A stretch of 64,000 nucleotides of DNA, taken from contig NZ_CAXREX010000182.1 of the NCBI RefSeq assembly GCF_964229645.1, positions 39,235 through 103,234 on the forward strand. Direction: 5' to 3'. The position numbers were made by a program, and so were the translations under genes. How positions within the stretch are numbered: position 1 is the stretch's first letter; every line of letters begins with the position of its first letter. This document shows, in pieces, positions 1-64,000 of the stretch. The notes beneath the pieces are model-generated. The model had not been told where the DNA came from. It was given only the letters and a program-made list of their open reading frames with translations, and did not search any database. Origin of the DNA: Nioella sp. Lineage in GTDB: Bacteria; Pseudomonadota; Alphaproteobacteria; Rhodobacterales; Rhodobacteraceae.

Positions 1-1278
1 GCGCAATCGGTCGATGAAATGTTCGATGTGACCTATGCCTGCGCGGAATCGGCGTCGATGATGCAGGGCGACCGGCTGGGCCTCGTGACGGTGTCGGGCG
101 GCGTCGGAGTGCTGATGGCCGACGAAGCCGAGAGACTGAAACTGGACGTGCCCGCACTTCCCGATCATGCGCAGAAGAAACTGAAAGCGGTGCTGCCCTT
201 CGCCGGGGTCCGCAACCCGGTCGACGTGACGGCGCAGCTGGTAAACCAGATCGACCTGCTGGAAACCAACATGGATGTGTTGTTTGGCGACGGCGACATC
301 GACGGAGCCATCATCTTCATGTCCACGGTCGGTCTGGTCGCCGACCTGAACGAAGCCATCCGGACCGGGCTGGAGCGCATCCGCGAGAAGTATCCCGGTC
401 GACCCATGCTGTTCTGTTCGTTGACCGAACCCGAAGGCCGTGCCGCATACGAAAGATCGGGGTTCATCGTGTTCGAGGAACCGACCCGCGCGGTCCGCGC
501 GATGGCCGCATTGCGCTATTTCGCCCGTTCCTTCGCGCGCGCCGGTGAAGCCGACCCGATACCCGAACTCACTGACCTGTCACCGCTGCCGGACGGGATG
601 ATAAACGAGATCGAGGCCAAGGCGCTGCTGGCCGAGGCCGGCATTGCGATCGTGCGCGAGACTTTGGCCAGGACGCCGGAAGCGGCAGCCGAGGCGGCGC
701 GGGAGATGGGCTTTCCGGTCGTGCTCAAGATCGCTTCGCCCGACATCCTGCACAAATCCGATATCGGCGGCGTGGCGCTGAATCTGCGCTCGGTCGAAGA
801 TGTCCGGTCCGCCGGGGCGCGAATCCTGGAACTGGCGTCCGAAAAGGCACCCGATGCGCGGATCGACGGGCTGGTCGTGGCGGAACAGGCAGCACCGGGA
901 CTGGAGGCCATACTCGGCGTGACCCGGGATCCCGCGTTCGGCCCGGTGGTCATGTTCGGTCTGGGCGGGGTGCTGGTCGAGGCCCTGGGAGACGTGTCCT
1001 TCCGGGTCGCGCCTTTCGGGCCCGCCGAAGCGCGCCGCATGATCGACGAAATCCACGGTCGAAAGCTGCTGGACGCCTTCCGGGGCGCGCCCGAACGCGA
1101 TATCGGCGCGCTCGCCGACGCGCTGGCGCGCCTGTCGGCCTTTGCCGCCCATCACGGGGCCGCGCTTGAGACGATTGATGTCAACCCGATGATCGTCGGA
1201 GCCGATGGCCAGGGCGCCGTGGCCGCCGACTGTGTCGTCATTCCAACCGGCAGGGAGGCCACTGACAACCGAGCCTGA
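1..1278 (+). CDS. Acyl-CoA synthetase (NDP-forming), acetate--CoA ligase family; 5'-truncated by the window edge
   Basis: Frame is open from base 1 (AQSVDEMFD...). Ligase-CoA domain motifs (SGGVGVLMAD, NPVDVT) are followed by an ATP-grasp domain (GFPVVLKIASPDILHKSDIGGV, DPAFGPVVMFGLGG, DVNP). Confidence 0.9.
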   Translation, partial: AQSVDEMFDVTYACAESASMMQGDRLGLVTVSGGVGVLMADEAERLKLDVPALPDHAQKKLKAVLPFAGVRNPVDVTAQLVNQIDLLETNMDVLFGDGDIDGAIIFMSTVGLVADLNEAIRTGLERIREKYPGRPMLFCSLTEPEGRAAYERSGFIVFEEPTRAVRAMAALRYFARSFARAGEADPIPELTDLSPLPDGMINEIEAKALLAEAGIAIVRETLARTPEAAAEAAREMGFPVVLKIASPDILHKSDIGGVALNLRSVEDVRSAGARILELASEKAPDARIDGLVVAEQAAPGLEAILGVTRDPAFGPVVMFGLGGVLVEALGDVSFRVAPFGPAEARRMIDEIHGRKLLDAFRGAPERDIGALADALARLSAFAAHHGAALETIDVNPMIVGADGQGAVAADCVVIPTGREATDNRA

Positions 1279-1324
1279 CATCTTCCCGATCCCCTGGCAG
1301 CAAGCGACGGACTGTCCGCGGTTT

Positions 1325-1340
1325 TCTAACAGTTGACAGA
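1325..1340. promoter_or_regulatory. Degenerate copy of the TCTAACA-NN-TGTTAGA operator, overlapping a TTGACA -35 box upstream of iclR
   Basis: TCTAACAGTTGACAGA has 2 mismatches to consensus, with symmetric TTT/AAA flanks (TTTTCTAACA..TGACAGAAAA). TTGACA is at 1333-1338. Confidence 0.5.
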
Positions 1341-1405
1341 AAATACATACGCGGCCAATCTACTTTCTGAATACTGTTCATATAATAGTATGCTGGGAGG
1401 GGATT

Positions 1406-2224
1406 ATGGAAGCTGCGCATCAGACGCCGGTGAAGACCGGCGGGGGTCACATCGTGAAATCAGTTGCCCGAACCTGTGAAACGTTGGTGTATTTCGACGA
1501 GATGCGTCGACCGCTTTCGGTAGTGGAAGTATCCAGGAAACTTGGGTATCCGCAATCGAGTACCTCGGCGCTGTTGAAGAGTATGGTCAGCCTCGGCTTC
1601 CTGACGCACGATGCCCGAAACAAGAACTACTTCCCCACGGAACGGGTCCCGCTTTTGGGCTCTTGGATGAACCCGGATCTGTTCGGCGAAGGCATCATCC
1701 AGCGGCTGCTCAAGGCGATTGCGCAACGGACCCAGCATGTCGTTGTCCTGGGAACAAAGAACGGCGACGAAGCCGAGTATGTGCAGGTAATCCGTCCGAA
1801 GAAGTCGCCGATTCACCACATTTCCCTCGGCACGCGACGTCCGCTGGGGAATTCGGGGGTGGGACGGGTTCTGATGAGCCGCTTCAGCGATGAAGAAGTG
1901 TGTCGCCTGTTACGAAAGATCAATGCCTATCGTGCGCCCGACGAACCGGCGGTGGACGTGAAGGCTTTCGTCGCCTCGTTGGCCGAGACGCGTGCCAAGG
2001 GATACTATCGTTCGACCGATCAAGTCGTCAAAGGTGCCGGGTTGATCTCGATGCCCTTTCCCAGCCACCAGAGTTCCCGCCTGTTTGCCGTTGGGGTTGG
2101 TGCTCCGACGGATGTCATCCTGCGGTCCGAGAACGAAATTGTCAGGATCATGCGTGAAGAGATTCTTCAGAACTTGGGAAAGAAAGGTCATGACCACAGG
2201 TCTGTTGAACATCGGAGTTCTTGA
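1406..2224 (+). CDS. IclR family transcriptional regulator
   Basis: N-terminal HTH (KSVARTCETL...LSVVEVSRKLGYPQSSTSALLKSMVSLGFL) and IclR effector domain (SGVGRVLMS, ETRAKGYYRS). RBS GGGAGG upstream. Confidence 0.92.
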   Translation: MEAAHQTPVKTGGGHIVKSVARTCETLVYFDEMRRPLSVVEVSRKLGYPQSSTSALLKSMVSLGFLTHDARNKNYFPTERVPLLGSWMNPDLFGEGIIQRLLKAIAQRTQHVVVLGTKNGDEAEYVQVIRPKKSPIHHISLGTRRPLGNSGVGRVLMSRFSDEEVCRLLRKINAYRAPDEPAVDVKAFVASLAETRAKGYYRSTDQVVKGAGLISMPFPSHQSSRLFAVGVGAPTDVILRSENEIVRIMREEILQNLGKKGHDHRSVEHRSS

Positions 2225-2235
2225 CCGCCGTAAGT

Positions 2236-2277
2236 CCTGGGTCACCCCAGGATCCGGGGCGGAGATTTCCCGGATCC
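2236..2277. terminator. Two abutting GC-rich hairpins downstream of iclR
   Basis: CCTGGG/CCCAGG (2236-2251) and GGATCCGGG/CCCGGATCC (2250-2277) inverted repeats. No clear U-tract. Confidence 0.4.
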
Positions 2278-2294
2278 GATAGTCGGAGTCCTGT

Positions 2295-2630
2295 TCAGGT
2301 TCGCGCGTCGCCAAATGCCTGATCGACCGGCTTGCGAGAGAATTTGCCTGCCAAGAAGGGCCTGCGGGCCGCTATGCGCGCCATCGCCATTCGCGCATCA
2401 TAAACTGTCAATTCAGCAGCTGCCTCGTCCCCAACGCTTCTCCGAAGACTATCATCCAGCCATTCGACCGTCGTGCCTATATCACGCCAGGCATGATAGC
2501 TGTCCGTTTCGTCGCGGCGCCGCAGGTAGTCTTGCGGCCCTTCGCAGTTTTTTGATGGATGCCCCGAACCGTCACTGCAAACAGGGTGGAGTTTCAGTGC
2601 GGGCTGGGCCACGACGATGTGTTCGGCGGC
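2295..2630 (-). pseudogene. Degraded C-terminal fragment of a pRiA4b ORF-3-like (IS1096 passenger TnpR family) protein
   Basis: Translation EHIVVAQPALKLHPVCSDGSGHPSKNCEGPQDYLRRRDETDSYHAWRDIGTTVEWLDD...MAMARIAARRPFLAGKFSRKPVDQAF resembles, from memory, the family's YPxCxxGxGACPPEDCGGPxxY...RRDE...WRD...RRPF...FSR C-terminus. The PPED core is eroded and no N-terminal half is recognisable. Confidence 0.5.
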
Positions 2631-2877
2631 GCAATGATGACCAACGCGTTCGCCGCACGGCTGCACTTTCCCGGGTTTCCGGGCATCGTCGTCGCGCAGC
2701 TCCTGCCATAGCGGACCACGGCACGGGGGCAGGTGCCGTTCGACACGCTCGACATTCCGAATGCGCCGGTCAGCGGGGAGTTGATACTCTACCACGTTAC
2801 CGAAACAGCGCTGGGATGCGCAGGTCCACCGGACCGGCGATCGACGTGCGGACGCAACCGCGGCCTTCGTTCGCGCA

Positions 2878-2895
2878 ATCGCATATATGTGCGAT
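2878..2895. promoter_or_regulatory. Imperfect palindrome ATCGCATATATGTGCGAT, candidate IclR operator upstream of the TRAP operon
   Basis: 16/18 self-complementary with an AT-rich core, about 170 bp upstream of dctP. Confidence 0.5.
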
Positions 2896-3066
2896 CTGGT
2901 GGCGGGATCGGGGTGGGCGGCGCTTCCGCATTGACCGGGCCGCGTGCCGGGTGATTGCATCGGACGAGGAAGGCTAACCAACGGACGGGTCCATGAGGCA
3001 CCCGCCGAAGCAAGGGAGGCGGCCGGGCTCGGGAAGCGTCGGCCGACGCAGGGAGGAAGAATTATA

Positions 3067-4110
3067 ATGACTGTATTGAACGGACTGGATCGTCTTGCCG
3101 CAGGCGCGGCGCTGATAATCGCAGGCGCGCTGGCGCCGCAGGTGGCCTTGGCCGAGACAACCCTCAAGGTGGCGGACACCTTTCCGCCGGGCCACTACAT
3201 CGTCGAGACCGGCACCAAATACTGGATGGAGCGGGTGACCGAACTGACCGACGGCGAGGTCCAGTTCCAGTATTTCGGCGCAGGGCAGATGGGCTCGCTT
3301 CGCGACATGTTCTCGTTGGTGCAGTCGGGCGTGGTGGACATAGGCTATGTCCCACCGGCCTATAACGGGGGCACGATGCCGCTGGCCGGTGTGCACACGC
3401 TGCCGGGGCTGTTCTCGCAAAGTACGGTCGGCACACCGGCATTCTACGATACGGTGACCTCGGGGCCGATCCTGGAGAACGATTTTCTGAAAAACGGGAT
3501 GCGTCCGCTCTGGGGCGTAATGACCTCCACCTACAATCTCTTTACCCGTGGCAAGGAGATCGACGGCCTGGAGGATATCGATGGGCTCAAGCTGAAGATC
3601 ATTGCCGGTAACATGTCGGAATCTGTCAAGGCCCTGGGCGGCGCTCCGGTGGATATTCCCAGCCCCGAAACCTATCAGGCGATCCGGACCGGCACGGTTG
3701 ACGGCGCGATCTTCCCGACCACGAGCATCTATTCCTACAAGCTCGAAGAGGTGATCGACACCGCTGTGCTTGGGCTGGATATCTTCGTGTACTGGGCACC
3801 TTACGTGATCCGCGACGAGGTCTGGCAAGGGCTTGCGCCCGAGCATCAGGAGGCGATGAAGCAGGCGGCGCAGGAGGCGATGCAGCGCGTCGCCGAGGAA
3901 ACCGACCGATCGGCCGCCGAACTCGAAGACAAGATGCGCGAAAGCGGCATCGAGGTCATCGTTCTTGACGAAGCGCAGCGCGAACAGGTCAGAACGGCCA
4001 CGGCGCCGGTCTTCGATGCCTGGGTTTCGGACCTGGAAGAGCGCGGCATGCCCGGCGGCGAGGTGCTGGAGGCTTTTCGTTCAAATATCGAAAAGCACCA
4101 GAAGCAGTAA
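3067..4110 (+). CDS. dctP: TRAP transporter substrate-binding protein (DctP family)
   Basis: Signal peptide (...ALAPQVALA-ETTLKVAD), ELTDGEVQFQYFGAGQMG, DIDGLKLKI, YQAIRTGTVDGA. ATG at 3067 follows GGGAGGAAGA. Confidence 0.9.
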   Translation: MTVLNGLDRLAAGAALIIAGALAPQVALAETTLKVADTFPPGHYIVETGTKYWMERVTELTDGEVQFQYFGAGQMGSLRDMFSLVQSGVVDIGYVPPAYNGGTMPLAGVHTLPGLFSQSTVGTPAFYDTVTSGPILENDFLKNGMRPLWGVMTSTYNLFTRGKEIDGLEDIDGLKLKIIAGNMSESVKALGGAPVDIPSPETYQAIRTGTVDGAIFPTTSIYSYKLEEVIDTAVLGLDIFVYWAPYVIRDEVWQGLAPEHQEAMKQAAQEAMQRVAEETDRSAAELEDKMRESGIEVIVLDEAQREQVRTATAPVFDAWVSDLEERGMPGGEVLEAFRSNIEKHQKQ

Positions 4111-4122
4111 AGGGGCCCGACC

Positions 4123-4692
4123 GTGCATCCGCATGATCTTGATCCCGAAGAGGACGCCGTGCCGCCGCCCAAGGCTGGATTGCACGGCCCTCTTGGCCGC
4201 ACAATGGACCGGGTTGACACCTGGGCGAACTGGCTGTCGCGCGCGGCGATGATCATCATGCTGGTGCTGATCCTTATCCAGATCTTCACCCGCTATGTCC
4301 TGAACGACCCGATCGAGGGCGTCATAGGGGCCACCGAACTCTATCTGATGCCCATCATCGTGTTCGGAAGCCTGAGCTACCTTGAGATGCACGACGGCCA
4401 TGTGCGGGTGGGGATCCTGTTCGAGGCGCTGCCAGCCAGGCTGCGCGCCGGTCTCGACGTGGTTCTGCGTCTGCTGGCGGCCGCGTTTTTCGCGCTGGTG
4501 TGCTACGGTGCCTCGCGTGAGGCGCTCAAGGCGTGGGACTTCGGGTATCGCACGTCGGGCGACATCGACGCGCCGCTCGTCACCGCCCTCGTGATTGCGC
4601 CAATCGGCTGCCTGCTGATTGTCCTGCGGCTTCTGGTGAACTTGGCGGGCGACGTGCAGCGGCTCCGCGACCCCAAGGATCGGGCGGTCTGA
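4123..4692 (+). CDS. dctQ: TRAP transporter small permease (DctQ)
   Basis: Four hydrophobic segments, IFTRYVLNDPI and GHVRVGIL motifs. Lies between dctP and dctM. Confidence 0.88.
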   Translation: MHPHDLDPEEDAVPPPKAGLHGPLGRTMDRVDTWANWLSRAAMIIMLVLILIQIFTRYVLNDPIEGVIGATELYLMPIIVFGSLSYLEMHDGHVRVGILFEALPARLRAGLDVVLRLLAAAFFALVCYGASREALKAWDFGYRTSGDIDAPLVTALVIAPIGCLLIVLRLLVNLAGDVQRLRDPKDRAV

Positions 4693-4694
4693 GC

Positions 4695-5984
4695 ATGGAA
4701 TATCTCGCACCCGTGTCCTTCCTGCTGGCGGGGCTTCTCGTCGTCGGGATGCCGATTGGCTTCGCTATGGGCATCGCCGGCACTGTGGGGCTTTACCTGA
4801 TCGGCGGGCTCAACCTTGCGCTCGGGATCCTGTCGGTCGCCCCCTATCGCAACACAGCCTCCTGGTTGCTGACCGCCATTCCCCTGTTCATTCTGATGGC
4901 CGAGATCCTGTCGGCCAGCCGGATCTCGTCGGACATGTTCCGCGCCGCCAACAAGTGGGTCGGGCATCTGCCAGGCGGGCTGGCTGTGGCCACGGTGTTC
5001 ACCAGCGCAGGTTTCGGTGCGGTGTCTGGCTCGTCGACCGCCGCCACCGCGACAATGGCCCGCACCGTCGCGCCGGAGGCCAAAAAATACGGTTATGACC
5101 GTGGTATGATCGTGGGCACGGTGGCGGCAGCCGGCACGCTGTCGATCATGATCCCGCCGTCGGTGGTGCTCATGGTCTACGGCATTATCACCGAAACCTC
5201 TATCGGCGGGCTCTTCATCGCCGGCATCGTACCCGGACTGATCACCGCGCTGTCCTTTGCCGGCATCACCATGGCCTGGGCGGCGCTGAACCCCAAACTT
5301 GCGCCGCCGGTGCAAAGCCACAGCTGGCGAGAGCGCATCCTGTCGCTGCGTGAGCTTTGGCCGGTGATCTTGCTGTTCGTGTTTGTGGTCGCCGGAATCT
5401 ATTCCGGCGCCGTCACCGTCACCGAAGCTGCGGCGGCAGGCTGTCTCGGCGCGATCCTGATCGCCGCCGTGATGCTGCGGCGCATGGGCTGGCGCGACTT
5501 CATGAACGCGCTTGAACGCACCACCCGCCCCACGGCAATGATCTTTACCATCATCATCGGGGCCCATATCTTCGGCTATTTCGTTACCCTCACGATGGCA
5601 CCGCAGGCGCTGGTTTCCTACGTGCAGGGGCTGGAGATCAGTCCGGGAATGGTGATCCTCATCCTGATCGTGATCTACGTGCTTCTGGGCTGCGTTATGG
5701 ATCAGCTGGCGATCCTGATCCTGACCATGCCGATCGTCTTTCCGATGGTCATGGAACTCGGCTACTCGCCGATCTGGTTTGGCATCCTCATCACCAAGAC
5801 CGTCGAGATCGGGCTGATCACGCCGCCCATCGGGATGAACGTCTTCGTCGCCAGCTCGATCACCGGGGTGCCGCTCAAACGGGTCTTTGTGGGTGTGTTG
5901 CCCTTCGTTCTGGCAGAGTTCGCGGTTCTGGCGCTGATCGCCTTCTTCCCGGAAATCGTCACCGCGTTCTCGGGTGAATACTAG
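4695..5984 (+). CDS. dctM: TRAP transporter large permease (DctM)
   Basis: GMPIGFAMG, LTAIPLFILMAE, GAVSGSSTAATA, AGTLSIMIPPS and GLITPPIGMNVFV motifs. Start reassigned to ATG 4695. Confidence 0.92.
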   Translation: MEYLAPVSFLLAGLLVVGMPIGFAMGIAGTVGLYLIGGLNLALGILSVAPYRNTASWLLTAIPLFILMAEILSASRISSDMFRAANKWVGHLPGGLAVATVFTSAGFGAVSGSSTAATATMARTVAPEAKKYGYDRGMIVGTVAAAGTLSIMIPPSVVLMVYGIITETSIGGLFIAGIVPGLITALSFAGITMAWAALNPKLAPPVQSHSWRERILSLRELWPVILLFVFVVAGIYSGAVTVTEAAAAGCLGAILIAAVMLRRMGWRDFMNALERTTRPTAMIFTIIIGAHIFGYFVTLTMAPQALVSYVQGLEISPGMVILILIVIYVLLGCVMDQLAILILTMPIVFPMVMELGYSPIWFGILITKTVEIGLITPPIGMNVFVASSITGVPLKRVFVGVLPFVLAEFAVLALIAFFPEIVTAFSGEY

Positions 5985-6004
5985 GCAATAAAAAGGAATC
6001 GAAA

Positions 6005-6754
6005 GTGAAACTGGGACTGAAGGACAAGGTAGCAATCGTCACCGGGTCGGGCCGCGGGATCGGCGCGGTGACGGCGCGCGCGCTGGCCGAGGAAGGGGCG
6101 AAGGTGGTGATCACCGATATCGACCCGGAAACCACCGAAGCCACCCGCGCTGCGTTTGTCGCCGACGGTTACGCGGCGATCGGTGCCGTCTGCGACGTCA
6201 CCGACGAGGCCCAGGTCAACGCGCTCGTCGCGCGCACGATCGAGAAATTCGGGGCCGTCCATATCCTTGTGAACAACGCCGGCTTTCCGCGCGACAACTA
6301 TATCACCAAGATGCCGGAGCAGGATTGGGATGCCGTGGTGGGCGTGATCCTGAAGGGTGCCTACAACTGCTCGCGCGCCGTGGTGCCGCATTTCATGGAG
6401 CAGAACTGGGGCAGGGTGATCAACATCTCGTCGCGCGCCTATCTCGGCAATCCCGGGCAGACCAACTATGCGGCGGCCAAGGCCGGCATTATCGGCTTTA
6501 CCCGGGCGCTTGGGATGGAGCAGGGGCGCTTCAACGTCACGGTCAACGCCATCGCGCCGGGTTTCATCGCCACCGACATGATCGAGGCACTTCCGAACTA
6601 CGACCGGATCAAGTCGCGCGCGCTGGCGATGAACACCGTTCCGCGCCTGGGCAACGAGCGCGACATCGCCAACGGCGTGGTGTTCCTCGCCTCTGATGCG
6701 GCGGAATACATCTCGGGTGAGACACTGCACATCACCGGCGGGCGGTATGGCTGA
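6005..6754 (+). CDS. Short-chain dehydrogenase/reductase (FabG-like 3-oxoacyl reductase family)
   Basis: TGSGRGIG, VNNAG and YAAAK motifs. GTG start after AAGGA. Confidence 0.9.
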   Translation: MKLGLKDKVAIVTGSGRGIGAVTARALAEEGAKVVITDIDPETTEATRAAFVADGYAAIGAVCDVTDEAQVNALVARTIEKFGAVHILVNNAGFPRDNYITKMPEQDWDAVVGVILKGAYNCSRAVVPHFMEQNWGRVINISSRAYLGNPGQTNYAAAKAGIIGFTRALGMEQGRFNVTVNAIAPGFIATDMIEALPNYDRIKSRALAMNTVPRLGNERDIANGVVFLASDAAEYISGETLHITGGRYG

Positions 6755-7919
6755 ACACGTCGCGCCGTCCATCGATGACCAGGAGCAGGAGACGCGGATG
6801 CTGCGCGACAGCATCCGGGGTTTCATGGCGCGCGAACTGACCGAGGCGCGCATCTCCGAATGCGAGGCGGCGGGCGAGCTGCCCTGGAAGATGGTGGGCG
6901 CGCTGCGCCAGTTCGGCTATCTCGGCGGGCTTCTGCCCGAGGAGGCGGGAGGCTACGGGCTGAGTTACCGCACCTGGGCGATGATGATGGAGGAGGCGGG
7001 GTATCGCTGGCTGTCGCTCCGGGTGCTGCTCAATACCGTCAACATCGTCGCCGCGCTGCTGCACCATCTGGGCGACGCCCGGCAGAAGGAGAAATGGCTG
7101 GATCCCGTCATCGCCGGGGAGATGCCGGTCTGGGTCGGGATCACCGAACCTGACCACGGCTCCGACGTCGCCTCGGTCCAGACCCGGGCCGAGGACAAGG
7201 GCGACCACTGGCTGATCAACGGCGGCAAGCTGTGGACGACGAATGGTATTCACGGCCGGGTCGGAATCCTGGTGGCGCGGACGTTCACCGAAGGCTGCGA
7301 CGGCGATCTGAGCCTGTTCCTCGTGGATTCCGAGGAAACCGATTTCGAAGCCTCGCGGGTGGGCACGATGTTCATCAAGGCCACGGCGACATCGCAACTG
7401 GCCTTTCACAACGCAAGAGTGCCAAAGGAAAACCTGCTGGGACCGGCGGGCAAGGGCCTGAAGGCGATCCTTACCGGGCTGAATTACGGGCGGCTCAACG
7501 TGGCGGCGGGCGCGGTGGGCGCGTCGCAGCGGGCGCTGGACCTCTCGACCGATTACGTCAAGACGCGCAAGCAGTTCGGTAACGTGATCGGGGGCTACCA
7601 ACTGGTACAGAAGCTGATCGTGGACATGACCATCCGCACCGAAGCCGCCCGCGCCCTGACCGACCGCGCAGCACAGGCGCTGGACGCGGGTCTGCCCGGG
7701 CGCAAGGAATGCTCGATTGCCAAGCTCTATGCCAGCGAGGCGGCGCATGAGGTCGCGTCGATGGCGCTGCAGGCCCATGGCGGGCTGGGATATTCCACCG
7801 ATTACCCGGTCGAGCGGTTGTTCCGCGACACCCGCGGCGGGCTGATCCCCGAGGGCACCTCGGAAATCCAGACTTTGATCATCGGGCGCGAGGTTCTCGG
7901 GATCTCGGCATTCACCTGA
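6747..7919 (+). CDS. Acyl-CoA dehydrogenase
   Basis: ITEPDHGSDVAS, NGGKLWTTNG, RKQFG, HGGLGYSTDYPVER and IPEGTSEIQ motifs. Confidence 0.92.
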   Translation: MAEHVAPSIDDQEQETRMLRDSIRGFMARELTEARISECEAAGELPWKMVGALRQFGYLGGLLPEEAGGYGLSYRTWAMMMEEAGYRWLSLRVLLNTVNIVAALLHHLGDARQKEKWLDPVIAGEMPVWVGITEPDHGSDVASVQTRAEDKGDHWLINGGKLWTTNGIHGRVGILVARTFTEGCDGDLSLFLVDSEETDFEASRVGTMFIKATATSQLAFHNARVPKENLLGPAGKGLKAILTGLNYGRLNVAAGAVGASQRALDLSTDYVKTRKQFGNVIGGYQLVQKLIVDMTIRTEAARALTDRAAQALDAGLPGRKECSIAKLYASEAAHEVASMALQAHGGLGYSTDYPVERLFRDTRGGLIPEGTSEIQTLIIGREVLGISAFT

Positions 7920-7929
7920 GGAGGCGGCC

Positions 7930-9450
7930 ATGCCGATGACCTTTCTCCAGGCCCTGAGGTTGAACGCGCGGCGGTTCCCCACGAAACCCTCGGTGGTGTT
8001 CGAGGGGCGAAGCCAGACCTACACGGATCTTCTGAACCGGGTGGAACGGATGATGACGGTGCTGGCGCGACGCGGCATCGCGCCGGGCGACAAGGTGGCG
8101 GTGATCTCGGAAAACCATCCCGATTTCCTTGCCGCCTATGTGGCGGTGACCGGGCTGGGCGCGATCCCCGCACCGATCAACTACCGCATCGCGCCCGAGG
8201 TCATGGCCGAGGTGGTCGCCCGCTCGGACAGCAAGGCCTTGCTGCTGGGAGACGCGGCGCTGGACCATGCCGATCTGTTCCGGACTGTGGTAAGCGATAT
8301 CATCGCCCTTGGCGACGTGGCCGCGCAAGGACTGCCGCGCCTGTCGGACCTTCTGGCAGACACACCGCCCGATCCGCCGCAAGGGCAGGACGGCACCACG
8401 ATCATGCTGCACACGTCGGGGACCACCGGCAAGCCCAAGGGCGCGCTGCGCAGTCTCTTCGGCATGGAGGAACGCGCCATCGAGCAGCGTTTCCGCCCCG
8501 ACGACCGGGCGCTGTCGGCGCTGCCGATCTGCCTGTCGGCCGGCTGCACCTATACGCTGCTGCCGCTTTATCTGGGTGCCAGCGTCCATCTGATGCGCCG
8601 CTTCGACGGGGCCGCGGCGCTGCGCCTGATCGAGGACGAACGGCTGACCGCCACCATGCTGCTGCCGGCCATGCTGCAGCGGATGGTCGAGTCCGACGGC
8701 TTCGCCGGCGCCGACCTGTCGTCGCTGCGCACTTTGCAGTCGGGCGGCGGCGAGATGTATCCCGACCTCAAGCGCGCCGCGCTCGACAAGTTCGGCGATG
8801 CGCTGATGATCTATGCCGCCTCCAGCGAAGCAGGGCCCTATGCCAACCTGACCGCCGAGGACCTGCGCCGCAACCTTGCAGGCAATTGCGTGGGCCGTCC
8901 CTTCTTCGGGGTCGAACTCAAGCTGCTGGACGATGATGGAAACGAGGTGCCGCAGGGTGAGGTCGGCGAGATCTGCACCCGCAGCGAAAGCCGCTATGAC
9001 GGATATTACAACGACGAGGCGCTGACCGCCGAGACCCGGCGCGGCGACTATCTGACGGTGGGCGATCTGGGTCGGATCGATGCCGAGGGGCTGCTCTGGT
9101 TCACCGGCCGCAAGCGCGACATCATCAAGAGCGGCGGCATCAACGTCTACGCCCCCGAGATCGAGGAGGCGCTGGCCAGCCATCCCGAGATTGCCGAGGC
9201 GCATTGCATCGGCCTGCCCGATCCGCGCTGGACCGAGGCGATCTGCGCGGTGATCGTGCCCGCGCCGGGCGCCCGGCTGACCGCGGCCGATGTGATCGCC
9301 CACGCCGAGGCGGGGCTTGACCGCTACAAGCGTCCGCGACGCGTGGTTTTCATGGCGGCGGTGCCGCGCAACCTGACCGGCCGCGTGCTCAAGTCCGAAC
9401 TCAAGGGCATGGTGCTGGCGCTGCCGGAAGAGGAGGAGGAAAGCCGATGA
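7930..9450 (+). CDS. AMP-forming acyl-CoA synthetase (class I adenylate-forming)
   Basis: TSGTTGKPKG P-loop, GDLG, GRKRDIIKSGGINVY and PRNLTGRVLK motifs. Confidence 0.92.
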   Translation: MPMTFLQALRLNARRFPTKPSVVFEGRSQTYTDLLNRVERMMTVLARRGIAPGDKVAVISENHPDFLAAYVAVTGLGAIPAPINYRIAPEVMAEVVARSDSKALLLGDAALDHADLFRTVVSDIIALGDVAAQGLPRLSDLLADTPPDPPQGQDGTTIMLHTSGTTGKPKGALRSLFGMEERAIEQRFRPDDRALSALPICLSAGCTYTLLPLYLGASVHLMRRFDGAAALRLIEDERLTATMLLPAMLQRMVESDGFAGADLSSLRTLQSGGGEMYPDLKRAALDKFGDALMIYAASSEAGPYANLTAEDLRRNLAGNCVGRPFFGVELKLLDDDGNEVPQGEVGEICTRSESRYDGYYNDEALTAETRRGDYLTVGDLGRIDAEGLLWFTGRKRDIIKSGGINVYAPEIEEALASHPEIAEAHCIGLPDPRWTEAICAVIVPAPGARLTAADVIAHAEAGLDRYKRPRRVVFMAAVPRNLTGRVLKSELKGMVLALPEEEEESR

Positions 9451-9938
9451 CCCGACCCGACCTTTCTGCCCTGAAGGGCCAGCAGCTTTACTGGGAGGAC
9501 CTGAACGAAGGCGACCAGTTCGACAGCCCCACCCGCACCATCACCGAGGCGGACGTGACGGGATTTGCCTGCCTGTCGGGCGATTTCAACCGGCTGCATG
9601 TGGATGCCGAGTATGCCGCCGGGTCAGCCTATGGCCAGCGCATCGCACACGGGCTTCTGGTTGTGTCGGTGATGTCGGGGCTGACCACGCGGATGTTGCT
9701 GAACACCTTCCTCGAACCTTCGCTGCTGGGACTTCTGGACATGCAATGCCGGTTCCCGAAACCCACCTTCATCGGCGACACGATCGGGGTGCGCGTCACC
9801 GTGGCCGAGAAGCGCGAGACCTCGAAACCCGAACGCGGCATCCTGTCGTTCCGGCGCGAGGTGACCAACCAGCGGGGGGAGACCGTGGTGGAAGGGGTCT
9901 GGAAACTGCTCGTCCGTCGTGCGCCACCGGGTGCCTGA
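9447..9938 (+). CDS. MaoC/PaaZ-C-terminal-type (R)-specific enoyl-CoA hydratase
   Basis: FACLSGDFNRLHVDAEYA...IAHG hydratase-2 motif, FPKPTFIGDTI. Confidence 0.88.
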   Translation: MTRPDLSALKGQQLYWEDLNEGDQFDSPTRTITEADVTGFACLSGDFNRLHVDAEYAAGSAYGQRIAHGLLVVSVMSGLTTRMLLNTFLEPSLLGLLDMQCRFPKPTFIGDTIGVRVTVAEKRETSKPERGILSFRREVTNQRGETVVEGVWKLLVRRAPPGA

Positions 9939-9942
9939 ACCG

Positions 9943-12042
9943 ATGAGGGCGGGCGACTTCCCCGATCTCTCGCGGCTATTGTCGCCGCGCAGCGTGGCGA
10001 TCCTGGGGGCCAGTGAACGCCCCCGAAGCGTGGGCAGTGACACCTTGCTGAACCTTGCCGAGCATTCCGACTTTGAGGGAGGGATCTTCCCGGTCAATCC
10101 CGGGCGTGCAAGGGTTCATGGCCTGCGGGCCTATCCCGCAATGTCGGCCTTGCCCGGCCCCGTTGATGTGGCGGTGGTGTGCCTTCCGGCGGAGGCGGTG
10201 ATCGACGCCTTGCGGGATTGCGCCGCGGCAGGAACTGGGTTCGCGGTGGTCTTCACCTCTGGCTTCGGCGAAACCGGGGATGCGGGCCGCGCCGCCGAGA
10301 CCGAGATGGCTGAAATCGCCCGGCACAGCGGGATTCGCATCTATGGGCCGAACTCGCCGGGGCTGAGCAACATCAATCGCCGCCTCGGGCTGACCTTCTC
10401 GCCGGTGTTCAAGAACGACACGCTGGGCGGCGGCATCGGGCTTGTCACACAGGGCGGCGGGCTTGGCCGCGCCTTTATCCAGGCCAGCGAACGCGGTGTC
10501 GGCGTCGGCCTGTGGTGCTCTACCGGCAACGAGGCCGACCTGACCATGGCCGATGTCGTGCATCACATGGTGGGCGATCCCGACATAAGGGTAATCGCGC
10601 TTCTGGCCGAAGGCTTCCGCGACGGGCCGCGCTTTCTGGCAGCTGCCCGCGCTGCCGCTCGCGCCGGCAAGCCGGTGGTGGCGATGAAGGTGGGCAAGTC
10701 GGACTATGGCGTTGCTGCCACCCGTTCGCACACCGCCGCGCTCGCCGGATCGGCGGCGGTCACCTCGGCGCTGTTCCGCCAGCACGGCATCGTCGAGGTG
10801 GACGATCTGGACGAATTGATCGACACGGCGGCGCTGTTCGAGCGTGCGGGCATCGCCCGACGCCGGGGAATCTGCGTTTATTCCTTCTCTGGCGGCACCG
10901 CGGCGCTGGCCGCCGACATGGTGGGCAGCGCCGGTTTGACCCTGTCCGAACTGGCCCCCGACACCCGCGCCGGGCTGCGCGCGCTGGCCCCGTCCTATGC
11001 GGCGGTCGATAACCCGGTGGACCTGACGACCCAGGTTTTCACGCAGGACACGCTCAACCGCGACTGCCTGTCGCTGGTGGCGCGCGATCCGGCCACCGAT
11101 GTTGTGCTTCTGCCGATTCCCGCCGACTACGGCCCGATCACCGACCGGTCCGCCGACGACATGGTCGCGCTGGCGCCGGACAGCCCGGCTCTGCTCCTGC
11201 CGGTCTGGATGAGCGGGCATCGCGCCGCTGGCTATGCCACGCTGAACGCGGCAGGGCTGGCGCCTTTTCGCAGCCTCGGCAAGGCGGTGACGGCGTTGAA
11301 GCGGCTGATCTGGCGCGGCGACTGGAGCCCCTCGGACACCGAGACCCCGTCGCTGCCCGCACTTCCGCCCGGCGAGCATGACGAGGCTGCCGCCAAGGCG
11401 GTGCTGGCCGACCTGGGTCTGACCGTGCCCGAAGGACGGGTCGTGACCAGTGCGAGGCAGGCAGGCGAGGCGGCGCGCGGGATCGGCTTTCCGGTGGTGC
11501 TCAAGGCGCTGGTGCCCGGTCTTCTGCACAAGACCGAAGCCGGGGCCGTAGCCGTCGGGCTGATGGATGAGCAGGCGCTGGCGGCGGCCTGGGACGCGAT
11601 GGCGGCGTCGCTGGCGGCGCAGGGGCACAGGCTGGAGCGCGCTCTGGTTGAGCGCATGGAACAGGGGCCGGGCGTCGAGGTGATGGCGGGACTGCACCGC
11701 GATCCGGTGTTCGGCCCGGTGGTGAGCTTCGGCCTCGGCGGCGTGATGGTCGAGGCGCTTTCTGACGTCACGCACCGCGCCGCGCCCTTTGGGCGGGACG
11801 AGGCGCTGGCGATGATCGACGAGATCCGCGGACGCGCACTGCTGGGTCCGCTGCGCGGCCGCCCCGGCGCCGATCTGGGCGCGCTGGCCGATCTTCTCGT
11901 GATCCTGGCCGCCCTGGGTGCGCGCGGCGACATCGCGGAGATGGATCTCAATCCGGTGCGCGCCGGTCCGGCGGGTGCCACGGTGCTTGACGCGGTGATC
12001 CTGCGCGCTCCGACCGACACAGAAGGAAAGGCAAGACAATGA
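9943..12042 (+). CDS. Acyl-CoA synthetase (NDP-forming), fused alpha/beta acetate--CoA ligase family
   Basis: CoA-binding N-terminus (PRSVAILGAS, YGPNSPG), phospho-His motif RSHTAALAG, ATP-grasp C-terminus. Confidence 0.92.
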   Translation: MRAGDFPDLSRLLSPRSVAILGASERPRSVGSDTLLNLAEHSDFEGGIFPVNPGRARVHGLRAYPAMSALPGPVDVAVVCLPAEAVIDALRDCAAAGTGFAVVFTSGFGETGDAGRAAETEMAEIARHSGIRIYGPNSPGLSNINRRLGLTFSPVFKNDTLGGGIGLVTQGGGLGRAFIQASERGVGVGLWCSTGNEADLTMADVVHHMVGDPDIRVIALLAEGFRDGPRFLAAARAAARAGKPVVAMKVGKSDYGVAATRSHTAALAGSAAVTSALFRQHGIVEVDDLDELIDTAALFERAGIARRRGICVYSFSGGTAALAADMVGSAGLTLSELAPDTRAGLRALAPSYAAVDNPVDLTTQVFTQDTLNRDCLSLVARDPATDVVLLPIPADYGPITDRSADDMVALAPDSPALLLPVWMSGHRAAGYATLNAAGLAPFRSLGKAVTALKRLIWRGDWSPSDTETPSLPALPPGEHDEAAAKAVLADLGLTVPEGRVVTSARQAGEAARGIGFPVVLKALVPGLLHKTEAGAVAVGLMDEQALAAAWDAMAASLAAQGHRLERALVERMEQGPGVEVMAGLHRDPVFGPVVSFGLGGVMVEALSDVTHRAAPFGRDEALAMIDEIRGRALLGPLRGRPGADLGALADLLVILAALGARGDIAEMDLNPVRAGPAGATVLDAVILRAPTDTEGKARQ

Positions 12043-12857
12043 CGGTAAAGACGGACATCGGTTTCACCACCCGCGACCGCATCTATGTGCGCGGGCGCGA
12101 TCTGGCCGATGACATCCTGGGCAAGATGGATTTCATCGACATGATCTATTTCACCGCCACGGGGAAGGAGCCGGATGCCCGCACCCGCGCGATGACCAAT
12201 GCGATCATCGTCACCGCCACCGATCACGGCCTTACCCCCAGCGCCATCGCCGCGCGAATGACCATTCTCGGCGCGCCGGAATCGCTTCAGGGCGCGGTGG
12301 CTGCGGGCTTGCTGGGCGCGGGAAACCATTTTTTGGGCACCATGCAGAACGCCGCCGCCTTTACCCGCGACGAGATCGGCGGGCTGTCTGACAGCGACGA
12401 CGACGCAGCCTATGCCGCCCGCGCGCAGGAGGTCGTGCGCGCCTTTCGCGCGGCGCGCCGCATTGTGCCGGGCCTCGGCCATCCGATCCACGTCGAGGGC
12501 GACCCCCGCACGCCGGTTCTGCGGCGCATCGCGGGCGAGAACGGGTTCGACGGGCGGCATTGGCGCTTCATGGCGGCCGTCGAGTCCGCCGCCCGCGAGG
12601 AATATGGCCGTCTGCTGCCCATCAACGCCGCCGGCGCGGTCGGGGCCACCGTTTCGGACATGGGGCTTGCCCCGATCTGGGCGCGGGCCTTCGCCCTGAT
12701 TGGCCGATCCGCCGGGCTTCTGGCGCATCTGATGGAAGAACTCGAAAATCCACAGGGTCAGAAGATCTGGGACATGATCCTGGAACAGGACGACTCGGCG
12801 GAATGCGCCGGGATCGTAGACCCGGACTGCGCGGACAGCACAGGAGCGCAAAAATGA
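12039..12857 (+). CDS. Citrate-synthase-fold 'citryl-CoA lyase'-like protein
   Basis: DHGLTPSAIAARMT and PGLGHPIH motifs. The canonical N-V-D aspartate is replaced (PINAAG). Confidence 0.8.
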   Translation: MTVKTDIGFTTRDRIYVRGRDLADDILGKMDFIDMIYFTATGKEPDARTRAMTNAIIVTATDHGLTPSAIAARMTILGAPESLQGAVAAGLLGAGNHFLGTMQNAAAFTRDEIGGLSDSDDDAAYAARAQEVVRAFRAARRIVPGLGHPIHVEGDPRTPVLRRIAGENGFDGRHWRFMAAVESAAREEYGRLLPINAAGAVGATVSDMGLAPIWARAFALIGRSAGLLAHLMEELENPQGQKIWDMILEQDDSAECAGIVDPDCADSTGAQK

Positions 12858-13975
12858 CCGGCACTGCACCGCTTTCGGGGCTTCGCGTCCTCGATCTGAC
12901 CGAGCTTCTGCCCGGACCCTATGCCACGCAGCAACTGGCCGAGATGGGGGCCGAGGTCATCAAGGTCGAACGTCCCGCGGGCGACGCCGCGCGCGCCATG
13001 TTCCCCGGCCTCTTTGCCGCCGTGAACCGCGGCAAGAAAAGCATCGCCCTGAACCTCAAGGACGACACAGACCGCGCGGCTTTCCTGCGGCTGGCCAAAC
13101 GGGCGGACGTCGTGATCGAGGGTTATCGCCCGGGCGTGACCGCGCGGCTGGGCATCGACTATGAGACGCTTTCGGCGCTCAATCCCGGCCTCGTCTACTG
13201 TTCGGTCAGCGGCTATGGTCAGACCGGGCCGGCGCGCGACTGGCCGGGGCATGATCTGAACTACGCGGCGATGGCGGGCGCGGTGGCGATCTCGGGCGCG
13301 CCCGACGGACCGCCTGAATACACGACTGGCGTGCCGATCGGGGATCTCTCGGCAGCCATGTATGCCATCATCACCATTCTTGCTGCGTTGCGCGGACGCG
13401 ACGCCACGGGGCGGGGCCAGTATCTGGACGTGGCGATCACCGACGCGCTGGCCAGTTGGGTCGCCCCGCGCTACGGCGTGTGGGACGCCGGACGCCAGGC
13501 CGGGCGCGAGATCACAAAGGCCGATATCCTGCGCCGCGCCGCCTATGGTATCTTCGCGACCGCCGACGGAAAATATATGACCATCGGTGCGATCGAGACG
13601 CATTTCTTCCGCCGCCTGATCCGCGCCACCGGGATGACGGGCTTCGACGATCCGGCGCTTGACGACTTCGCCGCACGCACCGACCGCACGGATGATATCA
13701 GCGCCGCCCTGACCCCGTTGATCGCCGCGCGTCCTTATGCGCATTGGGCGGAGATCTTTGAGGCCGAGGATGTTCCCTTCGCCCCGGTCAACGGGCTGGA
13801 GGATCTGGCACGAGACCCGCAGCTCAAGGCGCGCGGGATGGTGCGCTCAGCCGGCGCGGCGCAGGTGATGGCCTTCCCGGTGCCGATGGCTGGGATGAGT
13901 GATCCGGCGGGCCACGTCCCGGCAGTGGGCGAGCATCAGGCCGAAATTCTGGACCAAGCCGAAAGGCTGGAGTGA
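12854..13975 (+). CDS. CaiB/BaiF class III CoA-transferase
   Basis: PLSGLRVLDL, LPGPYAT, NRGKKSI, EGYRPGV and the catalytic GHDLNY motif. Confidence 0.92.
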   Translation: MTGTAPLSGLRVLDLTELLPGPYATQQLAEMGAEVIKVERPAGDAARAMFPGLFAAVNRGKKSIALNLKDDTDRAAFLRLAKRADVVIEGYRPGVTARLGIDYETLSALNPGLVYCSVSGYGQTGPARDWPGHDLNYAAMAGAVAISGAPDGPPEYTTGVPIGDLSAAMYAIITILAALRGRDATGRGQYLDVAITDALASWVAPRYGVWDAGRQAGREITKADILRRAAYGIFATADGKYMTIGAIETHFFRRLIRATGMTGFDDPALDDFAARTDRTDDISAALTPLIAARPYAHWAEIFEAEDVPFAPVNGLEDLARDPQLKARGMVRSAGAAQVMAFPVPMAGMSDPAGHVPAVGEHQAEILDQAERLE

Positions 13976-13981
13976 GGACCG

Positions 13982-15136
13982 ATGCAGTTTGAGCTGGACG
14001 ACTGGCAGGAAACGGCGCGGCGCAGCTTCCGCAAATACCTTGACGCCGAGGTGGCGCCGTTGGTCGAGGCGCACGAGGATGCCCACCGTCCGCCGCCGCC
14101 CGAAGTGTTGCAAAAGATGGGCGAGTTCGGCCTTCTGGGCGGCCTTTTGCCCGAGGCGCAGGGCGGGGCGGGTCTGGACTACCTCACCTATTGCACGCTC
14201 CTGTGCGAGCTGTCGCAGGTCTGGCCGTCCCTGCGCAGCATCGTCAGCACCTCCAACCTGGTCCTGATGATCATTGCGCAGCGCGGAACGCCAGAGCAGC
14301 AGCAAAGATGGCTGGGCGATCTGGTGTCGGGCCGCAAGACCGCCTTCTTCGCGCTGACCGAACCCAATGTCGGCTCGGACGCCAGCAATGTCGAGACACG
14401 GGCCCGGCGCGACGGCGATGGCTGGCGGCTGAACGGTCGCAAGCTGTATATTTCGAATGGGACGGGGGCCGATCTGGGCGTTGTCTTCGCGCGTTCGGGT
14501 GAGGGCGAAAGAGCAGGGGTCTCGGCCTTCGTGGTCGAGACCGGCGCGTCGGGGTTCTCGGCGCGCGAGGTGCGCAGCATGGGCATGAACGCCTGCCCGC
14601 TGGGCGAGCTTCTGTTCGAAGACGTGAGGCTGCCACCCGATCACCTGATCGGCACCGAGGGCGAGGCCTTTGCCATCGCCAAGCACTATCTGAACGTGGG
14701 CCGCTGCTTTGTGTCCTTCACCTGCCTCGGCCTGTCGATTGCCGCCTACGAGGCGGCGCTGCGCTATGCCGGTGAACGGGAACAGTTCGGGCGCAAGATC
14801 GGCGGTTTCCAACTGGTTCAGCAGATGATCGCCGACATGATGACCGGCGTGGAAACCTCGCGTATGCTGGCTTGCCGGGCGGCCGACGCGCTGGACCGCG
14901 GCGCGCCGGATCGCGGCCGCGCCTGCTCGATGGCCAAGCGCCACAATTCCGACACGGCGCTCAGGGTCTGCGAGACCGCTTTGCAGGTGCATGGCGGGGC
15001 GGGCTATACCCGGGACTTCCCGGTGGAGCGCTACTATCGCGACGTGCGCCACCTGACGATTGCCGAAGGCACAAACCAGCTTCAGGCGCTGCTTCTGGCG
15101 CAGGGGGCCCTGGGCATCTCGGCGCTGCGGGGCTGA
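13982..15136 (+). CDS. Acyl-CoA dehydrogenase
   Basis: ALTEPNVGSDAS, REQFGRKIGGFQ, HGGAGYTRDFPVERYYRD and IAEGTNQ motifs. Confidence 0.92.
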   Translation: MQFELDDWQETARRSFRKYLDAEVAPLVEAHEDAHRPPPPEVLQKMGEFGLLGGLLPEAQGGAGLDYLTYCTLLCELSQVWPSLRSIVSTSNLVLMIIAQRGTPEQQQRWLGDLVSGRKTAFFALTEPNVGSDASNVETRARRDGDGWRLNGRKLYISNGTGADLGVVFARSGEGERAGVSAFVVETGASGFSAREVRSMGMNACPLGELLFEDVRLPPDHLIGTEGEAFAIAKHYLNVGRCFVSFTCLGLSIAAYEAALRYAGEREQFGRKIGGFQLVQQMIADMMTGVETSRMLACRAADALDRGAPDRGRACSMAKRHNSDTALRVCETALQVHGGAGYTRDFPVERYYRDVRHLTIAEGTNQLQALLLAQGALGISALRG

Positions 15137-15210
15137 CCGGTCCGCAGTTTGCGCACGGCCTGCCGCCGATGCCGGTCTGAATGGCAGGCGGAATGCGGGC
15201 ACCGGGCGGG

Positions 15211-15918
15211 TCAGATTCCCAAATACGAACGGCGCACATGATCGTCGTGGCGCAAGACGTCGGAGGCTCCGGTGAGAGCGATTGTCCCGTTTTCCAGAAC
15301 ATAGGCGCGGCTGGCGAAATCCAGCGCCATGTAGACATCCTGTTCCACGAGAAGAATGGTCAGGCCGGTGCGGCGAAGACCGTCGAGGGCCTCGTACATC
15401 TGCTCGACCACCAGAGGCGCGAGGCCGAGCGACGGCTCGTCGAGCATGATCATGCTGGGCCGGGACATAAGCGCGCGCCCGATCGCCAGCATCTGCTGCT
15501 GACCGCCCGAGAGCCCTCCGGCAAGTTCGCGGGCCTTCTGGCTCAGCATCGGAAAGAGTTCGTAGACCTCGGAAAGGGCGCTCTTCCGGTCTTTCGTGTC
15601 GGATGCGGCGCTTGCGCCCACGATCAGGTTCTGTTCGACCGTGAGCGACCCGAAGACGTGCCGCGCCTCGGGTACATGAACGAGGCCAAGGCGCGGAATC
15701 TCGCTGGCGGCAAGGCCGCCGATCTCCTTGCCATCGTAGCGGATTGTCCCGGAACGGGCGGCCACGAGGCCCGAAATCGTGCGCAGAAGGGTGGATTTGC
15801 CCGCGCCGTTCGGCCCGATCACAGCCACGACCTCGCCCTCGGCGATCTCGATGCTGACACCGTGGAGCACGTCGAGCAGACCGTAACCGGAGACGAGAGA
15901 CTCGATCGACAGCTTCAT
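15211..15918 (-). CDS. livF: Branched-chain-amino-acid-type ABC transporter ATP-binding subunit (LivF-like)
   Basis: GPNGAGKST, LSGGQQQMLAIGRALM and LDEPSLGLAP motifs. Confidence 0.9.
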   Translation of the reverse strand: MKLSIESLVSGYGLLDVLHGVSIEIAEGEVVAVIGPNGAGKSTLLRTISGLVAARSGTIRYDGKEIGGLAASEIPRLGLVHVPEARHVFGSLTVEQNLIVGASAASDTKDRKSALSEVYELFPMLSQKARELAGGLSGGQQQMLAIGRALMSRPSMIMLDEPSLGLAPLVVEQMYEALDGLRRTGLTILLVEQDVYMALDFASRAYVLENGTIALTGASDVLRHDDHVRRSYLGI

Positions 15919-17090
15919 CTTGGGCCCCGAGTAGATGTGCGGGGCCGGCCCAGGATCGTGTTGGAGATGATGTTGCGCTGAATCTGGTTGGTGCCCTCGA
16001 TGATCTGCAGAACCTTGGCGTCGCGGAAGTAGCGGTTGATCGGAACCTCGCTCGAGATGCCCGCCGCCCCGAAAAGCTGGACGGCGTCCTGGGCCACCTG
16101 CATCGCGGTGTCGGTGGCGAACCGCTTGGCCATCGCGGCCGCCGCAGCCAGTTCGGTTCCTGTCTTGCCGGCGTCCACCAGGGCGGCGGCGCGATAGACC
16201 AGCAGCCGCGATGCCTCCACTCCGGTTGCCATGTCGGCGATCATCCAGCGCACGCCCTGGAAGTCGGATACCGCCTGCCCGAAGGCCTGCCGTTCGAGGA
16301 TGAAATCGCGCGCGAGTTCCATCGCTCCCTGGGCCAGACCGACGCCGCGTGCCCCGATGATCGGACGCGACTGGTTGAACGCTTCCATCACGATCTTGAA
16401 GCCCTTGCCCTCGGGGCCGATCCGGTTGGCGGCGGGCACGATCATGTCCTCGAAATGCAGTGCGTTCGAAGGCACGCCCCGGGCGCCCAGCTTGTCTTCC
16501 TTGCGGCCAAGCTCGAAGCCCTTCGTGCCCTTTTCGACGATGAAGAAGTTGATCTCTCCGGTGCTGTCGCTGGCGCCGGTCTTGGCCGCGACAAGAACGA
16601 AGTCGGCGACCGCCGAGTTGGTGCTCCAGATTTTCTGGCCATTGATGCGATAAGCGTCGCCCTCGCGCACAGCGCGGGTGCGGATCCCGGCAACATCCGA
16701 TCCGCTTTGCGGCTCGGTGACCGCCAGCGCACTCCGCAGGCTGCCATCGGCCAAGCCGGGCAGGAAGCGCGCCTTCTGCGCCTCGTCACCGCCGAACAGG
16801 ATCGCACCGAACGGGACCCACTGCACGATCAGCAGATAGGCGGTATTATAGCAGACGCGCGCCAGTTCCTCGACCGCGACGCAGGCGGCAAGCTGGCTTC
16901 CCATGCCGCCGTGCTCGGCCGGAAACGGCAAGGTGAACATCCCCAGTTCGCGCAGCAGATCGAACATGTCCTGCGGGTACTCCCCGCTGCGGTCGATTTC
17001 GTGGGCGCGGGGCGCCACGCGCTCGTTGGCGACGCGCCGCACCATCTGCTGCACTTCCCTGACGTCCTCGGGCAGATCAAACATCATCAT
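15915..17090 (-). CDS. Acyl-CoA dehydrogenase (inside the ABC operon)
   Basis: AVTEPQSGSDVAG, RQAFGQAVSDFQG and YFRDAKVLQIIEGTNQIQR motifs. Confidence 0.92.
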   Translation of the reverse strand: MMMFDLPEDVREVQQMVRRVANERVAPRAHEIDRSGEYPQDMFDLLRELGMFTLPFPAEHGGMGSQLAACVAVEELARVCYNTAYLLIVQWVPFGAILFGGDEAQKARFLPGLADGSLRSALAVTEPQSGSDVAGIRTRAVREGDAYRINGQKIWSTNSAVADFVLVAAKTGASDSTGEINFFIVEKGTKGFELGRKEDKLGARGVPSNALHFEDMIVPAANRIGPEGKGFKIVMEAFNQSRPIIGARGVGLAQGAMELARDFILERQAFGQAVSDFQGVRWMIADMATGVEASRLLVYRAAALVDAGKTGTELAAAAAMAKRFATDTAMQVAQDAVQLFGAAGISSEVPINRYFRDAKVLQIIEGTNQIQRNIISNTILGRPRTSTRGPR

Positions 17091-18959
17091 TCAGGTTTCT
17101 CCGTTGTCGGCGTTGTCGGATGCTGCGGCGGCAGAGGCTTGCTGCGCGCGCTTGCCGAGATAGGCTTCGATCACGTGGGGATCCCGACTGACCTCGCTTG
17201 GCAGCCCCTCGGCTATCACCGCGCCCGCATCGAGCACCACAATCCGGTCGCAAAGCTCCATCACCGCATGCATCACGTGCTCGATGATCACCACGGTGAT
17301 CCCTTCCGCGCGCAGGCCGCGGATGAGCGCGATCACGCTTGTCACCTCGGTCGGTGTCAGCCCCGCCATGACTTCGTCGAGCAGCAACAGAGAAGGTCCC
17401 GTTGCAAGGGCGCGCGCGATTTCCAGCCGACGCCGCTCGGACAGCGTGAGTTCTGCACAGGGCACATCTCGGCGTGTCTCGAGCCCGACACGGGAAAGCA
17501 CCCGACCGGCGATGCTGCGGGCTTCGTCGAAGGAGCGGTCGGGAAGCGCGGCAGTGAACACCGCCTCGGCCACCGTGAAGGACGCGAAAGTCTGCGTGAT
17601 CTGGAAGGTGCGCGCGATGCCCAGTTGGGTGCATTCGTGCGGGGCCAGCCCGTCGACGCGCTGTCCGAGCAGGGTTATCCGGCCGCGGCTTGGCGGAAAG
17701 GCACCGCCGAGCAGGTTGAAGAAGGTCGTCTTGCCGGCGCCGTTGGGGCCGATCAGGCCGAGGATTTCGCCCTGACGAACTTCGAGATCGACCGACTGCA
17801 GTGCCGTCACGCCGCCAAAGTCACGGCCCACGCCATCTGCGGTGAGAATTTTCCCGCCATCCTCAAGATCGGCGGCGTGGCGCCGGGGCAACGGCCCGGC
17901 AGCGACGGACTGCGGCACGGAAAGGGTGAAGCCGGAAAACCATCGCCCGCCCAGTGCCCTGCGCAACTGCCCGATCAGCCCCCCCGGCAGAAGCAGGATC
18001 ACCGCGACAAGGGCGGCGCCGTAGACCAGCTGGTGCGCGCCTGCCCCAAGCGACATCAACTGCACGCGCATGATCTCGCCCAGGGGGAAGAGCACAAGGG
18101 TGCCCACGACCGGACCCAGAAGTGTTCCGGTGCCACCGACAACCGAGAACAGCAGGATCAGAATGATCACATGCACGCCCAGCACCGAATGCGGGTCTAT
18201 GAAGCCCACGAACTGCGCGTAGAAGCCGCCCGCCACCGAGGTCGCCGCGGCGCTGATGGCGAAGGCGAGCTGTTTGGACCGGAAAAGATTGATGCCCGAC
18301 GCCGCGGCTGCGGCCTCGTTGTCCCGGGTGGCGCGCCAGATGAAGCCGTGGCGCGAATTCAGAAGCGCCTGCAGGACGAGCAGGAGCACCGTGTTGAATA
18401 CCGCGATGACGAGCAGATAGGGCCAGAGGTCCTGAAAGCGCAGGGCCGCAAGACCGGTCTCGTCAAGCGGCATGAACATGCCGTTGGTGCCACCGAGTGC
18501 TCTGACCCCCGACACCCCGTAGAAAAGCGCATAGGCCAGGGCAAGCGTCAGGAGCGCAAAGACGAGGTGGCTGAGACCTTTCCGGAACGGAATGTAACCC
18601 GCCGCCAGGGCGAGAACGACCGACAGGGCCATGCCGAAGATCATCCCCAGCCAGGGACTGACCCCATAGGTGGTGGCAAGGTAGATGGTGCAGTAGGCAC
18701 CGACACCGAAGAAGGCCCCGTGGCCAAAGGAGACCTGGCCGACATAGCCGCCGATCAGGTTCCAGGCCGTGCAGAGGTAGCACCACACGAGCATCATCAC
18801 CGCGACGCTGACCCAGTAGGCGTTCAGAACGGTGAGGGCGATCACCACCGCCACCCAGATGACCAGGATGGCGACTGCACCCTCGCTGCGCAGCACGCCT
18901 GCTATGGCACCCGCCGGGGATCGACCGAGGCGGACCGCGGTATCCGGTTTGCCGCTCAT
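17091..18959 (-). CDS. Fused LivM permease / LivG ATP-binding subunit
   Basis: N-terminal AWNLIGGYVGQVSFGHGAFFGVGAY and VVGGTGTLLGP. C-terminal GPNGAGKTT, LLDEVMAGL and VIEAYLG. Confidence 0.9.
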   Translation of the reverse strand: MSGKPDTAVRLGRSPAGAIAGVLRSEGAVAILVIWVAVVIALTVLNAYWVSVAVMMLVWCYLCTAWNLIGGYVGQVSFGHGAFFGVGAYCTIYLATTYGVSPWLGMIFGMALSVVLALAAGYIPFRKGLSHLVFALLTLALAYALFYGVSGVRALGGTNGMFMPLDETGLAALRFQDLWPYLLVIAVFNTVLLLVLQALLNSRHGFIWRATRDNEAAAAASGINLFRSKQLAFAISAAATSVAGGFYAQFVGFIDPHSVLGVHVIILILLFSVVGGTGTLLGPVVGTLVLFPLGEIMRVQLMSLGAGAHQLVYGAALVAVILLLPGGLIGQLRRALGGRWFSGFTLSVPQSVAAGPLPRRHAADLEDGGKILTADGVGRDFGGVTALQSVDLEVRQGEILGLIGPNGAGKTTFFNLLGGAFPPSRGRITLLGQRVDGLAPHECTQLGIARTFQITQTFASFTVAEAVFTAALPDRSFDEARSIAGRVLSRVGLETRRDVPCAELTLSERRRLEIARALATGPSLLLLDEVMAGLTPTEVTSVIALIRGLRAEGITVVIIEHVMHAVMELCDRIVVLDAGAVIAEGLPSEVSRDPHVIEAYLGKRAQQASAAAASDNADNGET

Positions 18960-19831
18960 ACCGTCGCCCCCCGCCCCAGAAGGCCGTGCGGCCTCAGAAG
19001 CAGCACGGCGCCGAACAAGATGTAAAGCCCCGCCGGCGCCGATGCGCTGTTGAAGATGGCGCCGGCCAGCGCCTCGGCCACGCCGAGAACCAGCGCCGCC
19101 ACCATCGCACCGCGCAGATCACCCAGCCCGCCCAGCACCACGATCATCAGAGACAGAACGCTGAACTGAAGGCCCACCACCGGGGTGACATGATAGAACC
19201 CCATCAGGCAGCCGGCGGCGACCGCCAGCGACCCCGTCGCGCCGACGAAGACCCACATCTGCACACGCTGCACCGTCACGCCGCACAGTTGGGCCATCAC
19301 CGGGTCTTCCGCCGTGGCACGGATGCGGTACCCCCAGACGGTCGCCGAGAGAAACCAGGCCAGCAGCCCCGACGCCACCAGGGCGATGACGAAGCCTATC
19401 AGCAACGGCACGCTTACCACGATGGCGCCAAGACGGATTGTCGACGCTCCGAGTTCGGTCCTCACGTTGAACAGGTCGGCCCCGAACCACAGGAACGCCG
19501 CGCTCTGGATCACGAATGACAGCCCGATGGTCAACTGCGCCTGAACGAGAGGGGCGGAGCCGACGATCGGCCGGATGAGCAGCCCGAAGACCGCCCATCC
19601 GATCGCCATCATGGCAGGCACAATCAGGAGGCCCGCAAGAAACGGCGAGAGACCCGTGGAGGCGCAGACCATCACCACGCCGTACATGCCGACCATGAGC
19701 AGGTCGCCATGGGCGAAGTTCAGCACGCCCATGACGCCGAACACCAGCGCCAGGGCCAGGGCGATAAGCGCATAGATGCCACCCATCAGGAACCCCGACA
19801 CTGCCGCCTGAACAAGAAGCTCAACACTCAT
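18956..19831 (-). CDS. livH: Branched-chain-amino-acid-type ABC permease (LivH-like)
   Basis: GGIYALIALALALVFGVMGVLNFAHG and VVLGGLG motifs. ATG 19831 chosen from RBS spacing. Confidence 0.88.
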   Translation of the reverse strand: MSVELLVQAAVSGFLMGGIYALIALALALVFGVMGVLNFAHGDLLMVGMYGVVMVCASTGLSPFLAGLLIVPAMMAIGWAVFGLLIRPIVGSAPLVQAQLTIGLSFVIQSAAFLWFGADLFNVRTELGASTIRLGAIVVSVPLLIGFVIALVASGLLAWFLSATVWGYRIRATAEDPVMAQLCGVTVQRVQMWVFVGATGSLAVAAGCLMGFYHVTPVVGLQFSVLSLMIVVLGGLGDLRGAMVAALVLGVAEALAGAIFNSASAPAGLYILFGAVLLLRPHGLLGRGATV

Positions 19832-19858
19832 CCTGACCACTCCCGTCCAGTTTACGTA

Positions 19859-21067
19859 TCAGTTCAGAGGATTGGGGTCTTCCACAGCCACCTCTGGCGG
19901 CCAGACCGTGACCTTCTTCGTGCCGCCTTCCTTCCATTGCGCGATCAGGTTCTGCGATCCGACGTTCCGGCCGTGTTCGTCGAACTTGATCCGCGAGAAA
20001 GGCGAGATCAGCTGATCGCCGGGGATGTCGATCTCAAGGATGGCGGCGCGAAGGTTCTCGGTCGTCAGATCCTGGCCGGCTTCAAGCGTCTTCTCCAGCG
20101 CAGCCTTCAGCGTGTAGGCACCGCGGTAGCACATCGACGCATAGCTGGACGGCACGATGCCGTGCTCTTCCTCGTAGGACTTCACAAATCGCTGGGCGCG
20201 GTCCATGTCGGGATTGAAGTAGTCCACCGTGCTGAGATTGACGTCCTCAATGAAGCCCCGGTCCACCAGTTGCGGGATGCGCACATCACCCGGGCCGCCG
20301 CCGATTCCGACAATGTAGGGTTTGAAGTCAAGCTGCTGCATTGCCTGGAGCCCGGTCACCACATCTTCGGTGTAGCCGGCCCAGATCACCACGTTGGCAC
20401 CCGACGTCTGCACCCGCTTGACCGGTGGCAGAAGGTTGCGATCGCTGCGCGAATACGGCGCGCTGGCGGCGATCTCGATGCCCCGCTCCTCCAGCAGAAC
20501 TTCGATCCGCTCGATGGTTCCGGCGCCGCGCGGGCTGTCTTCATAAAGCAGCGCCGGGACGACGTCGCCTTGCGTCATGAGGTGTTCCAGGAAAGACACG
20601 ACCGTGGACGCCTCGGAATCGGCTGTGATCTGGTCGGAGAAATACCATTTGTAACCGCGTTCGAGGAGCTCGGCCGACACCGCCGACGAGTTCAGGTAAG
20701 GAACCCGCGCCTGCTCGGCGAACTGCGCCGCTGCCGATGTGCCTGCGCTGATCTCGCAGCCAAGGATGATCGGCGCCCGCTCGAGGCGGGTCAACCGCTC
20801 CATCACTTGGCGCACCACACCGGGATTGCCCTGTGTGTCATACAGTTGGATCTTCAGCGGCCGACCGGCGACGCCGCCATCGGCGTTGATATGTTCAAGG
20901 GCAACTGCGATCCCCTTTTGCGCATCCTGTCCGGTCACGGCGACCGGTCCCGACATCGCGGCAATCGCCGGTATCACGATTTCTTCGGCCTGGGCCAGCG
21001 CAGGTGAAGACGTCAGCGGCGCAATGGCGACGGCCAGGCCGATAACGGCCTGTAGAAACTTGTTCAT
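19859..21067 (-). CDS. ABC transporter substrate-binding protein (LivJ/LivK, PBP1 family)
   Basis: Signal peptide, SGPVAVTG...INADGGVAGRPL..LYD, and IKFDEHG motifs. Confidence 0.88.
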   Translation of the reverse strand: MNKFLQAVIGLAVAIAPLTSSPALAQAEEIVIPAIAAMSGPVAVTGQDAQKGIAVALEHINADGGVAGRPLKIQLYDTQGNPGVVRQVMERLTRLERAPIILGCEISAGTSAAAQFAEQARVPYLNSSAVSAELLERGYKWYFSDQITADSEASTVVSFLEHLMTQGDVVPALLYEDSPRGAGTIERIEVLLEERGIEIAASAPYSRSDRNLLPPVKRVQTSGANVVIWAGYTEDVVTGLQAMQQLDFKPYIVGIGGGPGDVRIPQLVDRGFIEDVNLSTVDYFNPDMDRAQRFVKSYEEEHGIVPSSYASMCYRGAYTLKAALEKTLEAGQDLTTENLRAAILEIDIPGDQLISPFSRIKFDEHGRNVGSQNLIAQWKEGGTKKVTVWPPEVAVEDPNPLN

Positions 21068-21417
21068 TGTGGCTCCTCCCTGAAATCCCGCAAGTCCGAA
21101 AGCGGCATCTGCCGATGACAGGACTCCGGTACCCTAGGGTAAGCGGGGCGGTCAGCCTGCACCAAGACCTCCGGGCCGGGCGGGCCTTTTGCGCACAGAT
21201 GTGTTTTTTGATCTGCGGCGGTTGAGCGCTTTTGGCGACGCCGTTCTAATGGCCTGCGGAACCGCTTTCGCGAGCCGCTCCCGAAGCAGTGTGGGTCTTG
21301 CAGGGACGCTTCCGCAGGGTTGCCGCGCCGCGCCCTTGGGTTGCGGGCCGGCTGACCGCCGGACTGCGGCGCGCATTGCCGGCTCGAAGGGTGCGATACC
21401 GCAAAAGGAAAAGAAAA

Positions 21418-22620
21418 ATGGACAGCCAGCCGCAGCAGCCATCACCGCAGCAGCCAGCCGAGGGGGACGGCCCGCTTGCCGGTTACAGGGTGCTTGATCT
21501 TTCGGTCAACGTGCTGGGGCCGGTGGCGACCCAGATCCTCGGCGACATGGGGGCCGACGTCATCAAGATCGAGTCACCCGACGGCGACTACACACGCCAG
21601 GTGGGACCGTCGCGCAACCCGAAGATGGGGGCACTGTTCCTCAACGCAAACCGCAACAAACGCTCGGTCGTGCTCGACCTGAAGCAACCCGACGCGCGGG
21701 CCGCGCTCCTTGATCTGGTGCGTTCCGCGGACGTGCTGGTGCATTCGATGCGCCCTGGCGCCGCCGAACGGCTGGGCGTTGACTACGAGGCGATCCGCGC
21801 GGTCAATCCCGACATCATCCACGCCTCGGCTTCGGGTTTCCGGCTGGACAGCGAGCGCCGCGACTGGCCTGCTTTCGACGATGTGATCCAGGGCGCCAGC
21901 GGCGTAGCCGGGATAATGGCCCGGGCCAGCGGCGAGCCGCGCTATTTCCCCACCGTAATCGCGGACAAACTATGCGGTTACATCCTGGCATCGTCCATCG
22001 CGATGGCCTTTGTCTGGCGCGAGCGCACCGGCCACGGGCAGCAGGTAAACGTGCCGATGATGGATGCGATGGTCAACTTCAATCTGATCGAGCATTTCTG
22101 GGGCGCAACGCTCGACCGGCCCGATCTGGGCATGGGTTACAGCCGGGTATTCTCGCCTCATCGTCGGCCTTATCCGACGCAGGACGGGCACATCTGCGTG
22201 ATGGCGGCGATGGACAACCAGTGGCTGCGTCTCTTCGACGCCATAGGCCGGCCCGAGCTGCGCGACGATCCACGATTTGCCACAGCCGAGTTGCGCACCG
22301 ATCACATCGACGGGTTATATGGAATCCTCGCCGAGGCAATCGCGGGGAATACAACCGCCGAGTGGCGCCGCCGGTTCGACGCGGCCGACGTGCCGAATGG
22401 ACCGGCCAACAGCCTGGAGGATCTGCTGGTTGATCCCTACCTAGTTCAAACCGGGTATTTCGAGCGCCACGAGCACCCGACAGAGGGCGCCCTCGTGACG
22501 CCCCGGATACCGGTCCAGTTCTCGGATAGCCCCGGCCGGGTGCGCCGTCTGCCACCGCGGCTGGGCGAGCACACGGAGGAGGTTCTGTCCGAAATCCGCC
22601 TTCCGCGCGCCGACACCTGA
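21418..22620 (+). CDS. CaiB/BaiF class III CoA-transferase
   Basis: GPLAGYRVLDL, NRNKRSVVLDLK, catalytic PAFDDVIQ and PPRLGEHT motifs. Start reassigned to ATG 21418. Confidence 0.92.
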   Translation: MDSQPQQPSPQQPAEGDGPLAGYRVLDLSVNVLGPVATQILGDMGADVIKIESPDGDYTRQVGPSRNPKMGALFLNANRNKRSVVLDLKQPDARAALLDLVRSADVLVHSMRPGAAERLGVDYEAIRAVNPDIIHASASGFRLDSERRDWPAFDDVIQGASGVAGIMARASGEPRYFPTVIADKLCGYILASSIAMAFVWRERTGHGQQVNVPMMDAMVNFNLIEHFWGATLDRPDLGMGYSRVFSPHRRPYPTQDGHICVMAAMDNQWLRLFDAIGRPELRDDPRFATAELRTDHIDGLYGILAEAIAGNTTAEWRRRFDAADVPNGPANSLEDLLVDPYLVQTGYFERHEHPTEGALVTPRIPVQFSDSPGRVRRLPPRLGEHTEEVLSEIRLPRADT

Positions 22621-22793
22621 CGGAACCAGGCTAGGAGTGAAGTGCGTCGAATTCGCTGCCGGTCGTGCCCTTCGCTCATGGATTTCACGACGCCTGTCGG
22701 AAACTCGCGCCCAAATCAACCGGTTCCGGGTTGGCCAGGATCGGTTCGCGGCCAACCGGTCCCGACTGTTCCAGGCTTCCGGCTCCGCGCGTT

Positions 22794-23546
22794 TCACCGC
22801 GCGGTATAGCCGCCATCGACAACCATTTCGGATCCGGTCATGTAGGATGCCTCGTCGGAAGCCAGAAACAGCACCGCCCAAGCTACCTCTTCCGGCTCGG
22901 CAGGGCGCTCCATGATCGTTGTCCCAAGTATCTCCTTCTGACCGTCCGGGTCAGCCAGAATGTCTTCCGTCATCGCGGTGCGTACCACGCCCGGATGGAT
23001 CGAATTCACCCGGATGTTGAACGGCGCGTAATCCGATGCCGTCGATTTGGTAAGCAGTCGCACCGCACCTTTGGTCGCCTGATATGCCGCCGCCGAAGGC
23101 GCGCCGACCAGACCATAGATCGACGAAATATTGACGATTGCTCCAACGCCCGCGGCTTTCATATTCTCCAGCACCGCCCTGGTGCCAAGAAAAACCCCCT
23201 TTGCATTGATCGCGAAGATCTTGTCCCATTCCTCTTCCGACGTGTCCTGGACCGGCTTCAGAAAAGCGATGCCGGCATTGTTGACCAACACGTTGATGTT
23301 GCCGAATGCCTTTTGCCCTTCATCGATCGCCTTTTCCCAACTGGCGGCATCGGACACATCCAGATGCACCGCCATTGCGGTGCCCCCCGCATCCTTAATG
23401 TCCTGCACCACGGATTTTGCGCCCGTGTCGTCGACATCCGCCACGATGACCTTCGCACCTTCATCGGCAAAAATACGTGCCTCTGCGGCCCCCATGCCAT
23501 TGGCCGCACCACTGATCAGTGCAGTCTTTCCCTGGAGCCGTTTCAT
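22794..23546 (-). CDS. SDR closely resembling cyclopentanol dehydrogenase CpnA (alicyclic alcohol dehydrogenase)
   Basis: LKPVQDTSEEEWD, NISSIYGLVGAPSAAAYQATKGAVRLLTK and APFNIRVNSIHPGV match my recollection of Comamonas CpnA. GC is visibly lower than in the neighbours. Confidence 0.75.
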   Translation of the reverse strand: MKRLQGKTALISGAANGMGAAEARIFADEGAKVIVADVDDTGAKSVVQDIKDAGGTAMAVHLDVSDAASWEKAIDEGQKAFGNINVLVNNAGIAFLKPVQDTSEEEWDKIFAINAKGVFLGTRAVLENMKAAGVGAIVNISSIYGLVGAPSAAAYQATKGAVRLLTKSTASDYAPFNIRVNSIHPGVVRTAMTEDILADPDGQKEILGTTIMERPAEPEEVAWAVLFLASDEASYMTGSEMVVDGGYTAR

Positions 23547-23582
23547 GTCGATCATCCTTTAAGATTGCTGTGACGGCAGTTT

Positions 23583-23609
23583 AAAAAGGATGCGGCTTGC
23601 GTCCCGCAT
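23583..23609 (-). terminator. Rho-independent terminator between the ACAD and the CpnA-like SDR
   Basis: Minus strand: ATGCGG-gacgcaag-CCGCAT followed by cc-TTTTT. Confidence 0.5.
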
Positions 23610-23639
23610 GACAGAGATCAAGTCCCGCTCGGAAACATC

Positions 23640-24803
23640 TCAGAACGACCGCGGCATACCAAGGATATGCTCGCCGACATAAGACAGGACCAGGTTGGTC
23701 GAGATCGGTGCCACCTGATACAGCCGGGCCTCGCGGAACTTGCGCTCGACATCATATTCGCGCGCGAATCCAAAGCCACCGTGGGTCTGGAGACAGGCAT
23801 TGGCCGCTTCCCAACTGGCATCGGCGGCCAGCAGTTTGGCCATGTTCGACTGCGCCCCGCACTCCTGCCCGGCATCGAAGCGTCTGCAGGCCTCGAAGCG
23901 CATCAGGTTGGCGGCCTCGACGTTCACATAGGCCCTGGCGATGGGAAACTGCACGCCCTGGTTCTGCCCGATGGGACGGTCGAAAACGATGCGCTCACCG
24001 GCATAGGCGCGGGCCTTGTCCACGAACCAGTAGCCGTCGCCGATACATTCCGCCGCGATCAGGGTCCGCTCCGCGTTCAGACCGTCTAGGATATGATAGA
24101 AGCCACGCCCCTCGGTGCCAATCAGGTTCTCGGCGGGGATTTCGAGGTTGTCGAAGAACACTTCGTTGGTCTCATGGCCGGGCATGTTGGCGATGGGGCG
24201 GACCTCCATGCCATTGCCGATGGCCTCTTTAAGATCGACCATGAAGATCGACAGTCCCTGGGATTTCTTCTTGACTTCTTTCAGCGGCGTGGTGCGCGCC
24301 AGCAGGATCATCAGGTCCGAATGCTGGATACGGCTGATCCAGACCTTCTGACCGTTGACCACATACCGATCGCCCTTCTTGACCGCGGTGGTCTTGAGCT
24401 TGGTGGTATCGGTTCCGGTGGTCGGTTCGGTCACGGCCATGGATTGCAGGCGCAAGGCGCCGCTGGCGATGCCGGGCAGGTATTTCTGCTTCTGCGCGTC
24501 CGAGCCGTGCCGCAGGAGCGTGCCCATGTTGTACATCTGTCCGTGGAAGTGGCCGGCATTGGCGCCACAACGGTTTGCCTCTTCCATGATGATCGAGGCC
24601 TCGGTCAGGCCGAGGCCCGAGCCGCCGAATTCCTCGGGGATCATCGCCGCCAGCCAGCCTTCGCGGGTCAGTGCATCGACGAATTCTTCGGGATAGGTTT
24701 CATCCTCGCCGAACTTGCGATGATATTCCGGCGGGAACTGCGCGCACAGCGCACGAAGCGCGTCGCGCAGATCGTTATGGGTGTCGGGTGCCGAAGTCTG
24801 CAT
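23640..24803 (-). CDS. Acyl-CoA dehydrogenase (family often found in itaconate/methylsuccinate clusters)
   Basis: HGQMYNMGTLLRHGS, LRLQSMAVTEPTTGTDTT and YQVAPISTNL motifs. The subfamily assignment is from memory. Confidence 0.88.
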   Translation of the reverse strand: MQTSAPDTHNDLRDALRALCAQFPPEYHRKFGEDETYPEEFVDALTREGWLAAMIPEEFGGSGLGLTEASIIMEEANRCGANAGHFHGQMYNMGTLLRHGSDAQKQKYLPGIASGALRLQSMAVTEPTTGTDTTKLKTTAVKKGDRYVVNGQKVWISRIQHSDLMILLARTTPLKEVKKKSQGLSIFMVDLKEAIGNGMEVRPIANMPGHETNEVFFDNLEIPAENLIGTEGRGFYHILDGLNAERTLIAAECIGDGYWFVDKARAYAGERIVFDRPIGQNQGVQFPIARAYVNVEAANLMRFEACRRFDAGQECGAQSNMAKLLAADASWEAANACLQTHGGFGFAREYDVERKFREARLYQVAPISTNLVLSYVGEHILGMPRSF

Positions 24804-24806
24804 CGT

Positions 24807-25601
24807 TCAAGCCGCTCCCGGGCCGGAGGTTTCGAGGATTTCCTCTTCGGCGCGCTGCCACAATTCAAAAGAAATCGGATTCTCGCTTTCCTCAAGGATA
24901 TGACCGACCAGCCCGATGGCGCGTGCCATGACGCCAAAGCCGCGCACGATCTTCCAGGGGAAGCCGAATTCGCAGCAGATCGCACCGATCGCACCTGTGG
25001 CATTGATCGGCAGCATCTTGCCGGACTTTTCCTCGGCGACGGTCTGAATTTTCTGGATCAGTTCGATGTATTCGCCGGATTTTCCATTCTCGGCCGCGAT
25101 CTGGAACAGACGTGGCGCGCGCGGGTCAACCGGCTTGTGCACCGGATGGCCCAGCCCCGGAACGATGGCCTTTCTGGCGCGGAATTTTTCGACCGTCTCC
25201 AGCGCGATTGCGTCCAGATCGGCGCCAGTGCCCAGCTTGTCCTCGGGCAGTGCCTCGTAAAGCATCTTCGACGCGCCTTCCATCGAGCCGACAAACACCG
25301 TGCCCAGCCCGCAGAGCCCGGCCGCGACCGCCGCCTGAAGCGATTCCGGCGCGCCCATATAGGTCATCCGCGCCGCCAGGGCCGATGGCGTGATGCCATG
25401 TTCGACAAGGGTGATGATGATGGCGTTGAAGACGCGGCTTTCCTCGAGCGTGGCCTTGCGGCCCGTCAATTGCAGAAAGGCCAGATCGCCCAGGTTCATA
25501 TGGCCGAGGATCTCGTTCGGCAGGTCGAGCCCGCGCACGCAAATCTTGTCGGGGGTGCTCCAGCCGATCTTCGAGCTGATTTTTTCCTTGCGCTTGCCCA
25601 T
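24807..25601 (-). CDS. Citrate-synthase-fold 'citryl-CoA lyase'-like protein
   Basis: EHGITPSALAARMT and PGLGHPVHK motifs, PINATG in place of NVD. ATG 25601 overlaps the upstream stop (TAATG). Confidence 0.8.
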   Translation of the reverse strand: MGKRKEKISSKIGWSTPDKICVRGLDLPNEILGHMNLGDLAFLQLTGRKATLEESRVFNAIIITLVEHGITPSALAARMTYMGAPESLQAAVAAGLCGLGTVFVGSMEGASKMLYEALPEDKLGTGADLDAIALETVEKFRARKAIVPGLGHPVHKPVDPRAPRLFQIAAENGKSGEYIELIQKIQTVAEEKSGKMLPINATGAIGAICCEFGFPWKIVRGFGVMARAIGLVGHILEESENPISFELWQRAEEEILETSGPGAA

Positions 25602-26521
25602 TAGACTGGATCCCATGAAAAGACATCCGCCGAAACTTCGAGCGGTGTGAACTGCGGTTTGAGCGCGGGAATGGCGCGCTCGGCGATTTCATCGGCGGTC
25701 CAGCCGTCACCGGAGTGGACGGACCGGAGCGGGCGGGGCTGGTTGAACAGGAATATCTCGTTCATCCGCACTGCAAAGATTTGCCCCGACACATCCGCCG
25801 CGCGGTCGCTCATCAGGTAGCAAGCCATCGGCGCGACCTTGGCGGGGGTCATCTTCTTGACCTTCTCGACCCGCGTCTTCTGTTCCTCGGTGTCGGTCTT
25901 GATCGACGAGATCATCCGGCTCCAGGCGAAGGGCGCGATGCAGTTCGAACGGACGTTCCAGCGCTTGAGATCGAGCGCCACCGATTTCGAAAAGGCCGCG
26001 ATGCCCAGCTTGGCGGCGGAATAATTCGCCTGTGCGAAATTGCCGATCAGCCCCGAGGTCGAGGTCATGTGCACCAGCGCGCCGCTTTCCTGCTCGCGGA
26101 AATAGTCGGCGGCGGCGCGGCTTGTGTTGAAGGCACCGTAAAGATGGACCTTCACCACCGCGTCGAAATCCTCATAGGTCATCTTGTGGAAGAACCCGTC
26201 GCGCAGGATACCGGCGTTGTTCACGACGGCATCAATGCGGCCAAATTCCTTTACCCCGGCTTCGATCATCGCGCGCGCGGCGTCGGGGTCGGTGACGCTG
26301 CCGCCATCGGCAATCGCCTCGCCCCCAGCGGCCTTGATTTCCTCAACCACCTTCTGCGCTGCGGTTTCCGTCTGCCCGGTGCCCTTCAGCGATGCGCCCA
26401 GATCGTTGACCACCACGGCGGCGCCTTCTGACGCGGCCATCAGCGCGATATCGCGACCGATTCCGCCACCCGCCCCGGTGACCAGAACCACCTTTCCGTC
26501 AAGTGCCCTTGCCATATTCAT
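25601..26521 (-). CDS. SDR (MFE-2-like hydroxyacyl-CoA dehydrogenase family)
   Basis: TGAGGGIG, VVVNDLG, NNAGILRD, VHLYGAF and NYSAAK motifs. Confidence 0.88.
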   Translation of the reverse strand: MNMARALDGKVVLVTGAGGGIGRDIALMAASEGAAVVVNDLGASLKGTGQTETAAQKVVEEIKAAGGEAIADGGSVTDPDAARAMIEAGVKEFGRIDAVVNNAGILRDGFFHKMTYEDFDAVVKVHLYGAFNTSRAAADYFREQESGALVHMTSTSGLIGNFAQANYSAAKLGIAAFSKSVALDLKRWNVRSNCIAPFAWSRMISSIKTDTEEQKTRVEKVKKMTPAKVAPMACYLMSDRAADVSGQIFAVRMNEIFLFNQPRPLRSVHSGDGWTADEIAERAIPALKPQFTPLEVSADVFSWDPV

Positions 26522-26527
26522 TCTCCC

Positions 26528-27487
26528 TCAGCCTGCCTTGCGATATTTGTCGAGTCCGCCTGTGTGCATGACCCGGCCCATGAGCGGCGCGCCGATGATC
26601 TCTTCCGCCTTGAGGGCCGCCGCGATCAGCTTGTCCAGATCGATGCCGGTCTCGATGCCCAACTCGTGACACAGGAACACGGCGTCCTCGGTGCAGACAT
26701 TGCCCGCGGCGCGCGCGTGGCCGTGGCCCGCGAAAGGACAGCCGCCCAGCCCGGCGACAGAGCTTTCGAACATGTCCACGCCCATCGACAGCGCGGCATG
26801 GACATTGGCGATGCCCAGCCCGCGCGTGTCGTGGATATGCATGCCGATGCGGGCCTCCGGTGCCAGGTCGCGCAGCGCGCCGATCATCCGCTTGACAGCT
26901 TCGGGGTTGCCCCAGCCCATCGTGTCGGCGACCACGAGGATCGGCACCGGAATCTCCTCTTCCTCGCAAAGTTGCAGGATGAAGCGGAAATCGTCCAGGA
27001 TGCGCTCTTGCGGGATGGGGCCTTCGAAATTGCAGCCGAAGGCCGTCATCACATAGGCGGCGTCCACGGTGTAGCCTTCTTCCTTGTAAAGCCGGACCCA
27101 GTCGCGCTGTTTCTCGCGCATCTCGGCGGAGGAACAATTGTTGTTGGATTGCGCAAAGGCCTCGGAGGGGTAGAACAGCAGGCGCGGGTCGATATCGACC
27201 TCATGCGCGGTCAGCGCCTTGCGAAACCCCTTGTCGTTCAGCCAGAGCGAGGTGTAGTTGACGCCCGGCTTGCGCTTGATCCGCTGGAACAGCTCGCCGG
27301 TGTCGGCCATCTGCGGCACGTATTTCGGGCTGACGAAGCTGCCGACCTGAATGCGTTTCAAACCGGTCTCGCTGAGCATGTCGATCAACTCGATCCGCTC
27401 CTCGATCGGATAGATCTTCTTTTCGATCTGGAAGCCCTCGCGCGGGCCTTCCTCTCGGAATTCGACGAATTTGGGAAAGTCGCTCAT
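26528..27487 (-). CDS. HMG-CoA lyase-like DRE-TIM enzyme
   Basis: GPREGFQ (canonical GPRDGLQ), GSFVSPKYVPQMAD, HIHDTRG, GLGGCPFA and GNVCTED motifs. Confidence 0.85.
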   Translation of the reverse strand: MSDFPKFVEFREEGPREGFQIEKKIYPIEERIELIDMLSETGLKRIQVGSFVSPKYVPQMADTGELFQRIKRKPGVNYTSLWLNDKGFRKALTAHEVDIDPRLLFYPSEAFAQSNNNCSSAEMREKQRDWVRLYKEEGYTVDAAYVMTAFGCNFEGPIPQERILDDFRFILQLCEEEEIPVPILVVADTMGWGNPEAVKRMIGALRDLAPEARIGMHIHDTRGLGIANVHAALSMGVDMFESSVAGLGGCPFAGHGHARAAGNVCTEDAVFLCHELGIETGIDLDKLIAAALKAEEIIGAPLMGRVMHTGGLDKYRKAG

Positions 27488-27491
27488 CTCA

Positions 27492-29498
27492 TCACTCCTC
27501 GGGCGGCAGTATCTCGGCGATGACCTGGCCACGATCGACCATGTCTCCGTTCGAGACGGATATGTTGCTGGTGATCCCGGTCGCGGCCGCGCGGATCGAG
27601 ATTTCGAGTTTCATGGATTCCATGACCGCAATCACGTCGCCTTCGGTGACGGGCTGACCCTCGGTCACCTTGATCTCGACGATCATCCCGGTCAGCGGAG
27701 AAGCCACGGCACGGTCCGCCGCAGCATCGCCGCCGGCGTAGTCCAGAGGCGCGGCCGGATGGAAGATCAGGCGGCCCTCGGGCGTGTCCAGCTCGATCAC
27801 GCCCGCATGAAGCCGCGCGTCGATGAGGTGGACCGTGTCGCCCTGGCTCACACGCCAGCGGCCCGGCGTGGTTTCACGCACCGACAGGGTCGCCGCATCG
27901 GCGTTTTCCGCCAGGACGGTGTATCGGTCTCCGTGCTTGACAGGTCCGACGAGCAATTCCTCGGAGGCCCCGGCGGAATCGGTCAGCGTCACAGGCTGTC
28001 CGGCTTCGATCCGATCGCCCCCCAATCCAAGCCGCCAGCCGGTGAAGGTGTCGCGGTTGGTCCAGGGATCGGCATCGGTATCGCGGCGCGGCGTGGCCAC
28101 GAAAAGGATGGCGGCGGCGGCCTTCCACAACTCGGGGCGGGCAAGGGGGCCTGCCTGTGTCAGCGCGTCGAGCCTGCCGTCGATCCAGCGTGTGTGAACC
28201 TGCATCCGCTCGAATTCGGGGTCGCGCGCCAGCGCCGTCAGAAAGGCGCGGTTGGTCTGCACGCCTTCCACTGCGACGTGATCCAGGGCTGTCGCCAGCC
28301 GCGCCAGGGCGGTCTCCCGGTCCGGCGCGTGAACGATCAGCTTGGCGATCATGGGGTCATAGAAGGGGGTGACCGCGTCGCCCTCTTCGACACCGCTGTC
28401 GATGCGCAGACCCTCGGGCAGGCTGAGCGTGGTCAGGGTGCCGGTCGAGGGGGCGAATTGCATCGCCGGGTCTTCGGCGTAAAGCCGCGCCTCGACCGCG
28501 TGGCCGTTGATCGCCAGATCCTCCTGCACCAGCCCGAGGCCCGCACCTTCCGCAATGCGCAGGTGCAGCGCCACCAGATCCAGCCCGGTGATCGCCTCGG
28601 TGACGGGGTGTTCGACCTGAATGCGGGGGTTCACTTCGAGGAAAAAGTAGTCCTCGCCCGCCACCAGAAACTCCACCGTGCCCAGACCGCGATAGTCGAG
28701 CGTTTCGCCCAGGCGCACCGCGTCCTGCGCGATCTCGTCCAGAAGGGCGCGGGGCAGGCCCCAGGCCGGGGCCTCCTCGATGACCTTCTGGTGACGGCGC
28801 TGAAGCGTGCAGTCGCGTTCGAACAGGTGCACCACATGCCCCTTGCCGTCGCCCGCGATCTGCACTTCGACATGGCGCGCCTCGGGCAGGAACCGCTCCA
28901 GCAGCAGCCCTTCGGAGCCGAAGGTGGATTTTGCTTCGCGCAGCGCGCCTTCGATGTCCTCGACAAGCGTGGTCTCGTCGGTCACAAGCCGCTGGCCGCG
29001 CCCGCCGCCGCCGCCGACCGCCTTGAGCAGGACGGGCAGGCCCATTTCGCGCACCTCGTCGGCAATCTGCTGCGGATCGGACCACGCGCCTTCGGCGCCC
29101 GAGATCACAGGGACGCCAGCGGCCACGGCCGCCGCCTTGGCGCTGGCCTTGTCGCCGAACCGTTCGAGCGTGTCCGGCGTCGGCCCCATGAAGATCATCC
29201 CGGCGGCCTCGACCGCACGGGCGAAATCCGGGTTTTCCGCCAGAAAGCCGTATCCGGGATGGATCGCATCCGCGCCGACCGATTTCGCGGCGGCGATCAC
29301 CGCGTCGATCTTCAGGTAGCTCTCGGAGGCCGGTCCGGCACCGATGCAGACGGAATGCCCGATCTCGCGCACATGAAGCGCATTGGCATCGGCCTCGGAG
29401 TGCACGCCGACCGGGGTGATACCGCTGGCCCGCGCGGTACGCGCGATCCGGCAGGCAATTTCGCCGCGATTGGCGATGAGAAGCGTTTTGATTTTCAT
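27492..29498 (-). CDS. Acyl-CoA carboxylase alpha subunit (biotin carboxylase + BCCP), module 1
   Basis: LIANRGEIA, HPGYGFLAENP, RDCTLQRRHQKVIEEAP, EVNPRIQVEHPVTE and biotinyl ESMKL motifs. Start reassigned to ATG 29498. Confidence 0.93.
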   Translation of the reverse strand: MKIKTLLIANRGEIACRIARTARASGITPVGVHSEADANALHVREIGHSVCIGAGPASESYLKIDAVIAAAKSVGADAIHPGYGFLAENPDFARAVEAAGMIFMGPTPDTLERFGDKASAKAAAVAAGVPVISGAEGAWSDPQQIADEVREMGLPVLLKAVGGGGGRGQRLVTDETTLVEDIEGALREAKSTFGSEGLLLERFLPEARHVEVQIAGDGKGHVVHLFERDCTLQRRHQKVIEEAPAWGLPRALLDEIAQDAVRLGETLDYRGLGTVEFLVAGEDYFFLEVNPRIQVEHPVTEAITGLDLVALHLRIAEGAGLGLVQEDLAINGHAVEARLYAEDPAMQFAPSTGTLTTLSLPEGLRIDSGVEEGDAVTPFYDPMIAKLIVHAPDRETALARLATALDHVAVEGVQTNRAFLTALARDPEFERMQVHTRWIDGRLDALTQAGPLARPELWKAAAAILFVATPRRDTDADPWTNRDTFTGWRLGLGGDRIEAGQPVTLTDSAGASEELLVGPVKHGDRYTVLAENADAATLSVRETTPGRWRVSQGDTVHLIDARLHAGVIELDTPEGRLIFHPAAPLDYAGGDAAADRAVASPLTGMIVEIKVTEGQPVTEGDVIAVMESMKLEISIRAAATGITSNISVSNGDMVDRGQVIAEILPPEE

Positions 29499-29508
29499 GT
29501 CCCGCGCC

Positions 29509-31116
29509 TCACATCCTGAACACGCCGAAACTGGTTTCGACCTTTGGCCTGCGCGAGGTCGCATCCAGCATCAGCGCCATGACATCGCGGGTCTCACAGG
29601 GCTCGATCACGCTGTCGATCCAGAGGTTCGAGGCGAAATTGTAGGCCCCCTGGAAATCCTCGTATTCCTTGCGGATCGGGGCCTTGAAGGCGTCCTCCTC
29701 CTCGGGCGTCCAGCTCTTGCCTTCGCGCTCGTTGATCTGGGCGCGGACCTGCGCCAGCACGCTGGCGGCCTGTTCGGGGCCCATGATGGCGGCGCGGCCC
29801 GTGGGCCAGGCAAAGGTCGCATCCGGCTGGAACGGGCGGCCCAGCATGGCCAGATATCCCGCGCCGTAGGAGCCGCCGGTGATGATGGTGAACTTGGGCA
29901 CCCGGGCCGAAGACATGGCGGTAATCATCTTGGCCCCGGCCTTGGCGATGCCCATCTGCTCGACCTCGCGACCGACCATGAAGCCGTTTACATCGGCCAG
30001 AAACAGCAGCGGAATGTCGCGCTGGACGCAGAGATTGATGAAATGGGTGGCCTTCAGCGCGGCCTCGACGAAGAGCACGCCGGTATTGGCGAGAATACCG
30101 ACCTCATGGCCGTGGATGCGGCCCCAGCCGGTCATGATGGTGTCGCCATAGAGCGGTTTGAACTCGTGAAAATCGCTGCCGTCCACCAGCCGCGCGACGA
30201 TCTCGCGGTTGTCTGTCGGCACCCTGGGATCGCGGCTGACAATGCCGTAGATTTCCTCGACCGGATAGGCCGGCGGGCGCGGCGCGGCGGGCGTCTTGCG
30301 GGGCCGGGGCTTTTCGCCCAGATGGCTGACGATCTCGCGGGTGATGGCCAGGGCGTGGGCGTCATCCTCGGCCAGATGGTCGGTCACGCCCGACACCGAC
30401 GAATGCATCTTGCCGCCGCCCAGTTCTTCGGCTTCGACCTTCTCGCCGGTCGCCGCGAAGGTCAGTTCCGGGCCGCCCAGATACATGAAGCCCTGACCGC
30501 GCACGATCACCACCTCGTCGCAGAGCGCGGGGATATAGGCACCACCCGCCGTGCAGGGGCCCATGACCACGGCGATCTGCGGCACGCCGTCGCCCGACAT
30601 ACCGACCTGCTGATGGAAGATCGAACCGAACTGGCCCTCGTCGGGAAAGATATTCTCCTGATCGGGCAGGAACGCGCCGCCGGAATCGACCAGCGTGATC
30701 ACCGGAAGACGGTTCTTCCAGGCGATCTTCTGGGCGCGCACATGCTTGCGCGAGGTCATGCCGAAATAGGTGCCGCCCTTCACCGTGGCATCGTTGGCGA
30801 TGATCATGCACTGGCGGCCCTCGATCATGCCGATGCCGGTGATGATGCCGGCCCCCGGCGGGACGCCGTCATATTTGTTCAGCCCGGCAAGCTCGCCCAG
30901 TTCCAGAAATGGCGTGCCAAGGTCGATCAGACGCTCGACCCGTTCGCGCGGCAGGATCTTGCCTTTCGAAAGGTGCCGGTCGCGCGCCTTTTCCGGGCCG
31001 CCGACACGTTGTTGCAGGCGAAGCGCATGCAGTTCACCGATCTTTTCGCGATACCGCGCGTCGTTTTCCCGGAAGTCGTCGGACCCGGTGTCGAGAAGGG
31101 ATTTCATTCTTGTCAT
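29509..31116 (-). CDS. Acyl-CoA carboxylase carboxyltransferase (MCC-beta-like), module 1
   Basis: ANDATVKGGTY, VDSGGAFLPDQ, CTAGGAY and GGSYGAG motifs. Confidence 0.93.
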   Translation of the reverse strand: MTRMKSLLDTGSDDFRENDARYREKIGELHALRLQQRVGGPEKARDRHLSKGKILPRERVERLIDLGTPFLELGELAGLNKYDGVPPGAGIITGIGMIEGRQCMIIANDATVKGGTYFGMTSRKHVRAQKIAWKNRLPVITLVDSGGAFLPDQENIFPDEGQFGSIFHQQVGMSGDGVPQIAVVMGPCTAGGAYIPALCDEVVIVRGQGFMYLGGPELTFAATGEKVEAEELGGGKMHSSVSGVTDHLAEDDAHALAITREIVSHLGEKPRPRKTPAAPRPPAYPVEEIYGIVSRDPRVPTDNREIVARLVDGSDFHEFKPLYGDTIMTGWGRIHGHEVGILANTGVLFVEAALKATHFINLCVQRDIPLLFLADVNGFMVGREVEQMGIAKAGAKMITAMSSARVPKFTIITGGSYGAGYLAMLGRPFQPDATFAWPTGRAAIMGPEQAASVLAQVRAQINEREGKSWTPEEEDAFKAPIRKEYEDFQGAYNFASNLWIDSVIEPCETRDVMALMLDATSRRPKVETSFGVFRM

Positions 31117-32504
31117 GGCAGGTCGGGATATTCTCTCAGAACGAAGGCGACCTTGGCGGCACCGGGTTTCTCAAAGGTGTCGGGCGCGACAAGGTGAACG
31201 TCGGCCTTGAAGACAAGGGCATCGCGCAGGCGCTGCTCGATTTTCTTCTTGAGCGCCTCGTCATCCGCGGCGTCGCGGTCGGGACCGCGTTCGACGATCA
31301 CCGTCAGCGCGCCCTGCGTGGTGTGACCCTCGAAATCGGCCACGATGCGCATGACGCCGTTGGTCTCCGGCACCATCTCGGTGATCACGCTGTTGATGGC
31401 CGAGGGAAAGACATTGGCCCCGCGCACGATCAGCATGTCGTCGGTCCGGCCGGTGCAGCGGATCTTGGGCCCGGTGCGCCCGCAGGTGCAGTCGGTGTCG
31501 AGAACCTCGATGTAATCGCCCGACCGGAATCGCACGAGCGGGCTCGCCCGACGGCCGAGCGCGGTATAGATCATCTCGCCCTCGGCACCCTTTTCCCAAG
31601 GGATGATTTCGCCGCTTTCGGGGTCGAGCAATTCGGTAATGATGTAGTCCATGTTGACCATATGCATCCCCGACTGGGCATCGCATTCAGCCCAATAGGT
31701 CACACCCAGATCGGTGCCGCCCAGCATCTCACAGCATTTCGCGCCCCAGGCCGCTTCGATCTTGGCCCGGATGGCGGGAATGCCGCCGCCGGGTTCGCCA
31801 CCGACGATGATCTGTTCGACGCCCAGTTCACTGGCTTTGCAGCCGAGCACTTCGGGCGCTTTGTCAGCCAGGTGCAGCACGAAATTCGGCGCGCCGACGA
31901 TGCAACGCGGGCGCGTGTCGGCGCAGGCGCGCAGCAGCCGTTCCACGCCACCATCCGCCCCCACCGGCACGTCGATTGCGCCCATGTACTGCAACCCCTG
32001 CATCACCGGAATGCCGCCGACAAAACCCTTGGCCAGCGAAAACGCATGCAGCACCATATCGCCGGGCCGCACGCCATTGGCAAAGAAACAGCGCGCCGTC
32101 ATCTCGTGCCACATCTCGGTATCGGCTTCGGTCAGCGCCACGTAAGACGGGCTTCCGGTGGTGCCGGACGAGGCCTGCATCTGGATGATATCGGCCATCG
32201 GCGCGGCCCGGTGCTTGCCGAAGGGCGGTTCCGCAGCAAGGCTTTCGCGGATCTCGGTCTTGTAGGTGAAGGGCAGCTTCTGCAAATCTTCGATGCTGCG
32301 GATTTCGTCGAAATCCACACCGGCCTCGGCGAACTTTTCCTGATAGAAGGTCGAGTTTTCCTTGAGGTAGGCCATCTGATCGCGCAGGCGCTCTTCCTGG
32401 ATGCGGCGCACCTCGTCGAGCGGCGTGCCTTCGATCTCGTGCCAGAAGCGATCATTCGCCTTGCCGGCGGCGTCCTGACGCCGGAAGCGCATTCCAAATT
32501 GCAT
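31113..32504 (-). CDS. Phenylacetate--CoA ligase (PaaK)-like acyl-CoA ligase
   Basis: LQKLPFTYK, SSGTTGSP, PLVRFRSGD, GRTDDMLIVRGANVFPS and KAA-type C-terminus. Start reassigned to ATG 32504. Confidence 0.85.
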   Translation of the reverse strand: MQFGMRFRRQDAAGKANDRFWHEIEGTPLDEVRRIQEERLRDQMAYLKENSTFYQEKFAEAGVDFDEIRSIEDLQKLPFTYKTEIRESLAAEPPFGKHRAAPMADIIQMQASSGTTGSPSYVALTEADTEMWHEMTARCFFANGVRPGDMVLHAFSLAKGFVGGIPVMQGLQYMGAIDVPVGADGGVERLLRACADTRPRCIVGAPNFVLHLADKAPEVLGCKASELGVEQIIVGGEPGGGIPAIRAKIEAAWGAKCCEMLGGTDLGVTYWAECDAQSGMHMVNMDYIITELLDPESGEIIPWEKGAEGEMIYTALGRRASPLVRFRSGDYIEVLDTDCTCGRTGPKIRCTGRTDDMLIVRGANVFPSAINSVITEMVPETNGVMRIVADFEGHTTQGALTVIVERGPDRDAADDEALKKKIEQRLRDALVFKADVHLVAPDTFEKPGAAKVAFVLREYPDLP

Positions 32505-32530
32505 GTCGTCCTCCCTTCCTGGCCGCGCGA

Positions 32531-33691
32531 TCAATAGGATCGCGGCAGGCCCATGACCTTTTCGCCGATAAAGCTGAGGCAGAGTTCGCGGTTCACCGGT
32601 GCCGTGCGCAGCAGGCGCACCAGCGGATACATCTCGTAGAGCCCCGTATCCTCGGTAAAGCCCGACCCGCCATGCGCCTGAAGTGCGGCGTCCACGGCCT
32701 CGATCCCGGCTTCGGCGGCGGCGTATTTGGCCATGTTCGACGAGGCCCCAGCCGGCAGCTTGTTGTCGAACTCCCATGCCGCGCGACGGGTCATCAGACT
32801 GGCCATCTCGACCGCCGTATGCGCCTTGGCCATCGGATGCTGCACGCCCTGATGCGCGCCGATCGGCTGACCGAAGACGTTGCGCTCGGAGGCATAGGCC
32901 ACGCCCTTGTTCAGGGCGAACCGGCCGATGCCGCAGCACAACGCGGCCAGGATGATCCGCTCGGGGTTGAGGCTGTCGAACAGGATCGAGAATCCTTCGT
33001 CCACCTCGCCGACCACATCCTCGGGGCCCAGATCCACCTCGTCGAAGAAAAGCGTCCATTGCTCCTCGGGCAGGGGGATCGAGATCTTCACCCGCTGTTT
33101 GTCGACGCCCTTTTTCTTCAGGTCGACGGCAAAGAGGGTGAAGCCGTCGGTCTTGCGGCTGACCTCGGTATGCGGCTTGGTCCGTGCCACCACCAGGCAA
33201 TAATCCGACACCTCGGCGCCGGTGAGGAAGGTTTTTTCGCCCGACAGGCTGAACCGGTTGCCCCTGCGTTTGGCCAGCGTGGTGGCCTTCATCGTGTTCG
33301 ATCCGGCCCCCGGTTCGGTGATCGCGAAACAGAACTGGATATCGCCCCGGCAGGCCGCTGGAAGAAGCTCTTTCTTGTGGAACTCGGTGCCGTGGCTGGC
33401 GATATGGGCCAGCGACATGGTCGGACCGACCACCATCATCAGCAGCGGGATGCCGTGATTGGCGGTGCCTTCCATGAACAGCGCCATTTCGGTCATGCCA
33501 AGACCGGCGCCGCCGTATTCCTCGGGCACCATGATCCCCAGAAAACCGTCATCGGCAATCTTCCGGAACATCTCTTGCGGGAATTCATGCCTGCGGGCGT
33601 GATCCAGCCAATAGGCATTGTCGAATTTCTGCGCCAGCTGGCCGCCATAGTCGTAAATCTGGCGTTGTTCGTCGTTCAGAGTGAAATCCAT
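32531..33691 (-). CDS. Acyl-CoA dehydrogenase
   Basis: FAITEPGAGSN, RNVFGQPIGAHQG and RLLRTAPVNRE motifs. Confidence 0.9.
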   Translation of the reverse strand: MDFTLNDEQRQIYDYGGQLAQKFDNAYWLDHARRHEFPQEMFRKIADDGFLGIMVPEEYGGAGLGMTEMALFMEGTANHGIPLLMMVVGPTMSLAHIASHGTEFHKKELLPAACRGDIQFCFAITEPGAGSNTMKATTLAKRRGNRFSLSGEKTFLTGAEVSDYCLVVARTKPHTEVSRKTDGFTLFAVDLKKKGVDKQRVKISIPLPEEQWTLFFDEVDLGPEDVVGEVDEGFSILFDSLNPERIILAALCCGIGRFALNKGVAYASERNVFGQPIGAHQGVQHPMAKAHTAVEMASLMTRRAAWEFDNKLPAGASSNMAKYAAAEAGIEAVDAALQAHGGSGFTEDTGLYEMYPLVRLLRTAPVNRELCLSFIGEKVMGLPRSY

Positions 33692-33700
33692 TGTGTCTTC

Positions 33701-34480
33701 TCAGCCCTTGAAAGCGGGGGTCCGGCGGTTTTCGAAAGCATCGAGCCCTTCGGCGACATCATCGCTGGGCAGGGCGCGTACGGCGGCGTCGCGCTCAAGC
33801 CGCATCTGCTGGTCGATGCCAAGGTCTGCCCCTTCCCGTGCCAGACGCTTCATCTCGGCGATACCGGGGCGCGACCGGGTGGCAATCTTCTGGCAATATT
33901 CCAGCGCGGCCCTGTGCAGATCCGCATCCGGCACGACGTAATTGACCAGACCGGCCTCCCTGGCCTCGTCCGCCTTGAGCCAGCGGGCCGAGAACATCAG
34001 ATCGAGCGCCCGGCGCTGGCCAATCAGCCGGGTCAGCCGTTGCGAGCCGCCCCAGCCGGGAATCAGGCCGAATTGCGCGTGCTGATCGCCGAATTGCGCG
34101 GTTTCGGCCCCGAAGCACACATCGCAAGCCAACATCAGTTCGATCCCACCGGCCAGACACAAACCCTGCACCGCCACTGCGACAGGGAGGGAGGAGGTTT
34201 CGAGCGCGCGCAGGTTGTTCATTCCAAAAGCGATGAAATGGTCCAGCGCGGCGGGATCGTTCAGTTTGCCTTTCACCTCGGCCAGGTCGGCGCCGGTGCA
34301 GAAGTGCTTGCCTTGCGCCCGGATCAGGATCGACCGGATGTCCCGGTCGGCCTCGAACCCGGCGCGCGCGGCAGCGATGTGCTCATGCACTTGCAGTGAA
34401 AGGCAATTAAATTTCTCGGGGCGCGCCAGCTCGATAATGCCGACGCTGCCTTCGGTACTTACGGCGACCGGGTCACTCAT
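33701..34480 (-). CDS. Crotonase-family enzyme (enoyl-CoA hydratase/hydrolase) with an atypical GDQH motif
   Basis: FCTGADL, AGGIEL and FGDQHAQFGLIPGWGG motifs. ATGA overlap with the upstream ACAD. Confidence 0.85.
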   Translation of the reverse strand: MSDPVAVSTEGSVGIIELARPEKFNCLSLQVHEHIAAARAGFEADRDIRSILIRAQGKHFCTGADLAEVKGKLNDPAALDHFIAFGMNNLRALETSSLPVAVAVQGLCLAGGIELMLACDVCFGAETAQFGDQHAQFGLIPGWGGSQRLTRLIGQRRALDLMFSARWLKADEAREAGLVNYVVPDADLHRAALEYCQKIATRSRPGIAEMKRLAREGADLGIDQQMRLERDAAVRALPSDDVAEGLDAFENRRTPAFKG

Positions 34481-35658
34481 TTCGCGGCTCCCTTCGCCTT
34501 CTTGTCGTATTGAAGCGCCATCCGCCCGACCTTTTCGCGGGCGATCACCAGCTTCTGGATCTGCGCGGTGCCGTCGCCGATCTGAAGGCCGAGAACGTCG
34601 TTGTAACGCTGATGGTGCGGCAGGTCGGTGGTATAGCCGTAATGCCCGTGCAGGATCAGACACTGGTGCAGGATCTCGCAGGCGGTTTTGGGCAGGTACC
34701 ATTTGCACATCGCCGCCTCGGAGGTGTGGGGTAGGCCACGGTCGCGCAGATCCAGCGTATAGTAGCAAAGCTGGCGCATCATGGTCAGCTGGGTTTCGGC
34801 CTCGGCCAAGGGAAAGCTGACACCCTGATACTGCACGATCGGGGCCCCGAATGCCTCGCGTTCCTGAACGTAGGCCCAGGTTTCATCCACCGACGCTTGC
34901 GCGGCCCCCAGGCACTCCAGCCCGATCAGTGCGCGGGAATAGTCGAAGCCCGCCATGATCGTGCCGAAGGCACGGTCCTGTTCCGCCATCATATTTTCGG
35001 CCGGCACGAAGACATCGTCAAAGAACACCGACCCGCGCCCGACAGGCTTGGTGCCGATGTCGTCAAAATGGGTGCGCTTGATGCCTTCCTGGTTCAGATC
35101 GACGAAAAAGGCGCTGACCCCGCGCGAGCCGCCGTCAGGGTCGCCGGTGCGCGCGAAGACCACCGCGGCATCGGCCTGACTGGCAAAGCTCATGGACGTC
35201 TTCTCGCCATTCAGCCGCCAGCCGTTTCCGGATCTCTCGGCCTTCAGGATCAGGTTCGCCGCATCCGATCCGCCGCGCGGTTCGGTCAGGCCCAGGCCGA
35301 TGACGGCGTCCCCCGAAACAACCCTGGGCACCCATTCCGAAGCGATATCGCCAGAGGCGTGCTTGGCGACCATGCCGCCCATGAGCGAGCCCAGAAGCTG
35401 GATGTAGCTTGCGTTGAAATCGGCATAGGCGATCTCTTCGACGATAAGTCCCGAGGTGACCGAGCTTTCGCCTAGCCCGCCGAATTCTTCGGGCAGATCG
35501 GCCCCGATCAGACCCAGTGCGCCCATCTCCCTGATCAGGGCGCGATCAAAGCTGTGACCCTTTGCGCGCTCCTGATAGCTCGGTGCCAGCTTTTCTGTCG
35601 CAAATCGCTTCGCGGTTTCGCGAAACGCCTTTTGATCTTCTGATGGCTGGAATTGCAT
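34477..35658 (-). CDS. aliB: Cyclohexanecarboxyl-CoA dehydrogenase-like acyl-CoA dehydrogenase
   Basis: LGLTEPRGGSDAA, GRGSVFFDDV, FDYSRALIGL and DVLGLQIGDGTAQI motifs, characteristic of the AliB subfamily as I recall it. Confidence 0.78.
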   Translation of the reverse strand: MQFQPSEDQKAFRETAKRFATEKLAPSYQERAKGHSFDRALIREMGALGLIGADLPEEFGGLGESSVTSGLIVEEIAYADFNASYIQLLGSLMGGMVAKHASGDIASEWVPRVVSGDAVIGLGLTEPRGGSDAANLILKAERSGNGWRLNGEKTSMSFASQADAAVVFARTGDPDGGSRGVSAFFVDLNQEGIKRTHFDDIGTKPVGRGSVFFDDVFVPAENMMAEQDRAFGTIMAGFDYSRALIGLECLGAAQASVDETWAYVQEREAFGAPIVQYQGVSFPLAEAETQLTMMRQLCYYTLDLRDRGLPHTSEAAMCKWYLPKTACEILHQCLILHGHYGYTTDLPHHQRYNDVLGLQIGDGTAQIQKLVIAREKVGRMALQYDKKAKGAAK

Positions 35659-35700
35659 CGGCGCCGCTCCCCATGACCGAAATTATGCTCTTTCCAAAAA

Positions 35701-35716
35701 TCTAACAAATGTTAGA
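35701..35716. promoter_or_regulatory. Perfect operator palindrome TCTAACA-AA-TGTTAGA in the aliB/fadH divergent promoter
   Basis: Perfect 7-bp arms. It sits between minus-strand -35 TTGATC (35722-35727) and -10 TAGATT (35699-35704) with a 17-bp spacer. Confidence 0.85.
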
Positions 35717-35753
35717 ATACAGATCAAGGGAATTTGTGAGGAGGATGTTCACG

Positions 35754-37787
35754 ATGACAGGCACACAAGAGGAAAGCTTCGGGACCCTGCTTTCGCCGAT
35801 CCGCGCGGGCCGCCGCATGTTGCGAAACCGGGTCATCATGGGATCGATGCATACCCGGCTGGAGACCGAGCCCGACGGCATTGCCAAGCAGATCGCCTTT
35901 TACGCCGAACGGGCGCGGGGAGAGGCGGCGATTCTGGTCACGGGCGGGTTTTCCCCCAATGCCGAGGGCATATTCGATCCCGAAGGTCCGCGCATCGACG
36001 ATGCGGAGAAGGCGCAGGAGCTTCGCCCGATCTGCGAGGCGGTGCAGGCCGAAGGCAGCCTGCTCTGCGCGCAGCTTCTTCATGCCGGGCGCTATGCCAA
36101 GATCGAAGGCTGTGTCGCGCCCAGTCCGATCCGGGCCCCGATCAACCGCCATGTCCCGCGCGAAATGACGGACGCCGACATCCGCCGCACCATCGAGGAT
36201 TTCGCCAAAGCCGCCGCCAATGCGCAGGCCGCGGGGTTCGATGGCGTCGAAATCATGGGCTCCGAGGGCTACCTTATCAACGAATTCACCGTCACCCATA
36301 CCAACAGGCGTGACGACGACTGGGGTGGCAGCGCCGGGAACCGCCACCGCTTTCCGGTCGAGATCGTCCGCGCGGTGCGCGAACGCTGTGGGCCCGACTT
36401 TCTGGTCATCTACCGGATTTCGGCCGCCGATCTGGTCGAGGACGGCGCGCCCGCCGATGAAATCGCAGAACTGGCGCGCAAGATCGAGACCGCGGGCGCA
36501 GATATTCTGAACACCGGGATCGGCTGGCACGAGGCGCGCGTGCCGACCATCGCCTATCCGGTTCCGCGCGGTGCCTGGCGTCAGGCGGCGGCCAACGTCA
36601 AGGCGGCGGTGTCGATCCCGGTCGTCGCCTCCAACCGGATCAACACGCCCGAGCTTGCAGAGGATATCCTTGCCTCTGGCGAGGCCGACATGATCTCGAT
36701 GGCGCGGCCCTTTCTGGCCGACCCGCATTTCGTCAGGAAGACGCGCGAAGGCCGCGCCGACGAAATCAATACCTGCATTGCCTGCAATCAGGCCTGTCTG
36801 GACTTCATCTTTTCGGACCGGCCGGTCGGCTGTCTGGTCAACCCGCGGGCCGGGCGCGAAACCGAATTCCGGGATACGCCGACAGATTCTCCGCAGAAGG
36901 TCGCCGTGGTCGGCGGCGGTGCCGCTGGCATGGCCACGGCCGCCGAGGCCGCCAGGCTGGGCCATGACGTCACCCTGTTCGAAGCGCAAGACAAGCTGGG
37001 CGGTCAGTTGACGCTGGCGCGCGCGGCACCGGGCAAGGACGAATTCGACGAAACCCTGCGGTACTATTCCGGCCAGATGGAAAAGCACGGCGTCAAGCTG
37101 CGCCTGGGGCAGCGGGCCGGGCCGGACGATCTGACCGGCTTTGACCATGTGGTCATCTCCACCGGGGTCACGCCGCGCATTCCCGATCTGCCGGGCGTCG
37201 ATCATCCCAGTGTGGCGACCTATGCCGAGATCCTGTCGGGCGCGCGCGCGGCGGGCGACACCGTCGCGGTGATGGGGGCAGGGGGCATCGGCCATGACGT
37301 GGCCGAGTTCCTGGTGACCGAACCGGCCGAGGCCCACGACACCGACGCATTCTGCAAGACATGGGGCGTGGACCCGAAGTTCGCCACGTCGGGCGCTCTG
37401 GCGGGCGATCCGCTGGCCCCGAAATCATCGCGTCGCAAGGTTGTGATGCTACAGCGAAAAACTTCGAAACCGGGCGCGGGGCTTGGCGTCTCCACGGGCT
37501 GGATCCTGCGCAACGCACTGCGCAAGCACGGAGTCGCGGCTCTGGGCGGCGTGGTCTACGAACGCATCGACGACGCGGGGCTGCATATTCTGATGGACGG
37601 AGAACCGAAGATCATTGCTGCCGATACGATCGTGCTCTGCACCGGGCAGGAACCGGAGCGCGCCCTGGCCGACGAACTTGGCGCGCGCGGCGTCACCGTC
37701 ACGATGATCGGCGGGGCGAAGGAGGCCGCCGAACTCGACGCGCTGCGCGCGATCGATGAAGGGGTGCGTCTGGCGCAAAGTCTCTGA
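35754..37787 (+). CDS. fadH: NADPH-dependent 2,4-dienoyl-CoA reductase
   Basis: NRVIMGSMHTRLE, AGFDGVEIMGSEGYLINEF, NTGIGWHEARVPTIA and NTCIACNQACLD (Fe-S) motifs, plus the VLCTGQEP C-terminus. ATG 35754 follows GAGGAGG. Confidence 0.93.
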   Translation: MTGTQEESFGTLLSPIRAGRRMLRNRVIMGSMHTRLETEPDGIAKQIAFYAERARGEAAILVTGGFSPNAEGIFDPEGPRIDDAEKAQELRPICEAVQAEGSLLCAQLLHAGRYAKIEGCVAPSPIRAPINRHVPREMTDADIRRTIEDFAKAAANAQAAGFDGVEIMGSEGYLINEFTVTHTNRRDDDWGGSAGNRHRFPVEIVRAVRERCGPDFLVIYRISAADLVEDGAPADEIAELARKIETAGADILNTGIGWHEARVPTIAYPVPRGAWRQAAANVKAAVSIPVVASNRINTPELAEDILASGEADMISMARPFLADPHFVRKTREGRADEINTCIACNQACLDFIFSDRPVGCLVNPRAGRETEFRDTPTDSPQKVAVVGGGAAGMATAAEAARLGHDVTLFEAQDKLGGQLTLARAAPGKDEFDETLRYYSGQMEKHGVKLRLGQRAGPDDLTGFDHVVISTGVTPRIPDLPGVDHPSVATYAEILSGARAAGDTVAVMGAGGIGHDVAEFLVTEPAEAHDTDAFCKTWGVDPKFATSGALAGDPLAPKSSRRKVVMLQRKTSKPGAGLGVSTGWILRNALRKHGVAALGGVVYERIDDAGLHILMDGEPKIIAADTIVLCTGQEPERALADELGARGVTVTMIGGAKEAAELDALRAIDEGVRLAQSL

Positions 37788-37826
37788 GGCTTCCGAGCGA
37801 GAGAGGATGCGATACCGCCCGAGGCC

Positions 37827-37995
37827 ATGCGGGCAGGGCGCGCCGATCTGTCTTCCATCTTCCGGACCCGCGCTCGGGATTGCACGGAAGCTCTGGCCCT
37901 GGAGGACGCAAGCCAGCGGTTGACCCGTGCCGAATGGACAAAGCGGGTCGATCGACTGGCTTGGGTCTTTCTGGACACGTGCCTGAAACCTGGAT
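37827..37995 (+). pseudogene. N-terminal remnant (about 55 aa) of an AMP-binding acyl-CoA synthetase
   Basis: DLSSIFRTRARDCTEALALEDASQRLTRAEWTKRVDRLAWVFLDTCLKPG resembles the ligase N-terminal 'A..D...LTY.E...V.RLA..L...GL.PG' pattern. Similarity then ends abruptly. Confidence 0.6.
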
Positions 37996-38251
37996 CGCCG
38001 ATGAAAATGCGCGCACTTGAGGATACGTCCGGCGAACAATGGTTGTGCGACTGCGCTCAGAGCCCCCTTGGCAGACCCCCCGGCATCAGCGTAAACTGTT
38101 TATTTTGCAATGCCTTGCGCGCGCACGTCACAGATCGCCGATGTCGCCTCTCCAGCCTGCATACGAGGTTTCAAAACATAATCGGCTTTCTTTTTATAAC
38201 CATGTCTCCTAGATCGGAATCGTGCAGAATCCAAGCAGAGGTACACCGACC

Positions 38252-38827
38252 ATGACGAATGTCGCGATTGTCTATTACAGTGGATATGGCCACACGGAAG
38301 TTCAGGCCAAAGCCGTTGCCGAAGGCGCCAAGGGTGTCGACGGCACCGAGGTCGAATTGCTGAAATTGTCTGACGACGGAGAGCTGGATGAATCGGCCTG
38401 GGCATCGCTCGATTCTGCCGATGCCATCGTCTATGGCAGCCCGACCTACATGGGCGGACCTGCCTGGCAGTTCAAGAAATTCGCGGATGCCAGTTCGAAG
38501 CCCTGGTTCACGCGGAACTGGAAGGACAAGATTGCCGGCGGCTTTACCACCTCGGCCACGGTCAACGGCGACAAGTTCTCGACCATCCAGTATTTCTTCA
38601 CGCTGTCGCAGCAACACGGCCAGCTCTGGTGCGGCGTCGGCCTCATGCCCGCGAACGCCAAGGCGGACGGTCCGGAAAAGCTGAACTGGACGGGCGGATA
38701 TGCCGGTCTTCTGGCGATTGCGCCTTCTGACAGCGCCCCCGACGAATACCCGACGGGCGGCGATCTGGACACGGCGCGCGCCTACGGCCAGCGGCTGGTG
38801 GAAGTCGCAAACCGCTGGAACAGCTGA
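38252..38827 (+). CDS. Flavodoxin-family NAD(P)H-dependent oxidoreductase (WrbA-like)
   Basis: VYYSGYGHT, YGSPTYMGG, AGGFTTS and TARAYGQR motifs. Confidence 0.88.
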   Translation: MTNVAIVYYSGYGHTEVQAKAVAEGAKGVDGTEVELLKLSDDGELDESAWASLDSADAIVYGSPTYMGGPAWQFKKFADASSKPWFTRNWKDKIAGGFTTSATVNGDKFSTIQYFFTLSQQHGQLWCGVGLMPANAKADGPEKLNWTGGYAGLLAIAPSDSAPDEYPTGGDLDTARAYGQRLVEVANRWNS

Positions 38828-38921
38828 TCCGGCTTTCCTCTACCGCGTCCCGGCCGCCCGGATTTGCGGCGGCCGGTTCACACCTGTCCGCACTGGCCCC
38901 GGGCCATTGCCCCGCATCGGG

Positions 38922-39377
38922 TCATCCGGCAACGCCCGTCCGCCCCACCAACGCCATCAGGGTGCCGGTCATCGTGGCGACAAGCTTTTCATCCTGTCCT
39001 TTCAATGCATAGGCGCGCGCTTCGCAGATCGTGAGCGTTCGGCCCGGTTTCACCACGTCGGCGACGAATCGAAACCGTTCGCCATCGGCGGGGTTGAGCA
39101 GGTTGATCTTGAACTCCACCGTCAGCACCGCCGCGTCTGCGGGCATCAGCGAAAAGGCCGCATATCCGCAGGCGCTGTCCAGCGCGGTCGACACGATTCC
39201 GGCATGCAGGAACCCGTGCTGCTGGGTCAGCGCGTCGCTATGCGCCATCTCCAGAACGATATGACCGGGCGACAGGCCGGCAATGCCGATCCCCAGCGTA
39301 TGCATCACCTTCTGAAGATTGAAACTGTCGCGCACGCGCACGTCGAAGTCGGAGTTCTTCGGTTCAAATTTCGCCAT
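38922..39377 (-). CDS. PaaI-family hot-dog thioesterase
   Basis: QQHGFLHAGIVSTALDSACG, TVEFKINLL and KPGRTL motifs. Confidence 0.88.
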   Translation of the reverse strand: MAKFEPKNSDFDVRVRDSFNLQKVMHTLGIGIAGLSPGHIVLEMAHSDALTQQHGFLHAGIVSTALDSACGYAAFSLMPADAAVLTVEFKINLLNPADGERFRFVADVVKPGRTLTICEARAYALKGQDEKLVATMTGTLMALVGRTGVAG

Positions 39378-39386
39378 TGCGTGATT

Positions 39387-40121
39387 TCACTCCTTGCGGT
39401 CATCCATGATGACCAATCTTATCCGGTCCTTGATCTTCCCATCTTGTAACGAAGGGCCAAAAGCGCGCGCTGTGGCCTGAAGGCGTAGCGCGCCGGGCGG
39501 TCTGTCAGCGAAGGCCCGGCAGGACGCCGACATATGCGATTGATCGTAGTAGCCCGCGTCCAGCGCCAGATCGCTTAACGGCAGGGCAGGGCCGGCGAAA
39601 CGTCCAAGCAGCAGGCGAAACCGCCTGACTGCCGCAAGCCGGCGCCTTGATACGCCGGTTTCTTCCCGTGCCCTGCGGCGTTCGGTCCGGTCGCTGAACG
39701 CCTGCGGGGGCGCAGCGAAAGTCAGCGCCCTTGCGAGACCGTCCAGCTCGGCAACAAGCGACGGCAGGCCATCATCGCTCTGCCGGACCCTTCCAAGCGC
39801 GGTGGCCAGCGGCTCCAGCGCCCCGGTCCCGGGCAAACGCTCAGGTCGCACCGACAGCCGCAGCCCGGCCACGATTCCGCAAAAGGATGACGGGCGGGGC
39901 ACGAAATCCGGGCGGGGTGGCGCAAGCGATATAAGCGTCCCGCCACAACCACCCGCCACCGAAAGGGAGAACAGATCGGTCGCGAAACGCCCGCTGCCAC
40001 GATGGCTCAATGCGCCGGTGTCGCGGAACACGAAAATATGGTCAACCTCCGTCGCAGCATCTGCTGTCGGCGTCAGTTCGAAATAGAGCGGCGCAGCCGT
40101 CAGGTCACTTGACGAAGGCAT
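39387..40121 (-). CDS. AraC-family helix-turn-helix domain protein
   Basis: C-terminal LSDLALDAGYYDQSHM motif. The first HTH is degenerate and the start is uncertain. Confidence 0.7.
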   Translation of the reverse strand: MPSSSDLTAAPLYFELTPTADAATEVDHIFVFRDTGALSHRGSGRFATDLFSLSVAGGCGGTLISLAPPRPDFVPRPSSFCGIVAGLRLSVRPERLPGTGALEPLATALGRVRQSDDGLPSLVAELDGLARALTFAAPPQAFSDRTERRRAREETGVSRRRLAAVRRFRLLLGRFAGPALPLSDLALDAGYYDQSHMSASCRAFADRPPGALRLQATARAFGPSLQDGKIKDRIRLVIMDDRKE

Positions 40122-40959
40122 CCCGATTCTCGGCAACGAAATCGCGCAACCGGCGGGCCGGGCGTCCGAGCACGTCGCTGACCGTGGTCTCGATGCTCCC
40201 GAGGTAGCCCTTGGGCGCGATGGAGGCCAGTTCCACCATCGCCGCGGCGACCTCGTCCTGCATGCCGTTTGCGACCATCGCTGCTTTGGCGTCCTCAGGC
40301 GCGAGAGGCGCAGAGGTGATGGATCGGCCTGTCACCTCGGACAGGACAGCGGCGATATCCTCGCCGGTCAGGGCTTCGGGGCCGGTCAGGCCATAGCCCT
40401 TGCCCGCGTGGCCCGCGCCGGTCAGCGCCTCGGCGGCGACATCGGCGATGTCGCGGGCGTCGATCCAGGCCACGGGTCCGCCCAGATCGTCGTAATACAC
40501 CCCGTCCCTTGCGATACTGTCGGCCTGCCACAGCAGGTTCTGCATGAAATAGGTCGGCTGGATGAAGGTCCAGTCAAGGCCGCTGTCCTTCAGCAATTCC
40601 TGGGTTTCGGAATGCCACTTGCCGAAGCTCAGCCCCGCCTTGGGCGACGCCCCAAGCCCGGTGGCCAGAACGACATGGCGAACGCCTGCGGCCTTGGCCG
40701 CCGCGATCGCATTGGCCTTCCAGCGACGCATGTCCAGATGCGCGGGTGTCACCAGATAGATCCTGTCCGCCCCGGCGCAGGCCTGTTCCAGCGCAGCGGG
40801 GTCGGTGAAATTCGCCAGGACGGCCTCGCATCCCTTGGCCTTGAGCCTTTCGAGCTTGGCCGGATCGCTGGTGACGGCACGCACGTTCGCGCCCTTTTCC
40901 AGCAGCCTATCGACAAGGGGGGCGCCGGTGGTGCCGGTGGCTCCGAAGACAGTAATCAT
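40105..40959 (-). CDS. NmrA/atypical SDR NAD(P)H-binding protein
   Basis: VFGATGTTG, WTFIQPTYFMQN, IDARDIA and YGLTGPEAL motifs. Confidence 0.88.
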   Translation of the reverse strand: MITVFGATGTTGAPLVDRLLEKGANVRAVTSDPAKLERLKAKGCEAVLANFTDPAALEQACAGADRIYLVTPAHLDMRRWKANAIAAAKAAGVRHVVLATGLGASPKAGLSFGKWHSETQELLKDSGLDWTFIQPTYFMQNLLWQADSIARDGVYYDDLGGPVAWIDARDIADVAAEALTGAGHAGKGYGLTGPEALTGEDIAAVLSEVTGRSITSAPLAPEDAKAAMVANGMQDEVAAAMVELASIAPKGYLGSIETTVSDVLGRPARRLRDFVAENRDAFVK

Positions 40960-42893
40960 TCCGTTTCCTTTCCAATAGCAGCGATGGCAGCCATCGTCTC
41001 GGGATTGCTCACAGCTGACAGATCACCCGGGTCTTCGCCCAGGAAGGCCGCGCGCACGATCCGGCGCATCGTTTTCATGGTGCGGGTTTTCGGCAGCGCG
41101 TCGACAAAATGGATCTCGCGCGGGCGGAAGGGCTTGGAGACGACCTCTCCGACCCGGTCCCTGAGCCGTTCGACGAGGGCGGCGTCGGGCGACACACCCG
41201 GAGCCGCCACACAGATACAGACCACGGCCACGCCCTTGAGATCGTCGGGCGCGGCAACGGCGGCGGCATCCACCACCTGTCCCGTCCCGGTCAGGGCCGC
41301 CTCGATCTCGGGCGGGCCGATGCGTTTGCCGGCGATGTTCAGCGTGTCGTCGGATCGCCCAAGGATATACCATGTGCCGTCCGCATCGCGGCGCACCCAG
41401 TCGCCGTGCCGCCAGATGCCGGGGAAGGTGGACCAGTAGGTCTCGATATACCGCTCGCGGTCGCCCCGGATGGCCGGGGTCAGGCCCAAGGGCGGCTGGG
41501 TCACGACCAGTTCGCCCACTTCGCCCGGCGCGGCCTCGCTGCCGTCCTCGCGCAGCACCTTCGCCCCGACACCCAGCGCCTCGGCGGAGAACCCGCCGGG
41601 CTTGATCTCGTGCAGCACGGTCGAGGTCAGGATCGCGCCGAAAAGCTCGGTCCCGCCCGAGATATTCAGCGGCACCGCGCGGCGGCGGCAGATATGGTCA
41701 AGTTGCCAGAGCCAGGCGTCATCGGTCCAGGGCTCGCCGGTCGAGCCGACGATGCGCAGCGCCGACAGGTCATAGTCAGCCAGCGGTGCGCGATCCTGCG
41801 TCATGAACTGCCGCACCAGGGTCGGGGCGACGCCCATATGGGTCACGTTCATATCCGAGGCGAGACGCAACAGCCGAAACGGATCGCCGGGCATCGACGG
41901 CGCGCCCTCGGCCAGCACCAGCGTCGCGCCCGACAGCAGCACCGACAAAAGGGTAAGCGGCCCCATCACCCAGCCCATGTCGGTCATCCAGAGGTGCCGG
42001 TCATCCTGTTTCATGTCGAGACACAGCAGGAAATCGGTCGTGGCCTTGGCCTGCACACCCAGATGGGTATGCACGACGCCCTTGGGCCGACCCGTCGTGC
42101 CCGAGGTATAGGCGATCAGGAAGATGTCTTCGGACGCGACGGGAACAGCCGCGAAATCCGGGCTGGCAGACCCCACGGTTTCGGTCCAGTCGAGATCGCG
42201 GGCCGGATCGGCCACGGCACCGCCGAACCGGCGCAGGCTGAACACCGTATGAACCGAAGGCACCTCTCTCAACGCCTCGGCCAGCCTGGCCTCCATCCAG
42301 ACCGGCTTGCCCCGTCTGGGGGTGGCATCCGTCGTCATCACCGCCACCGCCCCGGCATCGTTCAGACGCGACACGATGGCGGGGGGCGAGAAGCCGGAAA
42401 ACAGCGGCACGGCGATGGCACCAAGCCGCGCGATGCCCAGAAGCGCGGCCTGAATCTCGGGGATCATCGGCATGTAGATACCCACCGCCTGACCCGGCCC
42501 TACCCCGCGCGCGGCAAGGGCTGACGCGACGCGCGCGGCTTCGGCGGCGAGTTCGGCATAGGTCCAGCGGCGGCGGCTTCCATCCTCGCCTACCCAGTCG
42601 ATCGCGGTCTTGTCGCCCAGACCGTCCTCGATGCGGGCATCGAGACAGGTCTCCGTCAGGTTCAGGGCTGCGCCGACGGCCCATCGGATCGATTCCGGCC
42701 CATCGGACATATCCCGTAACCGCGTGTAGGGGCGATCAAACCGGATCCCGGCAAAGTCGATGATCCGGTCCCAGAACCAGTCCGGGTCGCTGTTGGCCCG
42801 GCTGGCAAGATCCTCGTAACTGTCCGTATGACAATCTTTCAGGAACGCGGCCAGTGTGCTTGAACGCCGAATGTCAGTGTCTGGTTGAAACAT
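40956..42893 (-). CDS. AMP-forming acyl-CoA synthetase (acetyl-CoA synthetase-like)
   Basis: YTSGTTGRPKG, TDMGWVMGP, STGEPW, WRHGD, GRSDDTLNIAGKR and LPKTRTMK motifs. Confidence 0.92.
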   Translation of the reverse strand: MFQPDTDIRRSSTLAAFLKDCHTDSYEDLASRANSDPDWFWDRIIDFAGIRFDRPYTRLRDMSDGPESIRWAVGAALNLTETCLDARIEDGLGDKTAIDWVGEDGSRRRWTYAELAAEAARVASALAARGVGPGQAVGIYMPMIPEIQAALLGIARLGAIAVPLFSGFSPPAIVSRLNDAGAVAVMTTDATPRRGKPVWMEARLAEALREVPSVHTVFSLRRFGGAVADPARDLDWTETVGSASPDFAAVPVASEDIFLIAYTSGTTGRPKGVVHTHLGVQAKATTDFLLCLDMKQDDRHLWMTDMGWVMGPLTLLSVLLSGATLVLAEGAPSMPGDPFRLLRLASDMNVTHMGVAPTLVRQFMTQDRAPLADYDLSALRIVGSTGEPWTDDAWLWQLDHICRRRAVPLNISGGTELFGAILTSTVLHEIKPGGFSAEALGVGAKVLREDGSEAAPGEVGELVVTQPPLGLTPAIRGDRERYIETYWSTFPGIWRHGDWVRRDADGTWYILGRSDDTLNIAGKRIGPPEIEAALTGTGQVVDAAAVAAPDDLKGVAVVCICVAAPGVSPDAALVERLRDRVGEVVSKPFRPREIHFVDALPKTRTMKTMRRIVRAAFLGEDPGDLSAVSNPETMAAIAAIGKETE

Positions 42894-42913
42894 TCCTCAC
42901 CTTTCTTCACCGC

Positions 42914-42940
42914 AAAAAAGGCCGCACCATGGGCACGGCC
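42914..42940 (-). terminator. Rho-independent terminator between badH and the acyl-CoA synthetase
   Basis: Minus strand GGCCGTGCC-cat-GGTGCGGCC (9 bp, 2 G-U pairs) followed by TTTTTT. Confidence 0.6.
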
Positions 42941-43005
42941 AGTCAGGGAGGTAACTTCTGGCCGGCCTGGCGGCGGCGCCTTGTGACAGACGCGGCCCCC
43001 AGCGG

Positions 43006-43767
43006 TCAACCGTGCATCGACAGGCCACCCGAAACCGAAATGACCTGGCCGGTGATGAACCCGGCGTCGTCGGAGGACAGGAAGCAGATGATGCCGGGAT
43101 AGTCCGTAGGCTGTGCCAGGCGCTTCATCGGGATGGCCCGCTTGAGGCCCTCGGCGATCTTTTCACCGGCCTCGCCCTGGGCCACCTGGGCAAACAGCGG
43201 CGTATCGGTCGGTCCGGGCGCCACAGCGTTCAACTGAACGCCCTTGCGCGCCAGTTCCCGCGCCACGGTCTTGGTGAACGAGATGATGCCGCCCTTGCAG
43301 GCCGAATAGACCGCTTCGCCGGATGAGCCGACACGCCCGGCATCGGAGGCGATGTTGACCACCCGGCCGCCACCGTTCTCGACCATGCCCGGAAGCACCG
43401 CGTGATGCATGTTCAGCGGGCCGTAAAGGTTGATGTCGATGACCTTTTTCCACAGGTCGGCATCGGTATCGAGGAACGGCCTGATCTCGTCCCAGCCGGC
43501 ATTGTTCACCAGCACGTCGACCGGACCCCCGGCCTCGAACGCGGCGACCGCCTTGTCGACCTGGGCACGGTCGGTGATGTCCACCTTGAAGGCCTGCGCC
43601 TTGCCGCCGGCCTCGGTGATAAGGCGAACCGTTTCCTTCGCCCCGTCTTCGCTCATGTCAAAGATCGCAACCTCGGCGCCTTCTTCGCCGAACCGTTCGC
43701 AAACCGCGCGCCCGATGCCGCTGCCGCCGCCGGTCACGATTACGCGTTTTCCACTCAACCCTCGCAT
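43006..43767 (-). CDS. badH: 2-hydroxycyclohexanecarboxyl-CoA dehydrogenase-like SDR
   Basis: NNAGWD, MHHAVLPGM, NIASDAGRVGSSGEAVYSACKGG, APGPTDT and GFITGQVISVSGGLSMHG match R. palustris BadH as I recall it. Confidence 0.82.
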   Translation of the reverse strand: MRGLSGKRVIVTGGGSGIGRAVCERFGEEGAEVAIFDMSEDGAKETVRLITEAGGKAQAFKVDITDRAQVDKAVAAFEAGGPVDVLVNNAGWDEIRPFLDTDADLWKKVIDINLYGPLNMHHAVLPGMVENGGGRVVNIASDAGRVGSSGEAVYSACKGGIISFTKTVARELARKGVQLNAVAPGPTDTPLFAQVAQGEAGEKIAEGLKRAIPMKRLAQPTDYPGIICFLSSDDAGFITGQVISVSGGLSMHG

Positions 43768-43833
43768 ATGGAGGTCCTCCTCTTCCGCTATCATCCTGGC
43801 AAAGAACTTGATTCGACGCCTTCAATGGCATAT

Positions 43834-43849
43834 TCTAACATTTGTTAGA
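43834..43849. promoter_or_regulatory. Perfect operator palindrome TCTAACA-TT-TGTTAGA in the badH/tetR divergent promoter
   Basis: 43831-43852 is a 22-nt exact match to the reverse complement of 35698-35719. It sits between minus-strand -35 TTGCAT (43854-43859) and -10 TAGAAT (43832-43837). Confidence 0.85.
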
Positions 43850-43893
43850 TTTAATGCAATGGACAGTCTCGGTGCTGACAAGTATCGAAATTC

Positions 43894-45228
43894 ATGATGA
43901 GACAACCCGACGCCATCAAGCAAACCGACGATGATTTGAGCAAGTCGGAGAGGACCCGCAGCAGCATCCTCGCTGCGGCGGCGCGCCTGTTCCGGAATGA
44001 AGGCTATTACGCGACAACCATGCGTGACATCGCGCAGGTATCCGGCATCGAAGCCGGAAGCATCTATTACCATTTCCAATCCAAGGACCAAATTCTCAGC
44101 GAAGTTCTCGATCTTGGTGTGCGGCAATTGTACGAGAAGGTCTGTGACATTGTTCGTCCCACGAAGGACAGGTCGAAGGATTTCCGCGAGACCTTCGCAT
44201 TGCTCATCGAAACGCATCTGACCTATCTGTTGACCGAGAGCGACTTTACATCGGCCAATATCCGCAACTATCCGATGTTGTCGGATGAAGCACGCGCGCC
44301 GCACCGCGAGTTGCGGGCGTCCTATGCGGGCGTCTGGAGCGATTTTCTGAACGAGGCGAAACGTTCCGGCCAACTTCGAAGTGACATTTCGGTAACCGTG
44401 ATCCGCCAGTTCATACTGAGTGCCATGAACTGGACCGTGGAATGGTATGATGTGGACCGGTATCCGGTGAGCATCCTCGCGGAACGGATGAGCAAACTGA
44501 TCCTCGACGGAATGTGTTCGCGGCGCGTCGTCGATACGGAACGCCTGAAGGCCGTTCCCGCCATTTCCGTCAAGACCCCCGAATCGTTCGGCAAGGCCGA
44601 AAAAACCCGCGCAGAGATATTGCGGGCCGCAGCGTGCATGCTCCGGGAAAATGGCTACAAGGCGACAACGCTGAGACAGATCGCGGAAGAAGCGGATATG
44701 AAGGCGGGCAGCGTCTATTACCACTTCAAGTCCAAAGAGGCGATCGTGGACGAGGTTCTGAACGCCGGGTTGCACGACCTGCTATCGGGTGTCAGCGCCG
44801 CGGTCCAGGAATTCAAAGCCCCGTATGACCATCATACGAGGATCGCGACGGCAATCTGGACGCATCTGGACTTTCTTTTCAAGGCAAGTGAATTCACGTC
44901 CGCAAACATCAGAAGCTACGGGATGCTGCCCAATCACTTCAGGAAGCGACACGGGGGAATCCGTCACGAGTACGGCAGGCTCTGGGACAGAATCCTGCGC
45001 GAAGCGCAGGAAGACGATGCCATAAGATCGGACATCAAGATTGTGCCGTTGCGTCAGGTCATGTTGGGTGCCCTGAATTGGACGGTGGAATGGTTCGATC
45101 CGAACAAGGCGGGCGAAGAGGGGTATCTTTCCCTGCCCGAATTCTCCGGCATGCTTGTCAAGCTGCTTCTCGAAGGGATTTGCGACAGGCAGAATACCAC
45201 CTGCGCCGAACGAGCCGAGGCTTGCTGA
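43894..45228 (+). CDS. Tandem two-domain TetR/AcrR-family regulator (two HTH + KstR2/PaaR-like ligand domains)
   Basis: Two repeats: EGYYATTMRDIA..GIEAGSIYYHF.SK..FTSANIR..NWTVEWY and NGYKATTLRQIA..DMKAGSVYYHF.SK..FTSANIR..NWTVEWF. Single 444-aa ORF. Confidence 0.9.
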   Translation: MMRQPDAIKQTDDDLSKSERTRSSILAAAARLFRNEGYYATTMRDIAQVSGIEAGSIYYHFQSKDQILSEVLDLGVRQLYEKVCDIVRPTKDRSKDFRETFALLIETHLTYLLTESDFTSANIRNYPMLSDEARAPHRELRASYAGVWSDFLNEAKRSGQLRSDISVTVIRQFILSAMNWTVEWYDVDRYPVSILAERMSKLILDGMCSRRVVDTERLKAVPAISVKTPESFGKAEKTRAEILRAAACMLRENGYKATTLRQIAEEADMKAGSVYYHFKSKEAIVDEVLNAGLHDLLSGVSAAVQEFKAPYDHHTRIATAIWTHLDFLFKASEFTSANIRSYGMLPNHFRKRHGGIRHEYGRLWDRILREAQEDDAIRSDIKIVPLRQVMLGALNWTVEWFDPNKAGEEGYLSLPEFSGMLVKLLLEGICDRQNTTCAERAEAC

Positions 45229-45246
45229 TCGCAGCCACCATCGCGA

Positions 45247-45648
45247 TCAGACCAACAGGAAATGATATAGCCCTTCCGCAACCGGTTTCTCCCGGGCGGT
45301 CTGCCAGGAGATCACGCTGACGCTCGCGATGCGCTTTCCCTTGCGCGTCACATTTGCGCAGGCAAACAACGGTCCCCTGGTGGCGGGTCTGAGGTAATCC
45401 ACGGTGAGATTGATCGGCTTGGCCGGGACTTCCGCGAATTCGGGATGGACCGCGATGGCGGCCGTGGCTTCCATGAAACTGGCAATGATGCCGCCATGAT
45501 AAAGCTCCAAGACGGGGTTTCCGATATGGCGTGATTCGAAGGTCATCTCCGTGTCGGCACGGAGGCTGTCCACCTCCTGAACCTCGAAGTTGAGAAATCG
45601 AAAGAACGGCACCCGGGATACGTTGGCATTGACGGTTTGCAGGTCCAT
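45247..45648 (-). CDS. PaaI-family hot-dog thioesterase
   Basis: GNPVLELYHGGIIASFME, INLTVDYLRP and RKGKRIA motifs. Confidence 0.85.
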   Translation of the reverse strand: MDLQTVNANVSRVPFFRFLNFEVQEVDSLRADTEMTFESRHIGNPVLELYHGGIIASFMEATAAIAVHPEFAEVPAKPINLTVDYLRPATRGPLFACANVTRKGKRIASVSVISWQTAREKPVAEGLYHFLLV

Positions 45649-45679
45649 TACGAGGCGTTTCCTTCTGTCATTGCGCCAA

Positions 45680-46129
45680 TCAGCCGGTCTCGCCGCGCGT
45701 CAATGCAAACGAGGCGGTTCCGCGGGCGATTTCCGCCTCTTCATGACCGTCGAACCGGATGCTGCCGGCATTGAAGGCAATGTGGCGGGTTTGCCGAAAG
45801 CAATGCGCGCGCACGATGACATCCGCGCGCGACCGTGCCGCGCGCAGATAGTCAACCCGCAGGTCAAGGGTCGCCATGGTGCTGATCCCCTCTATGGCCA
45901 CGAAGTTCGCCAAACCGAAAACACTGTCCAGAAGGGCGGTCAGGATACCGCCATGAAGCAGGGTCTGGTCTTCATCGACGCAGAAGTCCGGATTGAACGG
46001 CATCCGGACCCGCACGCCGTCGCGCGATACGTCCTCGATATCAAGCGCCATGTGGGTAATCAGACCCTTGCCGCGCGCATTCCACATCCGCGCGATCTGC
46101 TCCATCTTCTGTTTGGTTATGTCTGCCAT
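45680..46129 (-). CDS. PaaI-family hot-dog thioesterase
   Basis: LLHGGILTALLDS and ATLDLRVDYLRAA motifs. Confidence 0.85.
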   Translation of the reverse strand: MADITKQKMEQIARMWNARGKGLITHMALDIEDVSRDGVRVRMPFNPDFCVDEDQTLLHGGILTALLDSVFGLANFVAIEGISTMATLDLRVDYLRAARSRADVIVRAHCFRQTRHIAFNAGSIRFDGHEEAEIARGTASFALTRGETG

Positions 46130-46141
46130 GCGTTCTTTTCC

Positions 46142-46945
46142 TCAGCGCCCCGTAAAGTTGGGTTTTCGCTTCTCGATGAACGCAGAGACCGCCTCGTGGT
46201 GGTCTTCGGTCTGATGCATCAGGGCCTGATAGGCCGCCGCGGAATTCAGGAAATCCGGCAAATCCATCCGCTCGGCATTGCGCATCAGGCGCTTGGCGAC
46301 GCGCACCGCGCGCGGTGGTTTCGCGGCGATCACGGCTGCCCGTTCCCGCGCCCGCTCCATCAACCTGTCATCGGGCACGACCTCGAGCACCATGCCGATT
46401 TCCAGCGCCTCTTCGGCCTCGACCATGCGGCCCGAAAAGGTCAGATCGGCGGCTCTTTGATGGCCCAGACGGCGCAGCAGGAACCAGCTGCCCGCATCGC
46501 CGGGAATGATGCCGAGGTTCAGGAACACCTCGCCGAACTTCGCCTTCTCGGACGCGATGCGCATGTCGCACATCATGGTCAGATCGCATCCCGCGCCGAC
46601 CGCCGGGCCGTTGACCGCCGCGATGGTCGGGATGTCGAGGTTGTAAAGCGCCTGTGGCAGACGCTGCACGCCGTCGACATAGCTCTGCGCCGCCGCCAGC
46701 GGCTCCTTGCGGAAGATACTTTCGGGGTCGTGCATTTCCTTGATGTCGCCGCCGGCACAAAAGGCCGTGCCGGCACCTGTCAGGATCATCACGCTGACCT
46801 CCGGGTCCGCCTGCACCTTGGCGAAGGTGTCCAGAAGGGCGGCGATCATGTCGTTGCCGGTCACCGGGTTGCGGCGTTCCGGATCGTTCAGCGTGACCGT
46901 GGCGATCCTGTCGGAAATGTCCAGAAGGACGGGGTGCTTACTCAT
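46142..46945 (-). CDS. Crotonase/enoyl-CoA hydratase family protein
   Basis: FCAGGDI, VNGPAVGAGCD and GEVFLNLGIIPGDAG motifs. Confidence 0.9.
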   Translation of the reverse strand: MSKHPVLLDISDRIATVTLNDPERRNPVTGNDMIAALLDTFAKVQADPEVSVMILTGAGTAFCAGGDIKEMHDPESIFRKEPLAAAQSYVDGVQRLPQALYNLDIPTIAAVNGPAVGAGCDLTMMCDMRIASEKAKFGEVFLNLGIIPGDAGSWFLLRRLGHQRAADLTFSGRMVEAEEALEIGMVLEVVPDDRLMERARERAAVIAAKPPRAVRVAKRLMRNAERMDLPDFLNSAAAYQALMHQTEDHHEAVSAFIEKRKPNFTGR

Positions 46946-47792
46946 TCTTTCCATCTCCGCGTTCGCGTTTCTCGAACATGTCGGGATTGATCATGTCGCG
47001 GGCATCGTGGCCCATATGCAGGGTTTCTCCGCCGTCGACATAGATGTCTTCGCCGGTGATGAAATTTCCCAGGTCGGACGCGAGGAAAATGATCGTGCCG
47101 GCGATGTCTTCGGGCGCGCCCATACGGTTCAGGACCGAGCGGTTCAGCTGTTTCCACCGGTCCGGCGGAATCGGATAGCGGCCAAGCGCCTCGGTCCTGA
47201 TCGTGCCCGGCGCGACGCAGTTCAGACGGATCCCGTATTCCCCCCATTCGGCGGCCAGCGTTTTCATCATCCCGGTCACGCCGGCGCGGGCGGCGACGGT
47301 ATGGGCAAACCCGGTCAGCGCGGTGCGCGCCGAAATCGCGGTGACGAACACCACCGACCCACCGTTGTCGTACATGAAATGATCCGCCGCCGCGCGGGTC
47401 ATCTGCCACGAACCGATCAGGTTGTTGCGGATCACCGCCTCGAAGCCCTTGTTGGTAATGTCGCGCGCGGCGGCAATATACTGGCCGCCTGCATTGTTCA
47501 CCAGAACGTCGAGCTGCCCGAAATGGTCCTTGATGCGTCCCATCGCGGTTTCGATACTGTCCGCGTCACGGGTATCGCCGGGCACGACAAATGCCTCGCC
47601 GCCCGCCGCGCGGATCATTTCTGCGGTCTCTTCCAGCGGTTCCTCGCGGCGCGCGAACAGCGCCAGCCTGGCCCCGCAAGAGGCCATTTCAAGCGCCGTT
47701 GCCCGACCCATTCCCGAACCCGATCCGGTGACAAGGGCCACCTGGCCCGCCATCAGATCCGGAGCATAGCGCGATGTTCTTTTCTCGCTCAT
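46938..47792 (-). CDS. SDR, AtuB (citronellol/citronellal dehydrogenase)/trans-2-enoyl-CoA reductase-like
   Basis: TGSGSGMG, LVNNAGGQY, GFEAVIRNNL and HTVAARAGV motifs, typical of the AtuB/PECR-like SDR group. Confidence 0.8.
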   Translation of the reverse strand: MSEKRTSRYAPDLMAGQVALVTGSGSGMGRATALEMASCGARLALFARREEPLEETAEMIRAAGGEAFVVPGDTRDADSIETAMGRIKDHFGQLDVLVNNAGGQYIAAARDITNKGFEAVIRNNLIGSWQMTRAAADHFMYDNGGSVVFVTAISARTALTGFAHTVAARAGVTGMMKTLAAEWGEYGIRLNCVAPGTIRTEALGRYPIPPDRWKQLNRSVLNRMGAPEDIAGTIIFLASDLGNFITGEDIYVDGGETLHMGHDARDMINPDMFEKRERGDGKNE

Positions 47793-47802
47793 GTTTCCCC
47801 CT

Positions 47803-49002
47803 TCAGTCTTTCAGAAGCTCGCCCGCAATGATCAGCTTGCGCACTTCCTGAGTGCCCGCACCGACCTCGAGCACACGGCCGGTCCGGTAAAGCCGGTTCA
47901 CTTCCGTGTCGCGCATGTAGCCGGACCCCCCGTGGATCTGGACGGCCTTGTCCAGCACGAATGAGGTCACCTCGGCGGCCTTGAAGATCGCCGCCGCCGT
48001 CAGCTTGTGAATTTCGCCGCGCCCGCCTTCGCCCTCTTCCAGACCCTCGCACATGGCGACCGTCTTCAGCGACAGGCTGCGCGCCGCCTCGATCCGCGTG
48101 TACATGTCGGCCAGCATCGCCTGCACCATCTGGAAACTGGCGATCGGTTTGCCGAACTGTCGGCGCGTCCTGGCGTAGTCGACGGAAATATCCAGCGCGC
48201 GCTGCGCGATCCCCAGGGCATTGAAGCAGACGATGGCCCGTTCGAGATCCAGCCCCGACATGGTCACCGCCACACCGCCGTCCAGCTTGCCGACCATGTT
48301 CTTGGCGGGCACACGACAATCCTCGAACACCAATTCGCCTGTTGGCGATCCGCGGAACCCCATCTTGTTGAGCTTCTGCGCCACCTTGAAGCCGGGGGTG
48401 TCGGTCTCCACGATGAAGGCGGAAATGCCCTTGGCGCCTTTTTCCGGCGAGGTCTTGGCATAGACCAGCACCAGATCGGCAATCGGCCCGTTGGTGATGT
48501 AAATTTTGGCCCCGTTCAGGATGTAATCGTCGCCATCCTTTTTGGCCGTGGTCCGCATGGAGCCAAGCGCATCGGACCCCGCGCCGGGCTCGGTCAGGCC
48601 CAGGGCGCCCACCAGCGAGCCATCGCACAGGCCCGGCAGATACTTGCGGCGCAACGCGTCATTGGCGTTGCGATAGATGTTGTTGACGCACAGGTTGTCA
48701 TGCGCCACATGGGTCAGCCCGATCGCGGCAGAGGCCCGCGACAGCTGTTCGGTGATGATGCAGGCCGAGGTGAAATCCAGCCCGGCCCCGCCGAATTCCG
48801 GTGGCACGTTCAGACCGAGATACCCCATCTTGCCGAGCGTGGGAAAGACCGATGGCGGCAGGTCGTCGGTGTCGTCCATTTCCGCGTTCAGATGGTGAAA
48901 CTCGGACATGAAGAACTTGCCGGCCTGATCGGCCAGCGCCTGCTGTTCGTCCGTCATGAAATGCGTCGGAAGGGTGATGTCGTTTCGCAGTTGCTTGTTC
49001 AT
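47803..49002 (-). CDS. Isovaleryl-CoA dehydrogenase-like ACAD (paralogue B)
   Basis: AHDNLCVNN, LTEPGAGSDALG, MSGLDLERA (catalytic Glu) and VGAGTQEV motifs. Start reassigned to ATG 49002. Confidence 0.9.
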   Translation of the reverse strand: MNKQLRNDITLPTHFMTDEQQALADQAGKFFMSEFHHLNAEMDDTDDLPPSVFPTLGKMGYLGLNVPPEFGGAGLDFTSACIITEQLSRASAAIGLTHVAHDNLCVNNIYRNANDALRRKYLPGLCDGSLVGALGLTEPGAGSDALGSMRTTAKKDGDDYILNGAKIYITNGPIADLVLVYAKTSPEKGAKGISAFIVETDTPGFKVAQKLNKMGFRGSPTGELVFEDCRVPAKNMVGKLDGGVAVTMSGLDLERAIVCFNALGIAQRALDISVDYARTRRQFGKPIASFQMVQAMLADMYTRIEAARSLSLKTVAMCEGLEEGEGGRGEIHKLTAAAIFKAAEVTSFVLDKAVQIHGGSGYMRDTEVNRLYRTGRVLEVGAGTQEVRKLIIAGELLKD

Positions 49003-49016
49003 GGTCCCGCCCTCCT

Positions 49017-50231
49017 TCAGGCGCGCAGCAGTTCTTCGGCGATGATGATCTTGCGGACTTCGCTGGTGCCCGCGCCGATCTCCAGCAGCTTGTTGGCGCG
49101 GAACAGCCGGTTGATCTCGGTGTCCTGCATGTAGCCCGATCCGCCGTGGATGTGGCAGGCCTCGGTGACGGCCTTGTTGAACGCCTCGCCCGCGTAAAGG
49201 CAGGCCGCCGCGGTCAGCTTGTGGATCTCGCCGCGCCCGCCGGCCCCCTTGGGCAGGCCGACGCAGGCGGCCAGCGCGCGATAGCTGAAGGCGCGGGCGG
49301 TTTCGACCTCGGTGTAAATCTCGGCGAGCTTCGACTGCATCATCTGGAAGCGGGAGATCGACTTGCCGAATTGTTCTCGGATCTGCGCGTATTCCAGACC
49401 CAGCTCCAGCGCCCGTTCGGCCATGCCGACGCAGACCGAGGCGACCATCGCCCGTTCCAGATCCAGCCCGCTCATCACGACCGATACGCCGCTGTTTTCG
49501 GCGCCCATCATGGCCGAGGCCGGCACCCGGCACTCCTCGAACACCAGCTCCCCGGTGGGCGAGCCGCGAAAGCCCATCTTGTCGAGCTTCTGCGCCACCT
49601 TGAAACCCGGATTGTCGGTTTCAACGATAAAGGCGGAAATGCCCTTGGCACCTCTGGACTTGTCGGTTTTGGCATAAAGCAGGATCAGATCGGCGATCGG
49701 CCCGTTGGTGATGTAAATCTTCGAGCCGTTGATGATGTAATCATCGCCATCGCGACGCGCCGTGGTGGCCATCGACCCAAGCGCATCCGACCCGGCGCCG
49801 GGCTCGGTCAGCCCCAGGGCGCCGACCAGCTCGCCGGAACACAGCCCCGGCACATATTTCCTGACCTGTTCGTCGGACCCGTTGCGCAGCAGGTTGTTCA
49901 GACACAGGTTGTCATGTGCCCCGTGCGACAGGCCCACCGCCGGGTTCCATTTCGAGATCACCTCGGACACCAGCGCCTGGGTGAATTCGTTCTGGCCCGA
50001 TCCGCCCAGTTCCTCGGGCGCGGTAATGCCCAGAAGGCCCAGTTCACCCATCTGCCGGAACAGATCGTCGGGCCACCAGTCCTCCTCGTCCATGCGCGCC
50101 TGAAGCGGATGAAGCACCTCGCGCGACACCCTGTCGACGTGATCGACGATCTGGCGCTGCTCATCGGTCAGCGAGTAATTGGCCCTGATGGCCTCCAAAG
50201 CGGCCACGTCAGGTACGTTCTGGCTGGTCAT
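49017..50231 (-). CDS. Isovaleryl-CoA dehydrogenase-like ACAD (paralogue A)
   Basis: GAHDNLCLNN, LTEPGAGSDALG, MSGLDLERA and IGAGTSEV motifs. Start reassigned to ATG 50231. Confidence 0.9.
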   Translation of the reverse strand: MTSQNVPDVAALEAIRANYSLTDEQRQIVDHVDRVSREVLHPLQARMDEEDWWPDDLFRQMGELGLLGITAPEELGGSGQNEFTQALVSEVISKWNPAVGLSHGAHDNLCLNNLLRNGSDEQVRKYVPGLCSGELVGALGLTEPGAGSDALGSMATTARRDGDDYIINGSKIYITNGPIADLILLYAKTDKSRGAKGISAFIVETDNPGFKVAQKLDKMGFRGSPTGELVFEECRVPASAMMGAENSGVSVVMSGLDLERAMVASVCVGMAERALELGLEYAQIREQFGKSISRFQMMQSKLAEIYTEVETARAFSYRALAACVGLPKGAGGRGEIHKLTAAACLYAGEAFNKAVTEACHIHGGSGYMQDTEINRLFRANKLLEIGAGTSEVRKIIIAEELLRA

Positions 50232-50275
50232 CTCTCTTCCCCCGAACGGAATGTGATCTGCGGTGTTGACCAAAA

Positions 50276-50291
50276 TCAAACACATGTTAGA
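50276..50291. promoter_or_regulatory. Operator TCAAACA-CA-TGTTAGA in the ACAD/crotonase divergent promoter
   Basis: 1 mismatch. It lies between minus-strand -35 TTGATC (50297-50302) and -10 TTGATT (50274-50279), 17-bp spacer. Plus-strand TTGACC is at 50266-50271. Confidence 0.8.
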
Positions 50292-50364
50292 AAATAGATC
50301 AAGGCAGGCTTTTTGCGACCTGACGTTGCAGGCGACGCAAAGGGAGATGCGGGAGGTCTCGGAA

Positions 50365-51150
50365 ATGGTTGATAACGTCGTACATTCGCAGGCGCGGGGG
50401 CATGAAACGCGCATCACGATTTGCCGTCCGGACCAGCGCAATGCCCTGAACCGCGACGTGGCAGAGGGAATCACTGCCGCGCTTCTGACGGCCGAGGCCG
50501 ATCCCGAATGCCGGGTGATCGTTGTGACCGGCGAGGGCGTGCGCGCTTTCTGCGCTGGCGGCGACCTCAAGGCGGGGGCCGATGGCGGCCCGTTTGTTCA
50601 GGACCCGGCGGATCCGGACCATTTTGCCGGCCGGCTGTTCGAAACGATACAGGCCTGCCGAAAACCGACCATCGCGCGCATCAACGGAGTGGCGGTTGGC
50701 GCGGGCGCGGGCATGATCTGTGCCTGCGATCTCGCGGTGATGGCGGATCACGCGAAAATCGGCACGCCCGAGGTGAAGGTCGGTCTGTTTCCGATGACCA
50801 TCGTGCCGCCGATGATGCGCGTGTTGCCGCGTCGGAAACTGATGGAGATGTTCATCACCGGCGTCCTGCTGACGGCGGACGAGGCCCTGCGCTATGATCT
50901 GGTCAACTATGTGACAGACAGCGCCGGACTTGACGACAAGGTTGCGGAACTGGTCGCACGGATTGCGGCGCAGTCGCCGACTGCGATCAGGCTCGGAAAA
51001 TATGCCTGCCACGCATTGCAAGACATGACCTATCCGCAGCAGATGCGCTTTGCGGAAACGCTGTTGCCGCGGATGGCGCAGACCGAAGACGCGCGAGAGG
51101 GGTTTGCCGCTTTCAATGAAAAACGCGACCCTGAATGGACGGGCCGCTGA
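50365..51150 (+). CDS. Crotonase-family hydratase, LiuC/AtuE-like (glutaconyl-CoA-type hydratase)
   Basis: FCAGGDL, GAGAGMICACD (no first Glu) and PEVKVGLFP motifs. ATG 50365 follows GGGAGG. Confidence 0.82.
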   Translation: MVDNVVHSQARGHETRITICRPDQRNALNRDVAEGITAALLTAEADPECRVIVVTGEGVRAFCAGGDLKAGADGGPFVQDPADPDHFAGRLFETIQACRKPTIARINGVAVGAGAGMICACDLAVMADHAKIGTPEVKVGLFPMTIVPPMMRVLPRRKLMEMFITGVLLTADEALRYDLVNYVTDSAGLDDKVAELVARIAAQSPTAIRLGKYACHALQDMTYPQQMRFAETLLPRMAQTEDAREGFAAFNEKRDPEWTGR

Positions 51151-51172
51151 CAGGAGCGGTGAGGAGAAGGCT

Positions 51173-52972
51173 ATGTCGGATCGAAGACTGCGCATCGGAT
51201 GCGCTTCCGGTTTCTGGGGCGATACGCCCGAAGCGGTCGGCCAGTTGGTGTCCAAGGGCGAAATCGACTATCTGGTGTTCGATTATCTTGCCGAAGTGAC
51301 GATGTCGCTGATGGCGCGCGCCCGCGCCAAGACGCCGGAGGCGGGCTTTGCCCCGGATTTCGTCAAGGCGCTGGTGCCGTGGTTGCCCGAGATCAAGGCC
51401 AGGGGGATCAAGGTTGTGGCCAATGCCGGCGGCGTCAATCCGCGCGGCTGCCGCGATGCGCTCGCCAGGGCGGCAGAGGCGGCTGGGATCGACCTGTCCA
51501 TCGGTGTCGTTCTGGGCGACGATCTGCTGGACCGCGCGGACGAGATGCGCGACGGCGGCGTGAGCGAAATGTTCTCTGGCGCCGGTTTCCCCGACGATAT
51601 CTGGAGCATGAACGCCTATCTGGGCGCCCGCCCCATCGCGGCGGCGCTGGACGGCGGCGCCGACATCGTGATCACCGGGCGCTGCGCCGACAGCGCGGTG
51701 GCGCTTGGCCCCTTGATGCACGAATTCGGCTGGAGCGACGAGGATTGGGACAGGCTCAGCCAGGGCTCGCTCGCGGGCCATCTGATAGAATGCGGACCGC
51801 AAGGGACGGGGGGCAATTTCACCGACTGGCAGGAGGTGCCGGGCTGGGACAATATGGGGATGCCCATCGTCGAAGTGGCCGAAGACGGCAGCTTTGTCAT
51901 GACCAAGACGCCCGATACCGGCGGGCTGGTTGTGCCGGGCTCGGTCGGCGAACAGATGCTTTACGAAATCGGCGATCCACGGGCCTACCTGCTGCCCGAC
52001 GTGATCTGCGACTGGTCCGGGGTCACGCTCGAACAGGTCGGCCCGGACCGGGTGCTGGTCAAGGGCGGCAGGGGGCTGGGGCGCACCGGAAGCTACAAGG
52101 TCTCGGCGACCCATGCCGATGGCTGGCGCGCGGTCACCACGCTGACGCTCGCCGCAATCGACGCCCCGGCCAAGGCCGAGCGCGTCGCCGAGGCGATCCT
52201 GACCCGCTGCCGGCGGATTTTCCGCGACCGCAACCTCGCCGATTTTCGACAGGTCAGCGTCGAGGTTCTGGGGGCGGAGGCCGCTTACGGCGCCAACGCC
52301 CGCGCCCGGACGCGCGAGGTCGTTCTGAAGATCGGCGTCACTCATGACGACCGAAACGCGCTGAACATCTTCGCCGGAGAAATCGCGCCGATGGCCATTT
52401 CCACCGCGCAGGGCCTGACCGGGTTCTTCGCCGGACGGCCCAAGGTGCAGCCGGTGGTGCGGCTGTTCTCGTTCCTGCAAGACAAGGCCGACACGCCCGT
52501 TTCGGTCGAGGTCGACGGCAAGGAGGTGCCGGTCACCGTGGCCACCAAGGAGGTCCGACTGGATCCGCCCGCCGCACCGCAGGTGGAAAGCCGCGAGGCC
52601 GGGCCCGACGCGGTCAGGGTGCGGCTGGTCGATCTGGCCTGGGGCCGCTCCGGCGACAAGGGCGACATCGCCAATATCGGCATTCTGGCCCGCAAGCTAG
52701 AGTATCTGCCCTATATCCGCTCCGCCCTCACCGAAGACAGGGTGAAAGACTATTTCGCGCATCTCTGCGACGGCCCGGTCGAACGTTTCGACCTGCCCGG
52801 CAGCCATGCGATGAACTTCCTGCTGCATGAATCGCTGGGCGGCGGCGGCATCGCCTCGGTCCGCATCGACCCGCAGGGCAAGGGGTTTGCGCAGATGCTG
52901 CTCGACATCGAAATTCCCGTGCCGGCCGATCTGGCGGCGCAAGACGGGCTGCACCCCGCCGAGCGTGCATGA
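51173..52972 (+). CDS. atuA: Acyclic terpene utilization AtuA family protein (DUF1446)
   Basis: RIGCASGFWGD, DYLVFDYLAEVTM, NAYLGA, GHLIECG, RSGDKGD and DPQGK motifs. Confidence 0.9.
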   Translation: MSDRRLRIGCASGFWGDTPEAVGQLVSKGEIDYLVFDYLAEVTMSLMARARAKTPEAGFAPDFVKALVPWLPEIKARGIKVVANAGGVNPRGCRDALARAAEAAGIDLSIGVVLGDDLLDRADEMRDGGVSEMFSGAGFPDDIWSMNAYLGARPIAAALDGGADIVITGRCADSAVALGPLMHEFGWSDEDWDRLSQGSLAGHLIECGPQGTGGNFTDWQEVPGWDNMGMPIVEVAEDGSFVMTKTPDTGGLVVPGSVGEQMLYEIGDPRAYLLPDVICDWSGVTLEQVGPDRVLVKGGRGLGRTGSYKVSATHADGWRAVTTLTLAAIDAPAKAERVAEAILTRCRRIFRDRNLADFRQVSVEVLGAEAAYGANARARTREVVLKIGVTHDDRNALNIFAGEIAPMAISTAQGLTGFFAGRPKVQPVVRLFSFLQDKADTPVSVEVDGKEVPVTVATKEVRLDPPAAPQVESREAGPDAVRVRLVDLAWGRSGDKGDIANIGILARKLEYLPYIRSALTEDRVKDYFAHLCDGPVERFDLPGSHAMNFLLHESLGGGGIASVRIDPQGKGFAQMLLDIEIPVPADLAAQDGLHPAERA

Positions 52973-52980
52973 AAGGAAGG

Positions 52981-54453
52981 ATGATGGGTATTTCCAAACT
53001 GCTGGTCGCCAATCGCGGCGAGATCGCGGCCCGCGTCCTGCGCACCGCCAAGGCGCGCGGCCTCGCCACCGCCGTCTTGCGGCACAACTCGGAACAGGAG
53101 GGACCGGCCCATCTGATTGCCGACGAGGTGGTGACCATCGAGGGCCCGACCCCCGTGGCCGCCTATCTCGACATCCCCCAGATCGTCGAGGCGGCGCAAC
53201 GGATCGGCGCGGACGCGGTGCATCCGGGCTATGGCTTCCTGTCGGAAAACGCGGGCTTTGTCGCCGCGCTGGACAAGGCCGGGGTGACGTTTGTCGGCCC
53301 CACATCCGAGGTCATCGACCTGATGGGCGACAAGATCCGCGCCCGCGCCTTTGTCGAGGAGCGCGGCTTTCCGGTTGCCCCCTCGGCCATCGAGGATGAC
53401 GACCCCGCTACATTTGTCGAACGCTCTCGCGCGGTTGGCTATCCGCTGCTGATCAAGCCCTCGGCGGGCGGTGGTGGCAAGGGGATGCGCGTCGTGCGCG
53501 AAGACGGCGCGCTGGAATCCGAAATCGAAACCGCCCGCCGCGAGGGCGAGCGCTATTTCGGCGACGGACGGCTGTTCGTCGAACGCTATATCGAACGCCC
53601 GCGCCATATCGAGGTGCAGGTGATGGGGGACGGGCAGGGGAATGTGGTGCATTTCTGGGAACGCGAATGCTCGATCCAGCGCCGGTTCCAGAAGATCATC
53701 GAGGAAACGCCATCCCCGGCGCTGACCCCCGAACAGCGGGACGAGATCTGTGAAACCGCCGCCGGGATTGCCCGCGCCGTCAAATATCGCGGCGCTGGCA
53801 CGGTCGAGTTCATCTATGCGCAGGACGGCGCCTTCTATTTCCTGGAAATGAACACCCGCCTTCAGGTCGAACATCCGGTGACCGAGATGGTGACCGGCTT
53901 CGACCTTGTCGCCGAACAGCTGCGCATCGCGGCGGGCGAGGGGCTGAGCGCCGCACAGGCCGATATTGCGCAGAACGGTCATTCGATCGAACTGCGCATT
54001 TGCGCCGAGGACGCGACGGAAGATTTTCGCCCCGCCATCGGCGACATCCTTCTGCTGGACGAGCCGCAGGGCGCGGGCGTGCGGGTGGACAGCGGCATTC
54101 TGGGCGGTGGCAAGGTGACGACCGATTTCGACCCGATGCTGTCCAAGCTGATCGTGCACGGCTCGGACCGGGCCGAGGCCATCGCCCGCGCGCGTCAGGC
54201 GGTTCGGAATTACGTGATCCTCGGGGTGACGACCAATACCGGCTATCTCGATGCGATCCTTGCGCATCCGGATTTCGCCTCGGGCAATGTCTCGACCGGG
54301 TTTCTGGCCGAGCAGGCCGAGGCGCTGACCGCGCCGGGCGAAGATGTGACCGAGCTGCTGATGGCGGTCGCCGCCCTGTCGGATGAACGGCTGGTGAGCG
54401 ACGTGATGCAGATACCCGAGATGCACCGGAAAATGGGCGGGTGGAGAAACTGA
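52981..54453 (+). CDS. Stand-alone biotin carboxylase subunit, module 2
   Basis: LVANRGEIA, HPGYGFLSENA, ECSIQRRFQK and EMNTRLQVEHPVTE motifs. Ends at GGWRN with no biotinyl domain. Confidence 0.92.
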   Translation: MMGISKLLVANRGEIAARVLRTAKARGLATAVLRHNSEQEGPAHLIADEVVTIEGPTPVAAYLDIPQIVEAAQRIGADAVHPGYGFLSENAGFVAALDKAGVTFVGPTSEVIDLMGDKIRARAFVEERGFPVAPSAIEDDDPATFVERSRAVGYPLLIKPSAGGGGKGMRVVREDGALESEIETARREGERYFGDGRLFVERYIERPRHIEVQVMGDGQGNVVHFWERECSIQRRFQKIIEETPSPALTPEQRDEICETAAGIARAVKYRGAGTVEFIYAQDGAFYFLEMNTRLQVEHPVTEMVTGFDLVAEQLRIAAGEGLSAAQADIAQNGHSIELRICAEDATEDFRPAIGDILLLDEPQGAGVRVDSGILGGGKVTTDFDPMLSKLIVHGSDRAEAIARARQAVRNYVILGVTTNTGYLDAILAHPDFASGNVSTGFLAEQAEALTAPGEDVTELLMAVAALSDERLVSDVMQIPEMHRKMGGWRN

Positions 54454-54956
54454 TGCGGCGGATATACCAGATCGACGGCGACGAAACCGAATGCTGGCTG
54501 TCCCATGACGGCAATCGTTTTATCCTCAACACGCCCGATGGCGCGGTTCCCTGCCAATTGGACCCCACCGGGGCGCCCGGTGGCCATGTGCTGCGGGCGC
54601 GCGGACGCGTGCAGGACGTGCGGCTGGCCGTCGGCCCTGACGCGACTTTTGTGCATATGAACGGGCGGACCTACGCGATCGGGCGGATCGATCCCGCCGA
54701 GCGTCTGGCCGGACGCGATGGCGGCGCCGCCGATGACCGCATCGTCGCACCGATGCCCGGCGTGGTCGTGTTGGTGAACGCAAAGCCCGGCGATCACGTC
54801 AAGGAAGGCCAGCGGTTGCTTGTCATCGAAAGCATGAAACTCGAAACCAGCCTGACCGCGCCGCGCGACGGCGTGGTGGCCGAAATACCATTTGCCGAGG
54901 GCGACAGTTTCGGGCTGAAGGCCACGCTTGCCCTGCTGGCGCCGGAGGAGGAGTGA
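54453..54956 (+). CDS. BT-like + biotin carboxyl carrier protein, module 2
   Basis: APMPG..., VIESMKLETSLTAPRDG biotinyl motif. TGATG overlap with the biotin carboxylase stop. Confidence 0.88.
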   Translation: MRRIYQIDGDETECWLSHDGNRFILNTPDGAVPCQLDPTGAPGGHVLRARGRVQDVRLAVGPDATFVHMNGRTYAIGRIDPAERLAGRDGGAADDRIVAPMPGVVVLVNAKPGDHVKEGQRLLVIESMKLETSLTAPRDGVVAEIPFAEGDSFGLKATLALLAPEEE

Positions 54957-54958
54957 CC

Positions 54959-56566
54959 ATGCGCCGGATCGAAAGCCAGATCGACACCAATGCCCCTGAC
55001 TTCAGGGTCAATCACGCGGCCATGTCCGCGCGGCTGAAAGAGTTTCACGCCCGCCAGCACGCGGCGCGTTTCGAACGCCCGCAACGCGACGTCGATCGCC
55101 TTGAGCGCCAGAACAAGCTGGGCGTGCGCGAACGGCTGAAGCTGCTGCTGGACCCCGGCACGCCGTTCCTGGAATTTTCCACCCTCGCCGCCTGCCGCGA
55201 ATATGACGGCGCGGTGCCCGGTGCCGCGGTGGTGACGGGCATCGGCATCGTGCAGGGGCGCGAGGTCGCCATTCACGCCAACGACGCCAGCGTCAAGGGC
55301 GGCGCATGGTATCCCCATACCGTCAAGAAGATCGTGCGGCTTCTGGATGTGGCATTGGAAAACCGCCTGCCGGTTGTCCATATCTGCGACAGCGCCGGCG
55401 GCTTCCTGCCGTTGCAGCACGGAGTCTTTCCCGACCGCTATCTGGGCGGGCGGGTCTTCCGCAATCAGGTCAAGCTGAGCCAGGCCAACATCCCGCAGAT
55501 CGCGGTGGTCGGCGGGCATTGCACGGCCGGCGGGGCCTATGTGCCGACGCTCAGCGATTACAACATCATCATCGAAGGCACCGGGGCGATTTTCCTTGGC
55601 GGTCCGCCGCTGGTCAAGGCCGCGACCGGCGAAGAGGTCGGCGTTCAGGAGCTGGGCGGGGCGGTGATGCATACCTCGGTCTCGGGCACCGGCGATTACC
55701 GCGCCGCCACCGAACAGCACGCTTTTTCACTGGCGCGCGAGATTGTCAGCCAGTGGACGCGCCCGCCGAAAACGATCATCGAAACCGTCGCCTGTGAAGC
55801 GCCGTATTACGACCCCAAGGAACTCTACGGGATCATCCCCAAGGACCGGAAAACCCAGTTCGACATGCGCGAGGTTCTGGCCCGGATCGTGGATGGCTCG
55901 CGGTTTCACGAATACCAGCCTGACTACGGCACCACGATGATCTGCGGCTATGCCCATATCTGGGGCTACAAGGTGGGGATTCTGGCCAACAACGGGGTGC
56001 TGTTCAACGACAGTTCGCTCAAGGCCGCGCATTTCATGCAGCTGTGCAACCAGAACCGCACGCCTCTGGTCTTTTTCCAGAACATCACCGGCTACATGGT
56101 GGGGCGCGAATACGAGGAACGCGGCATCGCCAAGGACGGCGCCAAGATGCTGATGGCGCAGGGCGGGTCGGTGGTGCCGAAATTCACCGTGATCGCCAAT
56201 GCCTCATACGGCGCGGGCAATTACGGCATGTGCGGACGGGCCTGGGATGCGCGCACGCTGTTCATGTGGCCGCAGGCGGAAATCGGCGTGATGGGCGCGG
56301 ATCAGGCCGCCAATACCATGGCCGACGTCAAGATCCGGCAGCTTCAGCGCGAGGGCAAGGAGTTGAGCGAAGAGGAAATCGCCGCGATCCGCGATCCGGT
56401 GCTGGAGAAATTCCGGCGCGATGTCGAAGCCTATACCTCGACCTCGGAATTGTGGGACGACGGCATCCTCGACCCGGCGGATACACGCAACGCGCTCGGC
56501 ATGTCGATTTCGGCCTCGCTGAACGCGCCGATCGACGATCCGCATTACGGGATATTCCGGCTGTGA
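54959..56566 (+). CDS. Acyl-CoA carboxylase carboxyltransferase (MCC-beta-like), module 2
   Basis: ANDASVKGG, HCTAGGAY, SYGAGNYGMCGRA and LWDDGI motifs. ATG 54959 follows GGAGGAG. Confidence 0.93.
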   Translation: MRRIESQIDTNAPDFRVNHAAMSARLKEFHARQHAARFERPQRDVDRLERQNKLGVRERLKLLLDPGTPFLEFSTLAACREYDGAVPGAAVVTGIGIVQGREVAIHANDASVKGGAWYPHTVKKIVRLLDVALENRLPVVHICDSAGGFLPLQHGVFPDRYLGGRVFRNQVKLSQANIPQIAVVGGHCTAGGAYVPTLSDYNIIIEGTGAIFLGGPPLVKAATGEEVGVQELGGAVMHTSVSGTGDYRAATEQHAFSLAREIVSQWTRPPKTIIETVACEAPYYDPKELYGIIPKDRKTQFDMREVLARIVDGSRFHEYQPDYGTTMICGYAHIWGYKVGILANNGVLFNDSSLKAAHFMQLCNQNRTPLVFFQNITGYMVGREYEERGIAKDGAKMLMAQGGSVVPKFTVIANASYGAGNYGMCGRAWDARTLFMWPQAEIGVMGADQAANTMADVKIRQLQREGKELSEEEIAAIRDPVLEKFRRDVEAYTSTSELWDDGILDPADTRNALGMSISASLNAPIDDPHYGIFRL

Positions 56567-56585
56567 CCGTCCGGGATTCGGCGCA

Positions 56586-57197
56586 TCAGGTCGTCTGCTG
56601 CCGCGCCTCCTGAATGGACACCACATCAGAGGCCGCCATCTCGGGCCGGTCGGCCTCGACCGCGTTCAGCGGGTCGACGGGTTTCAAACCTGCCAGACAG
56701 TCGCGCGCCAGTTGCTGATATTCGGCGGTTCCACGGGTTTTCCACGCGACTTCCTTCTCGGTGACCTCGCGGATCACCTTTGCCGGCGCTCCGACCACCA
56801 TCGAACGCGGCGGGATCACCGTTTCCCCCCGCACAAACGCCTGCGCGCCGACAATCGATTCCGCGCCAAGCTCCACGCCGTCCATGATGACGGCATTCAT
56901 GCCCACCAAAGCATTCCGGCCGACGGTGCACCCGTGCAGAATCGCGCCATGGCCGATATGACCGTTGGTTTCGACCACCGCATCGCGGCCCGGGAAGGAA
57001 TGGAGGATGCAATTGTCCTGAACATTGGCCCCGTCACCGATCACGATCCTGCCGAAATCGCCCCGCAGGCTTGCGCCGGGTCCGATATAGCACCCCTGAC
57101 CGAGTATGACATTTCCGATCAGCACCGCCTGGGGATGAACGAATGTCCCCTCGGGCACAACGGGAACGAAGCCTTTGAATTGATAGCAATTGGCCAT
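56586..57197 (-). CDS. paaY: PaaY/CaiE-like gamma-carbonic-anhydrase-fold protein
   Basis: Hexapeptide repeats, [28 protein letters not shown] and [13 protein letters not shown] motifs. Confidence 0.8.
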
Positions 57198-57335
57198 TGT
57201 TCTTTTCCTTTTTCGGGCTGGGCGTCTCTGGAGTCCGGCTTCGGGCGCCCGATGTTCAACAACCGCCTTTCCAGCTCACGTGCGGGCCGGAAGGCCGAAG
57301 GCGGTGCGCCGTTTCAGAAGGCGCGGCACGATTAT

Positions 57336-57351
57336 TCAAACACATGTTAGA
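57336..57351. promoter_or_regulatory. Operator TCAAACA-CA-TGTTAGA (paaY promoter)
   Basis: 57336-57355 is identical to 50276-50295 (20 nt). It lies between minus-strand -35 TTGCCG (57357-57362) and -10 TTGAAT (57334-57339), 17-bp spacer. Confidence 0.8.
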
Positions 57352-57384
57352 AAATTCGGCAAGGATCGCTCCGCTGCGTCGATG

Positions 57385-57429
57385 TTGACACTGTCTGGCG
57401 GCAGGATGTAAAATCTAACAAGTGGTAGA
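57385..57429 (+). promoter_or_regulatory. Sigma70-type promoter TTGACA-N18-TAAAAT with operator TCTAACA-AG-TGGTAGA (57414-57429) over the predicted start site
   Basis: TTGACA at 57385-57390 and TAAAAT at 57409-57414. The 1-mismatch palindrome follows immediately. Confidence 0.75.
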
Positions 57430-57483
57430 AAATGGACCGGCGCGCGACTCATGTCGCCCGGCTCGAACGCGGGAGCGAGAGAA

Positions 57484-58668
57484 ATGTCAGAGAAAGCCCA
57501 TGTCGTCGGCGTCGGGATGGTGCCGTTCCAGAAGCCGGGAAAATCCGACAGCTATGATGTCATGGCAATTGCGGCCACCCGCTCCGCGCTGGCCGACGCG
57601 GGGCTGGATTATGGCAAGATCGAGCAGGCCTATGTGGGCTATGTCTACGGCGACAGCACCTGCGGCCAGCGCGCCCTGTACCAGGTCGGCATGACCGGCA
57701 TTCCGGTCGTGAACGTGAACAACAACTGCTCGACCGGGTCATCCGCCCTGTTCCTGGCCCGCCAGGCCGTCGAAAGCGGCGCGGTGGACTGCGCTCTGGC
57801 GCTTGGATTCGAACAGATGCAGCCCGGCGCCATCGGCGCGATGTTCCATGACCGAGTCAGCCCGTTTGCGGCGTTTGACGAAGAAACCGACGACCTCGTG
57901 GGCAATCCGGAGATCCCGCTGGCGCTTCGCTATTTCGGCGGCGCCGGCAAGGCGCATATGGAGGAGTTCGGCACACCGCTGGAAACCTTCGCGAAAATCC
58001 GCGCCAAGGCCAGCCGCCATGCGGCCAAAAACCCGGTGGCCCTGTTCCGGCAGGAGGTAACACCCGAAGATGTCATGGCCGCGCAGGTCGTCTGGCCCGG
58101 CGTGATGACCAAGCTGATGGCCTGCCCGCCGACCTGCGGCGCGGCTGCGGCAATCGTCTGTTCCAAGGAATTTGCCGACAAGCACGGCCTCGACAGCTCG
58201 GTGCGGATCGCGGCTCAGGCCATGACGACGGACGGCCCGGAAACCTTCGATGCGCACGACATGCGCGAGGTGGTCGGCTTCTCGATGGCCAAGCGCGCCG
58301 CCGATCAGGTCTATGAGGCCGCGGGCATCGGGCCGGACGACGTGGACGTGATCGAACTGCACGATTGCTTTGCCCATAACGAGCTTATCACCTACGAGGC
58401 GCTTGGCCTGTGCGGACGCGGCGAGGCGGCGAAATTCGTCGACGACGGCGACAACACCTATGGCGGGAAATACGTGACAAACCCCTCCGGTGGTCTGTTG
58501 TCCAAGGGCCATCCGCTCGGAGCAACGGGCCTTGCGCAATGCACCGAGCTTGTCCAGCAACTGCGCGGCCAGGCCGATGCGCGTCAGGTCGACGGCGCGC
58601 GTCTGGCGCTTCAGCACAATCTGGGCCTCGGCGGGGCCTGTGTGACCACGCTTTATGAAAAAGTCTGA
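57484..58668 (+). CDS. SCP-x-type thiolase (lipid-transfer protein family)
   Basis: NVNNNCSTGS, LALGFEQM, ELHDCFAHNE, SGGLLSKGHPLGATG and QHNLGLGG motifs. Confidence 0.92.
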   Translation: MSEKAHVVGVGMVPFQKPGKSDSYDVMAIAATRSALADAGLDYGKIEQAYVGYVYGDSTCGQRALYQVGMTGIPVVNVNNNCSTGSSALFLARQAVESGAVDCALALGFEQMQPGAIGAMFHDRVSPFAAFDEETDDLVGNPEIPLALRYFGGAGKAHMEEFGTPLETFAKIRAKASRHAAKNPVALFRQEVTPEDVMAAQVVWPGVMTKLMACPPTCGAAAAIVCSKEFADKHGLDSSVRIAAQAMTTDGPETFDAHDMREVVGFSMAKRAADQVYEAAGIGPDDVDVIELHDCFAHNELITYEALGLCGRGEAAKFVDDGDNTYGGKYVTNPSGGLLSKGHPLGATGLAQCTELVQQLRGQADARQVDGARLALQHNLGLGGACVTTLYEKV

Positions 58669-58692
58669 CAGCGCCCTTCGGGAGGACAGACC

Positions 58693-59523
58693 ATGACCGA
58701 CAAACTCGACGGGCGCGTGGCGCTGGTCTCCGGCTCGGGCCGGGGCATCGGGCGGGAGATCGCGCTCAAGCTGGCCTCGGAAGGGGCACGGATCGTGGTC
58801 AACGATCTGGATGCCGACCCGGCCAATGAAACCGCCGAGGCGATCCGTGCCGCCGGCGGCGAAGCCGAGGTCTGCGCCGGCAGCGTGACCGAGGACGGCT
58901 TTGCCGAACGGTTCATCAGGACCGGCGTCGACAGCTTCGGCGGGCTGGACATCATCGTGAACAACGCCGGCTATACCTGGGACAGCGTCGTTCAGAAGAT
59001 GACCGACGAGCAATGGCAGGCGATCATCGACGTGCACCTGACCGCGCCCTTCAGGATCCTGCGCGCCGCCCAGCCGGTGATCAGCGCCAGAGCCAAGGAA
59101 GAAGCCGCCGCCGGGCAAGAGGTGTTCCGCAAGGTGGTCAACATCTCGTCCATCGCGGGCACCGGCGGCAATGCGGGCCAGATCAACTATGCCGCCGCCA
59201 AGGCCGGTATCCTCGGGGTCACCCGGACGATGGCCAAGGAATGGGGCCGTTACAAGGTCAACGTCAATGCCGTGGCCTTCGGGCCGATCCGCACCCGCCT
59301 GACCGAAGGCAGCGCCGATGGCGACAGCACGATCAAGGTCGAGGAAAAGGAAATCAAGGTCGGCGTGAACCCCGATCTGCTGTCCCAGATGGAACGGATG
59401 ATCCCGCTGGGCCGGGTCGGCACACCGCAAGAGGCCGCCGGCGCGGTCTATCTGTTCTGCACCCCTGAATCGAACTTCATCTCGGGCCAGCACATCATCT
59501 GCGGCGGCGGCTTCGTGATCTAG
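58693..59523 (+). CDS. SDR (3-oxoacyl reductase-like)
   Basis: SGSGRGIG, NNAGYTWD and NYAAAKAG motifs. Confidence 0.9.
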   Translation: MTDKLDGRVALVSGSGRGIGREIALKLASEGARIVVNDLDADPANETAEAIRAAGGEAEVCAGSVTEDGFAERFIRTGVDSFGGLDIIVNNAGYTWDSVVQKMTDEQWQAIIDVHLTAPFRILRAAQPVISARAKEEAAAGQEVFRKVVNISSIAGTGGNAGQINYAAAKAGILGVTRTMAKEWGRYKVNVNAVAFGPIRTRLTEGSADGDSTIKVEEKEIKVGVNPDLLSQMERMIPLGRVGTPQEAAGAVYLFCTPESNFISGQHIICGGGFVI

Positions 59524-59574
59524 CACCGGCCGCCCTGGCCGCGTCTTCGGGTCCTGGCTGGCAACTGACATTTC

Positions 59575-59599
59575 CGGGCAGCCGCATGACGGTTGCCCG
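59575..59599. other. GC-rich intergenic hairpin
   Basis: CGGGCAGCCG-catga-CGGTTGCCCG, no U-tract. Possible mRNA stability or processing element. Confidence 0.35.
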
Positions 59600-59622
59600 A
59601 CCTGTAACAGGGTATCCGATCC

Positions 59623-61221
59623 ATGGCGCGTCTCGAAACAACGGTACTCACAGCATCCGAGAGCTACGCCCGCAATCATGCAGCGCAAAGCGACCGCGTC
59701 GAGACCCTGCGCGCGCGGATCGCCGAGGCCACCTCGGGCGGGCGCCCCGACATGGTCGAACGTCACCGCAAGCGCGGCAAGCTTCTGGTCCGCGACCGGA
59801 TCGACCTGCTGGTGGACCCCGGCACCGCGTTTCTGGAGCTGTCCTCGCTCGCAGCCTATGGCCAATACGGCGGCGAGGTTCCCGGCTCCGGGATCGTCAC
59901 CGGCATCGGTATGGTCCATGGGCTGCCCTGCATGGTGATCGCCAATGATGCCACCGTAAAGGGCGGCTCGTTCTACCATGAGACCGTGCAGAAACACATC
60001 CGCGGCCAGGAAATCGCGGCGGAAAACCGGCTGCCCTGCCTCTATCTGGTGGATTGCGGCGGGGCCTATCTGCCCGAACAGGACCGGGTCTTTCCCGGCG
60101 CCCGGCATTTCGGCAATTCCTTCTATCGCCAGACCAACATGTCGGCCAGCGGCTTGCCGCAGATCTCGGCCGTCTTCGGCGGCTGCACGGCGGGCGGGGC
60201 CTATATCCCCGCGCTGTCGGACGAGGTCATCATGGTGCGGGGCAACGCCCGCATCCATCTGGGCGGTCCGTCGATCGTCAAGGTGGCGATCAACGAAGAG
60301 GTCGATGGCGAAACGCTGGGCGGGGCCGAGATGCATGCGCGCGTCTCGGGCGTCTGCGACCATCTGGCCGAGGACGAATACCATGCCCTGGCGCTGATGC
60401 GCGACATCGTCGCCGAGCTTGGCCAATCGCGTCCGATGCAGCCCGACACGGCCCCCGAAGGGCCCTTGCATGACCCGTCCGAATTGCTCGGCATCATCAG
60501 CGCCGACCGCAAGGAACCCTACGACATGCGCGAGGTTCTGCTGCGCATGATCGACGCCGGCGAATTCCGCGAATTCAAGCCCGGCTGGGGCGAAACGCTG
60601 GTCTGCGGCACCGCGCGCATCCACGGCTATCGCGTGGGAATCCTCGCCAATAACGGCGCGCTCTTGTCCGAGAGTTCGCTGAAGGGTGCGCAGTTCGTGT
60701 CGATGTGCGACCAGCGGAACATCCCGCTTCTGTTCCTGCACAACATATCGGGCTTCATGGTCGGGACGGAAGCGGAGCGCGGCGGCATCGCCAAGGACAG
60801 CGCCAAGCTGGTTTATGCCATGTCGGTGGCCAAGGTGCCGCGCCTGTCCGTCCTTCTGGGCGGCTCTTACGGGGCGGGCAATTACGGCATGTGCGGGCGC
60901 GGGTTCGCGCCGAATTTCCTGTTTGCCTGGCCCACGGCGGAACTGGCCACCATGTCCGCCGACATCGCCACCAACGTGATGCTGGAGCTGCGCCGCCAGA
61001 AGGGTGGCGAGCTTGCGAAGCTGGAGGCCGACCTGGCGCAGATCGAGGCGCAGGTGCGCGCCCAGTACGGCGAACAGTCCGACCCCTATTATGCCACCTC
61101 GCGGCTCTGGGACGACGGGCTGATCGAACCAGGCCAGACCCGCGATATTCTGGGCCTGTGCCTGGCCATCGTCTCATCGGTGCCCGGGGCAGGGCGCCAC
61201 ACGCCGGTTTTCAGAATGTGA
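59623..61221 (+). CDS. Acyl-CoA carboxylase carboxyltransferase (MCC-beta/LiuB-like), module 3
   Basis: ANDATVKGG, KHIRGQEIAAENRLP, GCTAGGAY, GSYGAGNYGMCGR and HTPVFRM motifs. Confidence 0.93.
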   Translation: MARLETTVLTASESYARNHAAQSDRVETLRARIAEATSGGRPDMVERHRKRGKLLVRDRIDLLVDPGTAFLELSSLAAYGQYGGEVPGSGIVTGIGMVHGLPCMVIANDATVKGGSFYHETVQKHIRGQEIAAENRLPCLYLVDCGGAYLPEQDRVFPGARHFGNSFYRQTNMSASGLPQISAVFGGCTAGGAYIPALSDEVIMVRGNARIHLGGPSIVKVAINEEVDGETLGGAEMHARVSGVCDHLAEDEYHALALMRDIVAELGQSRPMQPDTAPEGPLHDPSELLGIISADRKEPYDMREVLLRMIDAGEFREFKPGWGETLVCGTARIHGYRVGILANNGALLSESSLKGAQFVSMCDQRNIPLLFLHNISGFMVGTEAERGGIAKDSAKLVYAMSVAKVPRLSVLLGGSYGAGNYGMCGRGFAPNFLFAWPTAELATMSADIATNVMLELRRQKGGELAKLEADLAQIEAQVRAQYGEQSDPYYATSRLWDDGLIEPGQTRDILGLCLAIVSSVPGAGRHTPVFRM

Positions 61222-61231
61222 GGCCAATACC

Positions 61232-62023
61232 ATGACGACCTATGAAACCATTCTGCTTGAGACCGACGCACGAGGCGTCGCCACCGTCACCCTGAACCGA
61301 CCCGACAAGCACAATGCGCTGAACGGCGGCTTGATCGCCGAGTTGACGGACGCCGCCGAAAAACTGGCAGCCGACGACAAGGTGCGCATCGTGGTTCTCA
61401 CCGGCACCGGCAAGAGCTTCTGCGCCGGGGGGGATTTCAACTGGTTCTCGTCGAATATCGACAAGTCCCGCGCCGAGCGGGTCGATCAGAGCGCCACGCT
61501 GGCGCATTTGCTGCGCCGCCTCGACACGCTGCCCAAACCGCTGATCGGGCGGATCAACGGTCCGGCCTATGGCGGCGGGGTCGGCATGATTTCGGTCTGC
61601 GACTACACGATCGGCGCCGAAGGGTCGCGCTTTGGCCTGACCGAGGTCAAACTGGGCCTCCTGCCGGCCAATATCTCGCCCTATGTCGTGGCCCGCATCG
61701 GCAAGGAGCATTCGCGCGAAACCATGCTGTCGGGGGCGCTGTTCGACAGCGCGCGTGCCGAACGGATCGGTCTCTTGACCGAGGTCGTCTCCGCCGATGA
61801 TCTGGACGCGGCCATCGAGCGCGTCGTGCAGGATCACCTTCAGGCCGCGCCGGGGGCCGTGGCCGACACCAAGGCGCTGATCGCCTATGTCGCGGCGCAC
61901 GATCTGGAAACCAACATGATCTACACCGCCGACCGTCTGGCCGACGCCTGGGAAACCGACGAAGGGATCGAAGGCATCGACAGCTTCCTGAAGAAACGCA
62001 CGCCCTCATGGCGGGTGAAATGA
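61232..62023 (+). CDS. Methylglutaconyl-CoA hydratase (LiuC)-like crotonase
   Basis: LNRPDKHNA, YGGGVGMISVCD, TEVKLGLLPANISPYV and FLKKRTPSW motifs. Confidence 0.85.
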   Translation: MTTYETILLETDARGVATVTLNRPDKHNALNGGLIAELTDAAEKLAADDKVRIVVLTGTGKSFCAGGDFNWFSSNIDKSRAERVDQSATLAHLLRRLDTLPKPLIGRINGPAYGGGVGMISVCDYTIGAEGSRFGLTEVKLGLLPANISPYVVARIGKEHSRETMLSGALFDSARAERIGLLTEVVSADDLDAAIERVVQDHLQAAPGAVADTKALIAYVAAHDLETNMIYTADRLADAWETDEGIEGIDSFLKKRTPSWRVK

Positions 62024-64000
62024 GCTTTGCCCGCGTCCTGATCGCCAACCGCGGCGAAATCGCCCGGCGCATCCAGCGCGGGTGCCGCAAGCTTGGGCTG
62101 GAAACGGTCGCGGTCTTTTCCAAGGCCGACCGCGACGCGCCCTTCGTGGCAGAGGCCGATCACGCCGTCTGCATCGGCGGGGCCGCGCCCTCGGAAAGTT
62201 ATCTGAACGTCGGCGCCATTCTGGATGCCGCGCGCAGGACCGGCGCGGGCGCGGTGCATCCCGGCTATGGCTTCCTGTCCGAAAACGCCGGTTTCGCCGG
62301 GGCGGTCCAGGCTGCGGGCCTCGTGTTCATCGGGCCCGAACCCGGCGCGATTGCCATGATGGGATCGAAGATCGAGGCCAAGTCCGCCGCCGAGGCCGCG
62401 GGCGTCCCCGTGCTGCCCGGATATCGCGGCGAAGATCAGTCCGACGCGCGACTGCTCGAAGAGGCGCGGGCGCTTGGCACGCCGTTTCTGGTCAAGGCCA
62501 GCGCAGGCGGCGGCGGGCGCGGCATGCGCCTTGTCACCGATCTGGCCGACGCGCCCGAGGCCATCGCCTCTGCCCGGTCCGAGGCGAAAGGCGCGTTCGG
62601 CGATGCGGCGGTGTTCCTCGAACGCTACGCCCCGCGTGCGCGTCACGTCGAGGTGCAGGTGCTGGGCGACAGTCACGGCACGGTGCTGCATCTAGGGGAT
62701 CGCGACTGTTCGTTGCAACGCAACCACCAGAAGCTGATCGAGGAGGCACCCGCCGCCGATCTGCCCGAGGCCCTGCGCGATGACATGCTGTCGGCGGCGG
62801 TGCGGCTGGCGCAGTCCATAGGGTATCGCTCGGCAGGGACGGTGGAATACCTCTATGACCCGGCGCGCGGCGAATATTACTTCCTCGAAATGAACACCCG
62901 CCTTCAGGTCGAACACCCCGTGACCGAGGCCATCACCGGGATCGACCTTGTCGAATGGCAGTTGCGCATTGCCCGGGGCGAGACATTGGCGCTGACGCAA
63001 TCCGATGTCCAGTTCGACGGACACGCCATCGAGGTCCGCATCGCCGCCGAGAACCCGGCCGAGAATTTCCGCCCCGAGACAGGCCGGATCACCCTCTGGG
63101 CCCCGCCCGCTGGCGTGCGGCTGGATAGCGGCGTCGCGGCAGGCTCGGTCGTCGGCCACCATTACGATTCCATGCTGGCCAAGCTGATCGTCCATGCGCC
63201 CGACCGGGCCGGGGCGATCCGGCAGGCCGTGGCCGCGATTGATGCCTTCGCCGTCGGCGGCGTCGGTCTGAACCTGTCCTATCAGCGCGCCTTGCTGACA
63301 CATGCGGATTTTCAGGCGTTCCGGCACCATACCTCGGGCCTGCCCGACATGTTCCCCGAGGGCTGGGCGCAACCCACTCCCGACGCGCGCGACACGGGCC
63401 TTGCCGTCATGGCGCTGCATCTGCATCTGGCCCCGGCGGGCGCGTCGCCCTGGGAAAGCCTCGGGTCATGGCGGCTTACCGCCCCCGCGGGGCGGCCCGG
63501 TGCTGCGTCCTACTGGGCCACATCCGCGGATGAGCCGATCCGCATGTCCGATGTCCCGGGAGCGCTCGCCGCCGTACTGCCGGACGGCCAGAATATCGAA
63601 GCCGAGGCTCCCGCCCTGACCGGCGACCGCCTGAGCGGACGCATCGACGGCGTTCCTTTCTCGCGCGTCGCCCACATCGAACGCGCCGGTCATCATTGGC
63701 GGGTGCATCTACAGACCCCTGCGGGAATGACTTTGACAGAGCTGCGCACTCTGGAAGATCGGCACCTTGCCCGCGCCAGCGTCGTTGCAGGCGGCGCCGA
63801 CCTGCTGACGGCCCCGATGCCGGGCGCCGTTGCCGAGCTGCGCGTCGCGCCTGGCGACCGCGTCGCCGCCGGTGATACCCTGGTGGTGCTGGAAGCCATG
63901 AAGCTCCTGCAAAGCCTGCCCGCCCCGGTCGCGGGCGTGGTCACCGAGATTTTTTGCGCACCGGGCGACACCGTCGCCGGGCACGCCCCACTCGTCAAAC
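62020..64000 (+). CDS. Acyl-CoA carboxylase alpha subunit (biotin carboxylase + BCCP), module 3; runs off the window
   Basis: Not in the ORF track because it has no stop in the window. ATG 62020 overlaps TGA: MSFARVLIANRGEIA, HPGYGFLSENA, EMNTRLQVEHPVTE. APMPG (63811) is in the same frame, followed by LEAMK. Confidence 0.92.
   Translation, partial: MSFARVLIANRGEIARRIQRGCRKLGLETVAVFSKADRDAPFVAEADHAVCIGGAAPSESYLNVGAILDAARRTGAGAVHPGYGFLSENAGFAGAVQAAGLVFIGPEPGAIAMMGSKIEAKSAAEAAGVPVLPGYRGEDQSDARLLEEARALGTPFLVKASAGGGGRGMRLVTDLADAPEAIASARSEAKGAFGDAAVFLERYAPRARHVEVQVLGDSHGTVLHLGDRDCSLQRNHQKLIEEAPAADLPEALRDDMLSAAVRLAQSIGYRSAGTVEYLYDPARGEYYFLEMNTRLQVEHPVTEAITGIDLVEWQLRIARGETLALTQSDVQFDGHAIEVRIAAENPAENFRPETGRITLWAPPAGVRLDSGVAAGSVVGHHYDSMLAKLIVHAPDRAGAIRQAVAAIDAFAVGGVGLNLSYQRALLTHADFQAFRHHTSGLPDMFPEGWAQPTPDARDTGLAVMALHLHLAPAGASPWESLGSWRLTAPAGRPGAASYWATSADEPIRMSDVPGALAAVLPDGQNIEAEAPALTGDRLSGRIDGVPFSRVAHIERAGHHWRVHLQTPAGMTLTELRTLEDRHLARASVVAGGADLLTAPMPGAVAELRVAPGDRVAAGDTLVVLEAMKLLQSLPAPVAGVVTEIFCAPGDTVAGHAPLVK

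Follow-up and report, generated by a model that had tools for sequence, protein, structure and literature searches.

A recurrent palindrome and a double TetR-family repressor very probably switch a plasmid-type acyl-CoA degradation island in marine bacteria

Gene content of the window

The window (the whole 64-kb stretch of DNA that we analysed) comes from a Roseobacteraceae bacterium and contains an Atu/Liu-like island for acyl-CoA catabolism, which in relatives lies on conjugative plasmids. The island holds three carboxylase sets together with BadH-like and dienoyl-CoA-reductase genes, and no steroid ring-opening genes were found in it. Genes within operon A overlap or are separated by small gaps, as judged from GC3 gene calls and orthologue annotation. 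The genes considered here are as follows.

1406–2224, plus strand: IclR-family regulator (Pfam), a possible secondary target
23640–35658, minus strand: operon A, encoding ACAD, ECH, ACAD, PaaK-like CoA ligase, carboxyltransferase, biotin carboxylase, HMG-CoA lyase, SDR, CitE-like lyase and ACAD
35754–38827, plus strand: unit B, with 2,4-dienoyl-CoA reductase (35754–37787), a truncated AMP-ligase remnant (37821–37994) and a flavodoxin-like gene (38222–38827) (Pfam)
38922–43794, minus strand: operon C, encoding BadH-like SDR, acetate/acetoacetate-CoA-ligase-like enzyme, NmrA-like protein, AraC-type HTH_18 protein and 4HBT thioesterase
43894–45228, plus strand: internally duplicated double TetR-family regulator of 444 aa, the proposed repressor
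45247–50231, minus strand: operon E, encoding two ACADs, SDR, ECH and two PaaI thioesterases
50347–56566, plus strand: operon F, encoding ECH, AtuA (DUF1446), biotin carboxylase, BCCP and carboxyltransferase
56586–57197, minus strand: gene G, hexapeptide-repeat transferase
57484–64000, plus strand, continuing past the window end: operon H, encoding SCPx-type thiolase, SDR, carboxyltransferase, ECH and biotin carboxylase

A palindrome at the divergent promoters

A pattern search of the 64 kb recovered six copies of TCTAACA-NN-TGTTAGA with at most two mismatches, exactly where a first-pass annotation had placed them and with the mismatches that it had counted: none at 35701 and 43834, one each at 50276, 57336 and 57414, and two at 1325. 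That annotation had called such repeats very unlikely by chance, in agreement with dinucleotide-preserving shuffles, in which the same tolerance produced no match at all (mean 0.00, maximum 0). At three mismatches a single match was added, at 24085 within a coding region, against 0.19 expected. The weight-matrix scan that the annotation had suggested was run over the window with a symmetric matrix trained on orthologous sites; the six sites scored 22–38.5 bits, and no further match of at least 8 bits was found in the window, a cut-off at which shuffles yield 0.13. The sites are listed below.

1325–1340: candidate weak operator I, TCTAACAGTTGACAGA, 66 bp upstream of iclR
35701–35716: operator D, perfect palindrome TCTAACAAATGTTAGA, in the gap that separates the 10-gene leftward operon from the 2,4-dienoyl-CoA reductase gene
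43834–43849: operator T, perfect palindrome TCTAACATTTGTTAGA, flanked by the BadH-like SDR operon and the double TetR gene; putative autoregulatory site
50276–50291: operator E, TCAAACACATGTTAGA, between the ACAD-ACAD-SDR-ECH-PaaI-PaaI operon and the ECH-AtuA-carboxylase operon
57336–57351: operator H1, TCAAACACATGTTAGA, on the hexapeptide-transferase side of the 57.2–57.5 kb junction
57414–57429: operator H2, TCTAACAAGTGGTAGA, directly 3' of the -10 box in the promoter of the SCPx-thiolase/SDR/Liu-type carboxylase operon

Direct reading confirmed two longer matches reported earlier, an exact reverse complement of 22 nt between 35698–35719 and 43831–43852 and an identical stretch of 20 nt at 50276–50295 and 57336–57355. 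The annotation had also described every copy as intergenic and every divergent promoter region from 35 to 58 kb as carrying one. The first statement holds for all six sites if mechanically called ORFs that are too long are shortened to the starts that annotated orthologues support, and the second for all four junctions (35658/35754, 43794/43894, 50231/50347 and 57197/57484). The sole divergent junction of the left part (21067/21289) is without a site.

Several sites coincide with predicted promoter elements. Operator D scores 38.5 bits, and its right arm makes up the extended -10 in one predicted promoter, TTTCCA-16-TG-n-TAGAAT (TTTCCA-16-TGtTAGAAT). A predicted promoter TTGACC-18-GAAAAT (50266–50295) encloses operator E, and another, TTGACA-18-TAAAAT (11/12), ends at 57414 and abuts operator H2. 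Site H2 is conserved in relatives, and H1 has an aligned, more degenerate counterpart on the S. alexandrii and R. indicus plasmids (ACAAACACAAGTTAGA). At 50276, 57336 and 57414 the arms are imperfect but conserved, which probably makes for lower affinities.

This overlap could be read as showing no dedicated repressor at all, the inverted repeat being two overlapping divergent promoters with facing extended -10 elements (TGnTAGAAT). The arms do resemble such elements, the right arm with its flank reading TG-T-TAGAAT and being scored as an extended -10, while the site flanks resemble -35 boxes of the opposite promoters; promoter constraint may explain part of the conservation. However, G15 and A16, at positions 3 and 4 of the -10 hexamer, are invariant or nearly so, whereas its key last T is not (TAGAAA at E, TAGATT at T). 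The 57414 site lies downstream of a complete TTGACA-18-TAAAAT promoter, outside its -10, sites in metagenomes are flanked by a TTGACG-type -35 on one side and a single operon's ribosome-binding site on the other, and the motif strictly co-occurs with one regulator family. We consider a purely promoter-based origin highly improbable.

The site upstream of iclR is the least secure of the six, and doubtful. It scores 22.2 bits, is invariant in 4 close relatives and overlaps a longer inverted repeat (1328–1348/1358–1378). Its right arm, however, coincides with a TTGACA box. Of the first-pass proposal that iclR belongs to the regulon, the presence of the motif at 1325 stands; membership itself is doubtful, because iclR promoters at 79% and 52–58% protein identity retain TTGACA and lack the left arm. 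If functional, this site would connect the transporter and CoA-enzyme genes on the left with the island.

Across loci selected by the presence of the TetR gene (198 motif instances in 1.59 Mb), C2, A4, A5, C6, T12 and G15 are invariant and the central NN is free; the invariant core is CTAAC-N4-GTTAG, with T3 and A14 predominating without being invariant. The motif recurs at the orthologous divergent junctions in 67 loci for operator E, where the left-arm T-to-A deviation is likewise conserved, and in 38 for operator D. In 78 of 80 species loci, an equivalent of operator T lies about 60 bp (-61) ahead of the TetR start. Motif and TetR gene are kept together across alphaproteobacteria. Where the regulator is only 53–58% identical and the context is rearranged, a site still adjoins or precedes the TetR operon, and metagenome matches place tandem TetRs of 45–50% identity directly beside perfect sites. 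In the reverse test, 27 of 60 GC-rich metagenome motif matches belonged to this cluster; others showed no TetR within the short stretch covered. In sequence terms the sites have the features of repressor operators: they are non-random, intergenic, located on core promoter elements, and conserved beyond their surroundings together with the regulator.

The double TetR protein and its proposed regulon

The gene at 43894–45228 is the sole TetR gene within the window. Pfam places TetR_N in two stretches of its product (E 1e-34) and TetR_C_24 in two (E 1e-29), so that two complete TetR units, each with a helix-turn-helix and an all-helical C-terminal ligand/dimerisation domain, share one polypeptide. 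The halves are 40% identical to each other, and their two recognition helices are almost identical (AGS[IV]YYHFxSK). Both helix-turn-helix motifs are intact, G-S-x-Y-Y-H-F-x-S-K is invariant in each half among 65 homologues, and the tandem length of 430–480 aa is kept in more than 100. The AF2 model (pLDDT 83.8, pTM 0.84) had full-length Mce3R as its top Foldseek match (430 columns, TMq 0.61, TMt 0.69), followed by the acyl-CoA-sensing TetRs AibR, KstR2, FadR and PfmR (TMt 0.75–0.85 per half). PDB sequence matches were TetR regulators throughout, including KstR2 and FadR. The C-terminal domains are of the TetR_C_24/TetR_C_4 type of acyl-CoA-responsive TetRs (KstR2, FadR/YsiA, AibR, PfmR). Some homologues are automatically labelled 'cholesterol catabolism regulator'.

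On sequence evidence, we think it likely that the six palindromes are operators of this double TetR, which would be autoregulated, silence operons A–H and be released by an acyl-CoA. The 444-aa chain would fold as an intramolecular pseudo-dimer, each recognition helix reading one CTAAC arm of CTAAC-N4-GTTAG; the predicted model suggests a stoichiometry of one monomer per palindrome. Every operator would fall on either the -10 box or the spacer between -35 and -10 in a pair of overlapping promoters set back to back, with the conserved site flanks reading as the -35 boxes of the opposite promoters. A single repressor bound there would thus bar RNA polymerase in both directions. In the bound state, operons A–H (about 23.6–64 kb) and the repressor's own gene would be silent, a single autoregulated repressor blocking four divergent promoter pairs, until a pathway acyl-CoA intermediate bound the TetR_C_24 ligand domain(s) and the repressor left the DNA. 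The first-pass annotation had proposed that one repressor, the tandem TetR, coordinates eight promoters over nearly all of the right-hand ~40 kb. Its extent agrees with the regulated stretch of about 23.6–64 kb, and strong comparative evidence, from which we infer binding, supports the single repressor (the 78/80 upstream sites, the orthologous junctions and orthologues of 45–58% identity elsewhere).

Other proteins could in principle read the sites. Both the AraC-type HTH_18 protein (39387–40136) and the IclR protein (1406–2224) are encoded within the island, and many relatives keep the AraC-type gene in synteny. However, three distant site-bearing loci (L087, L088 and L089) have no AraC or IclR gene nearby, and iclR orthologues exist without the motif. 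TetR dimers typically recognise palindromes of this kind, perfect over 16 bp and with 5-bp arms; the usual targets of AraC-type proteins are repeats that are asymmetric or direct. Of the alternatives weighed here, we give binding by either protein the least credence.

Less remote, though still unlikely, is that the sites are genuine TetR-type operators whose main binder is a single-domain, homodimeric TetR2-like paralogue encoded elsewhere, with the double TetR at most a co-regulator. In relatives, the SDR and carboxyltransferase genes flank a gene for a TetR2 of 209 aa, which is 35–38% identical to each half and has a recognition helix, AGSIYYHFGSK, identical to that of the double TetR. A related box, TTGACT..CCTAACAGGCGTTAGT, lies upstream of TetR2, and CCTAACACCTGTTAGG precedes such a gene in L088. 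Single-domain relatives at 35–47% identity are numerous, and in two metagenome loci (L134 and L195) perfect sites lie close to single-domain homologues. Yet TetR2 and its box are deleted from the window, which retains all six sites; the only site position kept in essentially every species is that ~60 bp upstream of the double TetR; and the double TetR remains with its site where the gene context has changed.

The double TetR remains our preferred repressor, and the palindrome and this protein very probably switch a ~40 kb plasmid-type fat/terpene-acid degradation island in marine bacteria. The double TetR and its site have not been described before; the regulatory logic is ordinary.

Comparison with known regulators

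The prototype double TetR-family repressor is Mce3R (Rv1963c) of Mycobacterium tuberculosis (PDB 9b7y; PMC11667970, PMC3711444), whose halves belong to different TetR subgroups with non-identical helix-turn-helix motifs and which binds 25-bp non-palindromic sites (PMC11667970). Both proteins carry two complete TetR units per chain, are autoregulated and control lipid/CoA-type metabolism genes (here, as predicted), and both have two operator copies in one promoter region (57336 and 57414 here). Neither halves of different subgroups, nor differing helix-turn-helix motifs, nor an asymmetric operator was found in the present system: its halves are 40% identical, its recognition helices match and its operator is a 16-bp palindrome. 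Mce3R and the double TetR are only 15% identical, the sequence similarity to single-domain TetRs is stronger, and collinearity is lost in the best sequence match. These differences suggest that the duplication arose independently, in Alphaproteobacteria instead of Actinomycetes. The protein may be an independently evolved single-chain TetR in which duplication fixed the dimer and both heads were kept identical, so that a monomer reads a symmetric 16-bp operator, although we hold this only tentatively. If so, the result, a single-chain TetR on a symmetric operator, would be the reverse of that in Mce3R. The two ligand domains, diverged to 40% identity, could then integrate two different acyl-CoA signals at every promoter, and the regulon would encode a marine pathway, widespread and carried on plasmids, that acts on methyl-branched or alicyclic (terpenoid-like) acids.

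The first-pass annotation had not recognised the motif as a described box and had excluded the KstR, KstR2 and PaaR sites. The exclusion stands for KstR, whose box is TAGAAC-N2-GTTCTA with core TnnAACnnGTTnnA (PMC1995591): the AAC–GTT spacing is 4 bp in all six sites versus 2, and the arm differs. The annotation had left unconsidered the PsrA box of Pseudomonas and other gamma/beta-proteobacteria (C/GAAAC-N2-4-GTTTG/C; TTCAAAC-N4-GTTTGAA; PMC13104628). PsrA, compared by box and description only, is likewise a TetR-family repressor, in its case of beta-oxidation and fatty-acid-responsive, and its box shares two 5-bp arms 4 bp apart, promoter overlap and autoregulation. The left arms of 50276 and 57336 (TCAAAC) are exact PsrA-type arms. 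The boxes are nevertheless not identical: the consensus here, CTAAC/GTTAG rather than C/GAAAC, differs by one base per arm, CAAAC occurs in only one arm of 50276 and 57336, and PsrA is a single-domain homodimer.

The actinomycete steroid-catabolism regulators KstR and KstR2 offer the architecture proposed here, one TetR repressor acting on many short palindromes in the divergent promoters of a large CoA-thioester cluster, with the operator overlapping the -10 box; KstR2 also has the same C-terminal family, TetR_C_24. Unlike these systems, the present one has a double TetR and lacks steroid ring-opening genes.

In gene content, parallels exist with the atu and Liu clusters of Pseudomonas aeruginosa, which encode acyclic terpene and leucine/isovalerate pathways. 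Shared with them are AtuA, geranyl-CoA- or methylcrotonyl-CoA-type carboxylases, HMG-CoA lyase, ACADs and hydratases, as well as a TetR repressor gene divergent from the structural genes; the three carboxylase sets and the BadH-like and dienoyl-CoA-reductase genes set the island apart. AtuR is single-domain and has been reported to bind two 13-bp inverted repeats. Finally, in Tn10, palindromic tetO operators lie in overlapping divergent promoters and one repressor, TetR, controls its own and the structural gene; that TetR is a single-domain homodimer with a drug ligand and a single locus, whereas the double TetR is predicted to govern a multi-operon regulon.

The palindromic sites and their promoters

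A search of the window with TCTAACANNTGTTAGA at up to two mismatches returned exactly six matches, in the same six places where the first-pass annotation had reported copies of the palindrome TCTAACA-NN-TGTTAGA. The sites, the promoter boxes next to them and the proposed repressor are:

1325, two mismatches, upstream of iclR
35701, no mismatch; predicted TTTCCA-16-TAGAAT with TG upstream, the right arm forming the extended -10
43834, no mismatch, putative autoregulatory site; TTGATT-N17-TATTCT towards the TetR gene and TTGCA[AT]-N16-TAGAAT towards the SDR gene, both read by eye and under the tool threshold in the window
50276, one mismatch; predicted TTGACC-18-GAAAAT enclosing the operator
57336, one mismatch
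57414, one mismatch; operator immediately after a predicted TTGACA-18-TAAAAT (11/12)
43894-45228, plus strand, ORF of the 444-aa double TetR, the proposed repressor

None of 100 dinucleotide-preserving shuffles of the window contained a match, in agreement with the earlier judgement that a chance origin is very unlikely. We also ran on the window the weight-matrix scan that had been suggested, using a symmetric matrix made from orthologous sites of other species; the six sites scored 22–38.5 bits and everything else in the 64 kb below 8 bits. Allowing three mismatches added one match, at 24085 (0.19 expected), which we discarded as a site: it falls in coding DNA, stays under 8 bits and agrees with chance expectation. 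The two extended identities claimed for the copies (22 nt and 20 nt) proved exact on reading the sequence, and all six sites were indeed intergenic once mechanical ORFs had been trimmed to starts supported by annotated orthologues. Between 35 and 58 kb, each of the four divergent junctions has a site, as had been claimed; one was looked for at the divergent junction 21067/21289, in the left part of the window, and was absent there. The six palindromes are therefore confirmed as real.

The conserved flanks of the sites resemble sigma-70-type boxes of predicted overlapping back-to-back promoters, and on the opposite strand a conserved GATCAAG right of sites 35701 and 50276 reads as a TTGATC -35 box for the leftward operon. 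By its sequence, this geometry would be that of classical promoter occlusion, with one bound protein acting in both directions. We consider it likely that the double TetR represses its own gene, binds the six operators and thereby occludes eight or nine promoters, and that an acyl-CoA intermediate would release it.

The double TetR and the motif across genomes

The 43894-45228 ORF encodes two copies each of TetR_N and TetR_C_24, and the window contains no other TetR-like sequence. The two halves of the protein share 40% identity from end to end, so it is the product of an internal duplication. Both helix-turn-helix motifs are intact across 65 homologues, in which the recognition-helix residues G-S-[IV]-Y-Y-H-F-x-S-K are invariant and the same in both halves. 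A confident AlphaFold2 model (pLDDT 83.8, pTM 0.84) had as its top structural match full-length Mce3R (TMq 0.61, TMt 0.69), to our knowledge the only solved double TetR; the next-best matches were all single-domain acyl-CoA sensors (PfmR, AibR with isovaleryl-CoA, KstR2 and FadR with stearoyl-CoA). The species collection has 242 stretches matching the double TetR, which is found in at least 80 roseobacter-type species representatives; its closest orthologue, at 93%, is in Sediminimonas qiaohouensis. Clustered at 50%, the orthologues form a small group; further tandem relatives have 25–36% identity, and many single-domain relatives are 35–47% identical to one half.

For comparison we used the loci around double-TetR orthologues of 68–93% identity in 80 species, so that motif counts refer to TetR-anchored loci. 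A site with up to two mismatches lies at a constant offset, 61 bp before the double-TetR gene, in 78 of the 80; one exception has no upstream DNA and the other is a 1.8-kb contig. Sites also occur at the junction between the acyl-CoA dehydrogenase (ACAD) genes and the enoyl-CoA hydratase-AtuA genes (67 loci) and at the ACAD/dienoyl-CoA-reductase junction (38 loci). Even in distant orthologues (53–58% identity; Phyllobacteriaceae-like and metagenomic), whose neighbourhoods are rearranged, the site still adjoins the gene. In locus L089, a perfect palindrome is followed by a transglutaminase-core/MaoC/ACAD/double-TetR operon. This comparative evidence supports the earlier proposal of a regulon with one repressor, the tandem TetR, and one operator type. 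A binder of AraC type or an IclR protein deserves hardly any credence, as the genes for such proteins do not travel with the motif.

Across the 1.59 Mb of loci there are 198 motif instances. Numbered along the palindrome, C2, A4, A5, C6, T12 and G15 are invariant, T3, G11, T13 and A14 nearly so, and the two central bases are free; the core is CTAAC-N4-GTTAG. These positions bear on whether the palindromes could be promoter elements and nothing else, a reading that fits poorly and that we regard as very improbable: G15 never varies, whereas the final T of the -10 hexamer does, and site 57414 lies outside the -10 box. The main rival to the double TetR is a single-domain paralogue whose recognition helix is identical and which would be the main binder. 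In relatives such a protein, TetR2, is encoded between the SDR and carboxyltransferase genes, together with a related box, CCTAACAGGCGTTAGT; it has been deleted from this window, and we think it unlikely to take the place of the double TetR as the principal repressor.

In a reverse test, metagenomes were scanned for the exact palindrome with A/T flanks, giving at least 120 loci. Among those listed, 60 are GC-rich, 27 of them representing the same island, and half are AT-rich chance matches, including two 312-bp tandem arrays. Double TetRs of 45–50% identity directly adjoin the site in two of the GC-rich loci listed. A recurrent group among the loci listed has the site before CoA-transferase/SCPx/MaoC and transglutaminase-core/MaoC/ACAD operons, the latter being the operon type that in L087 and L089 is linked with the double TetR. 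The test is supportive of a link between motif and regulator but incomplete, because the metagenome stretches are short.

Thirteen metagenome contigs carry perfect sites flanked as GTTGACG-N17-tAATCTAACAnnTGTTAGAAA-GGAGG-ATG ahead of operons of these two types, on stretches without the regulator, and give the impression of a broader regulon among other GC-rich bacteria. Five contigs of ~50% GC share a conserved non-coding context round a perfect palindrome (gagggtaacaac...AATCTAACAAATGTTAGAATgggggatataaggtgcgtaag) that is probably unrelated to the regulon. Two AT-rich contigs (~30% GC) repeat the motif many times, ~312 bp or a multiple of that apart, as a tandem array with no relation to the regulon.

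The iclR site and the catabolic island

Site 1325 is the weakest of the six, and the earlier inclusion of iclR in the regulon is the least secure. Its 22 bits are far above background, so we lean towards a functional site in this lineage, but the left arm is missing from iclR orthologues at 79% (Litorivita, which also carries the double TetR) and 52–58% identity; TTGACA is retained in three of four of these promoters. TCTAACAGTTGACAGA is invariant in four relatives, but the whole iclR promoter is 86% conserved there. The site overlaps a longer inverted repeat upstream of iclR (1328-1348/1358-1378; 21 nt, imperfect, 76% complementary, arms 9 nt apart), a candidate for the IclR protein's own operator. 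With TTGACA at 1334 taken as the iclR -35, no canonical -10 was found 16–18 nt away, and we set that reading of the box aside. Positions 1376-1396 read ATACTGTTCATATAATAGTAT, which includes a perfect TATAAT, and distant iclR promoters have a recurrent GTTCA-containing stretch adjoining a TATAAT- or TAATGT-like -10 box.

The window DNA is alphaproteobacterial (Roseobacteraceae). Identity to plasmid pRIdsm_01 of Roseovarius indicus DSM 26383 is mosaic, 94% over the left 25 kb (1-25000) versus ~84% in the right part (35000-58000), which suggests recombination between island variants. The same island occurs on plasmids of Sulfitobacter, Pseudosulfitobacter, Sagittula, Marinovum, Roseibium, Paracoccus and Phaeobacter, and 15 of 62 matching records were typed as conjugative.

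Its predicted gene content is that of Atu/Liu-like acyl-CoA catabolism: three acyl-CoA carboxylase sets, AtuA, HMG-CoA lyase, many acyl-CoA dehydrogenases and enoyl-CoA hydratases, CoA ligases, 2,4-dienoyl-CoA reductase, PaaI thioesterases and an SCPx-type thiolase. Three biotin-dependent carboxylase sets (27492-31116, 52969-56566 and 59623-64000) are an unusual density for a 40-kb island, and AtuA/DUF1446 is paired with one of them. The SDR adjoining the regulator (43006-43794) scores best against BadH, 2-hydroxycyclohexanecarboxyl-CoA dehydrogenase (371 bits, below the curated cut-off of 431); a methyl-branched and/or alicyclic acid is therefore a possible substrate. Two ACADs (47803-50231) have cyclohexanecarboxyl-CoA dehydrogenases among their matches and, with the BadH-like SDR, hint at an alicyclic ring-opening branch.

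Some stretches of the window are reduced or empty of genes. At 37821-37994 lies a remnant of an AMP-dependent ligase, its first ~60 codons (64% identity), the remainder being deleted; in relatives the intact gene comes after the dienoyl-CoA reductase. The TetR2 of relatives (L001:37449-38264) is 209 aa long, with its own box TTGACT..CCTAACAGGCGTTAGT, next to a Liu-type carboxyltransferase gene; at 59523-59623 of the window, gene and box are missing and 99 bp are left. A ~1-kb gap between convergent genes (22620-23640) has no convincing ORF and is 95% identical to an equally unannotated gap of the R. indicus plasmid. Metatranscriptome contigs over the locus were sparse and without end pile-ups; one spans the 50.2–50.3 kb junction.

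Comparison with known operators and double TetRs

Our literature search found no paper on this regulator, box or gene cluster in roseobacters, an absence that is not proof, and the regulator and box appear undescribed. Literature matches to TCTAACA/TGTTAGA with TetR were due to chance (a half-site in P. aeruginosa alkB2 probes; a KstR probe list). The KstR box, TAGAAC-N2-GTTCTA (PMC1995591), differs in spacing and arms, so the motif is not a KstR site, as the first-pass annotation had stated. The PsrA box, C/GAAAC-N2-4-GTTTG/C (for example, TTCAAAC-N4-GTTTGAA; PMC13104628), shares this architecture, with one base different in each arm; on these grounds the motif belongs to the familiar operator style of fatty-acid-sensing TetR regulators. 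The deviant left arms of 50276 and 57336 are exact PsrA-type arms, and we rejected the motif as a PsrA box because it departs from the PsrA consensus.

The system is of an ordinary kind, a CoA-thioester catabolic island whose divergent promoters contain palindromic operators for a TetR repressor, and the regulatory logic is classical TetR-type promoter occlusion rather than a new principle. The motif offers a simple, testable entry to a large catabolic island, one found on conjugative plasmids in relatives. Defining regulon and inducer is the shortest route to the marine compound degraded, with the genes pointing to methyl-branched or alicyclic acyl-CoAs. In Rhodobacterales, a single-chain repressor whose short operator functions within compact bidirectional promoters could also be a useful tool.

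Double TetRs have been described as an actinomycete family whose type, Mce3R, has dissimilar halves and 25-bp non-palindromic sites (PMC3711444, PMC11667970); the present protein, in contrast, has similar halves and is paired with a symmetric operator. A literature search for double TetRs outside Actinomycetes returned Mce3R-related work only. Operators 57336 and 57414 start 78 bp apart, the same distance as between the centres of the two Mce3R sites (25 bp plus 53 bp; PMC11667970). The agreement is probably coincidental, since in S. alexandrii and R. indicus the two operators are 4 bp further apart. The sequence of the double TetR is less similar to Mce3R than to single-domain TetRs, which points to an independent origin. 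The pairing of a duplication-derived double TetR and a symmetric operator is a twist of modest interest, and invites a natural comparison with Mce3R as to the fate of operator symmetry once the dimer is fused in one chain.

Follow-up and report, generated by a model that had tools for sequence, protein, structure and literature searches.

The segment from 23640 to beyond 64000 is best read as a single mobile regulon under TetR control, through which methyl-branched (isoprenoid-type) and possibly alicyclic carboxylic acids would be catabolised as CoA thioesters, a reading to which we assign a probability of about 0.6. Genes in the window (the whole 64,000-nt stretch analysed) were called by GC3 frame bias and named by NCBIfam and Pfam matches (Table 1). 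The first-pass annotation had bounded this island at 22794-64000, and both ends required revision: megablast matches to most plasmids begin at 23640, where identity to R. indicus falls from ~95% to ~85%, and the conserved island, roughly 40 kb in size, continues past 64000, where relatives carry the remainder of alpha-D followed by an acyl-CoA dehydrogenase (ACAD), BioY and an MBL hydrolase. The product of 22794-23555, described earlier as CpnA-like, is indeed an SDR but lies outside the widely conserved island. Plasmids from at least eight genera share ~40 kb of synteny at ~85% identity, in keeping with the earlier term island; many of these plasmids are typed conjugative, and the Nisaea copy is chromosomal. 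No paper on the island was found in the literature, consistent with its earlier description as undescribed, and it is an uncharacterised variant of atu/liu-type catabolism. Its hosts are many marine bacteria, for which the probable gain is the breakdown of methyl-branched (isoprenoid-type), perhaps ring-containing, fatty acids.

Table 1. Predicted genes, operators and remnants of the island (bit scores are given against family cut-offs where available)
Feature	Position	Strand	Basis or remark
Acyl-CoA dehydrogenase, last operon A gene	23640-24803	-	NCBIfam ACAD matches
'Citryl-CoA lyase'-like protein, citrate-synthase fold	24807-25616	-	NF004868 350 bits > 193; PF00285 C-terminal domain
SDR, PRK07791-like	25601-26521	-	NF005861 272 bits < 373; Pfam adh_short
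HMG-CoA lyase family enzyme	26528-27532	-	NF004283 267.7 bits > 246
Carboxylase A alpha, BC and BCCP fused	27492-29498	-	Biotin carboxylase and BCCP matches
CT-A	29509-31116	-	PDB MCCbeta-type; own clade; gate Phe
PaaK-like (short ANL) acyl-CoA ligase	31113-32504	-	NF041878 276 bits < 700; TIGR02155 234 < 646; Pfam AMP-binding and AMP-binding_C_2
Acyl-CoA dehydrogenase	32531-33691	-	
Enoyl-CoA hydratase ECH-A	33701-34480	-	Generic crotonase
AliB-like acyl-CoA dehydrogenase, first operon A gene	34477-35658	-	TIGR03207 529.4 bits < 575
Operator O1 TCTAACAAATGTTAGA	35701-35716		Operon A / FadH gap; kept in R. indicus (L002 8757) and S. alexandrii (L003 32946)
FadH/OYE-type Fe-S flavoenzyme, 2,4-dienoyl-CoA reductase-like	35745-37787	+	
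AMP-binding ligase remnant, residues 4-61	37821-37994	+	tblastn 64% identity over 58 aa
WrbA/flavodoxin-like protein	38252-38827	+	90% to R. indicus flavodoxin family protein
PaaI-type hotdog thioesterase, operon B end	38922-39377	-	
AraC-type HTH domain protein	39387-40136	-	PF12833 33.7 bits, threshold-level; kept in relatives
NmrA-like NAD(P)-binding protein	40105-40959	-	Pfam NmrA, NAD_binding_10
Acs-like acyl-CoA synthetase, 645 aa	40956-42893	-	NF001208 482 bits < 657
BadH-like SDR, first operon B gene	43006-43794	-	TIGR03206 370.8 bits < 431
Operator O2 TCTAACATTTGTTAGA	43834-43849		Operon B / double TetR gap; kept at L001 31327, L003 45950, L009-L017 (~2668)
Fused double TetR, candidate island repressor	43894-45228	+	Pfam TetR_N x2, TetR_C_24 x2; two HTH
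Two PaaI-type thioesterases	45247-45648, 45680-46129	-	
Enoyl-CoA hydratase ECH-C1	46142-46954	-	PRK09245 350.7 bits vs 354
SDR, DECR-like	46938-47792	-	NF005752 204 bits; 2,4-dienoyl-CoA reductase NF005811 185
Two acyl-CoA dehydrogenases, operon C1 start	47803-49014, 49017-50231	-	
Operator O3 TCAAACACATGTTAGA	50276-50291		Within promoter-like TTGACC-18-GAAAAT; kept at L001 24893, L004 4384, L005 9868, L006 9943, L008-L017 (~9102)
Enoyl-CoA hydratase ECH-C2, upstream of AtuA	50365-51150	+	Generic crotonase
AtuA family protein, 599 aa	51173-52972	+	PF07287 478 bits; PF23544 95 bits
Carboxylase C BC, stand-alone	52969-54453	+	
Carboxylase C BCCP, stand-alone, 171 aa	54441-54956	+	
CT-C	54953-56566	+	Gly165 gate by alignment to human MCCbeta
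PaaY/CaiE-like hexapeptide protein	56586-57197	-	TIGR02287 292 bits < 320
Operators O4 and O5	57336-57351, 57414-57429		Span 57336-57429; O5 directly adjoins the -10 element of a strong promoter-like site (57385-57414); region kept at L001 17693, L004 11584, L005 20497 and 20580
SCPx-type thiolase ('lipid-transfer protein')	57451-58668	+	NF006102 690.9 bits > 436
SDR-D	58693-59523	+	
Scar of ~730-bp deletion	59524-59622		Single TetR gene and its palindrome lost; by alignment
CT-D	59623-61221	+	Gate Phe; own clade
LiuC/AtuE-like enoyl-CoA hydratase ECH-D	61232-62023	+	NF005675 (PRK07468) 378 bits > 350
Carboxylase D alpha: BC, weak BT, BCCP	62020-64000	+	Continues beyond window

Four divergent transcription-unit pairs have one 16-bp palindromic operator in common, TCTAACAnnTGTTAGA, its five sites occupying all four divergent promoter gaps and overlapping promoter-like sites. 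Six matches with up to two mismatches occur in the window against 0.00 expected. The palindrome is kept at the orthologous gaps of 16 related loci, with R. indicus, S. alexandrii, Nisaea and 9 genome loci among the carriers, and was found in none of 74 other AtuA or module-A loci; one operator in every promoter gap was seen only in loci with combined modules. This set gives sequence-level support to the single regulon proposed at first pass, probably under the fused double TetR, which stands beside O2 in every island locus and has FadR/PsrA-like NCBIfam matches. It is the likely repressor, for which an acyl-CoA or a fatty acid would serve as the inducing ligand.

The same region could instead be a mosaic of at least three self-contained modules for different substrates, carried by one mobile element under a shared or converged regulator and forming no single pathway, with A and B an ali/bad-like alicyclic route that has its own beta-methyl unit, C a second-type atu module for acyclic terpenoid acids and D a liu-like short branched-acid module. 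Module C does occur alone (SDR, ACAD / ECH-AtuA-BC-BCCP-CT) in Nevskia, Variovorax, Mesorhizobium, Rhodospirillales and others, and module A alone in Sinimarinibacterium (with a BVMO and an esterase adjoining), Noviherbaspirillum and Sneathiella, suggesting that the modules may serve different substrates, as does the separate single TetR with its own palindrome that precedes CT-D in relatives. One decayed island copy that retains modules C and D only also favours a mosaic. Against this, the operator is common to all promoter gaps only where modules are combined, and the whole set is co-inherited, with its order kept across genera and in a chromosome. Furthermore, the three carboxylases are accompanied by a single thiolase and a single HMG-CoA-lyase-type enzyme, and the modules therefore seem interdependent. 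We consider a mosaic unlikely, if still a serious competitor to the single regulon.

Alicyclic substrates are suggested by the AliB-like and BadH-like enzymes noted at first pass, which are present, both just below their equivalog cut-offs (TIGR03207 is the cyclohexanecarboxyl-CoA dehydrogenase family); the alicyclic module proposed from them is incomplete, lacking a ring hydrolase of the BadI/MrcE type, with TIGR03210 outside the best 25 families of all four crotonases, ECH-A included, and any score for it below 125-161 bits. These two enzymes and the FadH-type dienoyl reductase could also point to anaerobic-type or monoterpene ring cleavage like that encoded by the mrc genes of Castellaniella or the ali/bad genes of Rhodopseudomonas, in which case the carboxylases would come into play downstream, once the ring is open. 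These families are all represented in the mrc cluster, alongside ACADs, an (R)-hydratase and a 'citrate lyase' (PMC4109377). We regard this route as improbable given the sub-threshold AliB-like and BadH-like scores, the missing 2-oxocyclohexanecarboxyl-CoA hydrolase and the absence of any carboxylase from the mrc cluster (PMC4109377).

All three biotin-dependent acyl-CoA carboxylases predicted earlier were found, differing in architecture: A pairs its CT with a fused BC-BCCP alpha subunit, C has separate BC, BCCP and CT genes, and D pairs its CT with an alpha subunit cut by the window end. The BC of carboxylase C aligns to residues 19-486 of alpha-A, and its split from the BCCP is kept in all orthologous loci. 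Against the PDB, the CTs score 566-630 bits with MCCbeta-type chains, 420-430 with GCCbeta and at most 290 with PCCbeta (CT-A: 589-630, 422 and at most 281), and all three belong to the gamma-carboxylating MCC/GCC lineage. They share 44-47% pairwise identity and are each 49-53% identical to true MCCbeta of Pseudomonas and human, which are 65% identical to each other. CT-A, CT-C and CT-D each fall in their own clade of a tree of five CT clades, CT-C being apart from AtuC; the three carboxylases are non-orthologous. It has been reported that a small residue in geranyl-CoA carboxylase, at the gate position occupied by Phe191 in MCC, admits a long 3-substituent (PMC4673880). Mapped by an alignment including human MCCbeta, this gate is Gly165 in CT-C, Gly in 5/5 close orthologues and Gly or Ala in all 62 AtuA-linked CTs examined. 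It is Phe in CT-A (motif GQFGSIF), in its 3/3 orthologues and in 118 of 120 homologues, and likewise in CT-D (orthologues 4/4, with a further count of 9/9). Only CT-C has the open-pocket Gly, the other two retaining Phe as in MCC, so the earlier proposal of a different chain length for each carboxylase is supported only in part, the gate residues giving no clear three-step series.

It is very improbable that these are redundant 3-methylcrotonyl-CoA carboxylases adding leucine/isovalerate capacity beside ordinary fatty-acid beta-oxidation, as might be supposed from the best scores of all three CTs, which are against MCCbeta-type structures, the Phe gates of CT-A and CT-D, the liu-like order of module D (CT, LiuC-like ECH, alpha, ACAD) and the many database copies auto-named methylcrotonoyl-CoA carboxylase, since the CTs form separate clades at ~50% identity to true MCCbeta, the true MCCbeta genes beside IVD on Rhizobium plasmids are at most 55% identical to CT-A, CT-C has a GCC-type Gly and adjoins AtuA, the ACAD after alpha-D scores higher with LCAD than with IVD (298 vs 264 bits in R. 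indicus), and leucine catabolism has no role for dienoyl-CoA reductases, an SCPx thiolase or AliB-like and BadH-like enzymes.

Most other individual assignments of the first-pass annotation held, including AtuA, an HMG-CoA-lyase-like enzyme, FadH, the SCP-x thiolase and several ligases (PaaK-like and Acs-like). Orthologous plasmids annotate the counterpart of the lyase as hydroxymethylglutaryl-CoA lyase, and relatives annotate that of FadH as NADPH-dependent 2,4-dienoyl-CoA reductase. The AtuB-like SDR is the DECR-like protein of module C, the best island match to Pseudomonas AtuB at ~39%. The island AtuA has no PDB relative by sequence; with the AtuA proteins encoded in classical atu loci it shares 53-59% identity. 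Beside split-type AtuA loci of other orders the ACAD-C1a type is kept at 60-64%; ECH-C2 is kept in split-type AtuA loci and missing in Nisaea. Of the two hydratases called LiuC/AtuE-like, only ECH-D is a clear case, ECH-C2 being a generic crotonase; ECH-D scores 225 bits against the gamma-carboxygeranoyl-CoA hydratase family (cut-off 426) and 139 bits against AtuE (4zu2). The citryl-CoA-lyase-like protein, whose top PDB match is the Hydrogenobacter citryl-CoA lyase (6hxp, 117 bits), is a candidate second C-C lyase, and the PRK07791-like SDR of operon A a candidate 3-hydroxyacyl-CoA dehydrogenase.

In the proposed regulon, activation of the acids would fall to the PaaK-like and Acs-like ligases and chain shortening to ACADs, crotonases, SDRs and the SCPx-type thiolase, a type that suits 2-methyl-branched 3-oxoacyl-CoA, while FadH and the SDR-type dienoyl-CoA reductase would deal with double bonds. 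To remove each beta-methyl block, dehydrogenation would yield a 3-methyl-2-enoyl-CoA, which would then be carboxylated at the gamma carbon, hydrated and split at a C-C bond, the last by the HMG-CoA-lyase-like enzyme and perhaps also the citryl-CoA-lyase-like protein. In favour of this reading, the full beta-methyl-removal set (ACAD, ECH, CT, alpha, HMGL) is found as a unit in other taxa too. Long intermediates may be the substrates of CT-C and short ones those of CT-A and CT-D, and the PaaI and PaaY proteins may release CoA from dead-end thioesters. We infer a terpenoid or naphthenic substrate class, the leading candidates being isoprenoid acids from algal lipids (phytol, for example) or branched/naphthenic oil components.

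Contig depth in metatranscriptome-labelled runs was low and even and could reflect DNA; the isolate sequencing runs are DNA. ORF 37827-38255, which has no Pfam or NCBIfam match, was rejected as a gene; it is what is left of a ligase that has been deleted here, whereas relatives have it intact.

As read from its sequence, the island, a conserved catabolic gene block running from 23640 to past 64000, is a regulon under one operator, both widespread and mobile. It brings together an AtuA-linked, open-pocket carboxylase of a second, split-subunit type, two further carboxylases from new MCC-like clades and a set of enzymes for branched-chain beta-oxidation, and amounts to a variation on atu/liu-type catabolism and not to a new type of system. 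At a window G+C content of ~64% many long ORFs are spurious; genes were selected by codon-position GC bias and named with NCBIfam and Pfam. Every item in the gene list of the first-pass annotation was found in this way, although of its two LiuC/AtuE-like hydratases only the crotonase at 61232-62023 is clearly of that type, the one before AtuA being generic, and the SDR at 22794-23555, which it had included, falls outside the conserved unit. We refer below to modules A and B (the AliB-like and BadH-like operons), C (AtuA) and D, to CT-A, CT-C and CT-D (the carboxyltransferase subunits of the three biotin-dependent acyl-CoA carboxylases A, C and D, all complete) and to alpha-A and alpha-D (fused BC-BCCP subunits). 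Besides the tabulated features, the island encodes an SCPx-type thiolase (691 bits, above a cutoff of 436), an HMG-CoA-lyase family enzyme, a FadH/OYE reductase, ACADs, crotonases and SDRs (several of each), four proteins of the thioesterase type and two intact CoA ligases. A third ligase has been lost: at 37821-37994 the window keeps only residues 4-61 of the AMP-binding ligase that comes after FadH in relatives, and ORF 37827-38255 was rejected as a real gene, being the stump of this ligase gene. In both Roseovarius indicus and Sulfitobacter alexandrii the genes after alpha-D encode an ACAD, the biotin transporter BioY and an MBL hydrolase, indicating that the island runs on past the window end. 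The BioY gene (8597-9163 in locus L001 and 20123-20689 in locus L004, beyond the window end) closes the island in relatives, a position that fits the cofactor demand of three biotin enzymes.

Positions in the window of operators, regulator, carboxylase subunits and AtuA
Feature	Position	Strand	Context or score
Operator	35701-35716		AliB-like operon / FadH gap
Operator	43834-43849		BadH-like operon / double TetR gap
Operator	50276-50291		ACAD operon / ECH-AtuA-BC-BCCP-CT operon gap
Operators	57336-57351 and 57414-57429		PaaY / thiolase-SDR-CT-ECH-alpha operon gap
Double TetR	43894-45228		fused regulator
Carboxylase A, CT	29509-31116	minus	
Carboxylase A, alpha	27492-29498	minus	fused
AtuA	51173-52972		above gathering scores: PF07287, 478 bits (cutoff 22.8); ferredoxin-like domain, 94.8 bits (cutoff 27)
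Carboxylase C, BC	52969-54453		
Carboxylase C, BCCP	54441-54956		
Carboxylase C, CT	54953-56566		
Carboxylase D, CT	59623-61221		
Carboxylase D, alpha	62020 to beyond 64000		

Every divergent intergenic gap of the island, read directly, has the 16-bp palindrome TCTAACAnnTGTTAGA, of which the window holds six matches at two or fewer mismatches against 0.00 expected. The sixth, TCTAACAGTTGACAGA (2 mismatches, 1325-1340), lies between a partial acetate-CoA-ligase-family gene and a gene for an IclR-type regulator and is possibly an outlying regulon member, or unrelated. Two of the operator sites overlap promoter-like hexamers, as would be expected for a repressor. The operators are kept at orthologous gaps in R. 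indicus, S. alexandrii, Nisaea and other genome loci, with an extra site in S. alexandrii before the neighbouring ABC-transporter operon. The double TetR, which has two HTH and two TetR_C_24 units and is similar to fatty-acyl-responsive regulators of the FadR/PsrA types, is the obvious candidate to bind the palindromes, and its effector would be an acyl-CoA or fatty acid. It consists of two complete TetR units joined covalently in tandem, as a single-chain ‘dimer’, and each half shares 35-38% identity with the single TetR that relatives have ahead of CT-D. Every relative examined has this single TetR and its palindrome at that place; in the window a clean ~730-bp deletion at 59524-59622 has removed the gene together with its palindrome, CTAACAGGCGTTAG (compare locus L004, 13694-14507), and would have joined the CT-D, ECH and alpha-D genes to the thiolase-SDR transcript. 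The main rival to the route proposed below is a mosaic of separate pathways with a common regulator, for which it speaks that modules A and C each occur independently in other taxa and that relatives have the second TetR, lost here by deletion, before CT-D. The palindrome is absent from all 74 loci in which a classical atu cluster, module C or module A stands alone. The island has one SCPx-type thiolase, one HMG-CoA-lyase-type enzyme and two kinds of dienoyl-CoA reductase, and its whole gene set is co-inherited. An operator shared by the promoter regions of all units is the strongest support for a single regulon short of RNA data.

Structure-chain comparisons gave all three CTs 566-630 bits with MCCbeta-type chains, 420-430 bits with Pseudomonas GCCbeta and at most 290 bits with PCCbeta (for CT-C alone 566-579 bits, 420 bits with GCCbeta 5ikl and at most 267 bits, respectively). 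The MCCbeta-type scores, far above those for PCCbeta, place the CTs in the lineage that carboxylates the gamma carbon of 3-methyl-2-enoyl-CoAs. Mutual identity among the three is 44-47% and identity to Pseudomonas or human MCCbeta 49-53%, compared with 65% between these two. The separateness of the CTs was borne out by an identity matrix and by an NJ tree, which resolved five clades: classical AtuC/GCCbeta, MCC, CT-A, CT-D, and CT-C with its split-type relatives. In MCCbeta, Phe191 blocks geranyl-CoA, GCCbeta having Gly at this position, and when the two residues are exchanged the preference follows the residue (Jurado et al. 2015, PMC4673880). With gate numbering set by alignment to full-length human MCCbeta (F191 in ‘DHFGR’, A218 in ‘CTAGG’), the gate of CT-C is Gly165, with Gly in 5/5 orthologues, and that of CT-A (‘GQFGSIF’) and CT-D (‘RHFGNSF’) is Phe. 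Phe was likewise found in 118 of 120 members of the CT-A family, in 9/9 CT-D sequences and in a true MCCbeta. Across 80 AtuA loci, retrieved with an 8-sequence AtuA alignment, AtuA-linked CTs had a small gate residue in 62/62 cases (Gly 53, Ala 9, Phe 0), and split-type CTs had Gly or Ala in 18/18. A BT domain was matched only in alpha-D, below threshold, and in none of the carboxylase C subunits.

By its open gate the AtuA-linked CT-C would resemble a geranyl-CoA-type carboxylase, yet it lies outside the AtuC family, as indicated by its clade, its loop and its split alpha. It forms a clade of its own, with a mean identity of 39% to classical AtuC-type CTs versus 49% to MCC, it aligns without gaps to MCCbeta (‘FPDRYLGGRVF’) whereas classical AtuC types have a 3-residue deletion before the gate, and its alpha subunit is encoded by two genes, one for BC (494 aa) and one for BCCP (171 aa), as it is in all orthologous loci. 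The Pseudomonas atu system (AtuR, AtuABCDEFGH; AtuC/AtuF being geranyl-CoA carboxylase) likewise has an AtuA (53-55% identical between the island and Pseudomonas loci) beside a small-gate gamma-carboxylating CT, with an AtuB-like SDR, ACADs and a crotonase close by and a divergent TetR-type regulator. The island differs from it in the three features of CT-C just described (clade, MCC-length loop and split alpha), in the order ECH-AtuA-BC-BCCP-CT with divergent ACADs and SDR, in a hydratase beside AtuA that is not AtuE-like, and in being set within a larger regulon. The split order, with SDR and ACAD genes divergent from ECH-AtuA-BC-BCCP-CT, is widespread (Nevskia, Variovorax, Mesorhizobium, Rhodospirillales, Xanthobacteraceae, Steroidobacteraceae). 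A third AtuA context (L049, L053, L063 and L018) has the order CT - fused alpha - ECH - AtuA, also with Gly at the gate. No PDB relative of AtuA was found by sequence, and its predicted model, from an alignment of close homologues only, has a mean pLDDT of 53.5. The strict link between AtuA and an open-pocket CT (62/62) narrows the long-open question of the role of AtuA. The island carboxylases belong to neither MCC nor GCC, the two types of gamma-carboxylase that have been characterised, and the automatic label ‘methylcrotonoyl-CoA carboxylase’ covers at least three distinct enzyme clades.

In the route that we propose, branched acids would be converted to CoA esters and enter beta-oxidation, with the SCPx-type thiolase taking 2-methyl-branched intermediates; beta-methyl blocks would be removed by dehydrogenation, gamma-carboxylation, hydration and lyase cleavage, long intermediates passing to CT-C with AtuA and short ones to CT-A and CT-D, while thioesterases and PaaY would rescue CoA from dead-end thioesters. 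Peroxisomal branched-chain beta-oxidation, as of pristanic acid, employs an SCPx thiolase, D-bifunctional protein and DECR2, and uses alpha-oxidation for beta-methyl groups. The island resembles this route at the family level only, in its SCPx-type thiolase, its SDR dehydrogenases and a dienoyl-CoA reductase-like protein of the SDR type; the S. alexandrii island is also adjoined by a MaoC hydratase. Unlike the peroxisomal route it is bacterial and would be initiated by CoA ligases, with beta-methyl groups probably removed by carboxylation and a lyase rather than by alpha-oxidation.

The alicyclic, mrc-like module of the first-pass annotation holds in part. For the AliB-like ACAD (TIGR03207, 529 bits against a cut-off of 575) and the BadH-like SDR (TIGR03206, 371 against 431) these families are by far the best matches, and both narrowly miss the equivalog cut-offs. 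With Rhodopseudomonas palustris ali/bad and Castellaniella defragrans mrc the island shares an AliB-like ACAD, a BadH-like SDR, crotonases, a FadH-type dienoyl-CoA reductase, CoA ligases and a citrate-lyase-like gene (PMC4109377). The mrc cluster has BadK-, BadH- and BadI-type enzymes and no carboxylase (PMC4109377), whereas the island has three biotin carboxylases, which are missing from ali/bad too, and lacks a BadI/MrcE ring hydrolase: no BadI family is among the 25 best NCBIfam matches of any of the four crotonases, the best being other crotonase groups. A complete ali/bad or mrc ring-cleavage pathway was therefore rejected for want of BadI, and the AliB-like and BadH-like enzymes may act on bulky branched or cyclic acyl-CoAs. 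Overall, the first-pass observation was confirmed and its interpretation partly supported.

That the carboxylases are redundant leucine MCCs was rejected, the CTs being only ~50% identical to true MCCbeta and falling in separate clades. On Rhizobium plasmids, true MCCbeta genes beside isovaleryl-CoA dehydrogenase (IVD) are at most 55% identical to CT-A. Module D recalls liu (LiuABCDE, with 3-methylcrotonyl-CoA carboxylase, methylglutaconyl-CoA hydratase and HMG-CoA lyase) in its Phe-gate CT, LiuC/AtuE-like hydratase, fused alpha and following ACAD, but differs in having no lyase and in this ACAD, which is LCAD-like and not IVD-like (298 versus 264 bits for the R. indicus orthologue, which lies outside the window). 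Module A likewise parallels liu in its ACAD, ECH, Phe-gate CT, alpha and HMG-CoA-lyase family enzyme, and is, judging by these genes, a complete putative unit for beta-methyl removal. It departs from liu in adding a PaaK-like ligase, an AliB-like ACAD and a citryl-CoA-lyase-like protein; its ECH is only generic, and its ACADs are AliB-like or generic, with no adjacent IVD. Module A alone occurs in Noviherbaspirillum with FadH and a TetR and in Sneathiella with an Acs-like ligase. In Sinimarinibacterium flocculans (locus L088, 4505-7930) a cluster of this type diverges from genes for a Baeyer-Villiger monooxygenase, an SDR and an esterase, a set for cyclic or methyl-ketone oxidation that hints at ketone precursors, perhaps isoprenoid ketones or cycloalkanones, for the CT-A clade.

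The segment 23640-64000 is syntenic, at 84-87% nucleotide identity, with plasmids of Roseovarius, Roseibium, Sulfitobacter, Pseudosulfitobacter, Phaeobacter, Paracoccus, Sagittula and Marinovum, many of the island-bearing plasmids being typed as conjugative; a scan of one genome per species found the identical arrangement in Tritonibacter horizontis, Oceanicola, Tropicibacter, Pseudooceanicola, Aquicoccus, Heliomarina, Ruegeria and Phaeobacter. The island end adjoins a VirB type IV secretion system in S. alexandrii and IS elements in R. indicus, and in a Nisaea genome the island is chromosomal. Isolates that carry it include Roseovarius indicus DSM 26383, Sulfitobacter alexandrii AM1-D1 and Tritonibacter horizontis O3.65. 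AtuA orthologues of at least 78% identity were found across several orders. The left part of the window (1-24 kb) matches the R. indicus plasmid at 88-99% identity, whereas the island reaches only ~78-90%, with a recombination break at ~23600-25000, near the ACAD at 23640-24803, where identity to that plasmid falls from ~95% to ~85%. This combination of a near-identical plasmid backbone and a divergent island allele indicates that the island is exchanged as a block. Exact matches to the sequence came from metagenomes of marine and estuary origin and from ‘organism A’ runs; these last are DNA (uniform depth, 0 mismatches). Runs labelled metatranscriptome (X25-X27, seawater; X28, crude oil) gave short contigs over all modules, at low depth or with partial matches, in which RNA, DNA and paralogues are inseparable.

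Isoprenoid lipids, including chlorophyll phytol, carotenoid fragments, pristane, phytane and naphthenic acids, constitute a large reservoir of carbon, both in the sea and in waters polluted with oil, and to our knowledge the genes by which marine Alphaproteobacteria pass beta-methyl blocks are essentially uncharted. Island hosts were isolated from algal cultures and oil-degrading consortia, which makes isoprenoid acids from phytol-type lipids, or branched and naphthenic oil components, the leading if circumstantial candidate substrates. An atuA promoter of Pseudomonas responds to naphthenic acids (PMC11495318), which we treat as a lead only. No description of the cluster came up in literature searches that paired Roseobacter with AtuA/DUF1446 or geranyl-CoA carboxylase, and Rhodobacteraceae with phytol. 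Our fullest reading is tentative, with a probability of roughly three in ten: that the island holds a hitherto unrecognised second form of long-chain 3-methyl-enoyl-CoA (geranyl-CoA-type) carboxylase, with three subunits (BC, BCCP and CT), which arose in an MCC-like branch by independent opening of the pocket (Phe to Gly or Ala) and has AtuA as its dedicated partner, and that with two new gamma-carboxylase clades under one operator it makes up a complete mobile route for mineralising isoprenoid lipids (phytol and phytanic-type acids from algae, branched or naphthenic acids from oil) in marine Roseobacter-group and related bacteria. Present on plasmids of algal- and oil-associated isolates, the island is mobile as well as widespread, has a tight organisation, and offers a defined operator and a candidate repressor as a handle.

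Two Bradyrhizobium-like MAG contigs (L006 and L007) carry decaying modules C and D amid transposase genes, with the module D SDR in three fragments. To the left of the island, positions 1-22620 hold a second acyl-CoA catabolic cluster, with genes for a TRAP transporter, a FabG-like SDR, ACADs, an AMP-binding ligase, MaoC, ADP-forming acyl-CoA synthetases, a further citryl-CoA-lyase-like protein, family III CoA-transferases and a Liv-type ABC transporter. Outside the window this cluster is contiguous with the island only in the R. indicus plasmid; in other plasmids it lies ~20 kb distant.
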